Source: Schmidtea polychroa
Taxonomy: Eukaryota
Direction: 5' to 3'
NCBI GenBank assembly: GCA_044892525.1
Contig: CM097888.1
Coordinates: 28,520,001-28,584,000, forward strand
Length of the DNA: 64,000 nucleotides
Part shown: positions 1-64,000 of the stretch, piece after piece
Layout: each line of letters starts with the position of its first letter
Position numbering within the stretch: position 1 is the stretch's first letter
The notes under the pieces: model-generated
What the model was told of the DNA's origin: nothing
What the model saw: only the letters and a program-made list of their open reading frames with translations
Database searches by the model: none
Program-made: the position numbers and the translations under genes

Positions 1-9
1 CCGGTTTCA

Positions 10-710
10 ACTCTATTACAGGGTTTTTAACTTAATTTTTTAATTTAATCTCTTTATAGTTTAACTTATCCCTTTAAAATTTAATTTAATCCAATCATAA
101 AGTTGTTTAAAATTTTAAAATTATATACAAAGGAGCCTTGTCGGTACAAGTCCTAGAAAACAAGTACGAAATTTGAAATCACAAAATTATTCTGTCTGTT
201 CAGTTGCATTTAATTGTAACGATTTAATGTATTTTCTTCGAAATTTGTTACAAAAACTGAACAACGATGGATTTACAAATTCAAAAATCATAATGGATAA
301 TTGTAGTATTCATAAAGGAGAAAAAATAAGAAATTTAATAACTGAAAGCGGGCATGAATTACTATTCCTTTCGCCATATATACCCCGCAATTGAATCCAA
401 TCGAAGTCTTTACAAAATGGAAGTCTCTTATAAAGGATTGCAACTTGAATTGATCACGGCAATAAATACTACAATTACTAAAATTTCTGGAAATGATTGT
501 ATTAGATTTTTTAACCATGCGAGATCTTGTAAAAGCACTTCGAAGAGAAGAGTTTTAATAAATCTATACCGAAAATCGAAACTTGAATTTTAAATTTTTT
601 GATATTTATTTTTGTATATAATTTATAAACTTGAATGAATTAAATTAACTTTTAAAAAGATTAAATGAAATTTTAAAGGGATTAAATTAAGTTAAAAACT
701 CTAATTGAAA
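10..710 (+). mobile_element. Degenerate, internally deleted IS630/Tc1-mariner-like element with a frameshifted DDE transposase fragment (173-593)
   Basis: IIMDNCSIHK...LLFLSPY continues after a frameshift as TPQLNPIEVFTKWK, the DDE_3-type D..PYSPxLNPIE motif. Imperfect long inverted repeats at ~20-131 and ~611-705 (e.g. tttttaacttaattt / aaattaagttaaaaa; ttatatacaaa / tttgtatataa). Confidence 0.6.
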
Positions 711-737
711 TTGTTCCTTTATCATAATATAGCTATA

Positions 738-1390
738 CAGGAATACCTCGAACAGTACGGTTAATCGGTTCTGGAATTTAGCCGTACTATTTGAAACCGG
801 GCTATTCGAGGCATTCTGGCACTAATATTAAGAAATACCTATTAAGAAATTTAAAAATCGTGATTATAATATAGTAAACAGAAAATATTTTGTTATGTAT
901 TTTTATTGATCTTTATTTTTCACAATTTTCCGAACTGACGCCTCGTTCATTCCCCTTTCTTTTCCTACTTTAGCAAACGAAGCCCCTTCCTCATGAAGTT
1001 TAATAACGCTAAGCTTCTGTTCTAAAATGAGCCATTTGCGTTTTTTGGTTGTGGAGTCACTTTTACACTTTGTTCTGCCACTCATATTTATTTTTTAAAT
1101 TAAAATCTAAATCTATAAAAGTCAACATACTCTACGATTAAAAATATAAAACCAGCAACTTTGATCTATTATCGCGCGATCGTGAATGTATCCGCAGTGA
1201 ATTTTTTACGGTTTATTTATTCAATTTTTTATTAAAACTACAAACCAGTGCCGTATGATTTTATAATAACGAATAAATTCTAAAAAATTAATTTAAAAAA
1301 ACTTTTTTAAATTTCGAAAATTTTATTTAATCATTTTAAAAACAATCATATTTTGAAAATTTCAAAACCGTACTATGCGAGGTATTCCTG
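738..1390 (-). mobile_element. Internally deleted pogo/Tigger element (653 bp) with N-terminal CENP-B/psq HTH remnant (903-1085)
   Basis: 25-bp TIRs caggaatacctcgaacagtacggtt vs reverse complement caggaatacctcgcatagtacggtt, TA on both flanks. ORF RKWLILEQKLSVIKLHEEGASFAKVGKERGMNEASVRKIVKNKD is a typical Tigger HTH. Confidence 0.85.
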
Positions 1391-3160
1391 TATATTTGTT
1401 TTTAAACTACTCGTAAATGTCTAGCTCAATAAGTTTTTTCATTCTTTACGGTTCTTATTAATTTAGTCCTAATGTACTTTGGCGGCAATATTTTTTTGTT
1501 TATATTCAAATTTTTATGTAGCTTTATTTGCCTTAAATTTATCAGGATTTTATTTGATGAAAACTGTTAAAAAATTGTAAAAAGATGTTATTTTTATTTA
1601 TAAAGTTTCAATTTATGATTTGAAGTCAAACTTACTTTAATATGAAAATTTAGTTATATTTTTTTCTTGTTTTTTTGGCAGTGTCGGAGAATTAACAATA
1701 TTTAGCTTATTAAAAGATACATAGTTAATTTATTGTTAATGTTCGTTTCATTACTTTTTCGTTATTTAAAAAAATATCAATAAAATATTTTTAACTCTAC
1801 TAAGGAACTACCAAAATTTTTTTGTATTTATGCATATCATTGAAATGTATTTAAACATTATTTTTAATTACTTGATTGCCATGTTAAAAAATGTGAAATC
1901 CGTTAATGTAAAGTTCATTTTTTCATCAGTACTTTTTCAATTTATTTTAGGTAGAATGAATTTCCATTTACATAGACTTTAATAAAATTTTATTATTGTT
2001 TTTCGTAATTTTTGTAGAAATATTTTTTTTTTATTGAGTTATTTGTAAACAAATTTGTTGTGTATTTGTAATTTAGATTTTATTTTCGATTTACCGTCAT
2101 ATTTTCAGATATTTCAGTGAATTTCATGATTGTGCATGATCTGTTACTTATTAGTGTTGTAAAACTGTAATAAATATCACTATTATTACACAAGTTGGTT
2201 TCTGATTCATAAATTCATTTCCTAGTTTAAGAAGAAATTGCATTTGAATTCGTTGCTAGAAAAATATCAGATATACGAATGGCTTTTTTATAACGTTTCT
2301 TTTTTGGTTATGTAAAATATTGAATTTTTAAAAATAATTTTCATATTTAGTTTAATATCTAGACATCTCGAATTTATTTTTCCAAATAAATAAGCCAATA
2401 TAGTAAACTACCGTCAACCTTCCCAGTAACACAATAATGTGGTACGAATTAATGTGGTTTGTACCAATTCTGAGTTTCTTATTGCAATCTTCGTATAACA
2501 CGATACTAATTATTTGTGTTATATGAATATTGATTGTATAGAGTTTTTTGTGGAAATTTCAAAAGATTTTGGAAAAGTCCTTCAAATATTTGCAGAGGGT
2601 TAAATCTTTGTAATTATAAGGCTAACCTTTTCGGGATGGAGCAGCTTAATACATAAACGCTGTGTTACAGAAGCAAAAGTAGAAATAAAGTTGTAAACTT
2701 ATTTTTCTGAGCGCTTATAGTGCCCATGGTACTCTAATGGTTAATAAAATGATTCTGGAAATCAAGTTACTAAATACATATTATAGAAACATAGTACTCT
2801 GTTTTCGTGAATTTAGTTATCTACGATAACTAATCGGACGATGTTGTTATTGGGATAAATATCCCAATGGAAAAATTTATTCTCAAGTTGAGAATCTCAA
2901 CTAACTAATGTCATCATATTTTACTTTCAATCAGACTAAATTAAGATTTAGTTGACTAAAATCTTCGGAGTATTCTTCAGGGGTTTTCATTAGAAAGAGA
3001 ATAATTTTATTAGTTGTTTTTTAATTTAATTTTACAAAAAAATTGAGGAAAGTGGCGAATAGTTAAAGATTCACGTTGTGCAAATTTAAATTGGATATGT
3101 GATTTCAATAGTTTAAAATATGTAATTTTTACTTTATTATCCAATGAGATTTAAAATTAT

Positions 3161-4408
3161 CTTGACATCATTCTCTATTAACTAATTTAATATAGCCCCA
3201 TAAAATTATTTTATTGTTGAATCTTTGAAAAGATCTTATTAATAGGTTGGTAGTAGTTGTATGGCTCACTTTTTATTCTGGAAAAGTAGTTGTAGAAATA
3301 TGAATTTGAGATAAATCTGAAAATCATTGTCTTTTTCATGTTAATTAAAATTTTAAACAGTGAAGCTGACCAAACGTAATGTTTCTGTAGATATGTTTGC
3401 TGCTTTTTGTTTAAACGCAGAGAATGATGTGAGGTAATTAGACATCCATACCTCTTTCTAAGAATATAATTTCAAAGATCTCGATAGTTGGTAAAACTTA
3501 CCTTATAGATCTTTTGGCTTGTGAAATAAAATTGTATCCTTCAAAAGAAATGAAAAGAAAGAAGAATACGATATTGTTTGAATGTGTCTCCTTTATTTTC
3601 AGAATTCATCGAAGTTCTTCAATTACATTTTAAATGATACTTATGCAGAGAACTCTAATGTTAAATCTGTAAACTGGTGTCTACTGTGAAAATCACAATT
3701 TATCCTTTTATCAATAAGATTCGTGTCCTACGGCAATGCAATATGTTTAGCTGCGATAATATATTTAGTTTTCGGTTTAAAATTGGTGATGAATATCAAT
3801 TATTTTAAGTAATATTTTATTTCCATCAAACGTACTAGCCATAAACTGCTTTTTTATCCTAAGTACTATGAAAACAAAGCAGATAAACCTTTTTGAAGTG
3901 ATAGCAGCAGTGAAAATCTTGTGAGAGAAATCTAACATAAGGTTTTGTTTGAATATATTTTTACTTTTATAAATAGTTTTGAAAATAAGTTTGCTCTTCT
4001 ACTTCCATACATTTTCCTTGGGATGTAAAGTGAAGAAATATCAATTTGTTCCTTAACTCAGTGCAGAGAGTAAAATTTGAGCCTGAGGCTTCATATGTTT
4101 GAAGAATGAAGGTAGAATTCACACTTTCAGTGAGAGACCAATGGTGAGCGTGTAGTGGTGGTTCGCAATTCTAATTTAGTTTTGGAATGTAATTTTCGCT
4201 GTTCAAAAGTTCGGAAAATATAAAACTCTGACGATAATTTCATTAATGGATTAAATTTGAAAATCTTTATGTTTTGGTCAAAAAGTATTATTGAAAATTA
4301 ATTAATTTTTCTTGACACCATTCTCTATTAACTAATTTAATATAGCCCCATAAAATTATTTTATTGTCGAATCTTTGAAAAGATCTTATTAATAGGTTGG
4401 TAGTAGTT
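3161..4408. repeat. 98-bp direct repeat pair (3161-3258 and 4311-4408)
   Basis: cttgaca(t/c)cattctctattaac...aataggttggtagtagtt occurs twice, 1150 bp apart, with about 2 mismatches. Confidence 0.9.
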
Positions 4409-4605
4409 CTTTTATAATTCGCTATTTTTTTAATTGAATTCATGGACAATTCTATCAAAATATATTGAATTATCAATGACAAGACTTGTGCATTTCTCCA
4501 ACATTAGTATATCCTTCGTTCATTGACTAGGTTTGAGTGCATGATACCTAAATTTGAATTCATTACCATGTAGAGAAAATGGTATTCTATTGTATTTTGT
4601 TACAG

Positions 4606-5306
4606 ATTGCCAGTGAACCTATTCAGAAAATGGGAACTCGATCTAGAAATAATAAAATGATGTCTCCTCAGCTTACCTCAAACAGCAATTTTGAAATGAA
4701 TATGTTGATGAATAATTCCAATAAATCCAGTGTTGGCAGCCGAACTCCGAATTTTTCGGATTCAAAATGTCAATTAATCTTAACTTCGCCCCAACAGAGG
4801 CCTTATAAAATTCAACAGCAAATATTTAGTAATCCTAACTTGGATTTTCAAAGTAAGCTTTCCTCGTTTTTCATCTCGCGTTCAGATGTCTTTTTCCAGT
4901 TTATGACAGTTCTAATCCTACCAGTACGGTTACATCACCAATAATTCCACGAGCATCTTCCGAAAGATTAGGTCCTCCAACAAATCTAATTTCTACTCCA
5001 TATAACATTCCCATCTCTTCAGGATATTCCATAACAAGTCCTAAAGTCAATAATCAATTTCAGCCGATGCCAATAGCAATGCATCCGACGAATTATTATA
5101 CTCCAGCTCCTCTCTCTTCATCCGCAGACCATTATCCTAACATCCAATACACTTACGGTCAGTCGTCCAACACATATCAGTTGAAACCACACAATTTCCC
5201 CAGAACTATCACCGGTTCGCCGACATATTTGAATAATCAGTCTAAAATCCAAACTGTTCGAGATCCCAATTTGTCTGGGAATGAAACTTATGAAGTTTCC
5301 GTGTGA
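4606..5306 (+). CDS. 3' exons (4606-4852, 4900-5306) of an unidentified host gene with an S/T/P/Q/N-rich low-complexity C-terminus
   Basis: Acceptor ttgttacag at 4605 and a 47-nt GTAAGC...ttccAG intron (4853-4899) join ORF 4579 and ORF 5067 in frame (LDFQ-I-YDSSNPTST...). Upstream exons are not resolved. Confidence 0.5.
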
Positions 5307-5548
5307 AATCTATTACCAGTTTTGTGTTATATTGATTTATAATTGTGATCAGCTTTCTTTTGGGAGATAAATTTGTATTAAGATTTATAATATTACTCGA
5401 TGAAATGTTTTTGACAATGAGTTAGACTTTTTTTTCTGTAATTTTGTACAAATGCCTCTTACCACTTTGCTGACTTATTTATTTTAATCCAATCTACTTT
5501 GTTGATTAATTTATTCGTTGTTTGGAAATTTATCGTTTTTTGTTAATG

Positions 5549-5596
5549 AATATATATATAAATATACACACACACACATATATATACGCATATACA
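5549..5596. repeat. (TA)n/(CA)n microsatellite
   Basis: Direct reading. Confidence 0.8.
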
Positions 5597-7283
5597 TTTA
5601 TAATTATATTTTGATTAGTACTTTATTTAGTGAAGATGAATTTAATAGTAAATAGTGCACATATTTTTCCTGTTGGCGCTATTAAATCATTAAATTATGT
5701 TAAATAATCAGTGGTACACTGTTTTTCAATTTCAAAGAAAATGTCAAATGCGTACGCGTACATACGCCGGATTTAATCCAATGATGTCACTTATCATATA
5801 AATTTTATTTTATACGATTAACTGTTTGCGATTAACTGTTATAAAACTTTACTAAATATAAATACAATAAATATGATTTACAGATTATAATTTCAACACA
5901 CATAATAATTTAAATAAACCGAAAAATGCCTCAAAATACTCGGTTTAATCAAACCACCCTCGTGTATTTCTAAGTTGGCGAGAGGTGGATTCTCATTTAT
6001 CTACATCTTCGCTCTAAGACAGTGGTTTTCAATTAGCGCCTTTGCAACGCTCTGTTTCGGTAATGCAGAAAACGCCCGCTAGTTGCACGAAACAATAACC
6101 TCAAATTTATACGTCACTCGTCGCGAAAATGTCAACTGAAGCGAATTGGCGGGGTGTGTTATTATCGTCATTTCTTTCTGAAAATAATCGTTAGTATGTT
6201 TTCATATTTATATATAATTATTATTTATTTTAAATTATATCAATAAAATATTTTTAGACAAATGGATAAATTTTTAAGTGGGTACAAGAGAAAGTCGACA
6301 TTAATGAAGAAATTGATGCTGATACAAGTGGAAATAATATGAGAAAAGAAGGAGAAAAGACAATACTGTTCATTATATTTATCGTTAGGATTTACAAATG
6401 TTGTTATAGATGGCTCTGAAAAACCAATGCGTTTGTTGTGTTTGAAAGTCTTGGCTTCAGATCGTATGAGACCAGTAAAATTAAAACGGCATCATGAAAC
6501 TCTACACCCTGAATATGTTAACAAGCCCATAGAATATTTTCAAAGAAAATTGCACGAGATAAATATTCAAAAAGAAACGTTTCAGTCACACCAAACGCAT
6601 TATTGGCTTCGTACCATGTCTCATACCAAATTGTGAACATACAACAGGAGAAACCATAATTTTATCAGCAGCTGTTGATATGGTTCAAATAATGTTCGGC
6701 AAATCGTATGCAAAGCAGTTGCAACAAATTCCGTTAGTTGTTAATACAGTTGGGAGAAGAATCAATGATATTTCTGAAGATATCAGCGATCAATTAGTTT
6801 CTCGGCTGCATACTTCGATATTCGCAATTCAAGTAGACGAGGCAACTGATATATTAGAAGATATATTATTTTGCAAATCCATTCCAGGAAAGACCACATC
6901 CATTGAAATCTTAATATAATAGACGGTTTTTTTTAAGAAAACGACATATTGTGGAATAATTACATTGGACTGTGTACTGACGGAGCTCACTCAAAGCAGG
7001 TCTTCAAGCATTGGTGAAAATTTCACTTTTTGAAGTTTCACTTTTTTCACTTCTATATTATTGTGAAATTCGCTGGCTATCTCGTGCAAAATTCATTCAA
7101 AGGGTGTTTGAACTCAAAGAAGAAATAGCAATCTTTCTCGAAGAAAACTATCATGAACAGGCACATTTGTGGACGAACGATAACTTTATTTTGAAACTTG
7201 CCTATTTGGTTGAAATTTTTGGAAAATTGAGCGGTTTGCAGGGATCACAAATGCATCCACTTGATCAAAAAGACATCTGGTCA

Positions 7284-7545
7284 AAGATACAGTAACAGTA
7301 ACGGACAAATATATAACTAGTTGGGTTAAAAGTAATGATGAATGGGACAGCTTACAATCGAAATCAATGAATTTTGGGAAAAGCCAGGGTTCAAAGAAAA
7401 GAAAAATCACAATTCCGTGGTCGTTGTTATCTATTTTTATGCTATTATGAATCATAAACGTCACAACTTCTTTGGTGCATATAATTGCCCTCAAATGGAA
7501 ATAGGAATAGTGTATTTATTGGGTAATGTAACTGAGTGTCTGGAA
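7284..7545 (+). repeat. 262-bp dispersed repeat, copy 1 (copy 2 at 17350-17611)
   Basis: Near-identical sequence aagatacagtaacagtaacgg...actgagtgtctggaa at both sites, offset 10066 bp. Confidence 0.92.
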
Positions 7546-7715
7546 GCCTACTCAAGAAACCTCAAATGGACAAGTGATGTGAAATTTCATGTATACCAAG
7601 AAGTTTTCAATCAAAAGCTGAAGTTATGGAAATCAATTTTACAAAAGAATGATGTTTTCACTTTCAAAAGATTTCTGAACCACGGCGAATATGGAATCAA
7701 GCAAAAATCTTTATA

Positions 7716-9520
7716 CAGTAGATTTCGCTTATAGAGAACTTGCTTAAAGAGAACAAAATCGGTTAAAGAGAATTTTTTGGTTTAAAAACGGCATTTACCC
7801 CAATGATCGGTTAAAGAGAACATTTTTTTATTTTGGGTTTATTTTTTTCGAAATATAGTTTATTTTAGACAGTAAACATATAATTTAATTATTTTTGTTT
7901 TCAAAAGGTAATTGATTAAATGGTAACCTGATTAAAGGTTATTTGATTAATTGAAAATATTATTTTACTTAAAAATTTTAGGCCATAATGAAATCAAGTT
8001 CTAGGACAATTCTAACACTCAAACAGAAATTTGAAATCATAGCACTTTTTGAGAAAGGAGAAAGCCAAGCATCATTGGCCAGAAAATATAAAATATTACC
8101 TTCATCAATATCAAACATTTGTCACAAGAAAAGGGAAGAAATACTTGAGGCCTACAGTTCCAGGCCTTCATCAACCAAGAAACTGAAACAATCTTTTCAT
8201 GATGATTTAGATATTCAGTTAAGTTATTGGTATTTGCTGCAACGATCCAAAAAGATTCCCATTAACAGTGTATTACTTATTGAAAAAGCTGATCAAATTG
8301 CCAAAGATTCAAGATTTTACTTGCACAATGAGTTGGATCCAACGTTTTAAAACTCGGAATTCTCTTGTTTTCGGATCTATTTCTGGAGAAGCTGATGATG
8401 TAAATAATGAGTTGGTGGCGTCGTGGCTTAAAAATGAGTGGCCGGAAATTAGGAAAGGTTATGGTAACAAAGATATTTTTAATGCAGACGAAACGGGATT
8501 ATTTTACAGGCTTTTACCAAATAAAACAATTAAGGTTAAAGGAGAAAGGTGCGTTGGAGGTCAGTTATCTAAGGATAGGATAACTTTGTTATTTTGTGCA
8601 AGTATGAAGGTGAAAAATTGCCTCCATTAATAATTGGAAAATCAAAAAATCCCCTATGTTTTAAAAATGTTGATATTACTTCCCTAAATTATAAAAACAA
8701 TCAGAATGCATGGATGACACCAATACTTTTTTCAAATTGGATTGTGTCATGGGATTCTAAATTAAGAAGTATTGGAAGAAATATTATTTTATTAGTAGAT
8801 AATTGTTCTTCCCATCCTCCGTTAGGTCAATCTTTAACAAATATTGATCTAATTTTTATGCCTCCAAATACCACAAGTAAGTTACAGCCTTTAGATGCCC
8901 GGGTTATCAATGCAGTATTATAAAAAAGGAATTGTTGAATGATTCATTTTTATGATTCTTATCCAGAAGAAAAATTTAAAGTAAGTATTCTTGATGCAAT
9001 TAGTATGGCTAAAACGGCTTGGTCAAAAGTTAGCTGTAAGTAAATTGTTTTAGGCATGCTGGTTTCGGTGAAGTGGTTGAAGGAATGGCAATAAATGAAA
9101 AATTTTCATCTGATATAGAGGAATATTTGGAAAAGCAACATCCGTTTACTGATTTTGTTAATGCTGAAGAAAATTTAGTGACAGAAAATGTCACTGAACA
9201 GGAAGTAGAATTAAATTTGTCGCCATCTGATACGTCAGATAACAATCAATGTGTTGAGCTTCCCAACATTCATAAAGCATTTGAGTGCATGCAACAAGTA
9301 GTTCTTTTTTATTCAAATCAGGATAAAACTGGCCATTTACAAGAAAGTTTAATAGCAATTGAATCAGATTTGGAGAAGATTTTACTCAAGAAAAAAACCA
9401 GGCAACGGAAAATTTATTTTCAAAAAGAGTTTATTTTCAAAAAATAAATGTGTTAGTTAGTAAAATTTTTTGAACATTTTTTCAAGTCCCAAAAATGTTC
9501 TCTTTAAGCGGTATCTACTG
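7716..9520 (+). mobile_element. pogo/Tigger transposon (1805 bp) with frameshifted transposase pseudogene (7988-9447)
   Basis: 23-bp TIRs cagtagatttcgcttatagagaa vs reverse complement cagtagataccgcttaaagagaa, TA TSD. HTH (LTLKQKFEII), IFNADETGLFY, LLVDNCSSH, FMPPNTTSKLQPLD spread over four frames. Confidence 0.92.
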
Positions 9521-10432
9521 TATTGAACACTTGGATGGTTTTTATTCTGTTAATTGTAGTTTTAATTTTTTTTGTATTAAAATTATTATTGTTTAAAACG
9601 TGGTTATATCATTATATTTATTAAAATAAAAGATGGGATGCGTCAAGAAAAAATATTTTTTAGGGGAGACAAGGTAACATAAAGGTTGGAAACCGCTATC
9701 TAAAATACGAGTTTATTTTAATTAACTGGTAGTTATAACCGAACATCAATTTTTAGTATATTTATTAATCAACGTATATTTTAGGTTTTGGTTTAACAAA
9801 ATAAAAAATTGACTTTATTCTTTAATATTATTTTTTTGGTAGCACTAATTAATCCATATGACAAATTTGGGTACTAATTTAATTATTATCATCTTACAAT
9901 TATTATCATCAATTGAAATTTTAATTAACCAGTAGCTGAGGAATATTTAAGCTTAATAATACCGAAATTGATATATTAGCCTATTTATACTGATACTAGG
10001 ATTATGTAATTAGATGTGGCATACTCCATTATTTGCTATGCTTATTGAATTCAAGTTTGTTATTCAGCTTGTAAAGCAATTTCTTCGACTTCTAATACCA
10101 GTGAAGCCATTGATAGAGTTGTCGGGGTGTTAACGAAACATTAACACTTCCATGCATATGTAAGTCATGTTCATGCAAGAGTCAATACTAAATGCCACTT
10201 AATTGAACGGAAGAAATCTTAATAATTTTACAATCAAATGCCTTTAATCGATCGCAAATACAAAATATTATTAAAATTATTGGGAGAGTTATAGAAGCGA
10301 TAAGCTAGGAGCTTCTACTTTAGATCATGGAAGTATATTAAAACTTGTTCTAAGGAAGAGATATTAATAACTATTTGAAGTACAGTATTGATAATCTTGA
10401 AAATAGAATGTATGCATATTTGGAATTATTCA

Positions 10433-10750
10433 AAATATGCAATTTATTTATCCAATTAAAAATTTCTTAATATAAAAATATTGAGAAGAGTGTATTTGGA
10501 AATATATTTAATTCAATTGCTAAAAACATTGAAAATTTGCTTATATTAACAAATTTAAAAAAATTTATAAATGCATTTAGAAAAATCATGTTAAATATTT
10601 TGATGTTTTTGAAATATAATGTATACATATGTAGATTAATTCTAAATATGCAATTTATTTAACCAATTAAAAATTTCTTAATATAAAAATATTAAGAAGA
10701 GTGTATTTGGTAATATATTTAATTCAATTGTTGAAAACATTTAAGATTTG
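10433..10750. repeat. ~107-bp direct repeat pair (10433-10539 and 10644-10750)
   Basis: aaatatgcaatttattt...ttcaattg repeated at an offset of 211 bp. Confidence 0.85.
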
Positions 10751-10951
10751 TGTTATCTACATATTATGCTTATATAAACAAATTTATAAAAATACGCAAA
10801 ATTATGAAATTATAAGATATTTTTCAAATATTCACAAATTAAAAATAAGTCTAGAAATTATAATACATTTTCTATTAAAATTAAGAACATAAATGATTTT
10901 TGAAATAAAATTTACTTTGCAATCAATGAATTTAAAAATTTCGAATTTTAA

Positions 10952-11499
10952 CCCTTTGAGGGCCGGCCGCCACTATAGTGGCAAACTAGTTCTAAAAATA
11001 TCAAATGTAGTTTTTCTTATATAAAATTAAAAAAGAAAATTTTTTTTCAAATAAAAAAATTTCATAAAACACACTGTTTACATAATATTACCTAAAAACT
11101 AAAATAAATCAAACTATAATGAAAATCACATTTCTGTGTGTATTTTTATAAAACTAAACAAAACGAATGATTTTTTTCAAGAAATTTTTTTCTAAAAACT
11201 ACGAATCAATATGTAAAAATAAGAAAAGACTAAAAATTCAATCGAGAAATAAACCATTTCATTTTTATCAATAAATATGGTTATTATAAATTTACTTTTG
11301 TGTGATAATCTTTGAAACATGGTACAATGCATAATGGAACATCACATAGTTGACAAATTATTGTGGTTCTTTTTCGATCACTTGAAGTTGAACAAACAAC
11401 ACAGCATTTCTTTCCATTATCACCATTATCACCATATTTATAAAAAAAATAAAATTTAAAAATTTAAATAAATTTTTAAAAAAGCCGGTCCTCAAAAAG
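10952..11499. mobile_element. piggyBac-like non-autonomous element (548 bp)
   Basis: TTAA-ccctttgagggccggc ... gccggtcctcaaaaag-TTAA, with subterminal palindrome ccactatagtgg. Confidence 0.75.
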
Positions 11500-11838
11500 T
11501 TAATATATTAATTTAACCTTTTAAATGCATAGAAATTGACTTTTGAATAATTTAAAGATTTGTATTTATTTTTAAAAAACTAACAGAAAACTTAACAGAC
11601 CTCCCACGTGGTAATTTTCAACTGCCTTATTAGTCAAAAATTTTTGTAAATCTGAATACATTAGTGCATAATTACTCTAATCGGCCACTAAACGCCTATA
11701 GTGAACTAACGTGTAGCGCACAAGTTTGTCTTCTCCCTTTACTAGTCATCGCTGTCTATAATAATTTGGCTTTTCCCCCCAAATTTTATTATTATTGTTT
11801 TTTCTAAATAAAAAACTATATAGTTTAATTCTCTATAC

Positions 11839-14422
11839 CAGTGATGTCCAACACAGTCGCCACTCGCCACATGTGGCGAGTGGGCTATGTGCTTGTGGCG
11901 AATGTAGCATTTTTTTTAATGTTTTATCTAATACTTCAATAGGATGTTTTAAGTATCTGCACTCTCATTCATATTTATTATTGTTTAAGTTAATTCCTAA
12001 TTTATTATAATTTTGTTACAAGTAGTAAACAGAAGAAAACAAAAAAAAATTTTTATGCCAAAATGTGCTTCTTATCTATTTGTGATTACACTTTATCTAT
12101 TTGTGAAAACGCTTTTTTAAAATTTAAAAACAAATGACATTTTCATCAAAGTAGGCGTTTTTTTGGTTTATTTTCCCGTTGTATGAATCCCATGTATTAG
12201 TCTCATGTTTGTTTTTGTTAAATAAACAACTAACGCGCGACTTTAAATATTACATATTATTCTTTTGAAATTATATTAAAATTATTTCACCGTAAAAAAT
12301 GGATAAATATTTAAAACGACATTCCGATACTGATAGTTCAGCTAGGCAAGAAGAAGCAACTGGTTCAACTCAATTAGAACCCAAAAAAAGAGATTGGAAA
12401 AACGTTTGCCGCAAATTTAATGGTAAATGGCAACTAGAATTTGCTGTAATGGAACAAAACCAAAAAACTGTATGTATATTGTGTAACAAAACTTTTAATG
12501 ACAATAAAGTGGACAGCATAAAAAAGCATTATCAACAAATGCATAGTGAATTTGATTGTAAGTTTCCTGTCGGCAAGCAAGTTAGAACGAATGAAATAAC
12601 TCGCTTAAAGTCAAAATTAGAAGGACAGCAATCTTTTTTTAAACGGTTTTTAACTACATCCGAACTTATTACTTTGGCTAGCTACAAAATGGCTTGGATT
12701 TTAGCTCAAAAAAGAAAACCTTTTTCGGATGGAGAACTAATCAAAGAGATTGTCCTGTCTATTATGGAAATTTTACTTGAAAATTATGAAGAACCTTTGA
12801 AGAAAGATATAATGCAAAAAATAGAAAACATGCAATTGAGTCACCAAACTATTGCTCGTAGAATGCAAGACTTGATGAAAAACATCAATAAGCAATTGCT
12901 CCAACATTTGAAAAGTTGTATATGTTTTTCTTTAGCATTAGACGAGTCATGTGACATCCGAGACACTGCTCAGTTAATTTTTTGGATACGCCTGGTTTCA
13001 AAAGACTTGGAAATATATGAAGAAATGTTGACAATCCGTGGAATGAAAGACCGTACTAGAGGCGTAGATATTTTTGAAATTTTCAAAAGTGTCGCTGAAG
13101 ACTTTCAATTAGATATGACGAAATTAGTTTCTGTCACAACAGATGGTGCTCCAGCGATGCTTGGACAAAAATCTGGATTTGTCGGTATTTTGAAACAACA
13201 AACACACGTATGCTTGGTCGCTTCTTTCCACTGCATGATACATGTGGAAAATATATGTGCTCAATTATCTGGAACAGACATTTTGAAAAATATGATGGAT
13301 TTAGTTGTTAAAGTTGTTAATTATATTCGTAGTAGTGCTACAAACCATCGTCAGTTTCTGGAGCTTTTAAAGGAAATTGAGGGCACTGAATTTAAAGATC
13401 TGCTATTTTTTACAAATGTTCGGTGGTTAAGTCGTGGTAAAGTTTTGGAACGATTTGTATCATTATTAAATCCCATCCGAAATTTCCTTCAAGAAAAAGA
13501 AATGCTTATCAATTTTTCTGAAATAGAAAATAAGGAATGGCAATGCGATTTAATTTTTCTCACTGATATAACGTTACATATTAATGAATTAAATTTAAAA
13601 CTTCAAGGAAAAGGAAAGCTAATATGTGATTTGGCACAGTATATACGAGAATTTGTCTCTAAATTAAAACTTTTTGTGACACAGTTAAAAGATTATGATT
13701 TCACGCATTTCGATAATATGGAAAAATATAAAGAAGATACCAATTTTAATATACAGCGTTATGTCGGATGGTTACAGAAACTACAAGAAAAATTTGAAGA
13801 ACGTTTTATTGATGTTGAGAAATTTAGACCTGCTTTTCAACTGATGCAAGATCCTTTCCATTTTGACATCACCAATTCTGAGTTGTCTAAAGATATCGCG
13901 AATTTGCTAAGTTTGGACCGACGTGATTTTGAAGCAGATATGCTTTTACTTCAAAGTCAGATCAATTATTCTAGAAACGATGAATCTATTTTAATGATGT
14001 GGACACGCCTCTTAAAGTCAAATGAGTTTGTGGTTCTCAACTCAGCTATTGCGAAGCTATTGAGTATGTTTGGAACAACTTGGGTTTGCGAATCTACATT
14101 TTCAGCTGTAACTTTCATAAAATCAAAATACCGATCCAATATTAGTGATGAAAATTTGGAGGCAGAATTAAAATGTGCAGTTAGCGTGAGGTTTACACCA
14201 GATTTCAAGGGTATTGTGCAAGAAAAAAATTGCCAAGCATCACATTAAATAATTTTTGTATTTTGTGTTTAATGTTATTAAAAAAACTTGTGTAATTCCT
14301 AAAATTGATTAAAATAAAAAACTATTATAAAACATTTTATTTTAAATTTATTTTAATGTGGCGAATGAAAATTTCTAAATTGACGATTGTGGCTACAATC
14401 AAATTTTTGTTGGACACCGCTG
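11839..14422 (+). mobile_element. Intact Buster/SPIN-type hAT transposon (2584 bp)
   Basis: 15-bp TIRs CAGTGATGTCCAACA / CAGCGGTGTCCAACA (13/15), perfect 8-bp TSD ctctatac at 11831-11838 and 14423-14430, uninterrupted transposase ORF. Confidence 0.96.
12299..14248 (+). CDS. hAT transposase (GTF2IRD2/ZBED5/Buster-like), 649 aa
   Basis: N-terminal VCILC...HYQQMH zinc finger; FSLALDESCD, VTTDGAPAM, HCMIH (CxxH), RWLS, WVCESTFS. Confidence 0.95.
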   Translation: MDKYLKRHSDTDSSARQEEATGSTQLEPKKRDWKNVCRKFNGKWQLEFAVMEQNQKTVCILCNKTFNDNKVDSIKKHYQQMHSEFDCKFPVGKQVRTNEITRLKSKLEGQQSFFKRFLTTSELITLASYKMAWILAQKRKPFSDGELIKEIVLSIMEILLENYEEPLKKDIMQKIENMQLSHQTIARRMQDLMKNINKQLLQHLKSCICFSLALDESCDIRDTAQLIFWIRLVSKDLEIYEEMLTIRGMKDRTRGVDIFEIFKSVAEDFQLDMTKLVSVTTDGAPAMLGQKSGFVGILKQQTHVCLVASFHCMIHVENICAQLSGTDILKNMMDLVVKVVNYIRSSATNHRQFLELLKEIEGTEFKDLLFFTNVRWLSRGKVLERFVSLLNPIRNFLQEKEMLINFSEIENKEWQCDLIFLTDITLHINELNLKLQGKGKLICDLAQYIREFVSKLKLFVTQLKDYDFTHFDNMEKYKEDTNFNIQRYVGWLQKLQEKFEERFIDVEKFRPAFQLMQDPFHFDITNSELSKDIANLLSLDRRDFEADMLLLQSQINYSRNDESILMMWTRLLKSNEFVVLNSAIAKLLSMFGTTWVCESTFSAVTFIKSKYRSNISDENLEAELKCAVSVRFTPDFKGIVQEKNCQASH

Positions 14423-17349
14423 CTCTATACTGTCTACCTAAGAATTATGTATTTAAATACGAAATTATGTGATTAGTGTTTTCTGTGGAATCGTCTGTTC
14501 GATTTATATTTTCCTAATTTTTGAATTTAATATTGTTGGAGTTCAACAAGAGAGGTACAAAAATGAGGTGAAAAATCAATAAAAACATCAAATTCACAAT
14601 AATAATTTAAAGTACAAAAATATTAATTAAAAATTTGTTGGGTGATGGGGGTAGGCCCATTACCACATTCACCCTCAACAAATACTATAAGACGGGGCCC
14701 CAGAAATATAGGGTCAATATATGTGCCAAAGAAAGGCGATAGATCCGAGATGAGACCATGCAACCCAACTCAATCCAAAAACAATTCAATCAATCCAAGT
14801 CAATTCAAAACAATCTGAAAACATGACAATTGATATATTTTTAATATATTTAATAGTATATATTTAGTGTATATATTTAATGGGTTGAGTATTTTATTTT
14901 TTACTCTTTTAATCGATAAATAAATGATTTCAATATAATTTTTATCTATACAAAGGAAAAATATTTTAAATAAATTGATAATAATATAAAAAACGAATTT
15001 TTAATTAAAGGTAAAATTCCCTTTTCAATAAGCAGAAACGAAATCATTAAAAAAAACAGCTGAAAAAATTTAGTAAAAATAATTCAAGTATTCTTGAATT
15101 AATTGAAAATAATAATAAAATAACATCCGTAGGAAAAATATAATCTATTCTTAAGATCACACTCGAAATAAATAACATTCTTAATATTATAAATTAATAT
15201 AATTTAATTTACAACAACAGCTGGTTTAAAAATTTAGTATAAATACCCCAAATATATTTAGTATAATTGCCAAAAATTAGCGTTATAGCGATTTCGAAGG
15301 TTAACCCGGAGAAATAATTAAAACCCGAGATAGCACAAAATTGTCTCACAGATTTTTTAAAAAAAAGCAGTAATTTTTACATAAGCACACATTACATAAT
15401 ATATTAACAAAATATATATTTGCAGTCATTTTAAAGTAGCTCCAAAGCAATTGAATAAAAGAAATAATTTCTTTGAATTGATAAAACTGTTTTATATGGA
15501 AATTTGCATTGTTTATTTTAGGTAATTTTTATTATTAATAAATATTTATACTGAGACTTGGTTTTAGCCATATAAGAACCAGCAAAGTTGAGTGTTTCAA
15601 ATATTGGGACCTCAACAAAATCAAAAATTTTAGAAATGAATATTTTTCGGGTGAAAGAATGTTTATGTCCGATTTTCACTTACGTCTCCTTCGTCTTATG
15701 TTTTGCCAATTCTCACCATGTAGATTATCAGGTAATCTGCTACTCCCCTGAAGAAATAACCCTGAGGAAATCGGTTGCCCTTGGATAACGTATAAACCCT
15801 ACGCAATGACAAAATTCTTTTCAACCTACCCCTACTCGAATACTGAATCATAATATGGACACAAGACGCACTCACACATAAACTCCAGCCCACTTCCCAG
15901 GTGAGTCTGTGATTGTCTAGAAGATCCGTTCAATACGTTAAAGGGGTTTAAAGGATTATTAATTACCTACGAAACGCTTTATTTTCAATCCACTATATTT
16001 TTGGTGTGTATTTGCGAATGCACATCCACAAATTGTGAGTCAATTCTTTCATTACCTTTACTTTTTTTAAATTTTTCATTGTATTTTAACAGTAATTTTG
16101 AAATGGCTTTCTGGTAATTTACTTAAACGTTAAAAGTTTTTATTCTTATTTTATAAATATACTTAGATCAATGTATTCATCAGTAACATTTTTATAAAAT
16201 GTCATTAACGCATTTGAAATTTCGGAAAGTCTAATGTTGGCCTACAACTGATTTCGAGCCCAAGTGACTGAATTGTGACTGAATCGTGACTGAAATACGT
16301 CGTAACATAACACACAGACATAACTTTAAGTTGAGTCAAAATCCAATACACCCAAACATCAATTAAACAAATAAATAGAGTTCACTCATCACAAAAATAC
16401 ACTGATACGAAACAAAAAACAAGAAGTACTTCATGAAATACACTCAAAAAGCAACACAGAAGTAAGCAAATTTGAATTATTGGCGATAAAGAGAAATATG
16501 AATGGAAATTAGATTATACCAGTATTTCTATAGGGATTAGTGTTGATTTTATTTTTTTGAGAGTCGGGTCGATTTGATAAGTTTGTCGAGACTAACACCC
16601 AGGTATAAAGCGTAATGATCTGTCCTATTCATCATTTTCATTAATATTAAACATCTTAATTCTTCATGATATCAGTTCTAGCCCAACGTGTGTAATTCTT
16701 TATGAGAAAAACACAAACTTGATTAACAATTGTTTTCTCAACTACAATTGAAAATAATATTGACAATTTAACTTCAGATGAGAGAAAATAAACCGAAACT
16801 TTGAAAAAGTTGCAATATATGCTGTACATTGGGGATGGTGAAATAAACAAATGCATTGAATCAATCTTAAGTGATGAAATGGATCGAATCAATGTTTAAA
16901 GTTGTTAATGATAGCTTTATATATTGGGGAAAGAAATGAATATTGTCAGTTGATCTTGAGTGCCAAAGTATCAAACAGAATTTCACAGAAATAGGCAATA
17001 ATAACGAATTAGTCACCCTAAAACCGAAAACTGTTCAGTTAATCAAACAAGATGATTTAAATGATTTAAACAAAACAGAACTAATCTTGATCGAGATGGT
17101 AATGGAATTGTATTTGCACAATGCCGGGAAGAGCAAACGAACACGAATTTATAAAATAACTAACGAAAGAGCTAAAAGGATGACTCTCAATGGTGCTGCA
17201 AAAGAACAACGAGGAAATCGAATTTTATGATTAGACAGTGATAAGAGAACTAATTAAAAACGGTTTAAGTAGAAATGTTGTATTAAAAAGGCCTGCTTAT
17301 ATAATGTAAGAGATTATCACCTACGGTTGTTTCGAAGATAAATTAAAAA

Positions 17350-17611
17350 AAGATACAGTAACAGTAACGGACAAATATATAACTAGTTGGGTTAAAAGTA
17401 ATGGTGAATGGGACAGCTTACAATCGAAATCAATGAATTTTGGGAAAAGCCAGGGTTCAAAGAAAAGAAAAATCACAATTCCGTGGTCGTTGTTATCTAT
17501 TTTTATGCTATTATGAATCATAAACGACACAACTTCTTTGGTGCATATAATTGCCCTCAAATGGAAATAGGAATAGTGTATTTATTGGGTAATGTAACTG
17601 AGTGTCTGGAA
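17350..17611 (+). repeat. 262-bp dispersed repeat, copy 2
   Basis: Matches 7284-7545 with only a few substitutions. Confidence 0.92.
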
Positions 17612-18617
17612 AAGACCAGAAAATTCTATTACAAATTCATTAATAATCAAGAATCAATCCCTTACGAATGAAATAAACTTCAACTGTATGCATGGCTCTG
17701 TTGCCAGACAACGGAATAAAATTCCTTACAAAAGGAGTGAGTACTAAATGCAGATAAGCTGTATACGAAACGAGTGATAAAGGAATTTATGATCTAAGAA
17801 AAAAGTCGAAGAAGCTCAAAATAAATTATATACAAAAGATATAAAATTAACCAACTATTTCAACAATAAAATTGATTATTTATTTCATTTCGGACAAGAT
17901 ACAGTCGAAAATATTTAACGAGAAATTAATTAACGAGAAATCTTCCCATTAGCTCGGGTTTCCCAATAGCCAATTAATTAATTAATATATTACGTTATTT
18001 CATATTTGTCTGTTTTACGACCCTTTCTAAACATTTTCTAACAATTTCTTGCTCACTGTCTTCTTCACCATCCCCTTATCTATCCATCTCCCGTTTTCCA
18101 GCTTCAATTTCGATAACTTTTCACTTTATTCCACTTCTTCAGGTTTGCGCATTTTTCCATTTCATGTCTGATTGTACCCTTTATAGTTCTGTTTTTATCA
18201 TATCTTTCTTTGCCATTGCTTCTCTGTTTGACCGCCATTCAATTTCGGTTTTCCTTTATCTGAACTATATCATTTAATAATTTACTTTTGAAACCTCAAC
18301 AAGAGTAAATGATACATTTAGGATAATTCAGTCAACTTCTACTAAAAAAATATTTCATTTTATGAAAATTAAATCTTAAAATGATAAAAATAATTGTAAA
18401 ATAATATTTTCTCCACGAATAAAATCAACTCTCAAGGTAAAAGTTTATTATAAATTATAGTATTTAATTTTTTATTTTTTTTCTCTACGAATTGTTTAAT
18501 TTTACTTATCTAACTTAATTTATTTAAATATTGAATTTTTATAAATTTAATAAATTCTGAATATTTTTAACAAACACAAAATTTATCAAAATATTTATTT
18601 TAATTTTTAAAATTTAA

Positions 18618-20165
18618 ATGAGTTTATTTGACGATTTACCTGAACCATCTAATTTGTCAAGCAGTAATACTCACCATTTAAGTAATATATTATTATATTT
18701 TATCTAGCATCTTCTGTATTAGTTAAAGCTGTTACAACTAAAAGAAAATCAGAAACAGAAAATTTAACAATTTCAACAAAGAAAAATCATTTCGGTTATA
18801 TTTGTTAATTAAAATTCATGTTTTAAATATAATTTAGATTGCTTCTCATTTAAGTCTTTTGTTTCATCCAGAAAAGGCGAGCGTGATGAAATGCAAGATG
18901 CACATGTACTTATTGATGATTTCACTGAATACATCAAGAAAAATTTTAAATTAGATCTCTCTTATGATGTGTATGATGGATGGTCTCTTTGAGACCTGCC
19001 TTCTTTTCTCAATTATATTATTGAGATAAGAAGAATTTTGGAAATATTTGTTAACATTAATTTTTCAGTATTCACAATGGATTTTATGGAGTTTATGATG
19101 GCCACAATGGTTGCAAAGCGTCGATTTTTGCAGCTGAAAACTTACACAAATATTTAGCACAAATGTTTCCAAAAGGTTTCAAAATAAATTAAATAATTAA
19201 TTTTAATAAATATTAGGAGATTGTGAATCTTTTGAATTGAATGTCAAACGGATCTTTACAGATGTTTATAAAAAAATCGACGAGGAATTTTTAAAAATTG
19301 CTTCGAAGCAGTATGAATTTAATTTTATAATACATAAATAAATATTTTAAACATACAATTATTTTTTAACCAATTAACATTTTCATTTAACAGTTGCAAT
19401 TTAATTGGTTGATTTTTGTCCACTGTTGTGTGTTTAAATTAATCGATTTTTTTTCTTATCATAATTGATATATTGAGAATAGAAGGCCGTTTCTTAGAGA
19501 TGGATCGACAGCAGTAAATATATTGATTATTAATACCACGTTGTATATCGCCAACATTGGAGACTCGAAAGTAGTCTCTAATAATCGTGTTAAGATAATT
19601 AATAATTTTAAAGGCTGTTTTAGCAAGACAAAACAAAGAAAACAATTTGTCTGCGATTTCGTTAACTAAAGACCACATGGCAATTGATTATGAAGAAAGA
19701 CTCCGGCTGCAGAAACATGGCTCAATTGTAAGAGATGGTCGATTAAATGGAACTTTAGAGATCACGAGATCGTTTGGAGATTACCAGTACAAGAAACAAG
19801 GCGTGATCTGCATTCCCGATGTTAAGAAATGTCACCTCATTGATACGGATAAGTAATTATTAAATGAGATTTTTAACGAGCTTTTCTATTATCCGATTCG
19901 ATGTTAGATTTTTGATAATTGCATGCGACGGACTGTGGAAAGCATTTACTCCTCAGCAGGCCGTTGAGTTTGTGGGGAAAATTATCACCATTGAAGTTCG
20001 ATGAAATTTGTGCAGTGTATTTTATATAGATTTTTGTTTTTAATTCAGTCAACGGATTCATTGGCTAAGCGATTTGAATTGGCGTGCAGCAAACTGTGCA
20101 ACGAGGCCGTCCTGAAAATGAGTGGCGATAATGTTACAGTAGTCATTGTTGCTTTTAATATATGA
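18618..20165 (+). CDS. ILKAP: Integrin-linked kinase-associated PP2C phosphatase, multi-exon
   Basis: MSLFDDLPEP N-terminus, RKGERDEMQDAH, FYGVYDGHNG, DGSTA..LYIANIGDSK, LTKDH, RLNGTLEITRSFGDYQYK, IIACDGLWKAFTP, SGDNVTV. Several GT-AG introns of 41-44 nt join these in frame. Confidence 0.9.
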
Positions 20166-20736
20166 ATATATTTCTATTGTTTATTTGCCTCTGTATGTGG
20201 GTGGGTGTCGAAGGGTTCAAGGTTGTTGGCAGTCTTATCGAGGTGCCAAATCTCCCTGATTACCCATCTATTTTGAAAAAAGGAATGCAAATATATTAAT
20301 CTTTAGTGTAACTATATATAAGAGACCTATTAATGATATATATATATATATATATACTTTCCAAATTTTTATTGATTTGTAAAATGAGAAATCCGTACGC
20401 ATTTATTACAACTTATTAAGATTATATATTTCTTTTTAAGTTTACCAGCGAAATATTTTAACATTATTTCATATGTTCAACTTAATTAAAGCGGCCAGAT
20501 ATTTTCATTTTAATGAATTCTCATATAATGAAGATTCAGGTCGCTGTTGATAAGGTTTTTGTGTTTATTCTCGATTTGTCACTACTCCATAAATCATTAA
20601 TAATCGAAAATGCTCTTTCAACTGTTGCACTTTATTTTAATGACAATTTTTTTTTAAATGACAAATTCATAAAGTTTAAGAATAATGACTATCATTTTTT
20701 TATAGAAAATACCGAGAGAAATTAATTAATTCCCAA

Positions 20737-20941
20737 ATACAAATTTTCGTGTAAACTCTCACGGGTAAAACTATAATCCTTGAAGTCGAAACCAGTGATA
20801 TAATTAAAAACATCAAAGCAAAGATTCAAGATAAGGAAGGAGTACCTCAGTATCTACAAAGACTCATTTTTGCTGGCAAAAAATTAAAAAAAAGATCGAA
20901 TTCTGTCTAGTTATAACATCAAAAATGACTTGAGAGGAGGA
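20737..20941 (+). pseudogene. Ubiquitin pseudogene
   Basis: [48 protein letters not shown]...LRGG, with an early stop, lost ATG and a deletion before LRGG. Confidence 0.88.
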
Positions 20942-21059
20942 AATGATGAAGAATGAATAAGATATCTTTCAATAAAAATAGGTTAACTAGACATAGGAAC
21001 CGGGTGAAACTAAGTCTAGTTGATAAGAAAAGATTTAAAGTCTATCAAGAATACTCTGA

Positions 21060-21385
21060 AATGTATGAAGTGGTAATGTAGAAACTCACCGAATTATTGG
21101 AGGAAAAATTAAAAGAAGAACTACTGAACTAAAAAACATAAAGAATGATGTTAAAGAGATTATAGAGAAAGATTAAGACTAAAACAACCATAAAGATGCA
21201 AGCATTAATAAGAAAGTAGAAATTGAGATAGATAAAATAAAATCGGAGGCAAACATACATACCTTGGAAAAGCTCAAAAGGTTAGCAATTCCAGTCTTCA
21301 ATGGGCAAATAAAGGATTACCCGGCCTGGAAAGCAATTTTTAGAGTCAGAATAGATAAAGCGGTTGGGTGTAAGGAAGAAAATTT
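21060..21385 (+). pseudogene. BEL/Pao retrotransposon gag (DUF1759-like) fragment
   Basis: LEKLKRLAIPVFNGQIKDYPAWKAIF, preceded by a degenerate coiled-coil stretch. Confidence 0.6.
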
Positions 21386-23243
21386 AGATGGACTTCAACC
21401 TTGCAAATACTAATTTTAGCTATTTTTTTAGCATTCAAAAATAATTAAAATATAATATATCCAAATAATAACGAATTAAATTGACTGGAAGAATTTGGAA
21501 AAACTTTATATTCAAAATTCAAAAAATCTTAAACTATCATAAATTCTAAATTACATGAATATTTAAACAATTTTTTTTAAAGTTAATTATTTTTAACAAT
21601 TTTTTTAGTCGTCGAGCATAGCATTCGAGTGGGTTTGCGGACTGCCGATATAAGACTTATGTCTGATTTTAATCATGTCCCTTATACTCTATTATTTCTA
21701 AACCGTGAATTTAAAGCAAATGAAATTGAAAATTGAAAATATTGATTACGAAAAATATTTTCATTCACAAAACAACTGGATTTTGAAATACACTGGCCTA
21801 ATTGTTTGGGGGCGAGATTCATCTCCTCTATGGTTTTGAGAGTACAGTTTCACAGTCAACAATTTGATCATCCTTGTATGTTCGTATTTCCCGCCCTATT
21901 GTGCCTATTTGTCTGACCGATATTAGAGATTAACAGGAACGTTGGGGCAGTCTTAGGCTCGATAATCTGTAGCAGAGATGATGGATTATTTATTATTTGC
22001 CCCGTCAGATATCGGTCAAAAAGGGATTGATTATTCTGAGCCACCTACTGTTTGACTTGAATCAAGGCCTGTATCTTCAACCGGTACTGCGATGCTTGCG
22101 ATTGCAACCTTTTGATTAGTTGCAGACGTTTTTTCACCGAATGAAGGCTAAAGTATGTTTCCTCTATCTTCCGAATATGTTTCCTGTGTGTCTCTGTCTT
22201 GGTACGAACACTTCTACCCGGCGTATTGCGGCTTCACATTTGACCCACACATTTTCCACCAAGTTGATCTCTAAAATTAAAGAAAACGGGTTTTAGTATT
22301 AGATAATTCATTTTATTAGACATGTGGAAAAAACTATGCCATTCAATTCAATTAAGTGACCTTCGTGCGAGTCGCGAGGTGTTAATAGTTAGTGTATGCA
22401 GGCTGGTGCTTATGTTCAAGGCATAGTTGAAACTGTTGATAGGGAAACTACAAATAATTCTGTAATGAATCGGCCTCATTTCCATAAACCGAGGACCTAA
22501 TCTCATCATATAGTCAACCGAACTGCAACAACATACTAATCCTTAAACCACACAACCACTCCATCACAAACAACTTACGAAATTTTACCATACAATAAAA
22601 AAAAATCATTATGTGTAGGTAACTCCTTACTAATTAATATATTTTTAATAAGTGACAAAAAGAAATGAAAAGTCAACTCATAAAGTTAGTTGCCGAGTTC
22701 AGGACCGGCTCCTGTTTGAGGACGATCATTTGACACTACTGTTTGCTCTCCTGCATCACTAAACTCTCGATTCAAGTTTGGTCTACCGAAAATTTCAGCA
22801 TTAAATTGTGATTGAAATGTGTCAGTGCTGGCCTTAAATTGCTTATACGGTTGCTAACCGTAGGTCAGCAAATTTTTGGCCACGAATTTTGTTCCAGATT
22901 TATTTATAACCATGTATTAACAATGTATTAACCAGCTGTGCTGGCAAAACTTTAAAAAAATCATACCACGATATAAAGCATTCGTATACTAAAAAAATTT
23001 ATGCTAAAAAATAATAAATTAATTTCGTCCGCAAACCGTTAATGATTTTATTATGTAATTGATATTTCTTTAAATTATTAGGTTATTTAATTTTAGTTTT
23101 TGCTAATTTAATTTCTAAATCTCTTTTTAATTAAATAATAAATAATGAACTTACTTAATTCATATTTGCATATAAAATCATAACTTACACACAAGGATAA
23201 TAAAAAGGTTATTTTAAATTAAATAAAATTACAATATAAAATG

Positions 23244-23603
23244 CAGTGGCGGAACTTCAAAATTTGGGCCCCAGCGCAATGTAAAATAATTCCACAATAA
23301 TTTTTTTTTTAACAAAAACAAGTTAGATATTTATTTCATATATCATAAAAATAATACAAAAATGAAACTAAAACTTAATGGACCTTCAATATTAAAATCT
23401 TTCCTCCTTGCCTTATATTGGCAAAAAAAATTTTCGGTTAAAGTTTAATACATTCACAGCAGCCTCTATTCAATGATAGTTTTATGTTTATAGGCAAATA
23501 TAACTGCGGGAAAAATGTTTCAGAAAATGATTGTAAATAATTTTTTAGTAATAATTTTGGGCCCCCGCAACGCAGGATCATGCGTCCATTAGTTACGCCA
23601 CTG
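23244..23603. mobile_element. hAT-type MITE (360 bp)
   Basis: TIRs cagtggcggaac / gttacgccactg, 8-bp TSD ataaaatg / ataaagtg, subterminal gggccc motifs. Confidence 0.85.
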
Positions 23604-24559
23604 ATAAAGTGTCTTAAATTATTAATAGAATATGTCAATGCACAACATACTACAAAAATACTATAGAACGAAATTGAATGTACTTTTATTTATTGGCTGT
23701 TATAGGAAATTTTCAACAGTACAACTTTATTAGACAAATTTATATCAAAAGTTGAATCCAATACTTGAATATAATTTCTAATCAAATTTTTAATGGTACT
23801 GACTTATTTTTTTCTTAATTCAAAGCATATTTAACTAATCAATATCTGGAATCCTTAATTCTTTTAGAATTCAAAATTCATTTTCTTTTTCAATTTTGCT
23901 TTATTTAATATTACCGGTAAGTCTTCAACGGATTTATATATTTATTTACAAGATTCAAATATTGATAAGCGTATTATTAAACTTAATGTGATTAATGACA
24001 TAATTTTATCTGGTGTTGATCCACTTAATTCCCTTCAGTGCGTTTCATTTACCAATTAATATACACATTATTTTTAAAAATCTGTAAGAAAATATCTATT
24101 TTTAGCCCCCATCTGTAAGCACGTCGAACACCGAAAAATAAAATGAAGCGAGTAAATAAATGTCTTATTCGATCACCAAAAAAATAGACAGCACGTTTAT
24201 TGGTTGAAAATAAAATTTTTGAAATGGATGATTAATAATGTAAATTATTACAATAACACTAATTAAAATTATTTTAATGAACAAAAATTTCATATTCAGT
24301 TATAATGTAATGAAAATGTTAAGTATTTTATAAATATATTCTTTTCACTTTCTAAAAATCCTTTTATTAAAAATATTTAATAATAACTTTCTCTTACCCT
24401 ATTAAAATGTTAGGTATAACAAGGGAACGATGACACCTACTAAAAGATTAAAATTTGAAAAAAATATTAAAAAATTCATAAATTGTATTAAAACATAAAA
24501 ATCTAGATTATAAATCTGATTATTGCCCATATAAGAGAGTTACATGTTCAATTAAATAG

Positions 24560-25474
24560 CTAATTGCTTTCAACCAATTTCTTTACAGTTTTCTTTGTTA
24601 AAGATGCTTTAGATAATGGTTTCATTCCTTTCTTAATTACAGATTTTTCTACTGGTTTCTTGGTAACAGTTTTAGGATCCTTTTCTGTAACTTTTTCTTT
24701 CATAACTTTCTTAACTTTTTCAACTTTACTATCTTTTACGACTTTCTTTTCCTTTTCTACTTTACTGTCTTTTACGACTTTCTTTTCCTTTTCTACTTTA
24801 CTGTCTTTTACGACTTCCTTTTCCTTTTCTACTTTACTGTCTTTTACGATTTTCTTTTCCTTTTCTACTTTACTGTCTTTTACGACTTTCTTTTCCTTTT
24901 CTACTTTACTGTCTTTTACGACTTTCTTTTCATTTTCTACTTTACTGTCTTTTACGACTTTCTTTTCCTTTTCTACTTTACTATCCTTTACGACTTTCTT
25001 TTCCTTTTCTACTTTAACGACTTCCTTTTCTTTTACATATTTTTTTTTTGGTTCAGATTTTTCAGTTAACTTGGCATCAATTGCTGTATCCATTTTCTTT
25101 TCTGAAACTCTTTTAACTACAATTTCCTTCTCTACATTCTTTTTTTGATCATTGTTTTTGGCAACTTTCTTTTCGCTGACCTTATCTACTATTTTCAAAA
25201 CTGGAGCTAATTTAAAACTTCCAGATGCTCCTTTTGCGTTACCCGTTCGAATTAAAATACCCTTTTCTACAGCAGAAGTAATTGCTCTTCTTAAGAATGG
25301 ACCGTACTTTGCAATATCGATGTTATGAGTTTCTACCAAATATTTTTTTACCTTACTCAAAGAAACACCTTTACGATTCGCTGCAGCTTCAATAGCAGCT
25401 TTTACCATATCAATTGCAGATGGATGAACAGGTTTAATTATAAGTTTGTCAAGTTTTACAACTGCTTCACTCAT
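24560..25474 (-). CDS. H1: Linker histone H1 variant, 304 aa, intronless, with a 12-aa tandem repeat in the tail
   Basis: H15 globular domain HPSAIDMVKAAIEAAANRKGVSLSKVKKYL...KGASGSFKL and a Lys-rich tail. Confidence 0.9.
   Translation of the reverse strand: MSEAVVKLDKLIIKPVHPSAIDMVKAAIEAAANRKGVSLSKVKKYLVETHNIDIAKYGPFLRRAITSAVEKGILIRTGNAKGASGSFKLAPVLKIVDKVSEKKVAKNNDQKKNVEKEIVVKRVSEKKMDTAIDAKLTEKSEPKKKYVKEKEVVKVEKEKKVVKDSKVEKEKKVVKDSKVENEKKVVKDSKVEKEKKVVKDSKVEKEKKIVKDSKVEKEKEVVKDSKVEKEKKVVKDSKVEKEKKVVKDSKVEKVKKVMKEKVTEKDPKTVTKKPVEKSVIKKGMKPLSKASLTKKTVKKLVESN
24722..25015 (-). repeat. 36-bp coding tandem repeat, about 8 copies (KVEKEKKVVKDS)
   Basis: Unit tttactgtcttttacgactttcttttccttttctac on the + strand. 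Confidence 0.95.
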
Positions 25475-27749
25475 TTTTAACTTTTTTAATTTGTTAAAAT
25501 TTAAAAAATATCAATTTAGTTAAATAAATTTAAAATACCGCAACGTAATATATATTTTAAAATTTTAATTATCAAATTTGATAAAAATATATGATGATGG
25601 TCGAAAAATGTTCAAAATTTCTAATGTAGTTCTTACTCAATTTTTCTGAAAACGAGAATTTATTTTCTATTGATACTCATTTTCATTTTATCAAATTTTT
25701 GTCTAATTAAAATATAGATTATCTTAAAAAATCTTCAATCAAAATTTGTATTTCTTTTTTAAAATAATTTATTCATTTCGTAAAAAAACAATTAAAAACA
25801 AATTGACATTTATTTGTAATAATTTATTGAAATGAAAGAAAATATTTACAAAATCATTTATTTTTGTCAAAGTAATAATGAAAGTCCATGTGTTGAAATA
25901 TTTGGGTACCACAATGTCTTTCAAATTTAAAATATTATTTTATATATCCCAGCACAATCATGTATTACTCAACAATGATTTAATATTGAAATATTTTTTC
26001 GTAATGAAAAAATATTTAATGACCTATTAAAATACATTTTATTTCAAAATGCACTTAAAAGAAAAATTATTTTTTTTACTATGACTTCAACAGACTACAC
26101 ACACAATACACACAGATTTTTCAATGATTCATAGTCAAGCTTTTTTAATAAATACAATGGAAATAAATCATTGATGAAATTTGAAGAAAAACTAAAAAAT
26201 ACAGTACATGTGCCATTGAAATAAATAATAAACGATGATATAAAATGAGGACCCATAAAATCAATCAAGCATATATTAAACATTAATTATACGGTTTACG
26301 TAATAAGGATTAGAATATCCAGATACAATTACATTACATTTTGTTTATTGGAGTGAAGATGAAGCCGAACATTTGTGTTTGTTAAAATTTTAATTTTGAT
26401 TTTTTGTTAAAATGAAAATTAATTTTAATTTCATTAAAACACGAATACAGATGACTGATGAACAAAGAAACAAAAAGATTATTGACATTGGGTTAAATGC
26501 CTAATTTTCCAAAACAGTGAAAAACATTTTGGGTTATTTAAATATACCACCTAGGTATTATTTACGGTTAGGAAACACTAGGCATTTACTAGGCAATATT
26601 TAACCTTTTATTAACTATCCATTCATATGTCTCCCCTGGGAAATATTGGTCATTTGAATTTTATATTAATTCTCTGCATTAAATTTATTTTTTATAATTT
26701 TAAAGCAATTTTCCTAGACTTTTTAATCATCTAATGCTTATATGTATTCATTTAAATTTTGATTTCCAAATCAAATTGTTAATAATTAAAAGCTAAATTT
26801 AACATAATCAAATTATCATAAAATAATTTTGAATGAAAATTTAATACTATTAAATGTCAAGGTCACAGTAATAGATGAAAAACTAATTATGATTTATTCA
26901 CAAGCATTAATTTCTAAAATCGATCAATCAATAAGTTATATTATTAATTTAACATAATAGTATTTTTTAAAAGCTGACTTCTATGTTTATTCAGGAAATT
27001 AGGACTTTGTATTTACTGTTTGTGTATATTTGGGATTTTGATTTATTATTAATGTTTTCAATGCAGATCTATAAGCAAGATAAATTTGTACCATTCAACT
27101 TACATCTTTCCATTTACGGGTTTACCCAACAAAATAAAAAATGATTTGCTTGGAATTTTCATGAACAATGGATCCCTGTCGAGTGATATGTTATCACAAG
27201 TATGATTATTTTTGGTTTTAATTTGAGGTATCTAGGCCATAAACCGCTTCGTTTTGTGGATCCTTATTCCTATGTAATAAGATCACTATAAAACATTGAA
27301 TTATGATAAAATAAATAGATTCTACAGGGACTTTTGAAACAAAATATTTTGACCCTATCACTGAACTGGCATCAAATAAATTCATTAAAGTTTGATATTG
27401 ACAAATCAAGAGGTTCCATTTCTATATTTAAATTTGGTGGTAAAATAATTCCACACTCTTCATTTCTTTCTAACTAAAATTTTCTAATATATCATTTCTA
27501 AAACTTTCTACATGAATACGATGGTCAAGTAAAAGGTCCTCTTGCTCAGTCAGCGATCGAGCTAGTAAAATAATTGTTGTTATTTTGTAAGTAATGCTTG
27601 TAAGTAAGTAAGGCTTATAGTATAAGAACATGAAGAAAAGAATTCATTAGAATAAATAAAGGAACCAGTCATTCCAAATTGAGATTGACTTTTATAGTAC
27701 AATAGAAATAAAGCACTATTTGCTTTTTAAAATTGCCCGTTAAAGACCT

Positions 27750-28260
27750 ACGTTTCCACGATAAAATGTCACCATTTTTGCTAATTTTTTTTGCACATCA
27801 ACAAAATGCACTGGTATTGCCAATAGCACCTTCGCGACAGATGCCAGGAAATCGTGGTAGCATTGCTTCCAAGAAAGATGGCAAGGAAATCACTTTAATA
27901 TCATTAGATTGAAAAAATTGAATGTAGGCTGCTCAGTTATCTTTGCACATGATCAGTCCATGGAACACAGAAATATGTTGCTCAATAGAAGTAGGCAGAA
28001 TACATACTTGCTGAAGATTGAGAACACGTATTGCTTTATAACAGTTAACTTGAGAACAATCCGTTAACTGAATCAAAAGCAAGGATGATATTAATTTACC
28101 ACATCGGTTAGCAATGTAAGCTACTGCCGATTACAGATATTCTTTTTTTTGAAAAGTCTTTCCAAATTGCAGAGCTGCATATTGTTGTCGGCATTCAGTT
28201 CCAATACAGCAAATTCCAGCAAGGATATATATACTTGCTGGAATGATGACGCAACAAAGG
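27750..28260 (-). pseudogene. Degenerate hAT transposase C-terminus (dimerization domain)
   Basis: Minus-strand WKQCYHDFLASVAKVLLAIPVHFVDVQKKFSKNGDILSWKRRS resembles the W..P.LA.+A..L.+P..S+D+ER.FS..L+.KRR pattern. Confidence 0.45.
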
Positions 28261-28519
28261 CATATACCCGGGGTATTTTTCTTTTTTCTTAAGGTAAAAT
28301 TTTAAAGTCAAAGTCGATTTTAGACAATTTTAAGGTCAAATTTTAAACAAAGACATGACTCATCATTTTAAACAAAGACATATGACGTAACAAAGACATT
28401 TAACGAAACAAAGATATATGACTCATATTTTGAATTTCCAAAGGTCAAATAAGGTCATACATTCAAACAAGTATATAATTCGAAAGATCTTGAAGAGCTC
28501 TATACCCTACCTTCGACCA

Positions 28520-28596
<77 letters not shown>

Positions 28597-28601
28597 TATT
28601 A
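28520..28601. repeat. (ATT)n microsatellite
   Basis: Direct reading. Confidence 0.98.
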
Positions 28602-29131
28602 TTCGAGTTTATTCGACAAGATATTTTGTTCCCCTATGGATACTGCTCACTTTCAAGCCTATACATTTATTAAACAATAATTTAACAATGATTTACTTAT
28701 ATTATTTATATTATTATTATTAAAATTATTATTTGTAGACACATTGCACTGAGTAGCAATAACGCATTCATTTTGTATCGAATCAAATCTCTTCTGTTTT
28801 ACATTTAAACTAACCAATCAGAATCATAACCAGTATTAGTATAAATAAAACATTTAAAATTATTGTACAATGTCACAATCAAATTTTGCTGAAAACATCT
28901 TAAAAGGTTTGGTTAATGAGAATATCGATCAAAACCTCAGTTTCCTAGTTAAACACACTGAGAAAATCATCGAGGGAAACCATGTCGACTACCATACCAT
29001 GCGTGATATGGAAATTTTATTTCAATAGGATCTTCGACATTCTTTTCGATGAAGTGTATCAGAATAATCATAGGTTTTACCTATATGAAGATTATTATAG
29101 ACAAAAGTCTATACGATGCTGACCACTATTA

Positions 29132-29287
29132 NNNNNNNNNNNNNNNNNNNNNNNNNNNNNNNNNNNNNNNNNNNNNNNNNNNNNNNNNNNNNNNNNNNNN
29201 NNNNNNNNNNNNNNNNNNNNNNNNNNNNNNNNNNNNNNNNNNNNNNNNNNNNNNNNNNNNNNNNNNNNNNNNNNNNNNNNNNNNNNN
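29132..29287. other. Assembly gap (N run)
   Basis: Run of N. Confidence 1.
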
Positions 29288-29969
29288 AGTTTTCGCCATG
29301 GATCGATGGTACACACTAGCTGAACTTACCCAGAACGCTCAAGAATTTGAGCAAGCCAAAGAAAAATCCAAACGTTATATGCCACTAACCATGGGAGTTG
29401 TTGTAATATATGTAATGTGTAAATATTTAAATAAAAGTTAATGTTGTTATTTCTAAATATTATACTTTAAATTACATTTTCTGAAATATTCATCCAAACT
29501 AAAATTTATTAACACATTTACATTAATCATCTCCGCATTTCATAACATTTTTAATAACATGATCTACAAAATCGTTATATACACGCGGTTCAGTATCCTT
29601 AATATTTTCAGTTATATAATTCGTAAATTCCTCCTTAGGTTCATCAATTTGTTCAGCTATTTCCTCACCAGTTTCATCAAATCCTGAATCTTCACTCTCG
29701 GCTACCCAGCCTATATTTAATGCATTTGAAACAGATAATATATCCTCCATTTTTACACCAGATATTTCTGGTAATTTTGCCAACAAAAAATTGATTAAAA
29801 GTTCTAAACAATAAATAATTTGATAATTAACTAATCATATTAACCCTTTTCTAACGTCATTATTAACACTTTAAAACTATAGAATGTCTTTGTTAAAGTT
29901 TGCATGTGTTTTGCATTGATATTGCAAATAAGTGAAAAACAAATATGACTAAACACATTTATTAAATAC

Positions 29970-29971
<2 letters not shown>

Positions 29972-30050
<79 letters not shown>
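29972..30050. repeat. (TA)n microsatellite
   Basis: Direct reading. Confidence 0.98.
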
Positions 30051-30052
<2 letters not shown>

Positions 30053-30421
30053 ACATTTATTAAAATAATTTTTTGACATATATTGACATTTAATGACATA
30101 ATTATCCAAATAGGAGATTACACATCATTATTATCAACTTTATATCCTTGGATTGCAATTGTTATATACCAATTTTCGTTTTCGTTGAAACTGATTTCAT
30201 CAAAAGAATCATAAAATCTTGCATATCGGTTGTTGAACCATGTATGTTGATTACATGATAGATTCGAATCTAACCGTTTGAAAACCTGATCAATAGATTT
30301 AACATCTATCATTGAAAGTGTGCCGGATAAGAATTGAAATTGAGTAGGAATTAACTTGATCGGTGCCATCAATTTCCGATCATAACATGCTCATAACCGG
30401 CTAGAGCCATTAAATTTCTTA

Positions 30422-30889
30422 GGGATTCCAGGTATGTCTTGGAATTCCACCTTATTAACTTTAAACTCTCCAATTGAGCTACTCACCGATATGGAAATGT
30501 ATAACTTTTTCGAGGGCGGTATCCGTGGCGGACTAACTTTTGTAAATAAATACTATGTAAAAATAGACCCGGATACCGCATTGCTTTACATAGATATAAA
30601 TAATTTATATGGTTGGGCCTTAAGTCAACTATTTCCATGCAGTAACTTTGATTGGGTTACAGATGACAATTTATTAAATAATATAATTGATGAGTGCACA
30701 ACGGTAGATTTAGATCTGCTTGATTATGGTTATACCATAGAAGTTGATTTAGAAATACCGACGTCAATTCGCGACAAACTGGACGATTTTCCCGTTGCCA
30801 CTGAAAAGATGTGTGTACTGGGTTCCAAAGTTGAGAAGCTGCTGCTTACACACAGGCCCAAGAGAAACTACGTTATTCATTGGCCATGA
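30422..30889 (+). pseudogene. Protein-primed DNA polymerase B fragment (Polinton/adintovirus type)
   Basis: PGMSWNSTL..IELLTDMEMYNFFEGGIRGG, YIDINNLYGWALSQ..FDWV, GYTIEVDLEIP, KLLLT..KRNYVIH; truncated. Confidence 0.85.
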
Positions 30890-31440
30890 CGTGTAGAGAT
30901 GATAAGCGAAATTGGGTGGATAAAAATCAAAGTTTGACATATGGCCATTATAGCGGATGTGACACCGATATATTTATAGACAATACTCCAACAGAAGATG
31001 TCACGAACAATTGGACAGAATCCTACAGGCCGTATAATTTCCATGATGATCATTATTTTGGACATTATTATTTTAGATGATGTTGGCGAATATTGATTTA
31101 AAAAAATGAGAACGAACAATCGGCCCTCTTCAGGGCCACCAATCGTGATTGTGCAAATATTGCGAAATCAATTAAAACTAAAAAAGTTTATTATTATAAT
31201 AGTCGCTAAAATAGAACAATGATGATGACTGTTTAGCTGATGGCGATTAACCATAATGAATGTGTTATTGCTACTTAGTGCAATGTGTGTACAAATAATA
31301 ATTTTAATAATATTAATATTAATAATATAAATCATTGTTAAATTATTGTTTAATAAATGTATAGGGTTGAATGTGAGCAGTACTTTGTGTACAGTAACCT
31401 TGCGAGCAGTACATGTAGGGGAACAAAATATCTTGTCGGA

Positions 31441-31681
31441 NNNNNNNNNNNNNNNNNNNNNNNNNNNNNNNNNNNNNNNNNNNNNNNNNNNNNNNNNNNN
31501 NNNNNNNNNNNNNNNNNNNNNNNNNNNNNNNNNNNNNNNNNNNNNNNNNNNNNNNNNNNNNNNNNNNNNNNNNNNNNNNNNNNNNNNNNNNNNNNNNNNN
31601 NNNNNNNNNNNNNNNNNNNNNNNNNNNNNNNNNNNNNNNNNNNNNNNNNNNNNNNNNNNNNNNNNNNNNNNNNNNNNNNNN
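31441..31681. other. Assembly gap (N run), at the position where the left arm carries the (ATT)n tract
   Basis: Run of N, symmetric with 28520-28601. Confidence 1.
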
Positions 31682-32049
31682 GGAGCTCTTAAAAATCTTT
31701 CGAATGATACAATTGGTTGAAGGTCTGACCTTATTCGACCTTTGGAAATTCAAAATATGATGAGTCATATGTCTTTGTTCCGTTAAATGTCATTGTTACA
31801 TCATGTCTTTGTTTTGAATCATGAGTCATGTCTTTATTACGCCATGTCTTTGTTTAAAATGATGAGTTATATGCCTTTGTTACGTCATGACTTTGTTTAA
31901 AATGATGATTCATATGTCTTTGTTTAAAATTTGACCTTAAAATGGCCCAAAATCGACTTTGACCTTAAAAGTTGACCTTAAACTATTCTCAAAATGACAT
32001 TGACCTTAAAATCTTCTAATTGATGGGATAGGGAATCGTTGATAACTGG

Positions 32050-32900
32050 TCAAATTGAATTACTTGTAATGGTTTATCCAGTGAATATTTATTCAGTGTT
32101 TACAAAAAGACATTTACAACAGCTATTAAAGCCTTGATTTACTATATGGAACCAGCAAGTTGAATGAATTGAGTAAGGGAGGCGTAAATGCAAGTAATCA
32201 CGATAAGCTTTCAACATATAGGATGCATTGTCTAATATAAATGCTTTCACATGATCATATCGAATACTTTATTCATAGAGCGAATAAACTATTGTCTGTG
32301 AAATTGTTTGGTGATTTACTGACTCCAATAATGCTACTTTAACAATCTTAGGATTAATAACACTTGTAATGTCCAGAACTTTGAACATAATTCAAACTAC
32401 TACTCTGTAATTTACATACGATAATAGCGATATCTTTTTCAGAAGTCCATGTCTTCAAATACTCCTTTTCTTTCTCATAAGGAAGTGGTAGATATATTTT
32501 ACAGAACTGAGGAATGAAGACCCTATTCACCTTTTCTAATAAGATCTTGTCTGCTGTAAAAACTGAGACAATTGAAGTAATCTAAGATTCGTTTTTTCCT
32601 TGACTTTTATCTGAGTAAAAGCCATTTCATCCATGATTATTTACTTCTTTGTATCCACGTGTAACTACTTTGACAGGTGATCTTTACTTTTAAAATGATC
32701 CACAATCGTATCTTTTTTGTATAATCAATGAACTCTTTACATCAAGAATAGAATAGTATCCAACCGTTAACATTCTTGGGCATCTCAAAATGATCAACAG
32801 TTTTGTTAAGCAATGCAAGCCTTCGCTTTATCTCCCTTCGCACATCCACATTCACAATTTTCTGCACATTTCATTTACTGTACACTATGAAGTACGTACA
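32050..32900 (-). pseudogene. Degenerate hAT transposase (CGGBP1-like subfamily), N-terminal/catalytic part
   Basis: Minus-strand KIVKVALLESVNHQTISQTIVYSL and IRYDHVKAFILDNASYMLKAY...LPYSIHSTCWFH (D...CxxH), with stops and frameshifts. Confidence 0.6.
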
Positions 32901-33493
32901 CGTTAGTATTTGTTTATTAATGAGTTTTACCAAAAAATCATATAAAGACTAAAAAATCAATAATCTAACATTATAGAAACATACATACTTACTTTGGTTT
33001 AACGCTGATGTTCTCATTAATTGTGCAATGAGATACATCTTACACTATAGAAATCTAAAATGTAGTAGAAAAATTAAATATTACACACAAACACAACACA
33101 TACTAAAAAACACATGCAAACTTTAGATATATAGAAATGCACCGCCGAGATACGTTTCTATAATAACTTTATTTTAGACAATTTTAAAAAAAAATGATCG
33201 CGGAAAATGTTTTAAATGTATTGTTAAACAAACTATAAATATATATATATATTTTCTTTTATAAATATATTCTTTTTAGAATATCATATTTTAAACTTTA
33301 TTGTTTAAATTTGAAAGTAATTTCCTTGACTTCTAATTCAAATTCAACGAAAATTTCACATTCCACTTTATAAAGTCATAAACCTTTTCCCGGGTTTAAA
33401 CGCGCACACCTCGCAGAGACATAAAACTAATTTGAATAAAGATTTTATTGTAAAGGACATTGAAAGAAATAATGGATATATTTGATCCAGTTG

Positions 33494-33832
33494 TCAATGT
33501 TCCAACAAAAGCACTGACACTTGATCTGGCGATTGTTGATTGTTCTTGAATTTTGGCATGTAGACTCCAGTATCGTAAGATGTGAAAGTATTTGAATCTT
33601 TATCTGGAATAGCTTTGTTAATTAATTCCTTTTGACTGAAGACGGATGGGTCAGTCCGGTTTTGGTAACAAACTTTATCATGATAATCGCTAGAATTAAG
33701 AATTAGTGTTCTAAGGTAAATTTCTTGGGTTGAATAGAAGTTTTTCAACAGAGAGATTGACAGAGAGATCACTATCAATAGAGAGATCACAGCTAAGAAA
33801 ATGTAGGCTTCCGTTTCTTGAATGTTTGGCAT
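33494..33832 (-). CDS. Hypothetical 112-aa protein with an N-terminal hydrophobic segment
   Basis: ATG-to-stop ORF with YIFLAVISLLIVISLSISLL; no recognisable family. Confidence 0.35.
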   Translation of the reverse strand: MPNIQETEAYIFLAVISLLIVISLSISLLKNFYSTQEIYLRTLILNSSDYHDKVCYQNRTDPSVFSQKELINKAIPDKDSNTFTSYDTGVYMPKFKNNQQSPDQVSVLLLEH

Positions 33833-34572
33833 ATTTTTTTATTGGTTCTGATGCGATTTAATGCTTAAGAAGTCGAATGATTCATGAATTGTTTTTTATT
33901 GTTTGTTTTTTTTGAAAAAGAAAAGATTATTTAAACGATGATTTTAATTTGATTTAGTTACAATTAATTTAATTTTAATTCATTTAATTTAATAATATAT
34001 TTTAAGTTTAATTATAAAATTGATATTTTTATTAATGTGGAAGTCAGAGGCACTACAAACCCATTTTTTCTTTTCATCTTTTTATTCAGTTAATGCGGAA
34101 AACTAGAGGCTCTGGTGATTAGTAAGTATACAATAACCAAAACATCATTTTATTTGATAAGTCAAGGATATTGGATTTTTATTATTATTAAATAAATTTA
34201 ATAAACTATTTTTTACAAGATGGATTAATTTATTGCATAAATAGTGTAGAATTAGTAGAATTATATATAGTGGAAAGGCCGGCCTACAAAAAGAAAACGT
34301 ATATGAAACATATTCGAATGTATCCACGCCCGTTTAGGTCAATTACAAATGATTTCTAATAATTTTGTGTTTCATCAATTTAGTATATAAAAATGCCCGT
34401 CAAAAAATGTCACATGAAAATGATGTATAAATTGCATCCTTATATATCCGATTCCGGATGTTTATTAAGATTTTTGTATTTTATTTTATTATTTTGGCAC
34501 TGATGATAATTTATTAATTATTTTATTGCTTATATTAACAAAATTAATTAATAATATTTTGAATTTTCCCAG

Positions 34573-36083
34573 CTGGTTAACCATGATACAAGGCGGATAG
34601 ATTTGTCCTACTGTGAGCCATCGGATCAAATGCTGCAATGTGTCAAATCTTGCACAAATCTTAACAAAATGATTGTTAATTCAATTTCTAAAACTCACCC
34701 ACAAATTTCTGATTCAGGTTATATTTACTTATGAAATCTTTATTTTGAAATGGTGTAAAAAATGTTTAAAATAACAAAAAAATTAACATGGGGTATTCGG
34801 ACATCATTTATTATACTTAGTGGCCTGATCAGACTCTGTCAATTGTGGAGTCAATGAAAGAGTTGTTCTTTTAAACCAAAAAAGATGTTGCTTTCATATT
34901 CATAAACCAATGTAACAATAATACGTATGACAATGAGGCACTTGCATTCTGTAAAGAAATTAATAAATTTAATACTAAATAAAACCTAACTAAAATAATG
35001 TTAGATTTTTAAATAAATAATTATTAGCCAACGGTTGATCACTGTCTGACTCCTCGTCTTCTTATATCAATGAAATACATAACAAAAACACCCAACATAT
35101 TTTTAAAATAAAACAATATAACAATTAATTTTAATAAGGGTTAACTTCTCTGGTGTGTGGTATTAGGATTCTGAACCAAAATAATAATGTACAACAGTTG
35201 AATATTTCGTTTATAATTGAGATATCATGCTCTCCTTTTGATTTCTATTACTTACTTAAATTATTCCTCTTAATCCATTCTCATTTAGTTCTTTCTATAC
35301 ATGAGATGAAAGCCGAGCTTCTGATTTAATTTCTCTCTTTATATTGTTACAATATTGTATATACTCGCTTATAAGTCGAGAAATTTACGTCAAATTTTCA
35401 AGTGAAAATAGCCACTTGACTTATACGCGAGTCAAAAAACGTACAAATGAATTTTTAATGAAATCGTTAAACCTATTTTTATTTTTGTTACTTCGACTTA
35501 TACGCGGGTTTCCAATTACTATTGATATAGAACTATGCATTTCTATCAACTATATACTATGCTATGAATTGTAGAATTAAATAACCAGATTTTATTTTAA
35601 TGGCACCGCTAAAAGCATGAATTTCTAATTAAATTGTCTGTGAATTGCTAAATTTTATAATATCTTACTGAGTTACTTAATAAATTGCTATATATTTTAA
35701 ATAATCATGTATTTCTTAATAAACAGCCTAAGAATTTGCTGTATGGTTTTTAAATAATCGTGTTTTATTAAATTGTATATGGCATTGCTAATTATTTTAA
35801 AAAATAAAATAATGATTCAAAAAGAGAACAAAGTACAAATATCACATGGTACTCCTTTGCTCTAATCAATTTCTAATTTAAAATATAAGAAAAATCAATA
35901 GTGTTTTCTTCTGTTATCTTCTCAGTATATGATACTAAGATTCGTTTACTTACAATTATTTAATTTTCTTCTTCATTTTTAAGTACTCCAATGAGTAAAC
36001 TTATAATAAAATTGGTGCTGTTCATTTTAATAAAAAAGAAATCGTCATTTATACAAAAAATGTATGAATCTGATTGGGTATTG

Positions 36084-36144
<61 letters not shown>

Positions 36145-37827
36145 TAATTAATTCATTTTAATGATATAGTTTCTATAATATTCTATGATATTCGTTTTAT
36201 GATATTTTACAACATATCAGATTTTCATTTTTTCCAAACTTTATTTTTCCATAAAAACCTTCAAATGACCCTAACAATATCTTGGTTTATCACAATAAAC
36301 ATTCGGGTACCCTATAAAAATCTCTTCGAAATGAGCTATTGAGCTCCGAAATACTTTATCAGGAACTTTCAATAATCAACTTTTAGATTATTGATTCGAC
36401 TCTTAACAGTTGTATTTACAGTTGTATTTATTATCCCGTATTTATTGCTCATTAAACACATTTACTTTCTACCCCCAACAGTATTAAAATTATATAGTAC
36501 GTGTGTGTCTTTGACCTACTTTGACCTAGCGAGCCCATGCTTTTAAAGTCGATTTGAAAAATCAATAAATTGGGTTGACCTACATAATGTTTTCGTGACC
36601 TACATACAATTTGGATTGATAAAACTTAGAAATTTCTGCCTGTTTCCGTCACGATTGTTCATACTGGTAATCTAAAAATAAACGAAATAGCACAATAAAT
36701 AAAAAAATTTATAGGCGTTTATTAAAATGTCATGCACATTAATATCTGATATATAATATATAACACATTTCTGTTCCAATATTAAATATATGGATACAAG
36801 TCACAAAGTATAAACTGATAAACAGGCAATGACATAAATAACCAACCAATCAGAGGATAAAGGATGAGAGAGAGACGTTACTAATCTACTCACGTTGTTA
36901 TTGATTTTCCGCTTATTGGTTGTAAGAGAAACAAAATTCTGATCTATAAATTTAAAAAAAACGGAGGCAATCGGTCTTTTTTACTGTGACTTTCATTCAT
37001 TCATTTTGATAATAGTTTTAGTTGAGGTGTTATTAATAATTTGTTTAATAATGAAAATTACATAGTTGTGGGAAGTCCCGTCTAGGTGGGTGGGCCAGGG
37101 CCCTGATCCTTCTCTTAATCCGTCCTTATACTAACCCCACATCGCCATCAATGTAAAATAAAAATTTTTGTATTTTATCCCTTAAATTTGTCGATTCCTA
37201 CATTATGGCTTTTAAACCATTATTCTTAATAATGTATCTAAATTAAAGTTTTATAAATATTTGTTATTAAATTTAGTGTAAAAATATTTATTCAGGTGGC
37301 AGCGTTCATTAATAATAAATTAATTAAGTTCTTAACAAAACATAATTGAGAATTTTATTAATTATATAACCCAATTAAAGTTGTTTTAGTTATTCAAATT
37401 ATCCTTAAAAATATTTATCGGTCGTATGAAAAAAAACAATTTTTTTCAAACAATTGAATTAGAATGCAATTGATAAACCCAGTTCTTTCCGGAAAATTTA
37501 ATTTTTGTTCATTTATTTATACAAGTGACCTAAACGATAAAAAATTACTTAAATATTTTAATATTTATAATTTTTAAAAATAAAATTGAATTTTGATTTA
37601 TAATTTAAGGATTCCTTCACGTTATAACTAATTTAAAATATCTAACTACTATAAGATTGAGAAAATGTGAAAAGCTCAGAGATTTTTCAATTACTACAAT
37701 GGCCCAAACATGTCCTAACTTGGTTGTGGTTGATTTGAATGATTGTTATAAACTTACGGATGTCGCTTTAATCGAGTTGGGGAAAAGATGTTCCAAATTA
37801 CTGAAACTTTCTCTATGTGGTACACAG
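34573..37827 (+). CDS. AMN1: AMN1-like leucine-rich-repeat (cysteine-containing LRR) gene, internal exons 34573-34717 and 37610-37827
   Basis: LVNHDTRRIDLSYCEPSDQMLQCVKSCTNLNKM..ISDS|GFLHVITNLKYLTTIRLRKCEKLRDFSITTMAQTCPNLVVVDLNDCYKLTDVALIELGKRCSKLLKLSLCGTQ aligns by eye to AMN1 (TLDLRSCDISD...[26 protein letters not shown]). Splice phases are consistent; first and last exons are not resolved. Confidence 0.7.
35357..35510. mobile_element. Short Tc1/mariner-superfamily MITE-like remnant in an AMN1 intron
   Basis: Inverted repeat ctcgcttataagtcga / tcgacttatacgcggg, with an internal copy ttgacttatacgcgag. Confidence 0.45.
36085..36139. repeat. (AAT)n microsatellite
   Basis: Direct reading. Confidence 0.98.
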
Positions 37828-38571
37828 GTATTTCAAAAAAATTAAAAATAAAAGCCAAAATTTTATTATTAAATGATCATAGTGTAAATATTAAAGAAAA
37901 TTAAATTATTAGCTGCAGTATTATTTTCTTTGATTATGTAAATCAACACTTTATAAACCATAATATGATTTTATAATTAATTAAATAAATCAACTACTAA
38001 AATGGTCTTCAAAGTGGATGCTCTTAAGAATAATTCCAATGCGAGTTCAAATCTATAAACCTAATAAGTTTCAATGTTAATTCGCGATAATATACAGAGG
38101 GGAAGTGCGGTTCGTACTGCTTTAGTTCCCGATTTTTAAGTAAGTAGAAATGGTATTATATAACGTTGTCTTCTACACGTACATCCTGGTTTAGGCAACA
38201 TTAGAAATGTGCCAAATGTGTGAATAACATCAAAGTATGAGCTCCATTGAATTGTAAATGCCCTGGTGTAAACTGGATTCGCAAGCTGCATTTAGAAGTT
38301 TAAGTCAGTTTGTCCCTACACTGTAATTTATTTTTAAATATGTTAGTGCTTAAGTGTATGTCTTTTTTTCTTTTTTCCCCCTATAGCTTAACCCTATTCA
38401 GTAAGAAGCCTTAGAACAAAGAGACACACTTAATCTAGAAATTTTAACGACTACAGAACAACTGAATTAGAAACAGAAGAAAATAAATTGGTTAAAAGCA
38501 ACTTGGCTTTACCTAATAAGGCCCATGAATTACCAGTGTATCTTTCGCTTGGATCGATCTAGAGAAGAGAT

Positions 38572-39563
38572 TGTGACGGAAAGCAGAGCGCAGCAATTAG
38601 TAATCCGTAAACAGCATGCATTTTTGTCGAAAGTATACAACGCGAGAGAGCTATAACACCGAATCCTGCAAGTAGCTTGGACGTGCCAAGCTATCACCTA
38701 TTATCCAGTGGTAATTCAATGGAGGCCACCCCAGCACCTCCAATTGCAATACTCCCCAGCAACCGCAGTACATGTAAGAAAAGTGGCTACATCTACTGCA
38801 AACAGAAACCACTATACGAAGAACTACAGACTGCGACGATAGTGAGCAAAAGCACGGTGGCTACAAAATTTTAATTCTAACCCACTTCCTCATATTTTTG
38901 TACTTACATTAGAAATGTAATCTTCTCATTTTTTGCTCAATTAATCTAACTAAATTTGGACAGGCTCCCCCTTTTATAGTTCAGTCAATTATGTATTGTA
39001 ATGCTAATTTTAATTGTATAAATAATGATAATAAGACTTTATAGCAATTTGTAATGGACCAATTATATTACTATTTCCTGAGCCTTTAACTATTAATTCA
39101 TGAACTTCATACTAGTCTCAATGTTCTATGTGTAAAGTTAAGTCTAAAGAGATTATTCGCTCGTTTCTCTCGGCCTACTAGACGTCTGAAAAACGAACCC
39201 AAAATCACTTTCACTAAATGTAATTAATTAAATTGTTCGTTGCACCGGCATACTAGACTCGATACAGCGAATCCTCAGTTTTGTGTAACGCCCTAGATCT
39301 AATTTACTACCTATTATATAGAGTTGGCTGCAGGCCAGAAAAAGGAAGATGTAGGGTTGGATGGGATCTCGTTCATCTAAAATAAAAGTAGCAATAAACG
39401 AATATCCTAATCAAACTTATATCACAATAATTTATGAGTAATAATAAAAACAAATATATTAAAACCTTTTTGTTAGTTAACTTGTTTGGCAGCCATTTTT
39501 ATGAATTGTTCTTGTTACCTGTCTATTTTTATTGAAAATTTTATTCCTAATGTTGGGGTTACA
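38572..39563 (-). repeat. Candidate 3' LTR (alternative start at 40956)
   Basis: Minus strand starts TGTAAC (39563) and ends GTCACA (38572) and contains TATAAAAGGGG (38978-38968). No second copy in the window to confirm it. Confidence 0.4.
38968..38978 (-). promoter_or_regulatory. TATA-box-like motif in the candidate LTR
   Basis: Minus strand TATAAAAGGGG; ATTAAA about 100 nt downstream (38875-38870). Confidence 0.4.
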
Positions 39564-40087
39564 CCTCGGCTGACCACTCTACCATGTTGACGGGTCTAAG
39601 GGTTGATTGTCCATCTCGAATAAAAGGTGCCACCGATTTGTCAACCTGGAGTGAAACCCCACATAACTTTCTTCCAACATAGTGCCCGTGAATCACTTCA
39701 CGTTGGTACTGCACTATGCAGGCGAGACGCCAGCAAGCAGGTGAGCTTCTGCCTTAAAACTACTCCTTGCTGAGGCCTCGACTTCCCATTCACGACTGCC
39801 GTTAGAAGGGCTTACGTCCATTTCCTTACACAACCACTTATCAGGATTCGCTGAATACAAATTGGGAATTTCTCACTAGATCTGGCGGGTTCTCTACTCA
39901 ACCCACTTAATTAAAGTCTAATTATTCATGAACGAAAACGTGTAAGACAACAAGATTTATTAATTTCAACGTTATGACACAAGGATTCAGCTGTACACTT
40001 TACTAATGTTTGTCGAAAGAAGAGAAAACATCATAATCAACATAGATCGGATCCTTGTTCTTCATCTTGACCGCCACTGGGATTTTA

Positions 40088-40837
40088 TTATTTCTCCCAT
40101 TCAGTGTCGGCGAATAATTCGTCGAGGTTGAAAAACTCGGAAGCGTTCTCTTCCCACATTACGCCAGCGGCTGATATGATTCGCGCTGAGGGTCCCGTTG
40201 TTAGGTCGATGGACACGTGAGAGTTGCCACCGTTGGTTGAGTCCTCTATTGATGGGATGTTTGGCTTGGTAGTGGCGCGTTCGCGCTGTCTCTTCTTGCG
40301 CTCTGCACGAGAGAGTTGTTTTCGCTTGGGTTTGCTTGAAGATGCCACTTGCAGAAGGGTGACTGATACGGATGGACTAGCAGTGGGGGGCTTACTGGTA
40401 CCCGTGATGACAACATCTGGTCGCTTGGGGGACAATTCGGTTTTGACGCAGTCTCGGCACGGTCTCTTGAACGGTGGAGATGGATTCGAGGAAAGGTTGT
40501 GATGAGGCGGAAAGATGTCATCGGCCTCTCGGATGGGAATCTGCACAATTTTTCGGGTCGTAGCCGCCTGCACGTAAACCTTATGCAGTGCTTCGGATTG
40601 TTCTCTGATTAGACTTCTTTGGGCACGGCTCTCAGATATTAGCGCGTCCCGGCAATGCTCGCTACGATCGAGCTTCTTTTGGATCTCCTTCATCCGAGCG
40701 GGACTAAACCATGTCCCTTCCAGCTCGTCGATTTTTCGTTTATATCGACCGATCTGGGCTTGAAGGTCTTTAATCACTGCATTTTTATCTGAGCAGGAGA
40801 AGCAGGGACGTAGAGCTGATTTGTTGTTTGATAACAT
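40088..40837 (-). CDS. 249-aa accessory ORF: CxxC, coiled coil, basic NLS-like stretch, acidic-aromatic C-terminus
   Basis: PCFSC, PCRDC, KPKRKQLSRAERKKRQRER, EFFNLDELFADTEWEK. Strong polypyrimidine acceptor ttttcttctttAG just upstream; AATAAA ~130 nt after the stop. Confidence 0.7.
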   Translation of the reverse strand: MLSNNKSALRPCFSCSDKNAVIKDLQAQIGRYKRKIDELEGTWFSPARMKEIQKKLDRSEHCRDALISESRAQRSLIREQSEALHKVYVQAATTRKIVQIPIREADDIFPPHHNLSSNPSPPFKRPCRDCVKTELSPKRPDVVITGTSKPPTASPSVSVTLLQVASSSKPKRKQLSRAERKKRQRERATTKPNIPSIEDSTNGGNSHVSIDLTTGPSARIISAAGVMWEENASEFFNLDELFADTEWEK

Positions 40838-43800
40838 AATAGATGGCTAAAGAAGAAAACTATGATGACTATATCTAAAAATTTCGGATCAGATATACGT
40901 TTTATTCGCTATTGGATACTTAGTGCTGGAAGAAAACAAGACGAGTCGATGAAACAGGATCCCTCCCTTCTCCCTCGATTACTAATATTTTACGTATCCT
41001 TTACAAAAAATTATTCCTCAACGCCCTGATTGCTTCCCTGACGAATGCAAATTATTTGTAAAAATTTTAATTTTCGTCTATCGCGTTCGAGTTGGATTTC
41101 TATCTATCGCACATAAAGGCAATTTACGGATTTGTTCATGCCGGAGTGAATAAACCTATTTCATTACAAATACACTATACTACACTTCGTTTAAATTTCG
41201 CTGATTATTTGTTGTTATTCTAATGCAAAATAAGGTTATTGGACCAAATGCAACTAGTAAAAAACTTGCACCCCTACCTCAAGTAGCGGAATAAGTAACA
41301 ACTCGTAATTTCGTATAAACTATACGTCACTATTTCATGATTACCCCTTATCCATACCATACGGTGATATCGTCGTAGAAATGTAGCATCGTAAAAATAT
41401 TGTAATTACATAATAATTTGTTATCGGATTTAGTTTTCTATTGCGATACGTAGTTTACATGGAATATGAGAAATTTAAATACAATATTACTAGCTATTTT
41501 ATAACCCAAAAATTCCTGTAGATGCTTTGGTTAATTTAAATTTGGCTCGAAGGCTACTACTATTATTTGTAACATCTAATTAGAATTACGATAAACCTCT
41601 ACAACCCTTAGGTAAAACTTCCTATGGTTTAGTTATAAAGTTTGGTTTGAATTTTCGGTTATTAATTAAAATACCCCTTCAACAATTTCGATTTTTATTT
41701 AGAATATTTAATTTAAGCAAAATTATCTTTAATGAGTGCACTTTAGAGAGTCTCTTATCTTAGTAGTCGGTTACTGGTTATTTGGCTTATCTTTTTAGTG
41801 GTACGAATGACCTTTATCAGTAGTGAAATTTAAGAGTCAGTCATCTGGAAGTCACATCTCATGTCAGCATTATCTAATAGGACCACTGATTACTACTCAC
41901 ACACTAAGAATCCTAGAGAGGGTGACACATGGCGGCATTCCCTGCGGTGAGAGGCATTCGGAATGATTCTGCTGTTTCTCATGCATATTTCTGACCGGAT
42001 GACGCTACTCATAGTTATGTTAGCAGTATGTCTGTATGTATGGGTGCCTATTCGATGGAAATTTTATCTGTAACTATCAACCGTACTGAGCGAACTGCAA
42101 ATGTTACATCGCGTGTCGATTCCCATCTGAGCTTATGATGTTGGATTTATTTACTACGACTCGTAATTTCCTCAATATTGGATGCTTTTGAACGATGGAA
42201 GATCTCTACGAACCAGCCAACTAGACTCTATGAAGCATATTTCAGTAGTGGATATTTCGACGCGACAGCATGAAAATTATTCAATGGGTATTACCAGATT
42301 TTGTTAATATATGTGATTGATTACAGTATTATTGTGGTTTTATGTTTTACTTTTCCTTTATTGTAAATTCCTCCTCATATGCTAAGATTTGGATGTCGCA
42401 TCTGAAAGAGATGACCTAAATTAGATTTACTTTTTCAAAAATCTACCGAATGCAATTTCAACTTCTCGATATGTTAGAAAAACCAGCGATGGATGTTTAA
42501 TGGTATTTTCCCCCACATGGTAAGTTCGGATTTATAGACAGAAGTGGCATGAATGTCTTATAAGACGACTCTGGACAATACAGAGTTAATAGGAGAACTC
42601 CCTCAGTCGCTGTGAAGCACATATCCTATTTTCGAAAATTTCATAAGGTTTCCTTTCGGTCTATATTTCGGTACTCTGACAGATTTTAAGTCCTTCAGCA
42701 ATTGGACCCGTGAAGAAGCCTTCACATTTCGGCCCAATCTAGCTGCGTGATTGAAATACTCCATGTCCACCGGCTGAGCTCCCGAAGGCACCTCATACCA
42801 TGACATGGAGTATCTCAACTCCACGTTACTCGTTAATATTAGAAATCATAAAACTATCACTTCAAAATAAATATCCATAAAAATTATGTAAGAGTTCACC
42901 TGTTACCAATAAATACTTTTAAACATTTAAATTATTTACTTTATCAAAATCGTTATTCAGGATCAAATGAAAAGAGAGTCTGTTTAAATTTAAAAGTTTA
43001 ATTGCTCATTAAATATACACCTTTACTATTAACTTCGAAAAACAATATCATAAATAAAAATCCCTTACTATGGAATTAGGCTGAATCGGAAAATTAACGT
43101 TAGTCGTTCCAAATTAGTCTGATGATGGTTCGTCGAATGTCGATTGCTGTGACTGATTTCGAATTGCTGTGAAGTTTTTCGAATTAACTGTTGCTCTACT
43201 TGTATTGCTGATCCTTGAAATAAGTCTCCGTGAGTTGTAGATGTCTATGAAATGCTCGGGGTTAACAGTAAATTTAATGTTTTTGGTAGTTGTATATATA
43301 TCAAATTCTTATTTGTGCGGACCAATCAGAGTTGAGTACCGCTTATTTCTATTAATTTAATATAATTTTCTTGTTTTTAGGTTGTTTTCTCCTTATTTTC
43401 TTTATTTTTAATATGTTTTTCTATTTATTTCCTTAATTTCCTTATTATTTCTTGAATTCCTCTTTATTTATTTGTCAACTTGTTCTATTTTAATCTTTTC
43501 TTAATTTTATTTTTTGTTTTAATTCTTATGTCTTAATTATTATTTTCCTTATACCTTATTCTATTTTATTTCTGATTTTATTTATTTTATTTTTATTTTT
43601 CTTAATGTTCTACTTCCCTACTTTCTTATTTTTCAACGATTAAATTTTCGACTCAGCCCAACAAATCACTCGGGGACCCATCAAAATTGCGTCCCGCAAT
43701 TGCATAATTAACTTAATTCATTCATTCAAAAAAAAATATAACACGAACACGAAAATTATACAACAATGATAAAATTTTTATTGTAAGATCAAGGTCAAAG

Positions 43801-43888
43801 CAAGATCAAGCAAGTATCACTTAAGGTGATAGTTTGTACATACAATAAAAGTTTCCACATATAATAACACAAATGTTTGAGTTAGAGT

Positions 43889-44557
43889 TTATGAACTGTT
43901 AACCATTGATGCTTCTGCTGGCGGCTGTTGGTTGGTTTGGGTATTGATGTTGAGATAGGTCTGACTATTAGATTTCGGCTGGATTGGTTGATTACTCGGG
44001 GTTCGAGGTCGGAATGGGGATGGGTTAAGATTTGTCAGGGGCACTTCTTGAGGATTTTGGTTCGAGGTTACTCTTATTGATGTCGAGACTCTACATCTAT
44101 TTCGAACTTCGTAAATTTTCATGAATATTGGTAGACATAGGAGGAGGGTTTCTGCGATCACCACATATATGAGATAATGGGTGTCATTGATTTCGGGAGG
44201 TATTTTTGGCTTTTCTACCAGATTTCCAAAATTCTCTTGTTGCATTTGTTGTTCCAACTGGTCGAATTGTTGAATTTGTTCGAGGATTTGTTTGTTTATC
44301 ATTTTACAAATGGGATTCTTTTTACACATTGTTTGGATGTTGTTGATGTGTGATCGGGTTGATTGAAGGGTTTGGATGATATGGGTTTTTACGGTCATCG
44401 GGTATGTGCATTGACTGGATTCTTGTTTAGGTTCTTGATTTTGATTTCGGTAATCTCGTACGATTTTCGGTTGGGCGTCTATTTGTTTGCTCTCCATCAG
44501 AATCATCAATACCATCATTGTTATCATTATCTCGCCTCGCATGATACTATTATACAT
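43889..44557 (-). CDS. Type I membrane protein-like accessory ORF (222 aa; likely start 44542)
   Basis: Signal-like MITMMVLMILMESKQIDA, Q-rich helical ectodomain with 3 Cys, TM YLIYVVIAETLLLCLPIFM, P/Q/N-rich tail. Confidence 0.75.
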   Translation of the reverse strand: MYNSIMRGEIMITMMVLMILMESKQIDAQPKIVRDYRNQNQEPKQESSQCTYPMTVKTHIIQTLQSTRSHINNIQTMCKKNPICKMINKQILEQIQQFDQLEQQMQQENFGNLVEKPKIPPEINDTHYLIYVVIAETLLLCLPIFMKIYEVRNRCRVSTSIRVTSNQNPQEVPLTNLNPSPFRPRTPSNQPIQPKSNSQTYLNINTQTNQQPPAEASMVNSS

Positions 44558-44597
44558 TCATTATGTTTATTTACAATTGGTTTTAATGACCCTTAAT

Positions 44598-45350
44598 TTA
44601 ATGGTTCTGATTTGGATTATTTTCGCCGATTCTCATCAAGGTGGACTCTGCTTTAATTACCCTGTGTCTTAACTCGGGCAGCATTTCCAATTGTCGGTCT
44701 TTTTCACGGGCTTCTCTCTTTAGATGTCTAATTTCCTTTTCCAAGCGTCTAATTTCTTCCCTTTTCTTTTCAAGGTTTCTTTTTAGCTCGATTTGTAGGA
44801 GATCTTGTTCGTTTTCTTGCAGGTAATTTTGTTGTTGATGTTTTCTTTCTATTTCTCTATATTTGCGGACCCACTTCCTCATTTCTTTACTTTCCCGTTG
44901 GTTTTCTTCTAGTTGTCGTTTTAATTTATTTATAGCTGTTTGGCGCTCCTTCGCCTCAGTTTTCCAGTAGTCTTGGATTACCTCCTTTGCTTTGAAGCTT
45001 GCCCTCTCTTTCCATAGTTCTTCCGCTATCTTTTCCCAGTTTTTCCCTCGCTTCCTTTGTTCGTGTAGCCATTCATTTTCCTCTTCCGTTTCTCTTTTTA
45101 TTTCCCCCAACGCTTCGCACTCTTTCTTTAACACCTTTATCATTTTCCGGTCCTCCAGGTATTTGTTTATTAATCTCCCGTTTTCGTATTTCTCTTCCCG
45201 TAACTCGGCCTTTAGCGTTTGTGTTTCTGTTGTTTCTGCCTCAATCTCTCCCTCTTCTACGTCGCTCATAATTTCTATCATTTCCTCGATTTTCATATCT
45301 ATAATATGTACAGTTAATGGTGCGCTATAGTGCGACTTATACGTATACAT
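44598..45350 (-). CDS. Coiled-coil accessory ORF (250 aa; likely start 45296)
   Basis: Continuous E/K/R-rich heptads; co-oriented with the element. Confidence 0.75.
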   Translation of the reverse strand: MYTYKSHYSAPLTVHIIDMKIEEMIEIMSDVEEGEIEAETTETQTLKAELREEKYENGRLINKYLEDRKMIKVLKKECEALGEIKRETEEENEWLHEQRKRGKNWEKIAEELWKERASFKAKEVIQDYWKTEAKERQTAINKLKRQLEENQRESKEMRKWVRKYREIERKHQQQNYLQENEQDLLQIELKRNLEKKREEIRRLEKEIRHLKREAREKDRQLEMLPELRHRVIKAESTLMRIGENNPNQNH

Positions 45351-45464
45351 TGATATAAAATTTAATAGTTTGGGTTACAGTCCCCTGAATACTTTTACAA
45401 TACTTTAATTTTTTTGTTTGGGATATACGTCCCGGTTTTTAGTTTTTCATCTTTTCATCCATCC

Positions 45465-46520
45465 TCATACGAAGGTTTCCTCCTGGCCTACATAACCTTC
45501 ATCACTATCGACCGCGGAATGTAACTGTATCGCAATAGGGTCGTATGGTAGGTAATATTGGGGAATTTGAGCTCTCAATTCACTAACTTCGTCTCTTAGA
45601 GCTCGAGTGATATTCAATTCCTCGTCGAGCAGATAGGTGAGATACCTTGTCTCTTCATCTTTCGCCTCTATCTGTTTGTCTAGGGCCTTGATTTTCTCGT
45701 CGCCCTTCCATTTTTCAATTTCTATTTCTAAGTTTTTAATATTTTCGGTGTACATTTTCCTTTCGTTTTCTAATTTTCTGTTTTTTCCCGCTAGGACCAT
45801 GTTTCTTTGTTCCAGCGATCCTTGTAATCCATTAAGGTCTCTTTTCATCTCTTCTACCTGATTTACTAATTCCACAACCCGTCCCGCTTGTTGGGTTATC
45901 ATCTCTTCCATTGCGGCATTCTCGTGCTCTCTTATGTCGCACTTCATTGCCAAATGTCGCTCAAACTCCATAGCCTTTGTTTGCCAGGTTTGGCTTCGGG
46001 CGGCGACCTTTCTCAACCTTTTTAATTCTTCCTTTATTATTAAATTCTCCTCCCATTTACCTTGTTCGCTTTCATATCCGAGTCTCATGGGCAATTCTTT
46101 CATCTCTTTTTTCATTTCTCTGTTTTGTCTTTTCCATTTTCTCGCTTCTGCCACTAAGTGCATCATTTTCCTGTCTTCTATTTGTTTTTCCGCTTCGCGC
46201 TTGGTGTTCTCATCGGTAAGTCTCTTTCTCGCTTCCTGCACCAGCTGCTTTAAGTAGTGGCTGTGTGCTTCTTGGCGGGTATTTTCTAGTGCCGCCCATT
46301 TTGATGCTCTTTTGCATGCTTCTGCTTCCGCTCTTAAGTTGTGTATTAACCATTGGTATTGACTATTCTCATCTTCTCTAGTTTCCTCGATGTGATTTCG
46401 GGTGAGATTAGTTAGTTGGAACATTACTTTGTTCCATTTTTTGTTATGTTCTCGGGGAATTTGTGTCTTGTTGACATTGGTTGGGGCTATCGCAGTTTCG
46501 GTTATTTTCTCTTGTGTCAT
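45465..46520 (-). CDS. Coiled-coil accessory ORF (351 aa)
   Basis: Long E/K/R/L heptad region and an acidic C-terminus (DSDEGYVG). Confidence 0.8.
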   Translation of the reverse strand: MTQEKITETAIAPTNVNKTQIPREHNKKWNKVMFQLTNLTRNHIEETREDENSQYQWLIHNLRAEAEACKRASKWAALENTRQEAHSHYLKQLVQEARKRLTDENTKREAEKQIEDRKMMHLVAEARKWKRQNREMKKEMKELPMRLGYESEQGKWEENLIIKEELKRLRKVAARSQTWQTKAMEFERHLAMKCDIREHENAAMEEMITQQAGRVVELVNQVEEMKRDLNGLQGSLEQRNMVLAGKNRKLENERKMYTENIKNLEIEIEKWKGDEKIKALDKQIEAKDEETRYLTYLLDEELNITRALRDEVSELRAQIPQYYLPYDPIAIQLHSAVDSDEGYVGQEETFV

Positions 46521-46713
46521 CTCTAAATCATAGACATCGATTAATCTTTTTATTATGAAAAAGGGATTTATTCGTTATTTACTGTTTCTTGGGAAATTTT
46601 CGCATCATTTTTGGGTTTTCGTATTTAGGGTTTTCATACTATTATTATATAATATTTTATTGGTTATATACACCGATATATACAGATTATTATATACAAC
46701 ATTATTCGATTGG

Positions 46714-48102
46714 TTACTCCGTTCTACCCTTCTCCTCTTTCCTCACGGTCATCTTGATATATATGGTATCATTTCTCGCCATATCCTCTACTCTTTGTTG
46801 TGAGATGAACGTAGGTGCTCCTGTTGCTGATCCTTCTTCGTTGAGGGGCCTCTGGTAAGCTATTTGATTCCCCGTTGTTTTGAAGCTTTGCTCATGTATA
46901 CTTTGGTTGTTCATCAGAGTAATATCGATTTTTGCCTGGAACGGCCATTCTAATATTTCGTCGTATTCTCCTTTACATAACAGAAAGAAAATCGAAAAGT
47001 GCGTATCTAATCCGGTTCCGTCCCCGTTGGGATATATCTTCATTTTCATTTTGTACCCATTTTTCCAAGAATGGAATGCAGGACTTGTTATTCTTGTCTC
47101 TTCTCCGGTTTTTGCTTTTCGTATTCTTTCTTTTACTCCCGTTATTTTCCATATGTAGGGTGCTGTTGGGGTTATCTCATTTAGATTTATTTCCCGTATT
47201 TTCTGATGTAGCTCCTTGGCCTGATTATTACTGATTTCTGTTCGGTTTATTTGCATCTTTATGTTTGCTCGGGCTTCTTCGAACGCTTCCCTTTCTTCTA
47301 GTAGTTCTTTGACTAACACCTTCAACGATGTTATCTCTATCTCCATTTGTTTTACTTTCTCTTCGCTTTCTTGTAACGCAGTCGACCACATTTCTGCGTG
47401 AGTTGAAGCATTTTCTACTAAATGATGTGGTAACTCACCTCGGTGTAGTAGTTTCTGACAACCCCATCTACCTAGTACACATGTCATTCTTTTCTTTTCG
47501 CATTCCCTTAGATGCTGTGCCACCTTCATTATTTCCCCTTGGTTACATCCGTTTGGGCATTCCCCACTGAACTCTGCACATACTCTCTCCTCTTGGACAT
47601 TGTGATGTTTGAGGGTGAGATTTATCCACGTATCTATTTCTCCACAGTGTTCACATCTTTCCAATCTCTCTTCACACTGCCTTTGATGCTCTTTTTCTTC
47701 GCTTGCTCGAATGGTTTTATGGCACCTTTCACACTGGCCAATTCTGTACATACATTCTCCCATATGTTGTACTACTTTCCATATTACTCCTTTCCATTCG
47801 CATGGGGCATTTTTGCATCCCAGGTTGGTGTTTAACATATCTTTCACTGCGGCTTTATCCTCGTTAGTGTCTTCTAAACTCGATATTAGTGTCTCTTTAC
47901 ACACCGGGCACCTCTGTGGTCTATTCTTTATTGCTTCACTGATACATTCTTTACATACTCTGCATCCACATTGCGTTTGGTGAGGTTCCTTTAACAACTT
48001 TTCACATATTCCGCACATAACATGTTTGTGTATTCTGATCGTCGTAGATTTTCGGACTTGCTCGACAATCTCTCTGAACTCTTCTCTTTGTCGTTTATCC
48101 AT
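46714..48102 (-). CDS. TRAF: TRAF-family protein (RING - TRAF zinc fingers - coiled coil - MATH), 462 aa, intronless
   Basis: RING CGICEKLLKEPHQTQCGCRVCKECI..CPVC, several CxxC..H..C fingers, MATH YIWKITG..SPAFHSWKNGYKMKMKIYPNGDG..HFSIFFLLCKGEYDEILEWPF..DTIYIKMTV. Confidence 0.93.
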   Translation of the reverse strand: MDKRQREEFREIVEQVRKSTTIRIHKHVMCGICEKLLKEPHQTQCGCRVCKECISEAIKNRPQRCPVCKETLISSLEDTNEDKAAVKDMLNTNLGCKNAPCEWKGVIWKVVQHMGECMYRIGQCERCHKTIRASEEKEHQRQCEERLERCEHCGEIDTWINLTLKHHNVQEERVCAEFSGECPNGCNQGEIMKVAQHLRECEKKRMTCVLGRWGCQKLLHRGELPHHLVENASTHAEMWSTALQESEEKVKQMEIEITSLKVLVKELLEEREAFEEARANIKMQINRTEISNNQAKELHQKIREINLNEITPTAPYIWKITGVKERIRKAKTGEETRITSPAFHSWKNGYKMKMKIYPNGDGTGLDTHFSIFFLLCKGEYDEILEWPFQAKIDITLMNNQSIHEQSFKTTGNQIAYQRPLNEEGSATGAPTFISQQRVEDMARNDTIYIKMTVRKEEKGRTE

Positions 48103-48187
48103 TCTATAATTATATGTACAAATAGTTCTTATCGATACAGGTTCGATATTTTATTTACAATTATTTACATTTTGAGCTAGGTTTGGT

Positions 48188-48571
48188 TTAGGGTTCGGAA
48201 GAGTCGGCTTCGTGTCCGCTCTCCTCTCTATTCATTAGCCATTCCGACCAGTCTTCTATTTCTGTCTGTTCTGCTTCCTCCATCATTCGGTCTATTTCAA
48301 TTTCCTGTCGACGGCTATATTGGGTTATCCTCTCTATCTCTCTTTGCATTTGTTCGATTTTTAACCTCTGGTCTTCAATTATCTTCAAATAACTAAATCC
48401 TCTGTTCATACTCTCGATCAGGTTTCTGTGCATCGTCAGTCCTTGTTCTTGCAAATTGGACACTAATTGTGCTAATACGGCACATTGTTGCTTCCATAAT
48501 TCTTCAGTTACTGTATTGTGGTTCATTTCGTTATTTCCTTGATCCATTCCTAATTTATATACACTTTTCAA
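48188..48571 (-). CDS. Small coiled-coil accessory ORF (likely ATG at 48547, ~119 aa)
   Basis: ORF between the polyprotein and TRAF; heptads and an acidic tail. Confidence 0.65.
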   Translation of the reverse strand: MKSVYKLGMDQGNNEMNHNTVTEELWKQQCAVLAQLVSNLQEQGLTMHRNLIESMNRGFSYLKIIEDQRLKIEQMQREIERITQYSRRQEIEIDRMMEEAEQTEIEDWSEWLMNREESGHEADSSEP

Positions 48572-48707
48572 CTCTTATGTAAATTTAATTTTATTTTATG
48601 ATTCCCGTTATTGTATAATATTGATACCGCGCTTATATAAAGATATAGTACTGTTATATACATAAGATATACTTACTTTTTACAATTATATACAGTCATA
48701 TTCCTTT

Positions 48708-51700
48708 CTATATACGTGAGTTTGGAGGGCGCTGAACGTTCCAGGCCTCCACCCACTGTCCTTGTTTGATATCACTTGGTCGTTTCACTCGATGTTGGAA
48801 GTTTCTGATTCGGGTCATTTCTAGTTCTCCGCGATGTCGTTTATCCTTAATTATTTTTATTGTTCCCCCCGTTATGATTAGGAATGCCCCTGTTATTATT
48901 ATCCCACTGATCCACATCATCTGCTTCACGCTTATACTCTCTGGTTTTTCCTTGTTTGTTAGTGTTGATATCGCTTCTGTACTTTTCTCGTTTCTTCTTT
49001 TGCCATTTCCTTTCATCATTTCTCGTATTCTTGCTATTTCCTCGTTCATACCCTCCTTTGCCATCTTTTGTATTTTTTCCATCTCTTCCTCCGAAACATA
49101 GTTGTCCTGAGCTTCCTCGCCGGTTTTCTTGTGCTTTCCTCCTTCGTCCTTTTCGTCGTGGTTTTTCCTTTTCTTTCCTCTTTTCCCCGGGTATCGTCGG
49201 CATTCTCTTTTTGATTCGTTTCTCCAGATACAAACCGTATATTCCTTCGGGGGCTGCTGCTGCGTCACATATTGATGGCATCTCTCACCCGGTCCTAATC
49301 TTGAAATACAGACTTTGTGCTCTTTTCTTGGTTGGAGCTGCGTTATTACTACTTCGCCACCTTTTCCTAGGTGTACCTCTTTTCCTTTGACGTTCGTTAT
49401 TCTCTTCCCGTCTCGATTTCGGTATGCTTCTTGTATTCTTACTTCTGTTATTGGTTCTGTGGCCTCATTTATCAGTACTAGTTTCTGATACGCTCTAGAC
49501 ATGCATCTTCCTAGTATGCACCTTTCCTTTAAGTCCCATTCTTCCTTTAAATCCCACTGCTGCTCTTGTGCTTGCTTTTTCTTTTCTTGCTTTAGTTCAT
49601 CCTCTTTGCTATCTTGATTCTCCGCTTCTTTGGTTTCTTTTATCGTTCTCGTCCCTCCCTGAGCTGTTACTAACTCTATCATGGTAAGCATAATTATCAT
49701 TAATATCATATTTGTCTCTATTTCTTTGTTAGTGAAAGGTAGGCATACCCTCTGTTTTCCATTATTCGATTTTTCCTCCTCTTTGGTCTTAGTTCCCGGG
49801 CTGTTTCCCTCTCTTTTCGTATCCGAATCCTTGTTTTCCGGTTTACCCTCCTCCGGTTCTCTTTTCTCTTTATCCTCCTTTCGGCCTTTTCCGTTATTGT
49901 CATCGTGTTTATCTCCCCCGCTGTCGTTTAAAATGTCGTCCTCGACATTTATATCGTTCAATAATCTGCGATATGCTGTTAGCACTCTGTTTCTTGCTAA
50001 TTTTGCTTCGAATTCAAACTCCTTTCTGCCCGTTGCGGCATGCCTCTTTCTATTCCATTCTTTAACTAACTCTCTCAATTGCATACGACGATGTTTCCCA
50101 ATTCGTTGTTGCTCGTTCTGATTTTGCGTGAATTTTAGGTCTTCTCTATTTAATACTACTAAAATAATTTTAGGCGTCCCCCCCTTAGTTAGGGTATTCT
50201 TTACCATCGCATTTTCTCCGTTTTCGTAGAATTCGTTTACATTTATCGCATATTTATTATTTTGTGGTACTCTCCAGGTTAATAATAATTTCATTGCTTC
50301 TAGATTTTTCCGTACCGTATTCCATTGAAACTGAGATGTGTTTTTGCACATATTTTCAACTTCTTCTTTTGTCGCATTTTTGCAAATAAATCTGATCATT
50401 TCTAAGTTTGGCTGTATGGTTGCCCAGTCCAAGGTGGAATTTCCTTCATTGGACCTTTCGTCTAGTTTCGATCCTGATTGATGTAGGATGTGGAGTGTTT
50501 TTGGGTGTATTTTCGTTATAGCTGCATACATCATGGCGGTTTCACCTTGTTCATTTTTCGTGTTGGTTTCCTCGCCCATCTCTCCAAGGATTCTCACGAT
50601 CGTTATTGCTCTATTTTCTTTCGCTGCTAGTATTGCTTGTTGTAGGGGTGTTCTGGAATCCTTCGTTACCATCGTAAATGCTCGAGGCAAGAAGGTTTTG
50701 ATTTTCCCGATATCTAAACCCGTGGTTTGATCTCTTGCGTATGTGTGTACGGCTTTTATTATTTTGGACAATATTATTTCGTCTGGCAGCTCTAGCATTT
50801 CCTCAAAGAACACTTCTTTTGCTTTGCGTATTATTGCCTCTTGATCTATACTCATTGATTTGGTTTCGATGACGTTGTTTGTGACCGTTTGGTTCGTTGT
50901 TGACTTTGATTCCCTGGATTTCTCATACCTTATTTTCGTTTTCTTTCCGTTTGGATTATTGATTCGTTCCTCTGCTGTAAGTATTTGGATAATATCCAGG
51001 TAATTCTCGCGGATGTTATTCATTGTGTCCATCATATATAACACACTTACCGTTTCCCAATATTTATTTCGTACTTGGTTAGTAAATTGGAATAGGGATT
51101 TTTCGAATGTGTCGATTCGCCCTTTTGCTAACTGTTCGTCCTTATGATTTGTGAATTTTATTCCTCGTTCTAGTAATTGATTCGGAATTTCGAATAAATG
51201 ATGTCCTTTCATAGCTTCTCTCATCAGCGTGTTCTCTCCTCTCGTGAACGCTTCGTTTACGTTGATCATATAATCGTTTTGAATTGGATTTCTCCATGTA
51301 ATTAATATTCCGGTAATTGTCGTCAGTTTTTCTTTGATCGCTGTTAACAATCCATCATACATGTTTCCGACTTCCCGATTGTCCTCATATGATAGTAGTT
51401 CCATCAATGACGTGAACGCCTCGGTACTTCTCCCTTCGATAGCATGGTGTAGAGCGTTTTTCCGCTCGTGGTCTTGTGTAGTTATTTTCGATCCGGTATC
51501 GAGTAATGCGGTTATAATGTCTTTTGTTTTGCCTCTGTTTGCGGCTATCATTAATGGTGTGTAACCTTGGTTGTTTGTTTGTTCTGTTGATCGCTTGCAG
51601 TCGTGAAATGCTTCTATTGTTTCTAGTATTTGCTCGTTGTTACCTACTTTCATGAGTTTGTGTAATGGCGTGTCTCCGTAATGATCTGTTATTGTAAATA

Positions 51701-54700
51701 ATATTGGCCATTGGCTTTTGACTACTCGCAATAATGGGTGTGTCCTTTCTCTATTTGCATAGTTCTCGATCATCGTCAATAATCCTCCTAATATTTCGAA
51801 ATCTAATCGATCTTTTGCCCATCCAGGTATTCTAATTTTTACCTCTTTTACAATCTTTTCCGCTTCTGATGGTTGGATACCTAATCGTCCAGTGATCGGT
51901 TCTGCGAGTTGTTGCATCATGTTCATTCGGTAGGTTTGCGAACGTGTGGTTAATGTACGGCCTTCTGGTTGACTAGTGGCTGTTTTTGGAATTGATTTGC
52001 ATCGTGCCACGTTTACGTATATTGGTCTGGTAAAGGGGTTATTTACCAATTTCACTCTTACATTAGTTTCGCCTACGAATAAGATCTCATATGGTCCTTT
52101 TCCGTTGCGTTGTAACTTTTTTGTGGTTCCTGGAATTAATTCCGGGGTTTCTATCATTACCCAATCACCTGTTTGGAACGTATGTTGCTTCACGTTTTTC
52201 TTTCGATCGTGTAAATCTTTATAACTTTCCTGGTAGAACTTGATATTTAATCCCGCAGTTTCCCAAATTTCTTGCATTCTTTCCTTGAATTTCGTAACAT
52301 AATCATCGATCTCCATATACTGCGATATCGGTGGTTGGTATTCCAGGTCCATTGGCATATTACATTCTCTTCCGTACATTAATTTGAATGGGCTCATTTT
52401 CGTTGATGCGTGAATCGACATTCTGTACGCCATAAGACATAGGTTTATATATTCGTCCCAATCTCGTTGGTGACGGTCAACGTAGTTTGATAACATTTGT
52501 ATAAGTGTTCCATTAAATCTTTCCGTCATCCCATTGGTTTGAGGGTGGTATGGAGATGTTCTTAGTTTTGCTATTTTGAAGTAATTTGTTACTTCGCTCA
52601 TTATCTCACTCATAAAATTAGTTCCCTGATCGGTTAAGATTTGTTTTGGTGTTCCATATCGGCAACATATTTCTTCTACCAAAATTTTTGCGATTGTTTT
52701 AGCTTTTTGGTCTGGCATCGCGAATGCTTCTGGAAATTTCGTAAGAAAGTCTGTGATCACTAGAATGTAAACGTTTCCTTTATCTGACTCTGGTAGTGGA
52801 CCAACTACGTCCATGGATATCATTGTCATTGGTTCTATTGGTACTGGCATTGGCGTTAAAGGTGCTTTCCATTTCGATCCAGTATTCTTCCTGGTTGCAC
52901 AAGTTAGACAATTTTTTACCCATTCGGTTACATCTTCAGTTAACGTAGGCCAAAAATATTTCTGTTTCATTCTTGCTAACGTCTTTTTCGATGACATATG
53001 TCCTCCCAATCTCCCATCGTGATATTGCGTTAGTAACTCTTTTCGTCGGTTTTCCGGTATACACATTAATCGTTTTTCCCCATCCATTATCAGCAACCAA
53101 TCTTTCTCTATAATATATCGGTGTCGGTGTTTATCCATATGTTCTTTTAATTTTTGGTCTTTCGCATATACATCTGTCTTTCCGGTTTTTACATAATCGA
53201 TAATTTGTTTTAATTCCGCGTCCTCTTGTTGGTCCTTTCGTAATTGACAGAAATCCAAATCTTCCGCTACTATCAAGCATATGCGTTGCATTTCTGAATC
53301 CACCAAATCTGGGAAAATAAATCTTGACATACAATCGGCGTTGGCATTTGCTCTTCCCGCTTTGAATTTTATAAATGGGGAGTATTCTTGCAATTGCATG
53401 GCCCATCGCATCAGTCTACTGGACGCTTCTTTATGTTGCCCTAACCACACTAATGGTTGATGATCTGTGGTTATGCATATCTCATGTCCCCATAGTAAAT
53501 ATCGGAAGTGTTTGATAGCTTGTATTATAGCCAATGCTTCTCGTTCTGTTACCGAATAGTTCTTTTCGTGCTTTTTGAATGTTCGACTGTAATACCCGAT
53601 TACTCTCTCTTTTCCCTCATCGTCTAATTGTCCCAGAATCGCGCCTGCCGCGTACCCGCTTGCATCCGTTGCCAATAGAAATGGCTTCTTAAAATCTGGG
53701 TGTACGAGGATAGGTGCTTCGATTAGTTTATCTCTCAGCGTTTCGAACGCCTGTTGTTGTTCTTTTTCCCAAATGAACGAAATATCCTTCTTTACTAATT
53801 CCTGGATTGGTTTTGCAATTCCTGCATAATTTTTGATAAATTTGCGATAGTATCCGCATAATCCTAGAAATTCCTGAACTTGGGTGACAGTTTTCGGTGC
53901 TGGACATGTTTTTATTTTCTCAATGTTTCTTGGATCTGGCTCCTTTCCTTTAGCTGACACTATGTGTCCTAAAAACGTGACTTTTTCCTTTGCCCAATCG
54001 CATTTTGATGGTTTGAGTTTGAGTTTCCACTGTCTTAATCTAATAAATACGTTTCGGATATCTTCCAGATGTTGTTCAAATGTCGCTGAATAGATTAGTA
54101 AATCATCAATATATACCATACATTGTTTGATTCCATGGGTGACAAAGTTCATACACCGTTGAAATGATGCTGGTGCGTTGGTCAGTCCAAATGGCATTTT
54201 TCTGAATTGATATAGATCTCGTCCCAACGTGAAAGCTGTTTTCTCTTTGTCCTCATCTTTGACTTTAATCTGCCAGTATCCACTTTTTAGATCTAAAGAA
54301 GTAAAATATGCTGCCCCTTGCAACATCAATAACATCTCATTGATGTCCGGCAATGGATAGGTATCTCTCTTGGTCACTGCGTTTAACTTCCGATAATCGA
54401 TACAGAATCGTTGGGTGCCATCTTTCTTTTTCACCATGACCACTGGGAATTGCCAAGGTGAGCAACTTGGTTCGATTACTTTTGCGTCCAGCATCTTTTG
54501 TACTTCTGCTTCGGCTATTTCTTTTTGCATTTCTGCTAGCTTGTATGGTCTTAATGCAATTGGAGTTTCATCTATGAGGGGTATTGCATGTAGGGTAACA
54601 TCGCCTGTACCCAAGTCTAAGTCTGAGATGGCGAATATATCTTTATATTCTACCAACAATCGGTGTAATTTTTTCTTTTCATCATTCGTCAACAACATAC

Positions 54701-57700
54701 TATCTATTGTCCATAATTCATCATCTTTGATCATCTCGTTGGTCACTTTCGGTAATTCTATGTCCATCATTGGGGTCAATCTTCCCAATTTTTCGTTCTC
54801 ATAAATGATTTTGTCTTCCTCTTCGAAATTCGTGATGTTGAGCGGTATCACTCCTTCTTGGTTTATTGTGATTATTTCTCTTGCGAGTGGTAATTCTCGT
54901 CGCTTTTCGAATGACTGGCTTGGTTCAAAGATAACTTCTCCTTCCATACCCGTATCCACTTTTATCTGACAAATCATCTGCGATTTTGCTGGTACTATTA
55001 TTTTTTCTGGACATCTGATGACTGCATTCATTTTGCATATTCTACCGGTTTTGTCTTTTAAACACATGGTTGTTAAGTCAATTACGACTTCTTTTAACAA
55101 TTCTGGCATCAAATCCGTTCCGATTATGCATGGTACGCTAAGTTTTGGTATTACTGCCAAATACGTTTCAATTTCGTTGTCCTGGTATCTCAATGTAGTC
55201 CACCATCTTCCGACCACGTCCACTGTTTCTTTACTACATGCTATGATGTGAATTGTTGTTGATTCGATATCCTTCCAGTGTTTACTGGGGATTTGATTAA
55301 TCGCTATCGCTGATACATTAGCTCCTGTGTCTATCATAGCATTGGTTTCTTGACCATTGATTTGGATCATGACTGTCACTGCTGGACCTCCAGGTAGACT
55401 CATTGCTGCGATTGTTCTTACGTCATCTGCTTGATCTACACTTTTGGTACGTCGTGTTGGCATATAATGCATACCGGGTTGACTCGGTAATTGCGGATAC
55501 ATATTTTGTGTCATGGTCAAAGCTGCTTGTGGTCCCACGATATCCGGTGGTATATAGCTTCCATTGGCGATCCAGGTGTTTGTCTTTTCCTTTTCCCAAT
55601 ATGGTGCCGTTTCCATTGGTTTTTCGTTTGGGTTTCTGTTTGGATAAAGACATTTATCGTTCCCGTTATCATCGTCGTCACTATCGCTGTTAGATGATTG
55701 GCTTCTAAATCGGTCCAAGAATTTTGGCTTATTCTTTTTCAATTGTCGTCTTGTTGCTTCATCGTACATTACTTTCCGGAATCGTCTGCCTACTTCCTCG
55801 TCGGTTCCTTTAATCTTTGTTAATATTTTAATCAATCGCTTTATCCGATGAATGTCTTTTGAGTGACCATGTAATACCATGGTTTTAGCTAAAAATGGTA
55901 AGAAGCCTACTATCATTTTCCAGTTAACTTTCTTTTCCCGCTTGTATATATCAAAACAAGCTAACATTTGTGTTAGTATTACTCTGACTATCTGAATTAT
56001 GAGTATGATCCCTAATATCCCGGCCATCATTTGTCCAAAAACTAAGAATCTTCCCCACATTGCTTTCATCATGTTTGACGTAGCTTGTTGAAAATGGTCT
56101 GGCGATAATAGCAGCTCGTAATTCGGGCCTGATTGATAATTTGTTCCCCCCGTTATTGTAACCATATTTGACAAAATGGATTCTCGTCTGGCTGGAAAGA
56201 GTACGTTAAGTCGTGCTGTTTCTAGGTCTTCTGGGGAATACATACCACCGTTTGACACGTCTATAGGTTTGAAATCCAGCTCTGTGGCGAGTTCTATTAA
56301 TCCAAATTTCTTGGGTTCCTCGGATATGGTTTTTCCCGGTAACATCATCCATTTCCCATCGGGTCTTTCATACAAAGGTCCGTATGCATTAGAACAGTTA
56401 AAGAGATTTGGGTAGAAACCCACTGGATTCATAATTCTAGTGACTGGTTGGACGAATCGATTTTGTCCTTTATAACGGATTTCTAATTCATTTGCACATC
56501 TCTTTTCGGGTAGTATGGATTTTTCTGGCATTCGTGCATACGTCTTGGTACACTGGTATGTGTACATCACTTCTCCTACCATTCTACCAAAGTGTCCATC
56601 TGGTAATGGGAGTGATGGCATCGTGTTATCTGGGTGCGTTATCGCAATAGCTAGCTTTGTTTTCAATATTTCTTTATTCAATGAACAATCGTTTTGTATC
56701 AGATCGTAATATACTTTTTGCAAGGTCGTTTGTCCGCGATGAAATAGAAAATCCATTTTATTATTTGCATATAAGTATAGTTTTACGTCCTCCGTTGCTA
56801 TCTTTCCCACTGCTCTATCGATTATTTGTCTCGACATATAGATGCCTGCGTAATTGGTTTTATATACTATACTGTCACATTTGGTGGTTTCTTTCTCTTT
56901 GATAAATCTCATACCTAGATCTGGATCGTCTGTGATTAATGCTGTTGGTGTCTTCTGCGTTGAAAGTCTCTTTTCTCTGGGAGATGGTGGCATTGGTTTT
57001 CCATTTCGCATTCTCACTCTGTCGTTTCCATCCTCGTCGTTCTCGTTCTCATATATTTCTCCTGTTACTTCATTGAACAAAGCACTTTTTAACAGTTGGA
57101 GTCGGCATTTTTGGGTATTAGCTTCATAGATTATAGTTGATACTCCTGTCCTGCATACGTTTTCTGTAGCTTTACACGCTGGGTTGGTCTTCATTTGGTA
57201 ATTATTTGCGTCAAATTGCGCTTCGTATTCTTTTAATTCGACCGTGTAAGACTCGATCACTACAACTCCCGATATTACCTCGCCTCGGATCGTATACGTC
57301 CCCCCGTTACATGACCCATCTGATGATTTTACTTTTCCGGATACGTAAACACTTTCGGTTTTAATCATTCCAGTTTGTCCGTGAATTGTCACTCCGTTAT
57401 GCATTTTTAGCGCTCCGGTTCTAAATAGCTCTTTACAATCCTCTCGTTGTATTGATACGATTTCTTTATCCAGACCAGGTAGTATAAGAGTCGAATACGA
57501 ATATTGTCCACAGTAATATGCGAGTACCTTTTTTGATACTACGCATTCCCTTGCTTGCGTTCTGATGAAATCTGATTCTTGATATACATGGTAAGTAACT
57601 TTTGTTCTCACGATGTCCAATTTGTTGGGTGAGGCTTGTCTGCATTCTTCTATGTCTCTCAATGAGTATTTATCCCTCATTATCATATTATCACAATCGT

Positions 57701-60700
57701 AGATGGTGAAACCTGTTGCTCCACTTGTGCACAACATCCATATCATCATAGTCATCATTAACGAATTTATTGATGCTTTTCTGCTTGCGGGATCTTTCAT
57801 CGGTAGTTCCCATTCTAGTTCATTTAACAGTTTTTTCAATCTAACTTGCATCGACCTTTCTTGCTCATTTTTCCGTGGCGCTTGTATCAGTCTTTTCCAT
57901 CCTCCGGCACGAATAATATGTGGTTCAATAGTATTCTCTATGATTGAAACGGTCATTTCCACATGATTTGCAAACTGTTTATTTGGTATTTTCCTCGCAG
58001 CTAGTCCCATCAAATTATACATCAAATAAGTGATTACCACTAGGTGATGTTCGTCATCATTTGCATTTGTCGTGAGCTGCTCAATCACTCTCTTTGTTTC
58101 GTCCCAATCCGTTTTGGTGGTTTTCGTTTTCTCTTTGATTAACTTTGGGATTATCCCCGAAATGGTGTGCCATAATTGTCTAGCTTCCGTACTGGCTACT
58201 TTCCGTTGCCACAAACGTCGAAGTTGTGGGTTTGTTATTATTAACATATCTTTTAACAATTCTCGTATCCATTTTTCTCCTCTTTCGATCGTTGGTTGGG
58301 CTTCCTTTAGATCCCATACTATTTTATCCAATTTTTCTAATCGAACTTGCCCTTGTTCTTGCTTTAATTGTTCTTTGGTTTTAAACTCAGACTTTTCTCC
58401 TTGTTTCTTAGGTCTTCCTTTTGCCCGTTTTTCCATCATCGTTCCGGCTTCTCTGGTATTTTCGTAATTCGGATTTCTTTCGTTATCCGTTCTGGGTAAT
58501 GAGCTATCGTTATTTCTTAGCCACTCATTCCATTCATCTATTATTTTATCGGTTTGACCTTCTGGTGTTACTTTCGTTGGTTCTCTTTGCTTCTGGAATT
58601 GTTCATCCGTTTCGGTTTCCGTAGTATTGTCGATGATTTCTTTGATGTTTAGTTTCGTGGGTTGTTGATAACTCGTTGATGGCTGGTTGTTAGTCCACAT
58701 TTCGGCTCCTGTCGGCCATCTCACTAATAGCGGTGATCTTTCTCCTGATTCATCGTCACTATCTTCCAGGATTATCTCTTCAACTTCTTCAGTTTCATTA
58801 GATTTACTTGGTGCTTTGTTCGGACTTGGAGTACTCAAGCTGCCTTTTGTTGGTTTAATAATTTTACTTTTCCTTTTTAACGGTTTCCCCAACGTTTCTG
58901 CCATTGTTAACACATTTGTCTCTTCCAATCTCATGGGTGTTATTCCGACGTCTGCATTATCGTCTAGTGATTTTCCGAATAGTTGCAGATGGAATGGAGT
59001 TTCATATGCTAATTTCTTTTTTAATTCTCTAATTTTTGTTGTTGGATGCACCTCTAGTTCCTCGATGCTCTTGTCCGGATACTTGATTCGGATGTGATAC
59101 CTCTCCTGGGTGTCTTGTGCCCATTCCTGATTTCTCCATTTTCGAATAATTTGTTCTAGCTGTTCTGGATACCATTCATTATATTGCCGGTATTCCTCTA
59201 TTGCCTTTGCCATTCCTCTCAGATTGTGGATATTCTCTGATGTTTTTAAGATGATATTAGCCAACGCTACTACCTGGCGTTTTTGATTTTTCGCTCCCAT
59301 TGCTAAAATATCGCCTAATTGTTTATATCTTTCTTTCTCTTCTCGTTCTCTTGCTTCCGTCGCTTCCTCGCCGTCCATATCAGCATATTCACGTTCCTTT
59401 TTCCTCATTGCATGAATATGTCTCGCTTCATTTTCGCTTTCTGATGTGACATCCGTCTCGCTTTCGTCATCTGATGTCTGTCCCCTTGCTTCCTCTTCAT
59501 ATTCTGGGGGTTCCTCTTCTTCTTCCTCCGATTCACTTTCTGTCTCACCAATGTCTGTTTCTACGAAGATTCCTTTCCGGATTTCCCATTCCTTATTTTC
59601 TGCATTCCACACTCTTTCCCATGGGGTTCGTCTGCAGGATCTGGTATTTAATTTCGTGATTTTTCCTTGTAGCTCTTTTTCTTTTAACCATTGTTGGTGG
59701 ATTTCAATTATTTCTGTAGATTTTTGATACAACGTTTTCATCCGGTCTCGTATTTCTTTTTGATATGTTACATCTCTTGTTCGGAATTCATCCATTGGTA
59801 CTATCCTGATTATCTGATGATTGTCCCACATACCCATTTCGCTTAACGAGGTGTCGTCCTCCGCTCGTAATATTATCTTATCGTACATCATGACTACATC
59901 ATCCACCATACCATCACTACTTTCGCTACGTACCTTTTCCGTTATCTCTTGGTTTATTTTTGATACCAAGTCATCCACTGTACTCTGATTGCTCATTTTT
60001 ATTCGTCGTTTTTCTTCGTTCGGTAACCATATGGTTATTTCCAACCTCTGTGGCTGGGTTTCTTTTAACCTTCCATATTTGTGGATCAAATTTATGGTTC
60101 TCCAATCACTCATTCGGAGCATTTCTGTATCTCGCAACCGGCTCATTAGTTCGTACATGGCTGGGGCTCGTCTGGTGATGAGTAAATCCCAGTTGTCTTC
60201 TACTTGTTCTTGAATTTGTTTGATCAGCTTATCCAGGTTTCGTCTCAGAGTACATTGTTTTATTTGTTCTAATTTCAATTTGATATTAAAATCATATTCT
60301 GCCTTGGCATCTTTAGCCCAATCGTAAATGTTGGCTGGTTGTTTTTCTTTATGCAACTTCAGTATTTGCGTTTCTCCTGGCCATATTAGTGCATCTACTA
60401 AGTGCATATCTGGTTTGATCTGGTCTCCTTGGTATTGATACAGGTATTCTTTCTTTCTCGAACTTCCCAAATGTTCTCGTATCCAATCGAAAAGTTCGTC
60501 GGTGACTGTATTTTTTATCCACATTCTTTCAAGTCCTCTACTCGTTCCAATTTTTATTACATACCGCGTGGTATCGGCCTGCTTCATTTTTTCCATATAA
60601 TTTTTTATAATTGATTTTTCCTCGTTTGGTATTAGATCTTTCTCGTTTCTTTCCAATTTCATCACTTTTTGCACGAATCGCCTGAATGGTATTACGTCGA

Positions 60701-62561
60701 TGAACTCTTGGTTTCTCACTACTACTGGGAGTATTTCGGCTACCTGTTTTATCGCTTCCTCCCTTGCTTTTCTCAACTTTATTTCGATATCTTCGTCTTC
60801 ACTTTCACTGGTTATCTCGTTTCCGCTTTCTTCCTCTTTGATTTCCCCTTTTGGGGGTTCGCTTATTTCATTCGGCTGTAGTATTTCTCCACCCAAACTA
60901 CTTACATAATCTTCTTCTTCGTCTGACGATGCTACATCTTTTGTCCTTTTCATCATATTGATTTGCAAGTTTCTCATCCTTGGTACTCTCTTTAGTTTCT
61001 TTCTTTCGAATATTGTTGTTTCTTCTGATTCTGATTCTTGTAGCATTTGGTGGTTTAGTTGACTGGTTTGTTCCTTGCTCTTGTTATTTTCATCTTCTGT
61101 CTCGGTTTTCGCTTTATTATGTTCTTTTTCGATTTTATCCTTTATCTTTTTCCAGAATATTTTCTGAATTCTCTGGTTTCCTTTTAAAATCGTGGTTGAA
61201 TTCTCTGTTTTCATTTCCGTTGTTATTTCTTTTGCCTTTTCTGGTTCAGTCATGGGTACTACCCTTGGGCTTTTCCCGTAATTGTAGCAATACTGGCTCT
61301 TCATGTCTTTTACTAACTTCATCATATTTATTCGCAATGGTTGTTCTTGTCGTTGTTGGTTGCGTTCTTGTTTTATCCTCTCTTCCTCGGCCTGTAGCCT
61401 TTGCCATTCTTGTACATGTTGATGCACTTCATAATTGTTGAGATTTTCGGTACTCCTCATCATACGTATATTCTGGGTTTGTTGTGGTGCTGATTCTTGT
61501 CTTGGTCTCATCATTTGTTGCATCATCTGTTTCATCTGCGAAATTTCCTGCATAACGTTCATTTGTTTTCCTTCGTTAGGGTTACTTTGTCGTTGCGGAT
61601 TCGCTATATAATTATTATTTCGCTGTGGTGGTCGTTGTTGTTGGCCCCTTTCTCGGCAATCTCTGGAGATGTGACCTGGCTGACCACAGTTAAAACAGCC
61701 TCGCAATTGGCATACATTTTCGGTATGTCCACGCCGTCCGCAACGATTACAATTTGAATTTCTATAACAATCTCTGTCCCAGTGTCCTGGTTTACCGCAT
61801 GTTCGGCACTGCTTGTTATCGTTCATATTTCGCCGATTATTGAAATTGTTCTCATTATTCGGGTTGTTACGATTACCATTATTCCCGTTTGATCGTCCTT
61901 GTGGTGGTTTGAAAATTTGGTGCGCTCCTGGTATAAATTGATTCATTTTCGGTTCTTGATTGTTGTTATCTCCGTTATCCGCTTTCGCTATTGCTGTCGC
62001 TATCCTTCCCTCCTCTTGCATAATATTCATTTGAGCTGGAAGGTGGAGCTCGCATCTTGTAGCCCAATCTATGGCTTCCTCTAATGTTTTGCACATTTGA
62101 CAACCTACTGAGGCTCTTACTTCTTCTCGGCGTAATCCCTCTATGAAATAACCGATCAGATTTTCTTCGGGTAATTTTCCATTCATTGCTTTCTTCGCTA
62201 ATCTCCGCAATTCACTGGCATATAATGTTATCGATTCGTTTGCTCTTTGTTTCCTATTTGCTAGTTCGCCCAACGCCTGGTTGATTGGCTTACTGGCTCC
62301 GAAGGTTTTCTTCAGGAATGTTTTAATATCTTCCCACTTTTCTAATTTCGTGTCTCTCTCTTTAGCTTCTAAATATACCTCTAATGCACTATCGCACAAA
62401 AACAACGGCATCCTTTTACTAATTGCTTCGGGTGTCCATCCACACACGGTGATATAAACTTCAAAATTAGTTATGAACGTTGCTAGCTTGTTTGCATTTC
62501 CGTTGAACGGTTCTCCTCTGAATTTCTCTTTATACTCGTCGGTTTTTGCGACATTCGTCAT
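48708..62561 (-). CDS. 4617-aa Gag-UBLx3-Bcl2-Env-PR-RT-RH-IN-ANK-membrane polyprotein
   Basis: Single uninterrupted frame; domain motifs are listed in the sub-features below. Confidence 0.95.
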   Translation of the reverse strand: MTNVAKTDEYKEKFRGEPFNGNANKLATFITNFEVYITVCGWTPEAISKRMPLFLCDSALEVYLEAKERDTKLEKWEDIKTFLKKTFGASKPINQALGELANRKQRANESITLYASELRRLAKKAMNGKLPEENLIGYFIEGLRREEVRASVGCQMCKTLEEAIDWATRCELHLPAQMNIMQEEGRIATAIAKADNGDNNNQEPKMNQFIPGAHQIFKPPQGRSNGNNGNRNNPNNENNFNNRRNMNDNKQCRTCGKPGHWDRDCYRNSNCNRCGRRGHTENVCQLRGCFNCGQPGHISRDCRERGQQQRPPQRNNNYIANPQRQSNPNEGKQMNVMQEISQMKQMMQQMMRPRQESAPQQTQNIRMMRSTENLNNYEVHQHVQEWQRLQAEEERIKQERNQQRQEQPLRINMMKLVKDMKSQYCYNYGKSPRVVPMTEPEKAKEITTEMKTENSTTILKGNQRIQKIFWKKIKDKIEKEHNKAKTETEDENNKSKEQTSQLNHQMLQESESEETTIFERKKLKRVPRMRNLQINMMKRTKDVASSDEEEDYVSSLGGEILQPNEISEPPKGEIKEEESGNEITSESEDEDIEIKLRKAREEAIKQVAEILPVVVRNQEFIDVIPFRRFVQKVMKLERNEKDLIPNEEKSIIKNYMEKMKQADTTRYVIKIGTSRGLERMWIKNTVTDELFDWIREHLGSSRKKEYLYQYQGDQIKPDMHLVDALIWPGETQILKLHKEKQPANIYDWAKDAKAEYDFNIKLKLEQIKQCTLRRNLDKLIKQIQEQVEDNWDLLITRRAPAMYELMSRLRDTEMLRMSDWRTINLIHKYGRLKETQPQRLEITIWLPNEEKRRIKMSNQSTVDDLVSKINQEITEKVRSESSDGMVDDVVMMYDKIILRAEDDTSLSEMGMWDNHQIIRIVPMDEFRTRDVTYQKEIRDRMKTLYQKSTEIIEIHQQWLKEKELQGKITKLNTRSCRRTPWERVWNAENKEWEIRKGIFVETDIGETESESEEEEEEPPEYEEEARGQTSDDESETDVTSESENEARHIHAMRKKEREYADMDGEEATEAREREEKERYKQLGDILAMGAKNQKRQVVALANIILKTSENIHNLRGMAKAIEEYRQYNEWYPEQLEQIIRKWRNQEWAQDTQERYHIRIKYPDKSIEELEVHPTTKIRELKKKLAYETPFHLQLFGKSLDDNADVGITPMRLEETNVLTMAETLGKPLKRKSKIIKPTKGSLSTPSPNKAPSKSNETEEVEEIILEDSDDESGERSPLLVRWPTGAEMWTNNQPSTSYQQPTKLNIKEIIDNTTETETDEQFQKQREPTKVTPEGQTDKIIDEWNEWLRNNDSSLPRTDNERNPNYENTREAGTMMEKRAKGRPKKQGEKSEFKTKEQLKQEQGQVRLEKLDKIVWDLKEAQPTIERGEKWIRELLKDMLIITNPQLRRLWQRKVASTEARQLWHTISGIIPKLIKEKTKTTKTDWDETKRVIEQLTTNANDDEHHLVVITYLMYNLMGLAARKIPNKQFANHVEMTVSIIENTIEPHIIRAGGWKRLIQAPRKNEQERSMQVRLKKLLNELEWELPMKDPASRKASINSLMMTMMIWMLCTSGATGFTIYDCDNMIMRDKYSLRDIEECRQASPNKLDIVRTKVTYHVYQESDFIRTQARECVVSKKVLAYYCGQYSYSTLILPGLDKEIVSIQREDCKELFRTGALKMHNGVTIHGQTGMIKTESVYVSGKVKSSDGSCNGGTYTIRGEVISGVVVIESYTVELKEYEAQFDANNYQMKTNPACKATENVCRTGVSTIIYEANTQKCRLQLLKSALFNEVTGEIYENENDEDGNDRVRMRNGKPMPPSPREKRLSTQKTPTALITDDPDLGMRFIKEKETTKCDSIVYKTNYAGIYMSRQIIDRAVGKIATEDVKLYLYANNKMDFLFHRGQTTLQKVYYDLIQNDCSLNKEILKTKLAIAITHPDNTMPSLPLPDGHFGRMVGEVMYTYQCTKTYARMPEKSILPEKRCANELEIRYKGQNRFVQPVTRIMNPVGFYPNLFNCSNAYGPLYERPDGKWMMLPGKTISEEPKKFGLIELATELDFKPIDVSNGGMYSPEDLETARLNVLFPARRESILSNMVTITGGTNYQSGPNYELLLSPDHFQQATSNMMKAMWGRFLVFGQMMAGILGIILIIQIVRVILTQMLACFDIYKREKKVNWKMIVGFLPFLAKTMVLHGHSKDIHRIKRLIKILTKIKGTDEEVGRRFRKVMYDEATRRQLKKNKPKFLDRFRSQSSNSDSDDDDNGNDKCLYPNRNPNEKPMETAPYWEKEKTNTWIANGSYIPPDIVGPQAALTMTQNMYPQLPSQPGMHYMPTRRTKSVDQADDVRTIAAMSLPGGPAVTVMIQINGQETNAMIDTGANVSAIAINQIPSKHWKDIESTTIHIIACSKETVDVVGRWWTTLRYQDNEIETYLAVIPKLSVPCIIGTDLMPELLKEVVIDLTTMCLKDKTGRICKMNAVIRCPEKIIVPAKSQMICQIKVDTGMEGEVIFEPSQSFEKRRELPLAREIITINQEGVIPLNITNFEEEDKIIYENEKLGRLTPMMDIELPKVTNEMIKDDELWTIDSMLLTNDEKKKLHRLLVEYKDIFAISDLDLGTGDVTLHAIPLIDETPIALRPYKLAEMQKEIAEAEVQKMLDAKVIEPSCSPWQFPVVMVKKKDGTQRFCIDYRKLNAVTKRDTYPLPDINEMLLMLQGAAYFTSLDLKSGYWQIKVKDEDKEKTAFTLGRDLYQFRKMPFGLTNAPASFQRCMNFVTHGIKQCMVYIDDLLIYSATFEQHLEDIRNVFIRLRQWKLKLKPSKCDWAKEKVTFLGHIVSAKGKEPDPRNIEKIKTCPAPKTVTQVQEFLGLCGYYRKFIKNYAGIAKPIQELVKKDISFIWEKEQQQAFETLRDKLIEAPILVHPDFKKPFLLATDASGYAAGAILGQLDDEGKERVIGYYSRTFKKHEKNYSVTEREALAIIQAIKHFRYLLWGHEICITTDHQPLVWLGQHKEASSRLMRWAMQLQEYSPFIKFKAGRANANADCMSRFIFPDLVDSEMQRICLIVAEDLDFCQLRKDQQEDAELKQIIDYVKTGKTDVYAKDQKLKEHMDKHRHRYIIEKDWLLIMDGEKRLMCIPENRRKELLTQYHDGRLGGHMSSKKTLARMKQKYFWPTLTEDVTEWVKNCLTCATRKNTGSKWKAPLTPMPVPIEPMTMISMDVVGPLPESDKGNVYILVITDFLTKFPEAFAMPDQKAKTIAKILVEEICCRYGTPKQILTDQGTNFMSEIMSEVTNYFKIAKLRTSPYHPQTNGMTERFNGTLIQMLSNYVDRHQRDWDEYINLCLMAYRMSIHASTKMSPFKLMYGRECNMPMDLEYQPPISQYMEIDDYVTKFKERMQEIWETAGLNIKFYQESYKDLHDRKKNVKQHTFQTGDWVMIETPELIPGTTKKLQRNGKGPYEILFVGETNVRVKLVNNPFTRPIYVNVARCKSIPKTATSQPEGRTLTTRSQTYRMNMMQQLAEPITGRLGIQPSEAEKIVKEVKIRIPGWAKDRLDFEILGGLLTMIENYANRERTHPLLRVVKSQWPILFTITDHYGDTPLHKLMKVGNNEQILETIEAFHDCKRSTEQTNNQGYTPLMIAANRGKTKDIITALLDTGSKITTQDHERKNALHHAIEGRSTEAFTSLMELLSYEDNREVGNMYDGLLTAIKEKLTTITGILITWRNPIQNDYMINVNEAFTRGENTLMREAMKGHHLFEIPNQLLERGIKFTNHKDEQLAKGRIDTFEKSLFQFTNQVRNKYWETVSVLYMMDTMNNIRENYLDIIQILTAEERINNPNGKKTKIRYEKSRESKSTTNQTVTNNVIETKSMSIDQEAIIRKAKEVFFEEMLELPDEIILSKIIKAVHTYARDQTTGLDIGKIKTFLPRAFTMVTKDSRTPLQQAILAAKENRAITIVRILGEMGEETNTKNEQGETAMMYAAITKIHPKTLHILHQSGSKLDERSNEGNSTLDWATIQPNLEMIRFICKNATKEEVENMCKNTSQFQWNTVRKNLEAMKLLLTWRVPQNNKYAINVNEFYENGENAMVKNTLTKGGTPKIILVVLNREDLKFTQNQNEQQRIGKHRRMQLRELVKEWNRKRHAATGRKEFEFEAKLARNRVLTAYRRLLNDINVEDDILNDSGGDKHDDNNGKGRKEDKEKREPEEGKPENKDSDTKREGNSPGTKTKEEEKSNNGKQRVCLPFTNKEIETNMILMIIMLTMIELVTAQGGTRTIKETKEAENQDSKEDELKQEKKKQAQEQQWDLKEEWDLKERCILGRCMSRAYQKLVLINEATEPITEVRIQEAYRNRDGKRITNVKGKEVHLGKGGEVVITQLQPRKEHKVCISRLGPGERCHQYVTQQQPPKEYTVCIWRNESKRECRRYPGKRGKKRKNHDEKDEGGKHKKTGEEAQDNYVSEEEMEKIQKMAKEGMNEEIARIREMMKGNGKRRNEKSTEAISTLTNKEKPESISVKQMMWISGIIITGAFLIITGGTIKIIKDKRHRGELEMTRIRNFQHRVKRPSDIKQGQWVEAWNVQRPPNSRI
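50200..51700 (-). other. Two ankyrin-repeat blocks (~51230-51700 and ~50200-50670)
   Basis: GDTPLHKL, GYTPLMIAA, KNALHHAI; RTPLQQAI, GETAMMYAA, GNSTLDWAT. Confidence 0.88.
51990..53100 (-). other. Integrase (HHCC + DDE + C-terminal domain)
   Basis: HDGRLGGH..CLTC; MDVVGPL, TDQGTNF, HPQTNGMTERFN. Confidence 0.97.
53330..54600 (-). other. Reverse transcriptase and RNase H (Ty3/gypsy type)
   Basis: RPYK, SPWQFPVVMVKKKDG..RFCIDYRKLN, LDLKSGYWQI, MPFGLTNAPASFQR, YIDD (54102-54113); TDASG, YSVTEREALAI, TDHQPL, NANADCMSR. Confidence 0.98.
55080..55385 (-). other. Retropepsin aspartic protease
   Basis: AMIDTGANVSAI (D codon at 55331-55329) and CIIGTDLM. Confidence 0.95.
55950..57770 (-). other. 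Signal peptide + chuvirus (Jingchuvirales)-type glycoprotein ectodomain + TM anchor
   Basis: MMTMMIWMLCTSGATG/FTIYDC, CDSIVYKTNY, LYANNKMDF, QNDCSLNK, HFGRMVGEVMYTYQC, CANEL..FVQPVTRI..CS, GMYSPEDL..VLFPARR, MWGRFLVFGQMMAGILGIILII. Confidence 0.8.
57885..58300 (-). other. Bcl-2-like domain
   Basis: IIENTIEPHIIRAGGWKRLI matches BH2 (Bcl-xL YLNDHLEPWIQENGGWDTFV). It is preceded by a hydrophobic helix at BH1/alpha5 spacing, lacking the NWGR signature. Confidence 0.65.
58900..60575 (-). other. Three ubiquitin-like domains (~60345-60575, ~59795-60047, ~58900-59103)
   Basis: Beta-grasp patterns, e.g. YHIRIKYPDKSIEELEVHPTTKIRELKKKL..LQLFGKSLDD; LEITIWLPNEEKRRIKMSNQSTVDDLVSKI..DDTSLSEMGM; YQYQGDQIKPD. 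None ends in GG. Confidence 0.7.
61655..61812 (-). other. Three CCHC zinc knuckles (nucleocapsid)
   Basis: CRTCGKPGHWDRDC, CNRCGRRGHTENVC, CFNCGQPGHISRDC. Confidence 0.97.
62040..62540 (-). other. Gag capsid-like domain
   Basis: EPFNGN..FITNFE..GW..LFLCDSAL..WEDIKTFLKKTF..RKQRANESITLYASELRRLA..FIEGLR..KTLEEAI. Confidence 0.85.
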
Positions 62562-63870
62562 GATTGGTGTTCTAGGTTCGTCTGTTTCTTTTAAATTGTC
62601 TAACGATGTGACTAAACTTTGGGCTGATAATTCTTCGGTTGACGTTGCTAAACTATTAGTGATATCGGACAGACTTTCTCTACTTCGAGATCGACTAGGG
62701 GTATATCCGAGATTTTCTTGGTCAAATATGGGTACTTGATTGGTTCTTCTGGATCCTTGTGATATTCCTCTTTGATGTTTAATGGATCGTCCTCTTTTGA
62801 GTTGTTGTAATTCGTCTCCTGAAAATAATACGTCTCCTGGCTTACTAGAAGATCTAAGATTGGGTTTATCCGTGATTCCTTTCTTACGCTTCTTGGTAAT
62901 TAGCGGCTATTGAATCGGACGCGTTCGGTTCTGATTGTGTTTCCTTCGATAAATATTCTGTATGAATCTGCTACTGAGATCCTGAGGAGATTTACTAATC
63001 CTTGGCAGATGGCTGCTAATACTTCTTCCGTTCTGGAGTCTTCCGGTTGCTGTGTCTCTCGGTGCGGGTTCTGAATGGATTTATCCTTGGTTGATTGTCG
63101 ATTTTCTTCGAATTCCTTTTGTGCAGGTTCTGGATTGTCTTGGTTGGCTGGATTGGCTTGATATCTAAAATGAAAAAATGATCTCGTGTTGCATTTGCTT
63201 ACACGACTTCATCATTCTTTCTACAACATTCAAAAACAGACACCTTTTAGGTTTCTGTTTGTGCTTCCTTTATCTTTTGTGAAATCCTTTCTGCGGGTTA
63301 TAATATCCCATCAGCCCGTATTTTCCGTCGATTTTAAATTATCTATATGGGGTAGTAACAATTATCTATAAAGTCGTAATAATTATCTATTCGTTATCAA
63401 TTATAGTAAAAATAGGTCGTTGTCGGTCTCTGCTTATTACCCCCCTTTCATTTTCCTAATCCTTTTGCGCTGTTGTCGCTATTTTACTTTTCATATTCAC
63501 TATTATTACGCTCGGTTCTACTCTGGAACCAATAAAATGCATTTTCCCGGTTTAACAAAAAAAAATATTCCGTAGAGTTTCTCTACTTCACTGGGATCCC
63601 TTTAATTAGTTAGTTACTTTCCTCTTTACTCATTATCATCATTTCATCTATTCTTTATTTTCTATTGTCTCTTTAATTCGTTTCCTTCTTCCCTTTCCTT
63701 TTTCATTATAATCTTATTTTCTTTTCCACGAGCTCGTTTATTTCCTCTCTAAACTCGAATTTTCAAAATTACATTCAATTTGTTCTAGCTAGCTTTAATA
63801 TTCCATATCAATAGTAATCTAAATATTATCTCATTGTAGCTTAACTGCTATCTCTCGCTTTTCTAGGCCT

Positions 63871-64000
63871 TTACGACTGGCTGGCACTATTCAACAGCTC
63901 AATCTTCTTCCTTCTGATCGGTTGGACTATTCAACAACTCGATCTTACGACTGGCTGGCACTATTCAACAGCTCAATCTTCCTCCTTCCTGATCGGTTGG
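63871..64000. repeat. 74-bp tandem repeat (at least 1.75 copies, truncated by the window end) with an internal subrepeat actattcaaca
   Basis: ttacgactggctggcactattcaacagctcaatctt at 63871 and 63945. Confidence 0.9.

Follow-up and report, generated by a model that had tools for sequence, protein, structure and literature searches.

An intact, very recently inserted giant Ty3/gypsy element of the Burro type was found in the window, a stretch of 64,000 nucleotides of contig CM097888.1 from Schmidtea polychroa. The element probably passes from cell to cell by means of its own fusion glycoprotein, and its cargo (Bcl-2-like, ubiquitin-like, ankyrin, TRAF) probably keeps the producing cell alive; the element is likely still spreading. 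A sequence-only reading of this DNA had implied that the domain set was new, while stating that it could not verify this. However, the architecture and nearly all of the cargo have already been published as planarian Burro, according to the available portion of PMC6431247. We add that purifying selection is strongest on Env, that the primer site is offset by 7 nt and that no purine tract is seen. The family is of interest because its copies are intact and very young and bear a measurable sign that spread requires the fusion protein. It also lends itself to comparison with the Burro1-type family, whose backbone it shares without the IAP. What each cargo gene does, and whether the provirus hypothesis holds, should therefore be easier to test.

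The element measures 30,278 bp on the minus strand, from window position 39551 to 5.8 kb past the window end (Table 1). An internal region of 22,052 bp lies between two LTRs of 4,113 bp each, which show 0 mismatches, TG...CA ends and a terminal inverted repeat. The sequence-only reading had proposed one element of at least 25 kb from 38572; a single intact element was indeed found, but that end was rejected, since the stretch 38572-39550 consists of older repeat DNA of low similarity that flanks the element. One of the ORFs named in that reading (249 aa) lies within the LTR. Ty3/gypsy (Metaviridae) features present include the TG...CA LTRs, a target duplication, CCHC Gag, PR-RT-RH-IN order with catalytic motifs and a tRNA primer site. 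The tRNA-Pro(UGG) primer site lies 7 nt after the 5' LTR and matches the 3' 15 nt of a host tRNA-Pro(tgg) plus CCA at 18/18 positions. A polypurine tract before the 3' LTR is typical of Ty3/gypsy elements, although it is not a formal family criterion. No canonical tract was seen in the 40 nt preceding the 3' LTR, nor does the Burro1-type family have one; the last 20 nt before the LTR were identical in 10/10 copies, and the Burro1-type family has a similar sequence there. The literature searched contained no account of Burro with a primer site and purine tract.

Table 1. Features of the element in 5' to 3' order (window coordinates unless indicated; omega from distinct changes relative to a single copy; further omega values in the text).
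Feature	Position	Strand	Basis or remark
5' LTR, 4,113 bp	contig positions 28585716-28589828 (extended window 65716-69828)	-	beyond window; identical to 3' LTR
Seventh accessory ORF, RING only, 161 aa	L001 2888-3373	-	beyond window, upstream of the window's tandem repeat
Tandem repeat, ~74-bp units, 5' leader	63871..64000	-	runs on past window
ORF1, single polyprotein, 4,617 aa, stop-free 13,854 bp	48708..62561	-	ORF list and Pfam
Gag: retrotrans_gag core and CCHC zinc knuckles	61572..62561	-	Pfam
Unit 1: helical segment and likely ubiquitin-like domain	60339..60767	-	weakest unit, no family match alone
Unit 2: helical segment and likely ubiquitin-like domain	59784..60287	-	profile
Unit 3: four helices and ubiquitin-like beta-grasp domain	58887..59348	-	fold matched
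Bcl-2-like domain (putative)	57870..58343	-	BH2-like motif conserved across families
Env: Monjiviricetes-type fusion glycoprotein, C-terminal membrane anchor	55872..57734	-	Pfam
Aspartyl protease, DTG	55098..55373	-	Pfam and motif
Reverse transcriptase core, YIDD	53958..54434	-	Pfam and motif
RNase H	53382..53771	-	Pfam and motif
Integrase, HHCC and D,D,E motifs	52491..53060	-	Pfam and motif
Two ankyrin-repeat clusters (aa 3642-3721; aa 4019-4058)	50388..51638	-	Pfam E 2e-17
C-terminal second membrane protein: signal-like stretch, Cys-bearing beta-type ectodomain unit, transmembrane helix	48711..49694	-	omega 0.20 (aa 4150-4617)
119-aa ORF	48188..48547	-	homolog in Burro1-type family (32%); omega 0.31
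TRAF, intronless, full-length, 462 aa: RING, Cys-rich zinc-finger region, coiled coil, MATH	46714..48102	-	Pfam
351-aa ORF, charged, coiled-coil-like	45465..46520	-	homolog in Burro1-type family (32%); omega 0.33
250-aa ORF, charged, coiled-coil-like	44598..45350	-	Burro1-type homolog (25%, E 1e-5)
222-aa ORF, N-terminal and internal hydrophobic stretches (by eye)	43889..44557	-	no family match
Expected polypurine-tract position	43664..43703	-	longest purine run 4 nt
3' LTR, 4,113 bp	39551..43663	-	LTR pair comparison
249-aa ORF, inside LTR and thus in both LTRs	40088..40837	-	no family match; omega 0.18
Target-site duplication TTAG, 4 bp	39547..39550	-	same four bases precede 5' LTR

Dozens of copies are dispersed in the genome, and exact LTR-primer junctions numbered 80, compared with 1 in the control. 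In the ten copies sampled, LTR pairs showed 0 differences (eight copies) or a single-base difference (two), while the LTRs differed between copies; 4-bp target duplications were present in nine. All 16 tested modules were present in every sampled copy, and thus the accessory cargo co-occurs with pol, a check that the sequence-only reading had named; the recent insertion agrees with the recent activity inferred there. The sample was drawn from the 40 copies most similar to that of the window and so overstates intactness; even so, 4/10 copies had a tested module interrupted by a frameshift or stop.

The long stop-free frame recognized earlier is ORF1. In its product, Gag is followed by three ubiquitin-like units, the Bcl-2-like domain and the fusion glycoprotein; PR-RT-RH-IN comes next, then the ankyrins, and a second membrane protein lies at the C terminus. 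Pfam matches and catalytic motifs agreed with the canonical Gag/PR/RT/RH/IN set first proposed. Env lies in frame between Gag and Pol and, consistent with the negative-strand-RNA-virus-type glycoprotein described from sequence, matches the Pfam Monjiviricetes fusion glycoprotein (E 2e-70); a PDB sequence search with Env returned nothing.

The other two assignments in the front half were recovered in part. The ubiquitin-like units were weak when searched singly (E 0.016-0.16), and the region alone returned nothing in the PDB sequence search, but a 7-row profile matches ubiquitin/ISG15. The model of unit 3 resembled ubiquitin in fold (Foldseek E 4e-4; VIA Z 10.9, with an rmsd of 1.6 across 70 residues), a match that concerns the ubiquitin-like part, as the searches barely covered the helical part. 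For the Bcl-2-like domain, the Pfam match was weak in the window (E 0.073, below Pfam's cut-off) and reached E 1.5e-5 over the whole model at the same position in a sister family, still below the cut-off. All 60 PDB matches listed for a 4-row profile were Bcl-2-family chains (best E 0.028, BH2 only). The Bcl-2 region alone gave no PDB match by sequence, no usable Atlas match and no relatives among proteins of 2,539-8,080 aa. Single-sequence folding of ORF1 aa 601-1620 yielded a mean pLDDT of 36.5 and no Bcl-2 fold, and this segment had 0 relatives among 1.84 billion representatives. The putative Bcl-2-like assignment holds at motif level only.

Farther along ORF1, the PR-RT spacer is conserved in an alignment that excluded one row (L047, which contains a stop); it had no Pfam match, and its profile had no PDB match. 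A dUTPase-like domain between PR and RT of Burro was called by HHpred in the available portion of PMC6431247. For the C-terminal membrane protein, no family or structure match was found: Atlas gave no usable match, and the C-terminal repeat profile gave none in the PDB.

The six intact ORFs co-oriented with ORF1 that had been reported (119, 462, 351, 250, 222 and 249 aa) were all recovered. The ankyrin repeats and the complete TRAF, RING and MATH included, also stood; the TRAF ORF matches solved TRAF1/2/3 (E 2e-28) and TRAF RING regions in the PDB. The IAP of the sister family matches only the RING of the upstream 161-aa ORF, and its BIR alone had no match, indicating that the window's family is without BIR. 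An AG resembling a splice acceptor precedes 5/7 accessory starts, a count made without a chance control.

Over 641 codons of Env, 4 replacement and 58 silent changes were counted. Transition-corrected omega, based on distinct changes counted against one copy and not on events on a tree, was 0.03 for env and IN, 0.07 for the third ubiquitin-like unit, 0.11 for Bcl-2 and PR-RT-RH, 0.21 for ankyrin and 0.35 for TRAF. Selection was not significant for 3/16 modules (the RING, 250-aa and 222-aa ORFs). These values show that most modules are under amino-acid constraint, with Env as strict as integrase.

In the available portion of PMC6431247, Burro elements exceed 30 kb in total length, with an internal region of up to 25 kb, and carry Gag, MATH_TRAF_C, Ubi/SUMO, BCL2, a mononegavirus-fusion-like env between gag and pol, and ankyrin; they were proposed in 2019 as integrated proviruses meddling with apoptosis and ubiquitination. 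The same portion describes Burro1 / GYPSM1 of Schmidtea mediterranea (Jurka 2007; Grohme 2018). The window's element resembles Burro1 in its length of more than 30 kb, giant ORF, Ubi/SUMO-like before BCL2-like before in-frame env, PR-RT-RH-IN, ankyrins, accessory ORFs and tandem repeats. Unlike in Burro1, its ORF1 has no MATH domain (MATH sits in the separate TRAF ORF), its family has no BIR-IAP ORF, its ankyrin region is longer and its LTR is different. ORF1 comprises 4,617 aa here, compared with 4,873 published for Burro1 and 4,688 by coordinates in the sister family. This sister family, of Burro1 layout and from the same genome, shares 91.5% RT, 81% IN and 59% env identity with the window's family, as well as the primer site and accessory cluster; the two grouped at 100/100 support in a tree of RTs from this genome only. 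Because the comparison with published Burro1-4 was by description only, the window's family may be one of Burro2-4, and the family itself, or its primer site, TRAF or C-terminal protein, may already be described in Grohme 2018, Jurka 2007 or Lee 2026. Like the window's element, a Burro-like element of Dugesia tigrina has an ORF1 without MATH and a TRAF domain in a separate accessory ORF; there the MATH ORF lies upstream and ORF1 has 5,140 aa, whereas here a full RING-to-MATH TRAF lies downstream (available portion of PMC6431247). The BIR+RING IAP of Burro1 (B-IAP) is reported as anti-apoptotic and protective of stem cells (Lee et al. 2026, as cited in the accessible part of PMC13465017). This IAP, absent from the window's family, is the only module with reported functional evidence in the sources as available, and the anti-apoptotic function depends on its BIR. 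Suppression of host cell death and innate signalling, proposed in the sequence-only reading, is therefore a putative role here, and an intact TRAF might drive signalling as well as dampen it.

We propose that the LTR drives genomic RNA and that the element copies itself by reverse transcription and integration. ORF1 would be threaded through the ER membrane, placing Gag-UBL-Bcl2 in the cytosol, Env in the lumen, PR-RT-RH-IN-ankyrin in the cytosol and a second domain in the lumen, and would be cleaved by signal peptidase and the element's own protease; the Env signal peptide would also provide the Bcl-2-like domain with its membrane tail. Translation of the small ORFs would use spliced or subgenomic RNAs. 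Env would carry particles into germ or stem cells, and insertions made there would be inherited. A bolder version, which we put forward only tentatively, is a still-infectious 30-kb endogenous retrovirus-like flatworm agent that would spread between cells by a gB-like fusogen, aided by a second surface protein not described before. It would need no purine tract to prime the plus strand, would prime the minus strand from the 7-nt-offset site, and would rewire host TRAF signalling without the IAP of Burro1.

Rather unlikely, in our judgment, is an active but purely intracellular retrotransposon in which Env is retained because it serves the topology of the polyprotein or the assembly of particles at the ER. 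It draws on the in-frame position of Env, where breaks would be purged whatever Env does, and on the literature searched, which reports no such particles in planarians. However, topology by itself would presumably require just a signal and an anchor, whereas constraint on Env equals that on integrase, and Env is kept in families at 48-51% RT identity. A partly domesticated element, whose survival cargo benefits the host and is selected at host level, would be compatible with cell-to-cell spread but seems quite improbable. The stem-cell protection by B-IAP speaks for it, but the window's family has no BIR, and dispersed, very young copies with selection on IN and RT as well fit selection for spread.

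A chimeric assembly or nested insertions joining unrelated genes can practically be dismissed. Identical LTRs could in principle arise by polishing, and nothing else favors such an origin. Module order and spacing recur in other copies, all ten fetched copies are complete, LTR sequence and flanks are individual to each copy, and the Burro1-layout sister family shares the arrangement. A TRAF match among the best 40 lay 7,397-7,584 bp from pol in 17/40 best pol matches, own copy included. Contigs from three public runs, which may include the source sample, covered 30/30 bins of the element, a result that concerns presence only.

The preferred reading of spread by a fusion glycoprotein has parallels in other env-bearing elements. 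Like the Drosophila gypsy errantivirus, a model of cell-to-cell spread into the germ line, the window's element combines Ty3/gypsy pol with env. Drosophila gypsy has a separate env ORF after pol and an F-type env, and is not known to carry apoptosis or signalling cargo. In the accessible part of PMC13524379, env-bearing gypsy elements are infectious in Drosophila, and the role of env in transmission outside Drosophila is stated as unknown. The flatworm elements Smed_errantivirus_1-6 (HSV/gB-type env) described there share the gag-env-pol order and the gB-like env class with the window's element; no primer tRNA is listed for these six in that part, and the word Burro does not occur. By eye, none of their six env rows, as available, is close to the window's Env; the nearest are 5 and 6, with about half of the residues identical over the first 60 of 5. 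A shorter family in the same genome, L043, appears by eye to be nearly identical to the available sequence of Smed_errantivirus_2.

The minus-strand element is real, intact and young, and is a sister of Burro1. Its second LTR, found in the neighbouring stretch, is identical to the LTR in the window (4,113 bp, 0 mismatches); the LTRs end in TG...CA, and TTAG lies on both outer flanks of the element. On the basis of this identical repeat and the matching flanks, we delimited an element of 30,278 bp, whose internal region measures 22,052 bp. GC content is ~39% over the element versus ~27% in the flank. The sequence-only reading had placed the boundary at 38572; however, 38572-39550 is flank, for which only short matches besides itself were obtained (best 69% over ~400 bp), and a purine run followed by TG may have misled that call. 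An 18-nt primer site begins 7 bases past the 5′ LTR and pairs without mismatch to the 3′-terminal 15 nt plus CCA of a host tRNA-Pro(tgg), whose 3′-arm pattern occurs 2,196 times genome-wide. No polypurine tract was found before the 3′ LTR, the longest purine run within 40 nt being 4 nt. A short inverted repeat ~20 nt ahead of this LTR, possibly a marker of where the plus strand starts, is kept in the Burro1-type family (the family in this genome arranged as published for Burro1).

Coordinates of features in the window (G000:C4:28520001-28584000) and at related loci of the same genome
Feature	Position	Strand	Remark
ORF1	48708-62561	-	stop-free, 4,617 aa
LTR in the window	39551-43663	-	
Inverted repeat TTGCG...CGCAA	43680-43699		
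Insertion site	38450-39550		within older diverged repeat
Purine run then TG	near 38970		in flank
650-aa frame	12296-14248	+	Spin-doc zinc finger, weak hAT dimerisation match
263-bp direct repeats	7283 and 17349		flank the 650-aa frame
36-bp tandem array	24560-25510		open frames on both strands; minus-strand frame lysine/acid-rich
Nested inverted repeats	28289-31981		arms 55-79 bp, 88-96%; enclose ~2.5-3.5 kb with 41-43-bp subrepeats
Env-bearing relative	L048:538-4839		
Two tandem copies	G000:C2:177.68-177.73 Mb (L026-L029)		one common middle LTR
tRNA-Pro(tgg) gene fitting the primer site	G000:C1:130901010 onward (L083)		tandem array, 475-bp period

The giant ORF and six further co-oriented ORFs (119, 462, 351, 250, 222 and 249 aa, the last inside the LTR) were confirmed. 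A seventh accessory ORF, in the 5′ leader, is 161 aa long; it has a RING match (E 3e-11), and no BIR was found in it. Pfam matches along ORF1 run in the order retrotrans_gag, CCHC knuckles, weak Bcl-2, Monjiviricetes fusion glycoprotein, protease (PR), RT, RNase H (RH), integrase (IN) and ankyrin repeats. The proposed Gag/PR/RT/RH/IN set was matched throughout, with the catalytic motifs of all four enzymes present; the glycoprotein of negative-strand-RNA-virus type (E 2e-70) and the ankyrin repeats held as well, and the 462-aa ORF is the predicted TRAF, with RING and MATH, matching solved TRAF1/2/3 C-domains (E 2e-28).

Two further proposals, ubiquitin-like (UBL) and Bcl-2-like domains, stood in part. 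The stretch from Gag to the Bcl-2 region contains three units, each a helical segment plus a UBL part. Family-match scores of single units were E 0.016 or worse; a profile of seven units from three families matched ubiquitin and ISG15. The model of unit 3 (mean pLDDT 68.7) matched ubiquitin-like folds (Foldseek E 3.6e-4; VIA-align Z 10.9, rmsd 1.6, 70 residues). Unit 3 is assigned by predicted fold and the profile; units 1 and 2 are probable UBL units, by alignment. The Bcl-2 match in ORF1 was weak (E 0.073), and this region alone gave no PDB match and no usable structure model. The corresponding position in the sister family matched the whole Pfam Bcl-2 model, under cut-off (E 1.5e-5), and a four-row profile of the region hit Bcl-2-family chains in all of the best 60 of 106 PDB rows (best E 0.028, BH2 stretch). 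We therefore take the region ahead of env as Bcl-2-like at the motif level. At the ORF1 C-terminus, a Cys-bearing unit is preceded by a signal-like stretch and followed by a transmembrane helix. Its alignment to three stretches at the equivalent place in the sister family is loose (14-25%); family and structure searches gave no naming match for this membrane protein.

A 2-kb pol probe returned 883 candidates genome-wide, of which the best 40 were scored (all at least 99% identical), and a TRAF probe returned 363. At least 17 of the best 40 pol matches, own copy included, have one of the best 40 TRAF matches 7,397-7,584 bp away. In ten copies taken from the best 40 pol matches (ranks 2, 6, ... 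38), a sample biased toward young copies, all 16 tested modules were present (10/10; 94-99.8% identity), so the accessory ORFs do co-occur with pol; four of the ten carry a frameshift or stop in at least one module. The two LTRs of a copy are identical in eight cases and one base apart in two. Nine copies have 4-bp TSDs, two of them uninformative within ATT tracts; the tenth has one LTR in common with the copy next to it in tandem. Genome-wide, 80 exact LTR-primer junctions were counted (control, 1). The element had been read as intact, recently active and possibly infectious: it is intact, its insertions are very recent, and it may be infectious. Between copies, LTRs are ~97% identical, or 81% over the first kilobase for a second LTR type; therefore, several source lineages are spreading.

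Most of the cargo is constrained. The replacement/silent ratio (omega) was calculated as a simple count, not tree-based, of distinct single-base codon changes in the ten copies against the window copy, adjusted for transition bias (4.3). It was lowest in env (0.03; 4 replacement, 58 silent) and IN (0.03), followed by UBL3 (0.07), the Bcl-2 region and PR-RT-RH (0.11 each), the LTR ORF (0.18), the ORF1 C-terminus (0.20), ankyrin (0.21), Gag and UBL1-2 (0.25) and the 119-aa, 351-aa and TRAF ORFs (0.31-0.35). Selection was non-significant in this ten-copy count for the RING (0.81), 250-aa (0.48) and 222-aa (0.62) ORFs. Given how little the paired LTRs differ, most of these changes probably predate insertion and arose in replicating lineages.

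The Burro1-type family was reached via a high-copy BIR ORF (309 candidates), and four copies were examined. Its ORF1 reads Gag-unit1-unit2-MATH-unit3-Bcl2-env-PR-RT-RH-IN-ankyrin, followed by a 119-aa homolog, full TRAF, BIR+RING IAP, and 351- and 250-aa homologs. Identity to the window element is 91.5% in RT, 81% in IN and 59% in env; both have an upstream RING ORF, an offset primer site and a purine-poor 3′ junction, and they grouped at 100/100 in a 12-row RT tree of this genome alone. In copies L058, L061, L064 and L067, the full-length TRAF ORF lies directly upstream of the IAP, besides MATH in ORF1; in mammals, TRAFs and IAPs are known partners. Env likewise sits between gag and pol in shorter families whose RT identity is 48-52%. 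In the relative in stretch L048, the protease-region frame runs straight into a signal-like stretch, ectodomain and membrane helix; with no RT match within the stretch, it is likely a deletion derivative retaining the second membrane protein as well as env.

The implied novelty of the domain set did not hold, the set having been in print for Burro since 2019. PMC6431247 describes elements >30 kb with Gag, MATH_TRAF_C, BIR, Ubi/SUMO, BCL2, dUTPase-like and ankyrin domains and an in-frame env between gag and pol matching mononegavirus fusion proteins, and proposes integrated proviruses meddling with apoptosis and ubiquitination. Other papers report six GAG-ENV-POL elements of S. mediterranea whose env is of gB type, stating env-mediated transmission outside Drosophila to be unknown (PMC13524379), raised BURRO1 RNA after smedwi-2 RNAi (PMC8532177) and an anti-apoptotic Burro1 IAP (Lee et al. 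2026, cited in PMC13465017); PMC11410931 and PMC13238120 mention Burro. These likenesses make a Schmidtea-type planarian the likely host. In the Burro and planarian papers cited here by PMC number, we found neither the env selection signal, nor an offset tRNA-Pro site without purine tract, nor the LTR-encoded ORF and second membrane protein.

The element's anatomy equips it for reverse transcription and integration. The ORF1 polyprotein would be threaded through the membrane and cut by host signal peptidase and PR, the env signal peptide doubling as tail anchor of the Bcl-2-like domain. The small ORFs may be read from spliced RNAs; AG occurs within 10 nt of five of seven accessory-ORF starts, a count without chance control. 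Env could carry cell-to-cell spread, and the cargo may act pro-survival. The only thing that speaks for the suggested suppression of innate signalling is that TRAF is present.

Elsewhere in the window, the 650-aa frame between direct repeats is probably a hAT-type DNA transposon, and the nested inverted repeats likely represent a foldback or MITE-like element.

Follow-up and report, generated by a model that had tools for sequence, protein, structure and literature searches.

Complex retroviruses make nested spliced subgenomic mRNAs, and errantiviruses make a spliced env mRNA. The Burro elements have paired long LTRs and a total length above 30 kb (PMC6431247, excerpt); they are abundant in planarian genomes, and Burro1 is reported to be stem-cell protective (PMC13465017, excerpt). 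The available part of the Burro review has nothing on accessory ORF expression or spacer motifs (PMC6431247), and accessory ORF expression does not appear in the excerpts of PMC8532177, PMC11410931, PMC13238120 and PMC6312358. Literature surveyed by title or the beginning of the abstract, a scope outside which Grohme 2018 and Lee 2026 fall, described no LTR element with arrays of PUF sites or with an accessory cassette resolved by a leader. The published Pumilio response element is UGUANAUA or UGUAHAUW, and PUF sites act most strongly in 3' UTRs (PMC5758885, excerpt). For one planarian Pumilio, expression has been described in stem cells and in ganglia (PMC1896013).

Here we analyse a giant polyprotein gene and the cassette of five accessory ORFs that follows it, all on the minus strand of a 64-kb stretch of DNA (the window). 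Judged from sequence, polyprotein and cassette together are a Burro-type giant Ty3/gypsy element carrying env, and the cassette is a real one; the analysis suggests a known element family with its own regulatory layout. The TGTAHATA motifs repeated in the spacers are likely to be what they are predicted to be, Pumilio response elements (UGUAHAUA). The fuller proposal, in which the spacers have a dual role as TAG acceptors for nested mRNAs and as carriers of Pumilio sites, is put forward tentatively, with confidence a little short of even.

The element and its polyprotein

The polyprotein (4,617 aa, 48708..62561) is a giant single ORF comprising Gag, CCHC knuckles, fusion (env), protease, RT, RNase H, integrase and ankyrin repeats, with hydrophobic segments at its C-terminus. 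Pfam matches cover Gag, PR, RT, RH and IN, three CCHC motifs are seen in the translation, and the ankyrin repeats match Ank_2 (E 2.3e-17). The env domain is a mononegavirus-type fusion protein (Monjiviricetes_fusion, E 2e-70, best stretch 1868-2207), placed in frame between gag and the protease, which is found at 2397. In an RT-RH tree of the window sequence and its 39 best-scoring matches, the element clusters with 12 of the 13 other polyproteins having env in frame (support 100/97). Ahead of env there are two weak Pfam matches under the cut-off, one ubiquitin-like (E 0.0033) and one Bcl-2-like (E 0.018). A single-sequence model of the Bcl-2-like segment (pLDDT 58.7) gave Foldseek matches of which all those listed belong to the Bcl-2 family, the best with E 0.25 and none significant, and a sequence search returned no PDB match for it. 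No BIR domain was detected in eight proteins of the window (Pfam, E <= 0.01), and exact look-up in the protein collection found none of 10 window proteins.

The 5' leader (62562..64000) crosses the window edge and contains 16 upstream ATGs, four donor-like GTAAG sites and a 74-nt repeat at 63871-64000. The element runs past the window edge, and neither an LTR pair nor a second cassette copy was found within the 64 kb. Host DNA in the window has 28% GC and short introns.

Accessory ORFs and spacers

An earlier note on this DNA described five ORFs following the polyprotein with short spacers; the spacers measure 160, 85, 193, 168 and 55 nt, and all five junctions that it quoted were located at their ATGs. 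ORFs A (119 aa, 48188..48547) and D (232 aa, 44598..45296, or 250 aa from the ATG at 45350) were compared against Pfam and 81 fetched proteins only; on this basis ORF A, whose codon use resembles that of the polyprotein, is without a family, and ORF D, probably a coiled-coil, weakly matches Fib_alpha (Pfam, E 0.0013). ORF B (462 aa, 46714..48102) is TRAF-like, with an N-terminal RING and a C-terminal MATH domain (Pfam TRAF-mep_MATH, E 1.9e-27; TRAF2 in the PDB, E 1.7e-28). The charged ORF C (351 aa, 45465..46520) is probably a coiled-coil, judged by eye, and had no relatives in a set of 2,038 candidates (193-615 aa). ORF E (217 aa, 43889..44542) has one transmembrane segment (residues 123-141) and a start that looks by eye like a signal peptide; 1.84 billion representatives included no relative.

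Spacer 1 (48548..48707) has TGTAHATA at 48687-48694, 48655-48662 and 48556-48563, and TAG at 48550-48552. The motifs of spacer 2 (48103..48187) are at 48162-48169, 48152-48159 and 48113-48120, two of them forming a tandem pair of 10 nt, and its TAG is at 48104-48106. Spacer 3 (46521..46713) has the motif at 46691-46698, 46677-46684 and 46665-46672 and TAG at 46523-46525, while spacers 4 (45297..45464) and 5 (44543..44597) have a single copy each (45305-45312 and 44568-44575), TAG at 45299-45301 and 44547-44549, and an additional upstream in-frame ATG at 45350 and 44557, respectively. The copies at 48152-48159 and 44568-44575 overlap AATAAA; in these two spacers AATAAA overlaps a TGTAAATA. The spacers are approximately 75% AT; no Rfam match was obtained between 36000 and 64000 (E <= 1), and none of seven spacer stretches was more structured than shuffles. 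That the spacers are duplicates of one module was rejected: after removal of the motif, one of 10 pairs aligned better than shuffles (spacers 3 and 5, 2 of 300 shuffles).

A Pumilio-type motif in the spacers

The earlier note had TGTAYATA before each ATG, which is exact at three of the five junctions, the others having the degenerate TGTCTATG (46529-46536, spacer 3) and the 9-mer variant TGTATAATA (44548-44556, spacer 5). Nor is there one motif per spacer, the counts of TGTAHATA being 3, 3, 3, 1 and 1. In 661 nt of spacer there are 11 sense copies of TGTAHATA against 0.53 expected, and none in antisense; 0 of 20,000 dinucleotide shuffles reached 11, and equally none had at least one copy in every spacer. 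A de novo search of the spacers returned TGTAHATA as the top gapped 8-mer (any gapped 8-mer reached 11 copies in 14 of 5,000 shuffles), and composition-matched host windows contain a mean of 0.11 and a maximum of 3 copies. Chance, or TA-microsatellite drift in AT-rich spacers, could draw on the base composition, the tandem pair in spacer 2 and the post hoc choice of some windows; set against these counts, the restriction to the sense strand and the absence of TATATATA from the spacers, it is hardly credible.

TGTA alone is found 17 times (6.4 expected) and is continued by nATA in 11 of the 17 cases, compared with 18 of 394 for host TGTA. Of six sites with one mismatch, five differ at position 5 (host DNA: 12 of 197, p 5e-6); this position is never G among the sites, which alone is not significant, and position 8 is A in all 11. 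Since variation is almost confined to position 5, the motif matches the Pumilio response element. All sites are untranslated and lie past a stop codon, in what the sequence predicts to be 3' UTR positions. Eight of the 11 sit 13-45 nt past the upstream stop codon and three sit 16-18 nt ahead of an ATG, so that every site is either within 45 nt of the beginning of its spacer or within 18 nt of its end (p 1.6e-4, windows set post hoc). Absence of TGTAHATA from 18,012 coding nt is not a significant depletion (0 vs 1.2 expected, P(0) = 0.30). As a separate candidate, the motif as a general feature of host 3' UTRs was rejected on a small sample, with no sites in four 300-nt stretches past host or transposase stops.

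The stability element of Rous sarcoma virus shields RNAs with long 3' UTRs from nonsense-mediated decay (NMD). A stop-proximal NMD shield of this kind, or CFIm binding to UGUA, would make the motif an RNA element for a reader other than a repressing PUF protein, and both agree with the eight sites close to stop codons. The shield would also fit the last ORF, whose approximately 129-nt 3' UTR is the sole short one and has no TGTAHATA; however, spacer 4 has no stop-proximal site, and literature on Pumilio, NMD and retroviruses has no such case as far as titles and the beginnings of abstracts go. CFIm would profit from the enrichment of TGTA alone but does not need the extension to nATA, and it is unlikely for a planarian host because UGUA is reported to be missing ahead of planarian poly(A) signals, and CFIm59/68 not to have been found there (PMC5068929). 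Readers of this type are, on the whole, quite unlikely.

TATA boxes can also be considered, with an internal RNA polymerase II promoter in each spacer and TGTATATA as the TATA-like box. The motif is oriented, the DNA ahead of each ORF is the expected place for a promoter, TGTATATAA includes TATATAA, and GTATAWWA is found six times (spacers 1, 3 and 5). TATA boxes conserve the third base of their core, however, and this is the variable position of the motif. Furthermore, strict TATAWAWR is present in spacer 1 only, TATAWAW is not enriched (9 vs 6.2), a promoter has no need for three boxes in a spacer, and with sites 14-18 nt ahead of an ATG the start site would fall within the ORF. Internal promoters are decidedly improbable.

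TGT begins 14-18 nt ahead of all five ATGs, two of these five being poor PUF sites, and this fixed position is unexplained by a purely 3' UTR role. It would suit an unspliced polycistronic RNA translated by re-initiation or internal entry, in which a protein on the ATG-proximal motif recruits ribosomes; the purine at -3 of all five ATGs and the short, unstructured spacers point the same way. Such translation would nevertheless have to cope with 1-6 upstream ATGs in every one of the five spacers, it leaves the TAG unexplained, and PUF sites in 5' UTRs were without measurable effect in human cells (PMC5758885, excerpt). We give it very little credence.

Proposed splicing and 3'-end formation

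A splice acceptor directly before each ATG had also been proposed, and as a predicted acceptor it has statistical support. TAG ends 2, 1, 2, 2 and 4 nt ahead of the chosen ATGs of spacers 1-5, which was matched at all five by 1 of 100,000 shuffles and, for the three spacers whose ATG is unambiguous, by 145 of 100,000; both the 0-4 nt window and, for spacers 4 and 5, the use of the second in-frame ATG were decided after viewing the sequence. Across the ATGs of the element, TAG occupies this window in 37 of 513 cases. All five candidate acceptors have YAG, and two have the full UUNYAG, the acceptor consensus of parasitic flatworms and the only motif enriched near acceptors in the flatworm study (PMC12582326, excerpt). 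Branch-point-like words occur at three of the five, which is the chance level, and no splice donor stands out among the four GTAAG candidates of the leader. The acceptors of six host introns in the window are comparably AT-rich; these introns are 41-171 nt long, whereas a cis intron of the element would span at least 14 kb. The TGTAYA core does not appear to be part of the acceptor, as most copies are far from any ATG and none of the six host acceptors has the core in its last 30 nt.

Each of the five spacers does contain AATAAA or ATTAAA, but the caveat that AATAAA is common in AT-rich DNA was justified: AATAAA occurs six times (4.96 expected; 7,459 of 20,000 shuffles equal or above) and AWTAAA 10 times (7.21 expected; 3,238 of 20,000). 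None of the spacer hexamers is followed by a U/GU-rich element, and at the sequence level 3'-end formation in every spacer is unsupported. Among 38 AWTAAA hexamers from 48720 to 43075, only that at 43782, after the last ORF, is followed by U/GU-rich sequence, with a downstream T fraction of 0.56 (at most 0.34 at the others) and 13 GT/TG dinucleotides in +16..+65. This candidate poly(A) site (43717..43782; AATAAA at 43777-43782, then the U/GU-rich tract) is the sole canonical-looking one of the cassette. Of the two mechanisms offered earlier, nested mRNAs are favoured over an operon because AATAAA is at chance and a single signal has U/GU backing. If genomic RNA is made, the poly(A) site at approximately 43760 would have to be read through or lie within an LTR.

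The operon would be a eukaryotic one inside a retroelement, with cleavage and polyadenylation in each spacer and spliced-leader (SL) trans-splicing capping the downstream cistron; stop-proximal PUF sites would still fall in short 3' UTRs. Reports exist of SL trans-splicing in Schmidtea and of operons in other flatworms; in S. mansoni, cistrons lie a median of 99 bp apart (PMC12582326, excerpt). Every spacer has AWTAAA and TAG, the overlap of AATAAA with TGTAAATA recurs in spacers 2 and 5, and a 14-kb intron would not be required. Apart from the hexamer counts, the operon is opposed by the low downstream T of the spacer hexamers, planarian cleavage sites being U-rich (PMC5068929), and by the destruction of genomic RNA through internal cleavage; the terminal AUG of the flatworm leader would be out of frame at all five TAGs, a weak point with a chance of 0.13. 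We regard it as unlikely.

In the preferred reading, that of nested mRNAs with Pumilio sites, each spacer would close with a TAG acceptor that ends 1-4 nt ahead of the following ATG, and the five accessory proteins would come from nested mRNAs with one common 3' end after the last ORF. Cis-splicing would link a presumed donor, located in the leader or in the LTR, to the candidate acceptors of the spacers; it is given a slight edge over the addition of a spliced leader at these acceptors. All the predicted Pumilio sites lie upstream of their own spacer's acceptor and would be spliced out of the mRNA of the next ORF but retained in the 3' UTRs of all messages upstream, so that the full-length RNA would have 11 sites and the nested mRNAs 8, 5, 2, 1 and 0. 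A host PUF protein may then repress or destabilise the long RNAs most, the sign of the effect being inferred. The sites thus suggest PUF binding and repression, and an element that places its own RNAs under host stem-cell control.

A more speculative extension, which we consider rather improbable, is a graded Pumilio code in which PUF levels acting on mRNAs with 11, 8, 5, 2, 1 and 0 sites would choose between retrotransposition machinery and host-manipulating accessory proteins (TRAF) according to cell state, and full-length RNA of a high-copy family could soak up PUF like NORAD. If true, a retroelement would be adjusting its host's stem-cell RNA regulon. The predictions for this copy are exact, with acceptors at five positions, a single poly(A) site and eleven sites for PUF; should they hold, the element rations its own RNAs via a host stem-cell regulator, a layer apart from piRNA silencing.

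Comparison with known systems

Like the Burro elements (GYPSM1, Burro-1 to -4), the element has one giant ORF (4,617 aa vs 4,873 and 5,140), CCHC Gag, an in-frame env ahead of the protease, ankyrin repeats, MATH/TRAF and accessory ORFs (PMC6431247, excerpt). The weak ubiquitin-like and Bcl-2-like matches, both under the cut-off, fall in the order expected of Burro. Here TRAF occupies an ORF of its own after the polyprotein, whereas Burro1 has it inside ORF1 and the D. tigrina element in an accessory ORF that lies upstream (PMC6431247, excerpt). Since the BIR/IAP of Burro1 was not detected and MATH is in a separate ORF, the element is not filed as Burro1.

With complex retroviruses and errantiviruses the cassette shares several downstream ORFs, each with a candidate acceptor directly ahead of its ATG, and a single predicted 3' end; here, in contrast, env forms part of the polyprotein, none of the ORFs overlap, and PUF-type sites are present in the spacers. 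The SL operons of flatworms and nematodes share the short spacers and YAG near the ATG (PMC12582326, excerpt), but the present cassette has no poly(A) sign per spacer and lies within a retroelement.

With the Pumilio element the motif shares the 8-mer, the tolerance at position 5, the sense strand and the untranslated location, and NORAD has 17 Pumilio sites compared with 11 in 4.1 kb here (PMC5758885, excerpt). Unlike in NORAD-type RNAs, the predicted sites are split across the spacers of a retroelement, three of them adjoining a candidate acceptor. The HSUR RNAs of Herpesvirus saimiri are viral RNAs using host Pumilio, but they are small, non-coding and encoded by a DNA virus (PMC12687793, PMC13692250, excerpts), whereas the sites described here lie in the mRNA spacers of a retroelement.

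Organization and affiliation of the element

The host DNA is 28% GC, which together with the element type suggests a planarian host. The element occupies the minus strand of the window, where one ORF encodes a polyprotein of 4,617 aa (62561-48708) and five accessory ORFs (A to E) follow it, all in the same direction and each directly preceded by a spacer (1 to 5). The spacer lengths and the five junctions at the ATGs, as read in the earlier note, are correct. The Pfam domain order of the polyprotein is Gag, CCHC knuckles, a mononegavirus-type fusion protein (E 2e-70), protease, RT, RNase H, integrase and ankyrin repeats. At the polyprotein end (residues 4285-4571; window 48708-49900, minus strand) there are signal-peptide-like and transmembrane-like segments, which suggests that a second membrane protein may be embedded after the ankyrins. 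The second of the five accessory ORFs is a TRAF; searches with ORFs C and E found no relatives. When scored by polyprotein codon use, all five score higher in frame than out of frame, with a small margin for A and D; the unrelated ORF 40088-40837 does not.

In the Burro elements of planarians, env lies in the polyprotein frame, after gag and before the protease (PMC6431247). The layout described here agrees with theirs, this feature included, and the element resembles Burro in those architectural tests that gave a clear outcome. It is assigned to this known family or to its close kin. No BIR domain was found, and identity with Burro1 was therefore rejected. The same env family is present in 13 of 78 long pol-region relatives, and in a tree of the window element and its 39 best-scoring hits 12 of these 13 cluster with the window element (support 100/97), the branch of which is long. 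One of the 13 polyproteins of this env-in-gag-pol type (P0023, P0025, P0026, P0028, P0029, P0031, P0032, P0035-P0038, P0040, P0048) is labelled bacterial, and the lineage with env in frame may extend beyond planarians. The element continues past the window edge, and no LTR pair was seen inside the window. At that edge (63871-64000) there is a repeat with a 74-nt period (56 nt, 96% identical), perhaps the counterpart of the tandem repeats that drawings of Burro elements show.

Neighbouring DNA

At 17677-17915 (plus strand) lies a disrupted env remnant from a related element (38-44% identity), and a 263-nt stretch adjoining it is duplicated 10 kb apart at 99% identity (7283-7545 and 17349-17611). 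The 249-aa ORF beside the cassette (40088-40837, minus strand), with different codon use, no Pfam family and an inverted partial copy at 38474-38674 (plus strand), is probably a separate mobile element. The window also contains an intact hAT-type transposase ORF (649 aa, 12299-14248, plus strand), an intronless lysine-rich ORF of 304 aa with a 36-nt repeat, resembling histone H1 by eye (24560-25474, minus strand), and a host PP2C-family gene (18618-20165, plus strand) whose introns are 41-171 nt long and whose acceptors are weakly pyrimidine-rich. Long inverted-repeat arms (28289-28775 and 31252-31981, 88-96% complementary) flank assembly gaps, and between them a 151-aa ORF (30434-30889) resembles, by eye, a DNA polymerase B fragment.

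The spacer motif

The motif TGTAHATA is real and far above chance. Scanned in full, the spacers (661 nt) hold 11 copies, all on the sense strand (TGTATATA six times, TGTAAATA three times and TGTACATA twice), against 0.53 expected; 0/20,000 dinucleotide shuffles reached that count. In a search with no motif chosen beforehand, TGTAHATA ranked first among gapped 8-mers, and 14 of 5,000 shuffles contained some gapped 8-mer that reached 11 copies. Several statistical windows were fixed after inspecting the sequence. Chance is a very improbable explanation. Composition-matched host windows hold 0.11 copies, and host DNA has 14 in 75,206 nt with both strands counted. On the sense strand none is found in the element's leader, coding DNA or 3' flank, the coding absence not being significant. 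Eight sites are located 13-45 nt downstream of a stop codon and three 16-18 nt upstream of an ATG. The claim that TGTAYATA precedes each ATG needs narrowing: the exact form stands before three ATGs only, while at all five a TGT begins 14-18 nt upstream. With the motif removed, only one of ten spacer pairs shows more similarity than shuffled sequence does; no unusual RNA structure was found in the spacers, and they matched no Rfam family.

The published Pumilio response element is UGUANAUA or UGUAHAUW (PMC5758885), and the spacer motif is likely an element of this type. Position 5 differs in 5 of 6 single-mismatch spacer sites vs 12 of 197 in host DNA. CFIm also reads UGUA; in one study, planarian poly(A) sites are reported without UGUA and CFIm59/68 was not found in planarians (PMC5068929). 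An RNA element that is read by a non-PUF protein or protects from decay is unlikely. The host's ordinary splice acceptor was rejected as an identity because none of the six host introns mapped in one PP2C-like gene has the motif in its final 30 nt (one donor coordinate is one base off).

RNA ends and the proposed expression of the accessory ORFs

The 3'-end formation once suggested for each spacer is not supported, as AATAAA is not enriched (6 vs 4.96 expected). Among the 38 AWTAAA hexamers in 48720-43075, a U/GU-rich tract lies downstream only of the one at 43782, approximately 107 nt past the last stop codon (T fraction 0.56, and at most 0.34 at all others). Because of this, the sequence favours a single 3' end common to all the RNAs over cleavage per spacer, and an operon with a poly(A) site in each spacer, a reading first drawn from the AATAAA or ATTAAA there, is rather unlikely. 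Whether the candidate signal at 43782 is inside or outside the 3' LTR matters, since genomic RNA must reach the LTR. Beyond it, the region 43075-43700 (minus strand) is rich in A at 43401-43600 (A 0.66) and, by eye, also holds a word like CCAAT near 43325 and a run like TATA near 43295. This region has no match to 62562-64000, and a truncated 3' LTR may begin here.

As the best reading we propose, tentatively and at somewhat less than even probability, that the mRNAs form a nested set ending at the same 3' site, and that each accessory mRNA would begin where splicing joins it at a TAG shortly upstream of its ATG. Every PUF-type site being upstream of its spacer's TAG, it would be lost from the next ORF's message and kept in the 3' UTRs of all upstream messages, which would carry 11, 8, 5, 2, 1 and 0 sites. 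In a human study, Pumilio sites repress in the 3' UTR and do not in the 5' UTR (PMC5758885), and the element's site layout would fit these data. Additional sites are described there as adding less than additively (PMC5758885), which would limit the steepness of any site-number gradient. Expression of a planarian Pumilio is reported from stem cells and ganglia (PMC1896013).

The acceptor proposed before each ATG is upheld in part. A TAG ends 1-4 nt upstream of the chosen ATG in 5/5 spacers, a placement found in 1 of 100,000 shuffles; when the test is limited to the three spacers with an unambiguous ATG, the count is 145 of 100,000. Spacers 4 and 5 each hold an earlier in-frame ATG, and the later one was the reader's choice based on the motif itself. 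UUNYAG, given as the flatworm acceptor consensus and derived from parasitic flatworms (PMC12582326), fits two of the five acceptors, and branch-point words in the spacers are at chance level. Both count against the nested-mRNA model, as do the four candidate donors, none of which stands out, and a cis intron that would exceed 14 kb. The anatomy of the sequence and its statistics are observed; from them we infer the splicing, its donor, PUF binding and the effect of that binding. Spliced-leader (SL) addition, using these acceptors, has almost the same likelihood as cis-splicing; acceptors common to both are described for flatworms (PMC12582326), and against SL addition the leader's terminal AUG would not be in frame at any of the five TAGs (chance 0.13). 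The nested-mRNA model does not explain why the ATG-proximal TGT keeps a constant distance from the ATG. Internal promoters, giving each accessory ORF its own transcription start, are improbable, and polycistronic translation slightly more so.

Comparison with known systems

The evidence is from one copy of the element, whose predicted regulatory layout represents a new variant within, or close to, a known family. Judged by titles and the beginnings of abstracts, no paper was found that reports arrays of PUF sites in an LTR element or accessory cassettes there that are resolved by a leader. Complex retroviruses produce nested spliced mRNAs, which the expression model proposed here resembles. 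Viral RNAs using Pumilio are known from a herpesvirus, and the site density of the element is similar to that of NORAD with its 17 Pumilio sites.

Follow-up and report, generated by a model that had tools for sequence, protein, structure and literature searches.

A whole TRAF gene is carried as an accessory gene by a Burro-type giant gypsy element of Schmidtea polychroa

The Burro-type element and its TRAF gene

The window analysed here, a stretch of 64,000 nucleotides of the Schmidtea polychroa genome (contig CM097888.1, positions 28,520,001 to 28,584,000), held a Burro-type gypsy element, which was 30,278 bp long when the window was read together with the neighbouring stretches of the genome. 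Its 3' LTR was located at 39551..43663 (minus strand, 4,113 bp, TG...CA), and the identical 5' LTR of 4,113 bp was located beyond the window at G000:C4:28585716-28589828. The target-site duplication CTAA (4 bp, 39547..39550, plus strand) was repeated after the 5' LTR. From its identical LTRs the insertion is very young. The 5' leader contained a 74-bp tandem repeat (63871-64000 and on to G000:C4:28584283). An ORF of 249 aa was present inside the LTR (40088-40837), thus twice per element, with a weak match (E 8e-4) to the LTR ORF of a second element family of the same genome, called family B below.

The polyprotein was encoded by one open frame of 4,732 codons (48708..62906, minus strand, first Met at 62561), in which Pfam domains of gag, CCHC knuckles, a Monjiviricetes-type fusion protein, protease (PR), reverse transcriptase (RT), RNase H (RH), integrase (IN) and ankyrin repeats (Ank_2, E 2.5e-17) were recognized. 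In the Pfam order env stood in frame between gag and pol within the single polyprotein gag-env-PR-RT-RH-IN. No MATH domain was found by Pfam in the 4,732 codons, and the UBL and BCL2-like parts of the polyprotein were readings made by eye only.

Five shorter accessory ORFs were arranged on the same strand downstream of the polyprotein. An ORF of 119 aa (48188..48547) had no Pfam match and shared 30% identity with its syntenic counterpart in family B; the second was the TRAF gene (46714..48102). It was followed by a coiled-coil-like ORF of 351 aa (45465..46520), 32% identical to part of the syntenic family B ORF, by another coiled-coil-like ORF of up to 250 aa (44598..45350), in which a YAG precedes the second ATG (45296), and by an ORF of up to 222 aa (43889..44557) with a hydrophobic N-terminus, one predicted membrane segment and no Pfam match. 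All of them were read from the minus strand.

The host part of the window was A/T-rich. By eye, intron-bearing host exons adjoined the element at about 37660-37830 and from about 38387. A linker histone H1 gene, whose tail consists of 36-bp tandem repeats, was observed at 24560-25510, an intact-looking hAT/spin-type transposase frame of 650 codons at 12296-14248, and broken pieces of a Tigger/pogo-like transposase, read by eye, at about 7982-9447.

The TRAF gene encoded 462 aa without interruption from ATG to stop, in the order RING, five zinc fingers, coiled coil and MATH. The RING (about aa 29-68, 47899..48015) had eight cysteines and matched zf-C3HC4 (E 1.3e-4, 22.2 bits against a cut-off of 21). 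The five TRAF-type zinc fingers (aa 96-235, 47398..47817) were recognized from the Cys/His spacing (C96-C117, C124-C143, C150-C175, C182-C201 and C208-H235), and Pfam zf-TRAF gave no match at E 0.05. The coiled coil (TRAF-N, 47185..47397) was predicted as a continuous helix of aa 232-306, and the MATH or TRAF-C domain (about aa 316-453, 46741..47157), whose second half occurs as two divergent alleles among the copies, matched PF21355 with 96.5 bits against a cut-off of 27.4 (E 2e-27). All these features lie on the minus strand. In alignments with vertebrate proteins, aa 28-155 corresponded to the RING and zinc fingers of TRAF6 (E 3e-15), aa 22-141 to those of TRAF5 (E 3e-14) and aa 291-453 to TRAF2 (E 2e-28); the C-terminal part also aligned with TRAF1 and TRAF3, and the alignment with the TRAF3 chain began at aa 246. 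A single-sequence fold reached a pLDDT of only 45, and the AlphaFold model used here was made with a 10-row alignment of TRAFs from the same genome. It had a mean pLDDT of 79.8 and consisted of a 75-residue helix (232-306) followed by a beta-rich C-terminal domain, with TRAF1/2/3 as its best PDB matches (E about 1e-15). Pfam, alignments, spacing and model thus agreed with the initial annotation of a full-length TRAF, and with RING and zinc fingers, coiled coil and MATH all present the protein is a member of the TRAF family.

The same order of RING, zinc-finger array, coiled coil and MATH is found in vertebrate TRAF2, TRAF3 and TRAF5 (PDB 1ca9, 8zuk, 7l3l) and TRAF6 (5vo0), and the element MATH was nearest to vertebrate TRAF2/1/3, with about 31-36% identity over the TRAF domain; this is a likeness without assignment of orthology. 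The element RING differed from the vertebrate type, which has His at ligand 4 (CGHRFC): it reads CGCRVC with C47 at this ligand, and its eighth ligand is also C, in place of the D of TRAF5/6. The MATH groove was changed relative to vertebrate TRAFs as well. At the positions which we take to be the receptor contacts of TRAF2, K was found for R393, and Q, I and T at the serine triad, so the binding partners of the element TRAF may not be receptor tails.

Jurka 2007 and Grohme 2018 are said to have described Burro1 (GYPSM1) and Burro-2 to -4 as giant gypsy-like LTR elements of Schmidtea mediterranea. In the available part of PMC6431247, MATH_TRAF_C, BIR, ankyrin and BCL2-like motifs were given for Burro1 to -4, and meddling with apoptosis and ubiquitination was proposed. 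Going by the same part of that source, the window element resembled Burro1-4 in being >30 kb with LTRs and in its huge polyprotein with gag, three CCHC knuckles, in-frame env, PR-RT-RH-IN and ankyrin repeats; Burro-2 to -4 were also listed there with MATH_TRAF_C, a comparison made by description only. For Burro1 only a MATH_TRAF_C domain was named, inside the 4,873-aa ORF1, whereas the polyprotein of the window element had no MATH, a whole RING-zinc finger-coiled coil-MATH gene stood alone downstream of it, and no BIR ORF was present. The Burro-like element of Dugesia tigrina, as far as that text describes it, was similar in having an ORF1 without MATH and MATH_TRAF_C in a separate accessory ORF, but this ORF, for which only MATH_TRAF_C was described, was upstream and the TRAF of the window downstream of the polyprotein. 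By its length, LTRs, target-site duplication, polyprotein order and ankyrin plus MATH/TRAF cargo, the window element is a Burro-type giant gypsy element. Beyond the part of PMC6431247 consulted, no paper was found that describes an entire TRAF gene in an element of this kind, though Grohme 2018 and Jurka 2007 may already show the ORF. The TRAF cargo is a fuller form of the published MATH/TRAF cargo and not a new kind of system.

Copies, selection and a second element family

Presence of the TRAF gene in other copies of the element had been set beforehand as a test of its cargo status. In the 781-Mb genome, with the hits on four large contigs, the gene was matched at full length and 99-100% by all 40 DNA matches scored (the best 40 of 363 candidates), and the protein at full length and 95-100% by all 92 matches scored (the best 92 of 1997 candidates), 91 of them stop-free. 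At least 92 full-length copies therefore existed. A query with the LTR end gave 40 matches, in 18 pairs, one triple and one single; 39 of them bracketed 20 intervals, each about 26 kb long, and all 20 contained a TRAF match. In 21 diverged copies the ankyrin region was upstream in 21/21, and integrase was within the fetched stretch in 20/21. With its position inside identical LTRs and a target-site duplication in the window, the TRAF is a fixed accessory gene carried by the element, as had been proposed.

For the selection analysis 50 loci and the window were sampled, giving 42 distinct TRAF sequences; the copies were those with the highest scores, a choice biased towards intact copies of low dN, and the proportion found intact does not hold for the genome as a whole. 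Among shared variants there were 83 synonymous and 50 replacement changes (dN/dS 0.15), and singleton variants gave 0.29. The modules were about equally constrained (RING and zinc fingers 0.13, coiled coil 0.13, MATH 0.17), and elsewhere in the element dN/dS was 0.04 for RT-RNase H and 0.15 for the ankyrin region. The window TRAF compared with each of the 21 diverged copies gave 0.11-0.21. The 462-aa frame was whole in 49 of the 50 loci, and none of the 36 Cys/His of aa 1-240 varied across the 50 copies. Drift alone is ruled out, since there were lineages with about 40 synonymous and about 24 replacement changes where neutrality would give nearly four replacements per synonymous change. The TRAF gene is thus under purifying selection.

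That the gene might be a single-copy host locus with the element beside it only by coincidence, or might evolve neutrally as a passenger, had been named as what would overturn the proposal. Both were rejected on copy number, the 20/20 LTR brackets, the occurrence of a TRAF in a second element family and the dN/dS of 0.15; nothing was found in their favour, and their probability is negligible.

The A-rich codon style noted at first was also borne out. At fourfold sites the TRAF had A 0.49 and T 0.12, close to the polyprotein (A 0.52, T 0.12), whereas 12 host TRAF ORFs had A 0.32-0.46 and T 0.24-0.41. Since the TRAF composition is that of the polyprotein, the proposed long residence in the element was backed.

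A divergent allele of the second MATH half (aa 381-450, 46753-46962) occurred in about 16 of the 50 copies. In four of five copies examined this block differed at 16-17 synonymous and 10-13 replacement codons, which fits a recombined segment and not an excess of dN, and positive selection in the MATH groove was rejected. In two copies of the same family (L107, L109) the ankyrin region and the polyprotein tail were 80-83% identical to the window, and RT, integrase and TRAF 95-97%; these appear to be mosaic copies that arose by module exchange between subfamilies.

A search of the genome with the MATH profile (best 150 of 1551 candidates scored) revealed family B, which had a 4,791-codon polyprotein with a lone MATH inside and LTRs of about 4.7 kb, identical to near-identical. 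Its downstream TRAF ORF was 29% identical to the window TRAF and had the same position between homologous ORFs. The two families were 90% identical in RT-RNase H, 59% in env, 47% in gag and 25-32% in the accessory ORFs, and the 90% of RT-RNase H against the 29% of TRAF means that the accessory block evolves far faster or that modules were exchanged. Separate captures or module exchange between the families are possible on these sequences; one old capture would be the simplest explanation for both TRAFs, though it falls short of proof. In family B the TRAF ORF was directly followed by a BIR-RING (IAP-like) ORF (L044:7043-9783, at G000:C1 about 21,552,000-21,554,800). In mammals the TRAF-IAP pair is an anti-death module. 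Neither a BIR (IAP) ORF nor a MATH inside the polyprotein was found in the element family of the window. Family B is the Burro1-like one, because MATH inside ORF1 and BIR were present there and absent in the window family; judged from description, the latter is not Burro1/GYPSM1 itself.

Host TRAFs and the origin of the element gene

The lack of introns had been taken as a mark of retro-capture. It lost this value, since eight full-length host TRAFs (L013, L014, L015, L016, L018, two ORFs in L051, and L118) were also single ORFs. L013, the one checked for copy number, was single-copy. The element TRAF was 27-31% identical to seven of the full-length single-ORF host TRAFs. Cysteine in place of H (CGC type) was found in 30 of the 32 host TRAF RINGs read; L022, L030, L032 and L036 (no RING motif in the fetched flanks) and L024 (RING not recognisable) were left out of this count. 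Two canonical host TRAFs, in the regions of L017 and L055, had a CGH RING, and introns split the RING from the rest of the gene. The replacement of H by C pointed out in the initial annotation is therefore real but not specific to the element, and the decoy or rewired TRAF suggested from it lost its basis, the odd cysteine being the norm of the host lineage and all 36 Cys/His being invariant in 50/50 copies. The eight-cysteine RING appears to be a derived trait which ties the element TRAFs to the expanded lineage of the host. With the planarian expanded TRAF/MATH family (available parts of PMC6109357 and PMC7586133) the element TRAF shares the CGC RING type, going by the 30 of 32 host RINGs read here, and it differs from this family in being element-borne, multi-copy and of A-rich codon style.

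Searches of a large protein collection with the single protein and with the 10-row alignment returned no sequences, so the trees had no non-flatworm outgroup. In the full-length tree the two element TRAFs were sisters (93/93), a join of long branches of odd composition, and in the MATH trees the link between them had 88/76 in one and was open in the other. For the rooted tree 21 of 41 rows were kept, near-identical rows being dropped, with the two canonical host TRAFs as root. All other element and host rows formed one group (100/99), whose base had no resolved order, and the element rows tended to group together (66/72). Placement of the element TRAF with L013/L015 was rejected (AU p 0.0008) and that of both element TRAFs with L013-L016 was borderline (AU p 0.043); the AU test did not reject both with L051 (0.29) or with a two-exon host cluster (0.07). 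The element TRAF was not nested in this large cluster. Phylogeny thus placed the element TRAFs within the CGC-RING group and singled out no donor gene.

In the full-length and MATH trees host rows never nested among element rows, and on this account capture from the host is likelier than the reverse flow, in which the element lineage would be the source of the eight-cysteine, intron-poor TRAF expansion of the host. We consider the reverse flow very unlikely. The eight full-length single-ORF host genes of the CGC lineage, against the intron-split canonical CGH pair, suggest a retroposition at its base, and the branches of the element rows start at the base of the CGC group, where the order is not resolved; but these rows tend to cluster with one another, the host TRAF genes are of host-type composition, and L013, which is single-copy, had no DNA match to the element TRAFs among 40 scored hits. 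Copy number and host composition also spoke against L013 being an upstream ORF that belongs to another element. At the start of its frame, 134 bases (L013:2753-2886) matched a repeat dispersed in the genome (81-88% in 38 of the 40 hits scored), and the start of L013 may be repeat-derived. In a bolder form, which is a long shot, the Burro element would carry a spliced accessory operon of five to six genes, and its TRAF would be the founder, not the borrower, of the flatworm eight-cysteine-RING expansion. If so, the host would have domesticated an anti-death gene of the retroelement in the form of copies without introns, and these would then have radiated into the largest immune-adaptor family of the animal.

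Expression, proposed role and meaning

A candidate 3' splice acceptor of the TRAF gene was present at 48103..48132 (minus strand), with a YAG one base before the ATG, which was kept in 50/50 copies and could serve for splicing. A YAG 1-4 nt before an ATG was found in all five accessory ORFs (the first ATG in three, the second in two), against 97 of 547 internal ATGs, and the sites were in A/T-rich spacers (48103-48560, 46520-46560, 45296-45340 and 44542-44580). In family B a YAG was 0-3 nt before the first ATG in four of six downstream ORFs. Complex retroviruses make spliced accessory mRNAs, and the sites suggest that the accessory ORFs form an operon expressed from spliced or trans-spliced mRNAs. 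A separate mRNA is probable for the TRAF because its ORF is too far downstream for scanning on genomic RNA and the YAG is kept before its ATG. No joint at the candidate acceptors was found in contigs of four RNA runs, a kind of contig that cannot show starts, strand or level. Loose poly(T) ends were observed on diverged contigs of run X6 and were given no weight here.

Taken together, we think it fairly probable that the TRAF was captured long ago from an eight-cysteine-RING TRAF lineage, the flatworm's own, and that it is translated from its own spliced mRNA. The protein would trimerise and work as a ubiquitin-ligase adaptor with an intact RING, damping stress-kinase and cell-death signalling in the cells where the element is active. 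NF-kB, one of the targets suggested at first, is doubtful, since in S. mediterranea, according to the part of PMC13563047 at hand, a clear homologue of NF-kB was not found. Signalling through stress kinases or towards cell death is plausible, and TAK1/p38 death signalling would be a likelier target than NF-kB. According to the available portions of these sources, planarian TAK1/MKK/p38 controls apoptosis with traf2-1 as an inhibitor (PMC4993586), planarian TRAF knockdown leads to more cell death (PMC7586133), and BURRO1 RNA rises on loss of SMEDWI-2 (PMC8532177). With the BIR-RING ORF beside the TRAF in family B, and the BCL2-like and ankyrin cargo reported for Burro elements, damping of stress-kinase and death signals would be the best reading, which the planarian TAK1/p38 and TRAF data fit.

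A dominant-negative decoy, which would join host TRAF trimers or occupy their partners but would not itself be a ligase, is unlikely. It would be consistent with the conservation of coiled coil and MATH (dN/dS 0.13 and 0.17), with groove residues which, on the numbering we assume, differ from TRAF2, and with the lone MATH in the family B polyprotein, which could act solely as a binder. However, loss of the RING would be expected of a pure decoy, and here the RING and zinc fingers were as constrained as MATH (0.13) with every ligand invariant, and the odd cysteine was the norm in the host lineage (30/32). Because all modules are equally constrained, a working trimeric adaptor is likelier. Still less probable is a service to the element's own cycle, in which ubiquitin would direct how the Gag and envelope proteins of the element are sorted, processed or budded. 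In its favour are the fusion glycoprotein and membrane segments of the polyprotein and the ubiquitin-like repeats reported in Burro ORF1 in the part of PMC6431247 consulted, and the measured selection does not tell which function is being kept. Against this role, the companion cargo is a cell-death and signalling set (ankyrin here, BIR-RING in family B, and BCL2-like according to the same part of PMC6431247), and the tail of the last accessory ORF, predicted to be cytoplasmic, had no conspicuous TRAF-binding motif. With the motif patterns as we assume them, matches in the proteins of the element were at chance level and none was in this tail.

The domain label of a review has become a defined gene with measured selection in two element families. 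The meddling of Burro elements with apoptosis and ubiquitination, as proposed in the available part of PMC6431247, becomes testable gene by gene. Among the 150 best genomic MATH hits, about 94 matched element copies, as judged by eye, in profile span and frame length (five were fetched and confirmed). This bears on the planarian TRAF 'expansion', as counts of MATH domains from genome or transcriptome may mix host genes with element cargo.

What the first reader, a model, noticed from the sequence alone, without database searches (positions are those of the whole stretch)
57885..58300. Bcl-2-like domain inside a retrotransposon polyprotein
IIENTIEPHIIRAGGWKRLI closely resembles BH2 (EPWIQENGGW), and the upstream helices have Bcl-2-like spacing. 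NWGR is replaced by DEHH, as in divergent viral Bcl-2 proteins. It lies immediately before the env signal sequence, which could act as its C-terminal membrane anchor after cleavage, like the tail anchor of cellular Bcl-2 (inference). Viral Bcl-2 mimics are established for herpes-, adeno-, pox- and asfarviruses; I am not aware of one in an LTR retrotransposon.
Basis: partly seen in the sequence, partly recalled or inferred. Interest (0 to 1): 0.85.

Follow-up and report, generated by a model that had tools for sequence, protein, structure and literature searches.

The report
Bcl-2 fold in planarian retroelement
A giant virus-like jumping gene in what is likely a planarian genome carries a much-changed copy of the cell-death regulator Bcl-2 just ahead of its envelope protein; the cargo is real and already noted in print for these "Burro" elements, and it likely helps keep host cells alive, which is untested.

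Summary
The domain is real, but it is not new. Window 57867-58295 (minus strand) encodes a Bcl-2-fold domain inside the 4,732-aa Gag-Env-Pol frame of a 30.3-kb LTR element with identical LTRs. Alone it scores only Pfam E 0.014-0.08. A model folded from retroelement sequences only matches Bcl-2 proteins (Z 13.2; all 31 rows with Z>=8 are Bcl-2-fold), and the family profile finds Bcl-xL (E 1e-5). Four more families in this genome, and relatives in metagenomes, carry it just before the env signal peptide. It is under purifying selection (dN/dS about 0.02 against a sister subfamily). A 2019 review already reports a BCL2-like motif ahead of env in planarian Burro elements, and this scan found the same on other copies. 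Corrections: NWGR maps to DDEH, not DEHH; 38 residues separate BH2 from a weakly hydrophobic signal peptide. Added here: the model puts the element's own next helix into the BH3 groove, like BAX helix 9 (Z 14.8; prediction only). Most likely an anti-death decoy working through an altered groove (about 45%); a non-apoptotic scaffold is a serious rival.

The parts
57867..58295 (-). Bcl-2-fold domain, polyprotein aa 1538-1680 (counted stop to stop)
   Evidence: model residues 16-158 align to Bcl-2 structures, Z 13.2, rmsd 2.8, 137 residues; coordinates
58047..58058 (-). DDEH, the residues at the place of BH1 NWGR
   Evidence: alignments; profile-profile
57897..57926 (-). BH2-like motif EPHIIRAGGW (first Trp replaced by His)
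   Evidence: sequence; last Trp kept in 21 of 22 rows, second Gly in 22 of 22
57807..57869 (-). amphipathic helix after the domain, predicted to lie in the BH3 groove like BAX helix 9; seen only in this family and its BIR-bearing sister
   Evidence: model helix 158-178, pLDDT 58-69; model 16-179 superposes on BAX 14-192, Z 14.8; 11 of 33 columns invariant in 4 rows
57711..57782 (-). likely internal signal peptide of Env (basic start, short hydrophobic core, then FTIYDC); possible membrane anchor of the upstream product
   Evidence: same place in all 5 families and 7 library proteins; aligns with the start of PF24664 in relatives; inference, no signal predictor run
55941..57710 (-). Env, gB-type fusion glycoprotein ectodomain and transmembrane helix (55974-56030)
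   Evidence: PF24664 E 2.2e-70; KD 2.53
58407..58427 (-). basic GRP motif (AT-hook-like; label recalled) about 40 residues before the domain, shared by several families
58887..60602 (-). up to three ubiquitin-like segments (aa about 780-855, 955-1040, 1270-1340) and acidic linkers
   Evidence: third segment PF00240 E 0.0027; first two have no ubiquitin hit in Pfam but match the UBL of relative P0009 weakly
60951..60962 (-). last strong copy of the [IM]N[MIV]M motif before the domain (aa 649-652); candidate site of the element's protease
   Evidence: 5 copies against 0.19 expected, 0 of 500 shuffles, motif chosen after seeing it; kept in the sister family
48708..62906 (-). single 4,732-aa frame: Gag, 3 zinc knuckles, accessory region, Bcl-2-like, Env, protease, RT, RNase H, integrase, ankyrin repeats
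46714..48150 (-). TRAF-like ORF (RING, coiled coil, MATH) of the same element
   Evidence: PF21355 E 2e-27, RING E 9e-5; 30% identical to the ORF at the same place in the sister family
39551..43663 (-). 3' LTR, 4,113 bp, TG...CA; identical to the 5' LTR, which lies beyond the window (L021 1716-5828); 4-bp target duplication CTAA

Best explanation
This is a Bcl-2-fold domain carried in the polyprotein of a giant env-bearing Ty3/gypsy (Burro-type) element and kept under purifying selection, and it likely acts as an anti-death decoy that keeps the host cell alive while the element makes particles. Steps: (1) an ancestor of the whole clade captured a cellular Bcl-2 gene once (single side of the tree shown; donor unresolved); (2) the domain is made as part of the Gag-side polyprotein (shown by the frame); (3) the Env signal peptide sends Env into the ER and, once cut on its lumenal side, would leave the upstream product held at the membrane with the domain in the cytosol (inferred); (4) the element's protease would free a product of about 1,080 residues, aa 652-1732, with UBL segments and the domain (inferred from a repeated motif); (5) the domain would bind host Bak/Bax-type or BH3-only proteins through an altered groove, as NWGR-less poxviral proteins do (inferred, untested); in this family its own next helix may plug the groove until displaced (predicted).
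For: Fold: top rows are Hydra Bcl-2-4 and ASFV A179L (Z 13.2), and NF-kB-type poxviral folds rank lower (A52 8.6, A46 7.5, B14 6.2). Same place in 5 families of this genome and 7 of 16 library hits. Env and domain trees agree in all 3 resolved groups. dN/dS about 0.02 in this family, 0.11-0.40 in three others; pooled pN/pS 0.15. A basic residue stays at the NWGR Arg place in 17 of 22 rows. By eye no BH3 L-x-x-x-G-D signature in helix 2, which argues against a Bax/Bak-type killer. The BIR-bearing sister family is likely Burro1, whose IAP is said to protect stem cells (PMC13465017 passages citing Lee et al. 2026); this family lacks that ORF (no tblastn hit). Planarians have Bak/Bcl-2 and cytochrome c release; M11L sequesters Bax/Bak without sequence likeness (PMC7022251 passages).
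Against: BH1 Trp is absent in 22 of 22 rows and the Gly is kept in 1 of 22; this family has His for Arg. PMC8998228 (passage) holds that loss of that Gly makes a working BH3 groove unlikely. The groove is predicted to be filled by the protein's own helix. Selection on the domain is no stronger than on the flanking linkers (pooled 0.15 against 0.17 and 0.18; Env 0.09), so it shows a needed protein, not this function. A fold gives no function. The signal peptide points to the ER and is weakly hydrophobic. Foldseek E-values never reached 0.001.
Confidence: 0.45

Rival explanations
1. The fold is reused as a non-apoptotic signalling scaffold, like vaccinia A52, B14, A46 or K7, perhaps with the element's TRAF-like protein, to damp innate signalling.
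For: BH1 and BH3 signatures lost; groove predicted closed; TRAF-like ORF, UBL segments and ankyrin repeats in the same element; precedent in PMC7022251.
Against: Those poxviral proteins rank well below cellular and anti-apoptotic viral Bcl-2. BH2 GGW is kept. No TRAF-like ORF was seen in the stretches read from families C and D (not whole elements).
Confidence: 0.22
2. The domain has become a structural part of the particle: a matrix-like adaptor that ties the Gag-side polyprotein to the membrane where Env is inserted.
For: Fixed place directly before the Env signal peptide in every relative with context, while other cargo (BIR, TRAF, ankyrin) comes and goes; no matrix domain was found before Gag; co-inherited with Env.
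Against: Candidate protease sites at aa 293-652 would part it from capsid and nucleocapsid; the place may only reflect where a tail-anchored gene could be captured; no precedent known to me (recall).
Confidence: 0.2
3. It is a latent BAX-like pore former, held shut by its own helix and used to open membranes for release.
For: The longer model is closest to inactive BAX with helix 9 in the groove (Z 14.8, 161 residues).
Against: No BH3 signature by eye; the helix is amphipathic and charged, not a membrane anchor (KD -1.0 to -0.4); it is missing in families C-E; AlphaFold may copy BAX for any helix after helix 8; catfish BAX aligned only to residue 159.
Confidence: 0.08
4. The likeness to Bcl-2 is chance: a helical bundle with one GGW.
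For: Single-sequence scores are at noise level; helical bundles can reach Z near 13 by arrangement alone (tool note).
Against: The first 36 rows are all Bcl-2-fold and the best unrelated row is Z 6.2; profile hits to Bcl-xL and to 4 cellular-type Bcl-2 proteins among 1.8 billion; HHalign 97%.
Confidence: 0.02

Closest known systems
[quoted passage not shown] 2018; seen only as described in PMC6431247 section 7)
   Same: Over 30 kb with LTRs; one giant ORF with Gag, three zinc knuckles, Ubi/SUMO-like, BCL2-like, in-frame Env, PR, RT, RH, IN, ankyrin; MATH/TRAF cargo.
   Different: ORF 4,732 aa (4,873 given there); TRAF is a separate downstream ORF; no BIR ORF. Which Burro number it is could not be told: the original paper is not held.
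GAG-ENV-POL errantiviruses with HSV/gB-type Env of Platyhelminthes, Smed_errantivirus_1-6 (Chary & Hayashi 2026, PMC13524379; abstract, passages, supplement rows)
   Same: Gene order and Env type. By eye, family D here is near-identical to no. 2, family C close to no. 3, and the window's Env is nearest to no. 5.
   Different: 'Bcl' occurs 0 times in the main text and in the 7 supplements held; the window's Env is clearly not identical to any of the six listed Env rows (by eye).
Burro1 B-IAP (Lee et al., Dev Cell 2026; not held, seen only as cited in PMC13465017)
   Same: Apoptosis-related cargo in a planarian giant retroelement.
   Different: That is a RING+BIR protein shown to work; this is a Bcl-2 fold inside the polyprotein. 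Whether that paper treats the Bcl-2-like domain I could not see.
Multi-motif Bcl-2 family (PF00452) and viral Bcl-2 proteins (A179L, BHRF1, M11L; A52/B14/A46)
   Same: Eight-helix fold over about 137 residues, BH1-BH2 spacing, BH2 GGW.
   Different: No NWGR, no BH3 signature, 8-17% identity; embedded in a polyprotein; a signal peptide in place of a tail anchor.

Membership tests
Bcl-2 fold | helical bundle around a central hydrophobic helix 5, over the whole domain | tested here: met
   two models, pLDDT 70.7 and 71.6; Z 13.2 and 13.4, rmsd 2.8 and 2.5, 137 residues
Pfam Bcl-2 (PF00452) | score at or over the curated cut-off, 31.4 bits | tested here: not met
   14-16 bits for the window; 26-30 bits for families C and E; some family C copies and P0003 reach it
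Multi-motif Bcl-2 proteins | BH1 NWGR | tested here: not met
   DDEH; Trp 0 of 22, Gly 1 of 22, K/R 17 of 22 rows
Multi-motif Bcl-2 proteins | BH2 W-I-x-x-x-G-G-W | tested here: met
   HIIRAGGW; first Trp is His here, Trp in 15 of 22 rows
Pro-apoptotic Bax/Bak | BH3 signature in helix 2 | tested here: not met
   helix 51-61 and on reads EARQLWHTISGIIPKL; no Gly-Asp pair at the BH3 place, by eye
Multi-motif Bcl-2 proteins | C-terminal membrane anchor | tested here: inconclusive
   only the Env signal peptide: KD 1.23 here, 1.96-2.43 in families C-E; 44-72 residues from GGW to the Env start; cleavage unknown
Anti-apoptotic viral Bcl-2 | binds BH3 motifs and blocks Bax/Bak | not testable with these tools
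   needs binding and rescue assays
Burro-type giant LTR elements | over 30 kb, LTRs, single Gag-Env-Pol frame with accessory domains, many copies | tested here: met
   30,278 bp, LTRs 4,113 bp identical, TSD; domains; 150 of 150 scored matches at 94-100%
Burro1 / GYPSM1 | BIR (IAP) cargo | tested here: not met
   no BIR in the window's ORFs; the sister's BIR ORF has no tblastn match in the window
Burro-2, -3 or -4 | sequence identity to the deposited element | not testable with these tools
   Grohme et al. 2018 not held

The most novel reading that the evidence does not exclude
The element encodes a switchable Bcl-2: its own helix plugs the BH3 groove as helix 9 does in resting BAX, the Env signal peptide holds it at the ER, and processing or a host BH3 protein opens it, so that a retroelement ties control of host cell death to the maturation of its own particles.
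Probability: 0.15. Interest if true: 0.7.

Novelty: already known. Interest (0 to 1): 0.32.

Why it matters
The presence of the domain is in print, so the finding itself adds little. What this check adds is modest: structural support from an alignment free of cellular Bcl-2, proof that the domain is old, clade-wide core cargo under purifying selection rather than a one-off capture, exact borders for expression, and two testable ideas (a self-plugged groove; a 1,080-residue processed product). If the domain blocks cell death, a young family with at least 150 near-identical copies and no IAP would offer a second route, beside Burro1's IAP, by which these elements touch stem-cell survival in a regeneration model.

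Tried and rejected
Single-sequence searches found nothing: PDB, word-index protein searches (weak evidence by the tool's own note). Foldseek gave no E<=0.001 though its top rows were Bcl-2. The complex job meant to test the helix in the groove was not available, nor the protein atlas. Expression: no RNA holder listed; contigs of runs only guessed to be RNA cover the stretch but prove nothing. A protease site at the start of the signal peptide (INSL, aa 1713) looked likely at first; scored in two families it ranks 40 of 3,859, far under the strong sites (3.9 against 12.8-18.9), so I do not claim it. The helix aa 1678-1710 has no sequence match to BH3 peptides in the PDB. Donor gene: the tree joins the clade with L033, L044 and P0014 at only 84/84, and the Bcl-xL-like gene L025 as sister is not rejected (p-AU 0.245). 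No BH3 exon was found on the + strand near the Bax-like exons. No ubiquitin-tagged Bcl-2-like host gene near L033 or L035. Papers: Grohme 2018 and Lee 2026 not held; a search for the CED-9/Bcl-2 glycine mutants gave 0 papers, so that parallel is left out; searches for a functional study of the domain listed none.

Full report
The element. The finding lies in a 4,732-aa open frame, 48708-62906 on the minus strand. Pfam gives, in order, retrotransposon Gag, three zinc knuckles, a weak Bcl-2 hit at aa 1599-1670, a Monjiviricetes-type fusion glycoprotein (E 2.2e-70), protease, RT, RNase H, integrase and ankyrin repeats; a TRAF-like ORF follows. The 3' LTR is 39551-43663; its identical 4,113-bp twin lies just beyond the window (L021 1716-5828), with TG...CA ends and a CTAA target duplication, so the element spans 30,278 bp and is a very recent insertion. 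A search of the genome (781 Mb, four large contigs holding most hits) scored 150 of 922 candidates, all 94-100% identical over the 217-aa query; by hand count about 59 of the 150 keep the 4,732-aa frame. The domain is identical in 20 of 20 fetched top copies. The host is likely Schmidtea mediterranea (inference: genome size, and by-eye near-identity of a sister family to Smed_errantivirus_2).

Is the observation more than chance? Not from this sequence alone: 14-16 bits against a cut-off of 31.4, level with a false ribosomal L17 hit, and no PDB match. I therefore collected relatives without using cellular Bcl-2 sequences. Genome searches with PF00452, PF24664 and PF00653 led to four more families (B: L070, L073; C: L052 and kin; D: L066, L069; E: L067, L068), each with a W/Y-I-x-x-x-G-G-W motif 44-72 residues before the Env start. 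Family C was found by the Bcl-2 model itself, so its score is not independent; B, D and E were found by BIR or Env, and of these D and E score E 2.6e-3 to 0.014 and 1.2e-5, B nothing. The 12-row profile finds Bcl-xL at E 9.8e-6. Among 1.84 billion proteins it finds 16: 7 with the domain followed by a signal peptide and Env, 1 with Gag and ubiquitin upstream, 3 short pieces without context, 4 cellular-type Bcl-2 proteins over the Pfam cut-off, and 1 false repeat. None of the 10 looked up has a name, so the host range is unknown.

Fold. AlphaFold2 on the 12-row alignment gives pLDDT 70.7, pTM 0.68. Against 48,161 PDB representatives the first 36 rows are Bcl-2-fold proteins, top Z 13.2 (rmsd 2.8, 137 residues; Hydra Bcl-2-4, ASFV A179L); the best unrelated row is Z 6.2. 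A second model on 22 rows agrees. Foldseek ranks the same family first but with E only 0.03-0.1.

Motifs. NWGR aligns with DDEH. Over 22 retroelement rows the Trp is never kept, the Gly once, and the Arg place holds K or R in 17, His in this family's 2 rows and Val in 3; BH2 keeps GW in 21-22 rows; a Tyr at the Bcl-xL F146 place is kept in 20. Helix 2 shows no BH3 signature by eye. PMC8998228 (passages) says that loss of the NWGR Gly makes a working groove unlikely and may mark another function; PMC7022251 (passages) says that M11L, with no sequence likeness, still sequesters Bax and Bak, and that A52, B14, A46 and K7 use the fold on NF-kB. So the motifs do not settle function.

History and selection. 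In a 29-row tree the 16 retroelement domains form one side of a branch (95/97); domain and Env trees agree in the three resolved groups. This fits one old capture. The donor is unresolved. Host genes such as L033 have a splice donor right after GGW; the element has no intron there, as expected of capture through RNA (inference). Against a sister subfamily (L064) the 143 domain codons show 13.7 of 336 non-synonymous and 67.3 of 93 synonymous sites changed (dN/dS about 0.02, dS saturated); families B, C, D give 0.11, 0.12-0.16, 0.40; pooled pN/pS is 0.15, no lower than the flanks (0.17, 0.18) and higher than Env (0.09) (one or two pairs per family).

Topology and processing. After BH2 come a charged amphipathic helix (aa 1680-1700), then a basic stretch and a short hydrophobic core ending at ATG/FTIYDC, which I read as Env's internal signal peptide; Env's transmembrane helix (aa 2293-2311) would return the enzymes to the cytosol (inference). 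The motif [IM]N[MIV]M occurs 5 times (0.19 expected, 0 of 500 shuffles; chosen after seeing it) at aa 293, 449, 526, 649 and 3661, that is after capsid, after the knuckles and after integrase; scoring in two families adds aa 480 and shows no strong site between aa 649 and Env. I take these as candidate protease sites; the motif misses the protease's own borders, so other sites may exist.

The helix in the groove. With the tail included, the best structural matches become full-length resting BAX: model 16-179 on BAX 14-192, Z 14.8, rmsd 3.1, 161 residues (Foldseek). So the model lays aa 1680-1701 where BAX helix 9 lies. The helix has pLDDT 58-69, is kept in families A and B only, and AlphaFold may simply be copying BAX; no control could be run. 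It stays a prediction. A word search of this scan's notes found no earlier mention.

What is known. PMC6431247 section 7 (read whole) reports a BCL2-like motif in Burro-2, -3 and -4, citing Grohme et al. 2018, UBL before it and in-frame Env after it, and calls for experiments. PMC13524379 (abstract, passages, supplement rows) catalogues the GAG-ENV-POL clade without naming Bcl-2. Lee et al. 2026 showed a role for Burro1's IAP (second-hand). I found no functional study of this domain in searches; the two key primary papers were not held. Four earlier notes of this scan reached the same verdict on other copies; I had given that reading before opening them.

Verdict. Observation confirmed; Bcl-2 fold shown by prediction and profiles; not a member of the canonical NWGR-bearing group; presence already known; function open, anti-death decoy most likely (0.45). 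Interest 0.32.

Noticed in passing
window 48849-49709 (-), polyprotein aa 4400-4686: A second signal-like and transmembrane pair (KD 1.78 and 1.94) around a Cys-bearing segment at the end of the polyprotein: likely a second type I membrane protein; no convincing Pfam hit.
   Followed up: partly
window 46714-48150 (-): Full TRAF-like protein (RING, zinc fingers, coiled coil, MATH) as its own ORF; in the sister family a BIR ORF follows it, here it does not.
   Followed up: partly
window 43889-46574 (-) and 40088-40846 (-): Three coiled-coil-rich ORFs of 369, 258 and 222 aa, two with weak matches in the sister family, and a 252-aa ORF inside the LTR; no Pfam family.
   Followed up: no
window 60951-62030 and 51915-51926 (-): Repeated [IM]N[MIV]M motif at domain borders, a likely recognition site of the element's protease.
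   Followed up: partly
L064 5763-6398 (G000:C1:139.95 Mb): A sister subfamily (4,811-aa frame) 94% identical in protein but near saturation at synonymous sites: two long-separated, both constrained lineages.
   Followed up: partly
L044 1405-2988; L037-L051: Many copies of short Bcl-2 genes, one set next to a TBP-like ORF; earlier notes place them in Mavericks. A second, separate route of Bcl-2 capture by mobile elements in this genome.
   Followed up: partly
L022-L028 (G000:C4:89.9-90.8 Mb): Seven near-identical copies of a Bcl-xL-like gene with an intact NWGR in one region.
   Followed up: no
L021 1-283 and 1690-1714; window 63871-64000: 74-bp tandem array in the 5' untranslated region; the bases next to the 5' LTR look like a tRNA-Pro primer site (label recalled, not tested).
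   Followed up: no
window 12296-14248 (+); 24560-25510 (-); 30386-30889 (+): Outside the element: a 650-aa transposase-like ORF with a Spin-doc zinc finger, an intronless linker histone H1 with KKVVKDSKVEKE repeats, and a fragment that looks like a Maverick DNA polymerase (no Pfam hit; label by eye).
   Followed up: no
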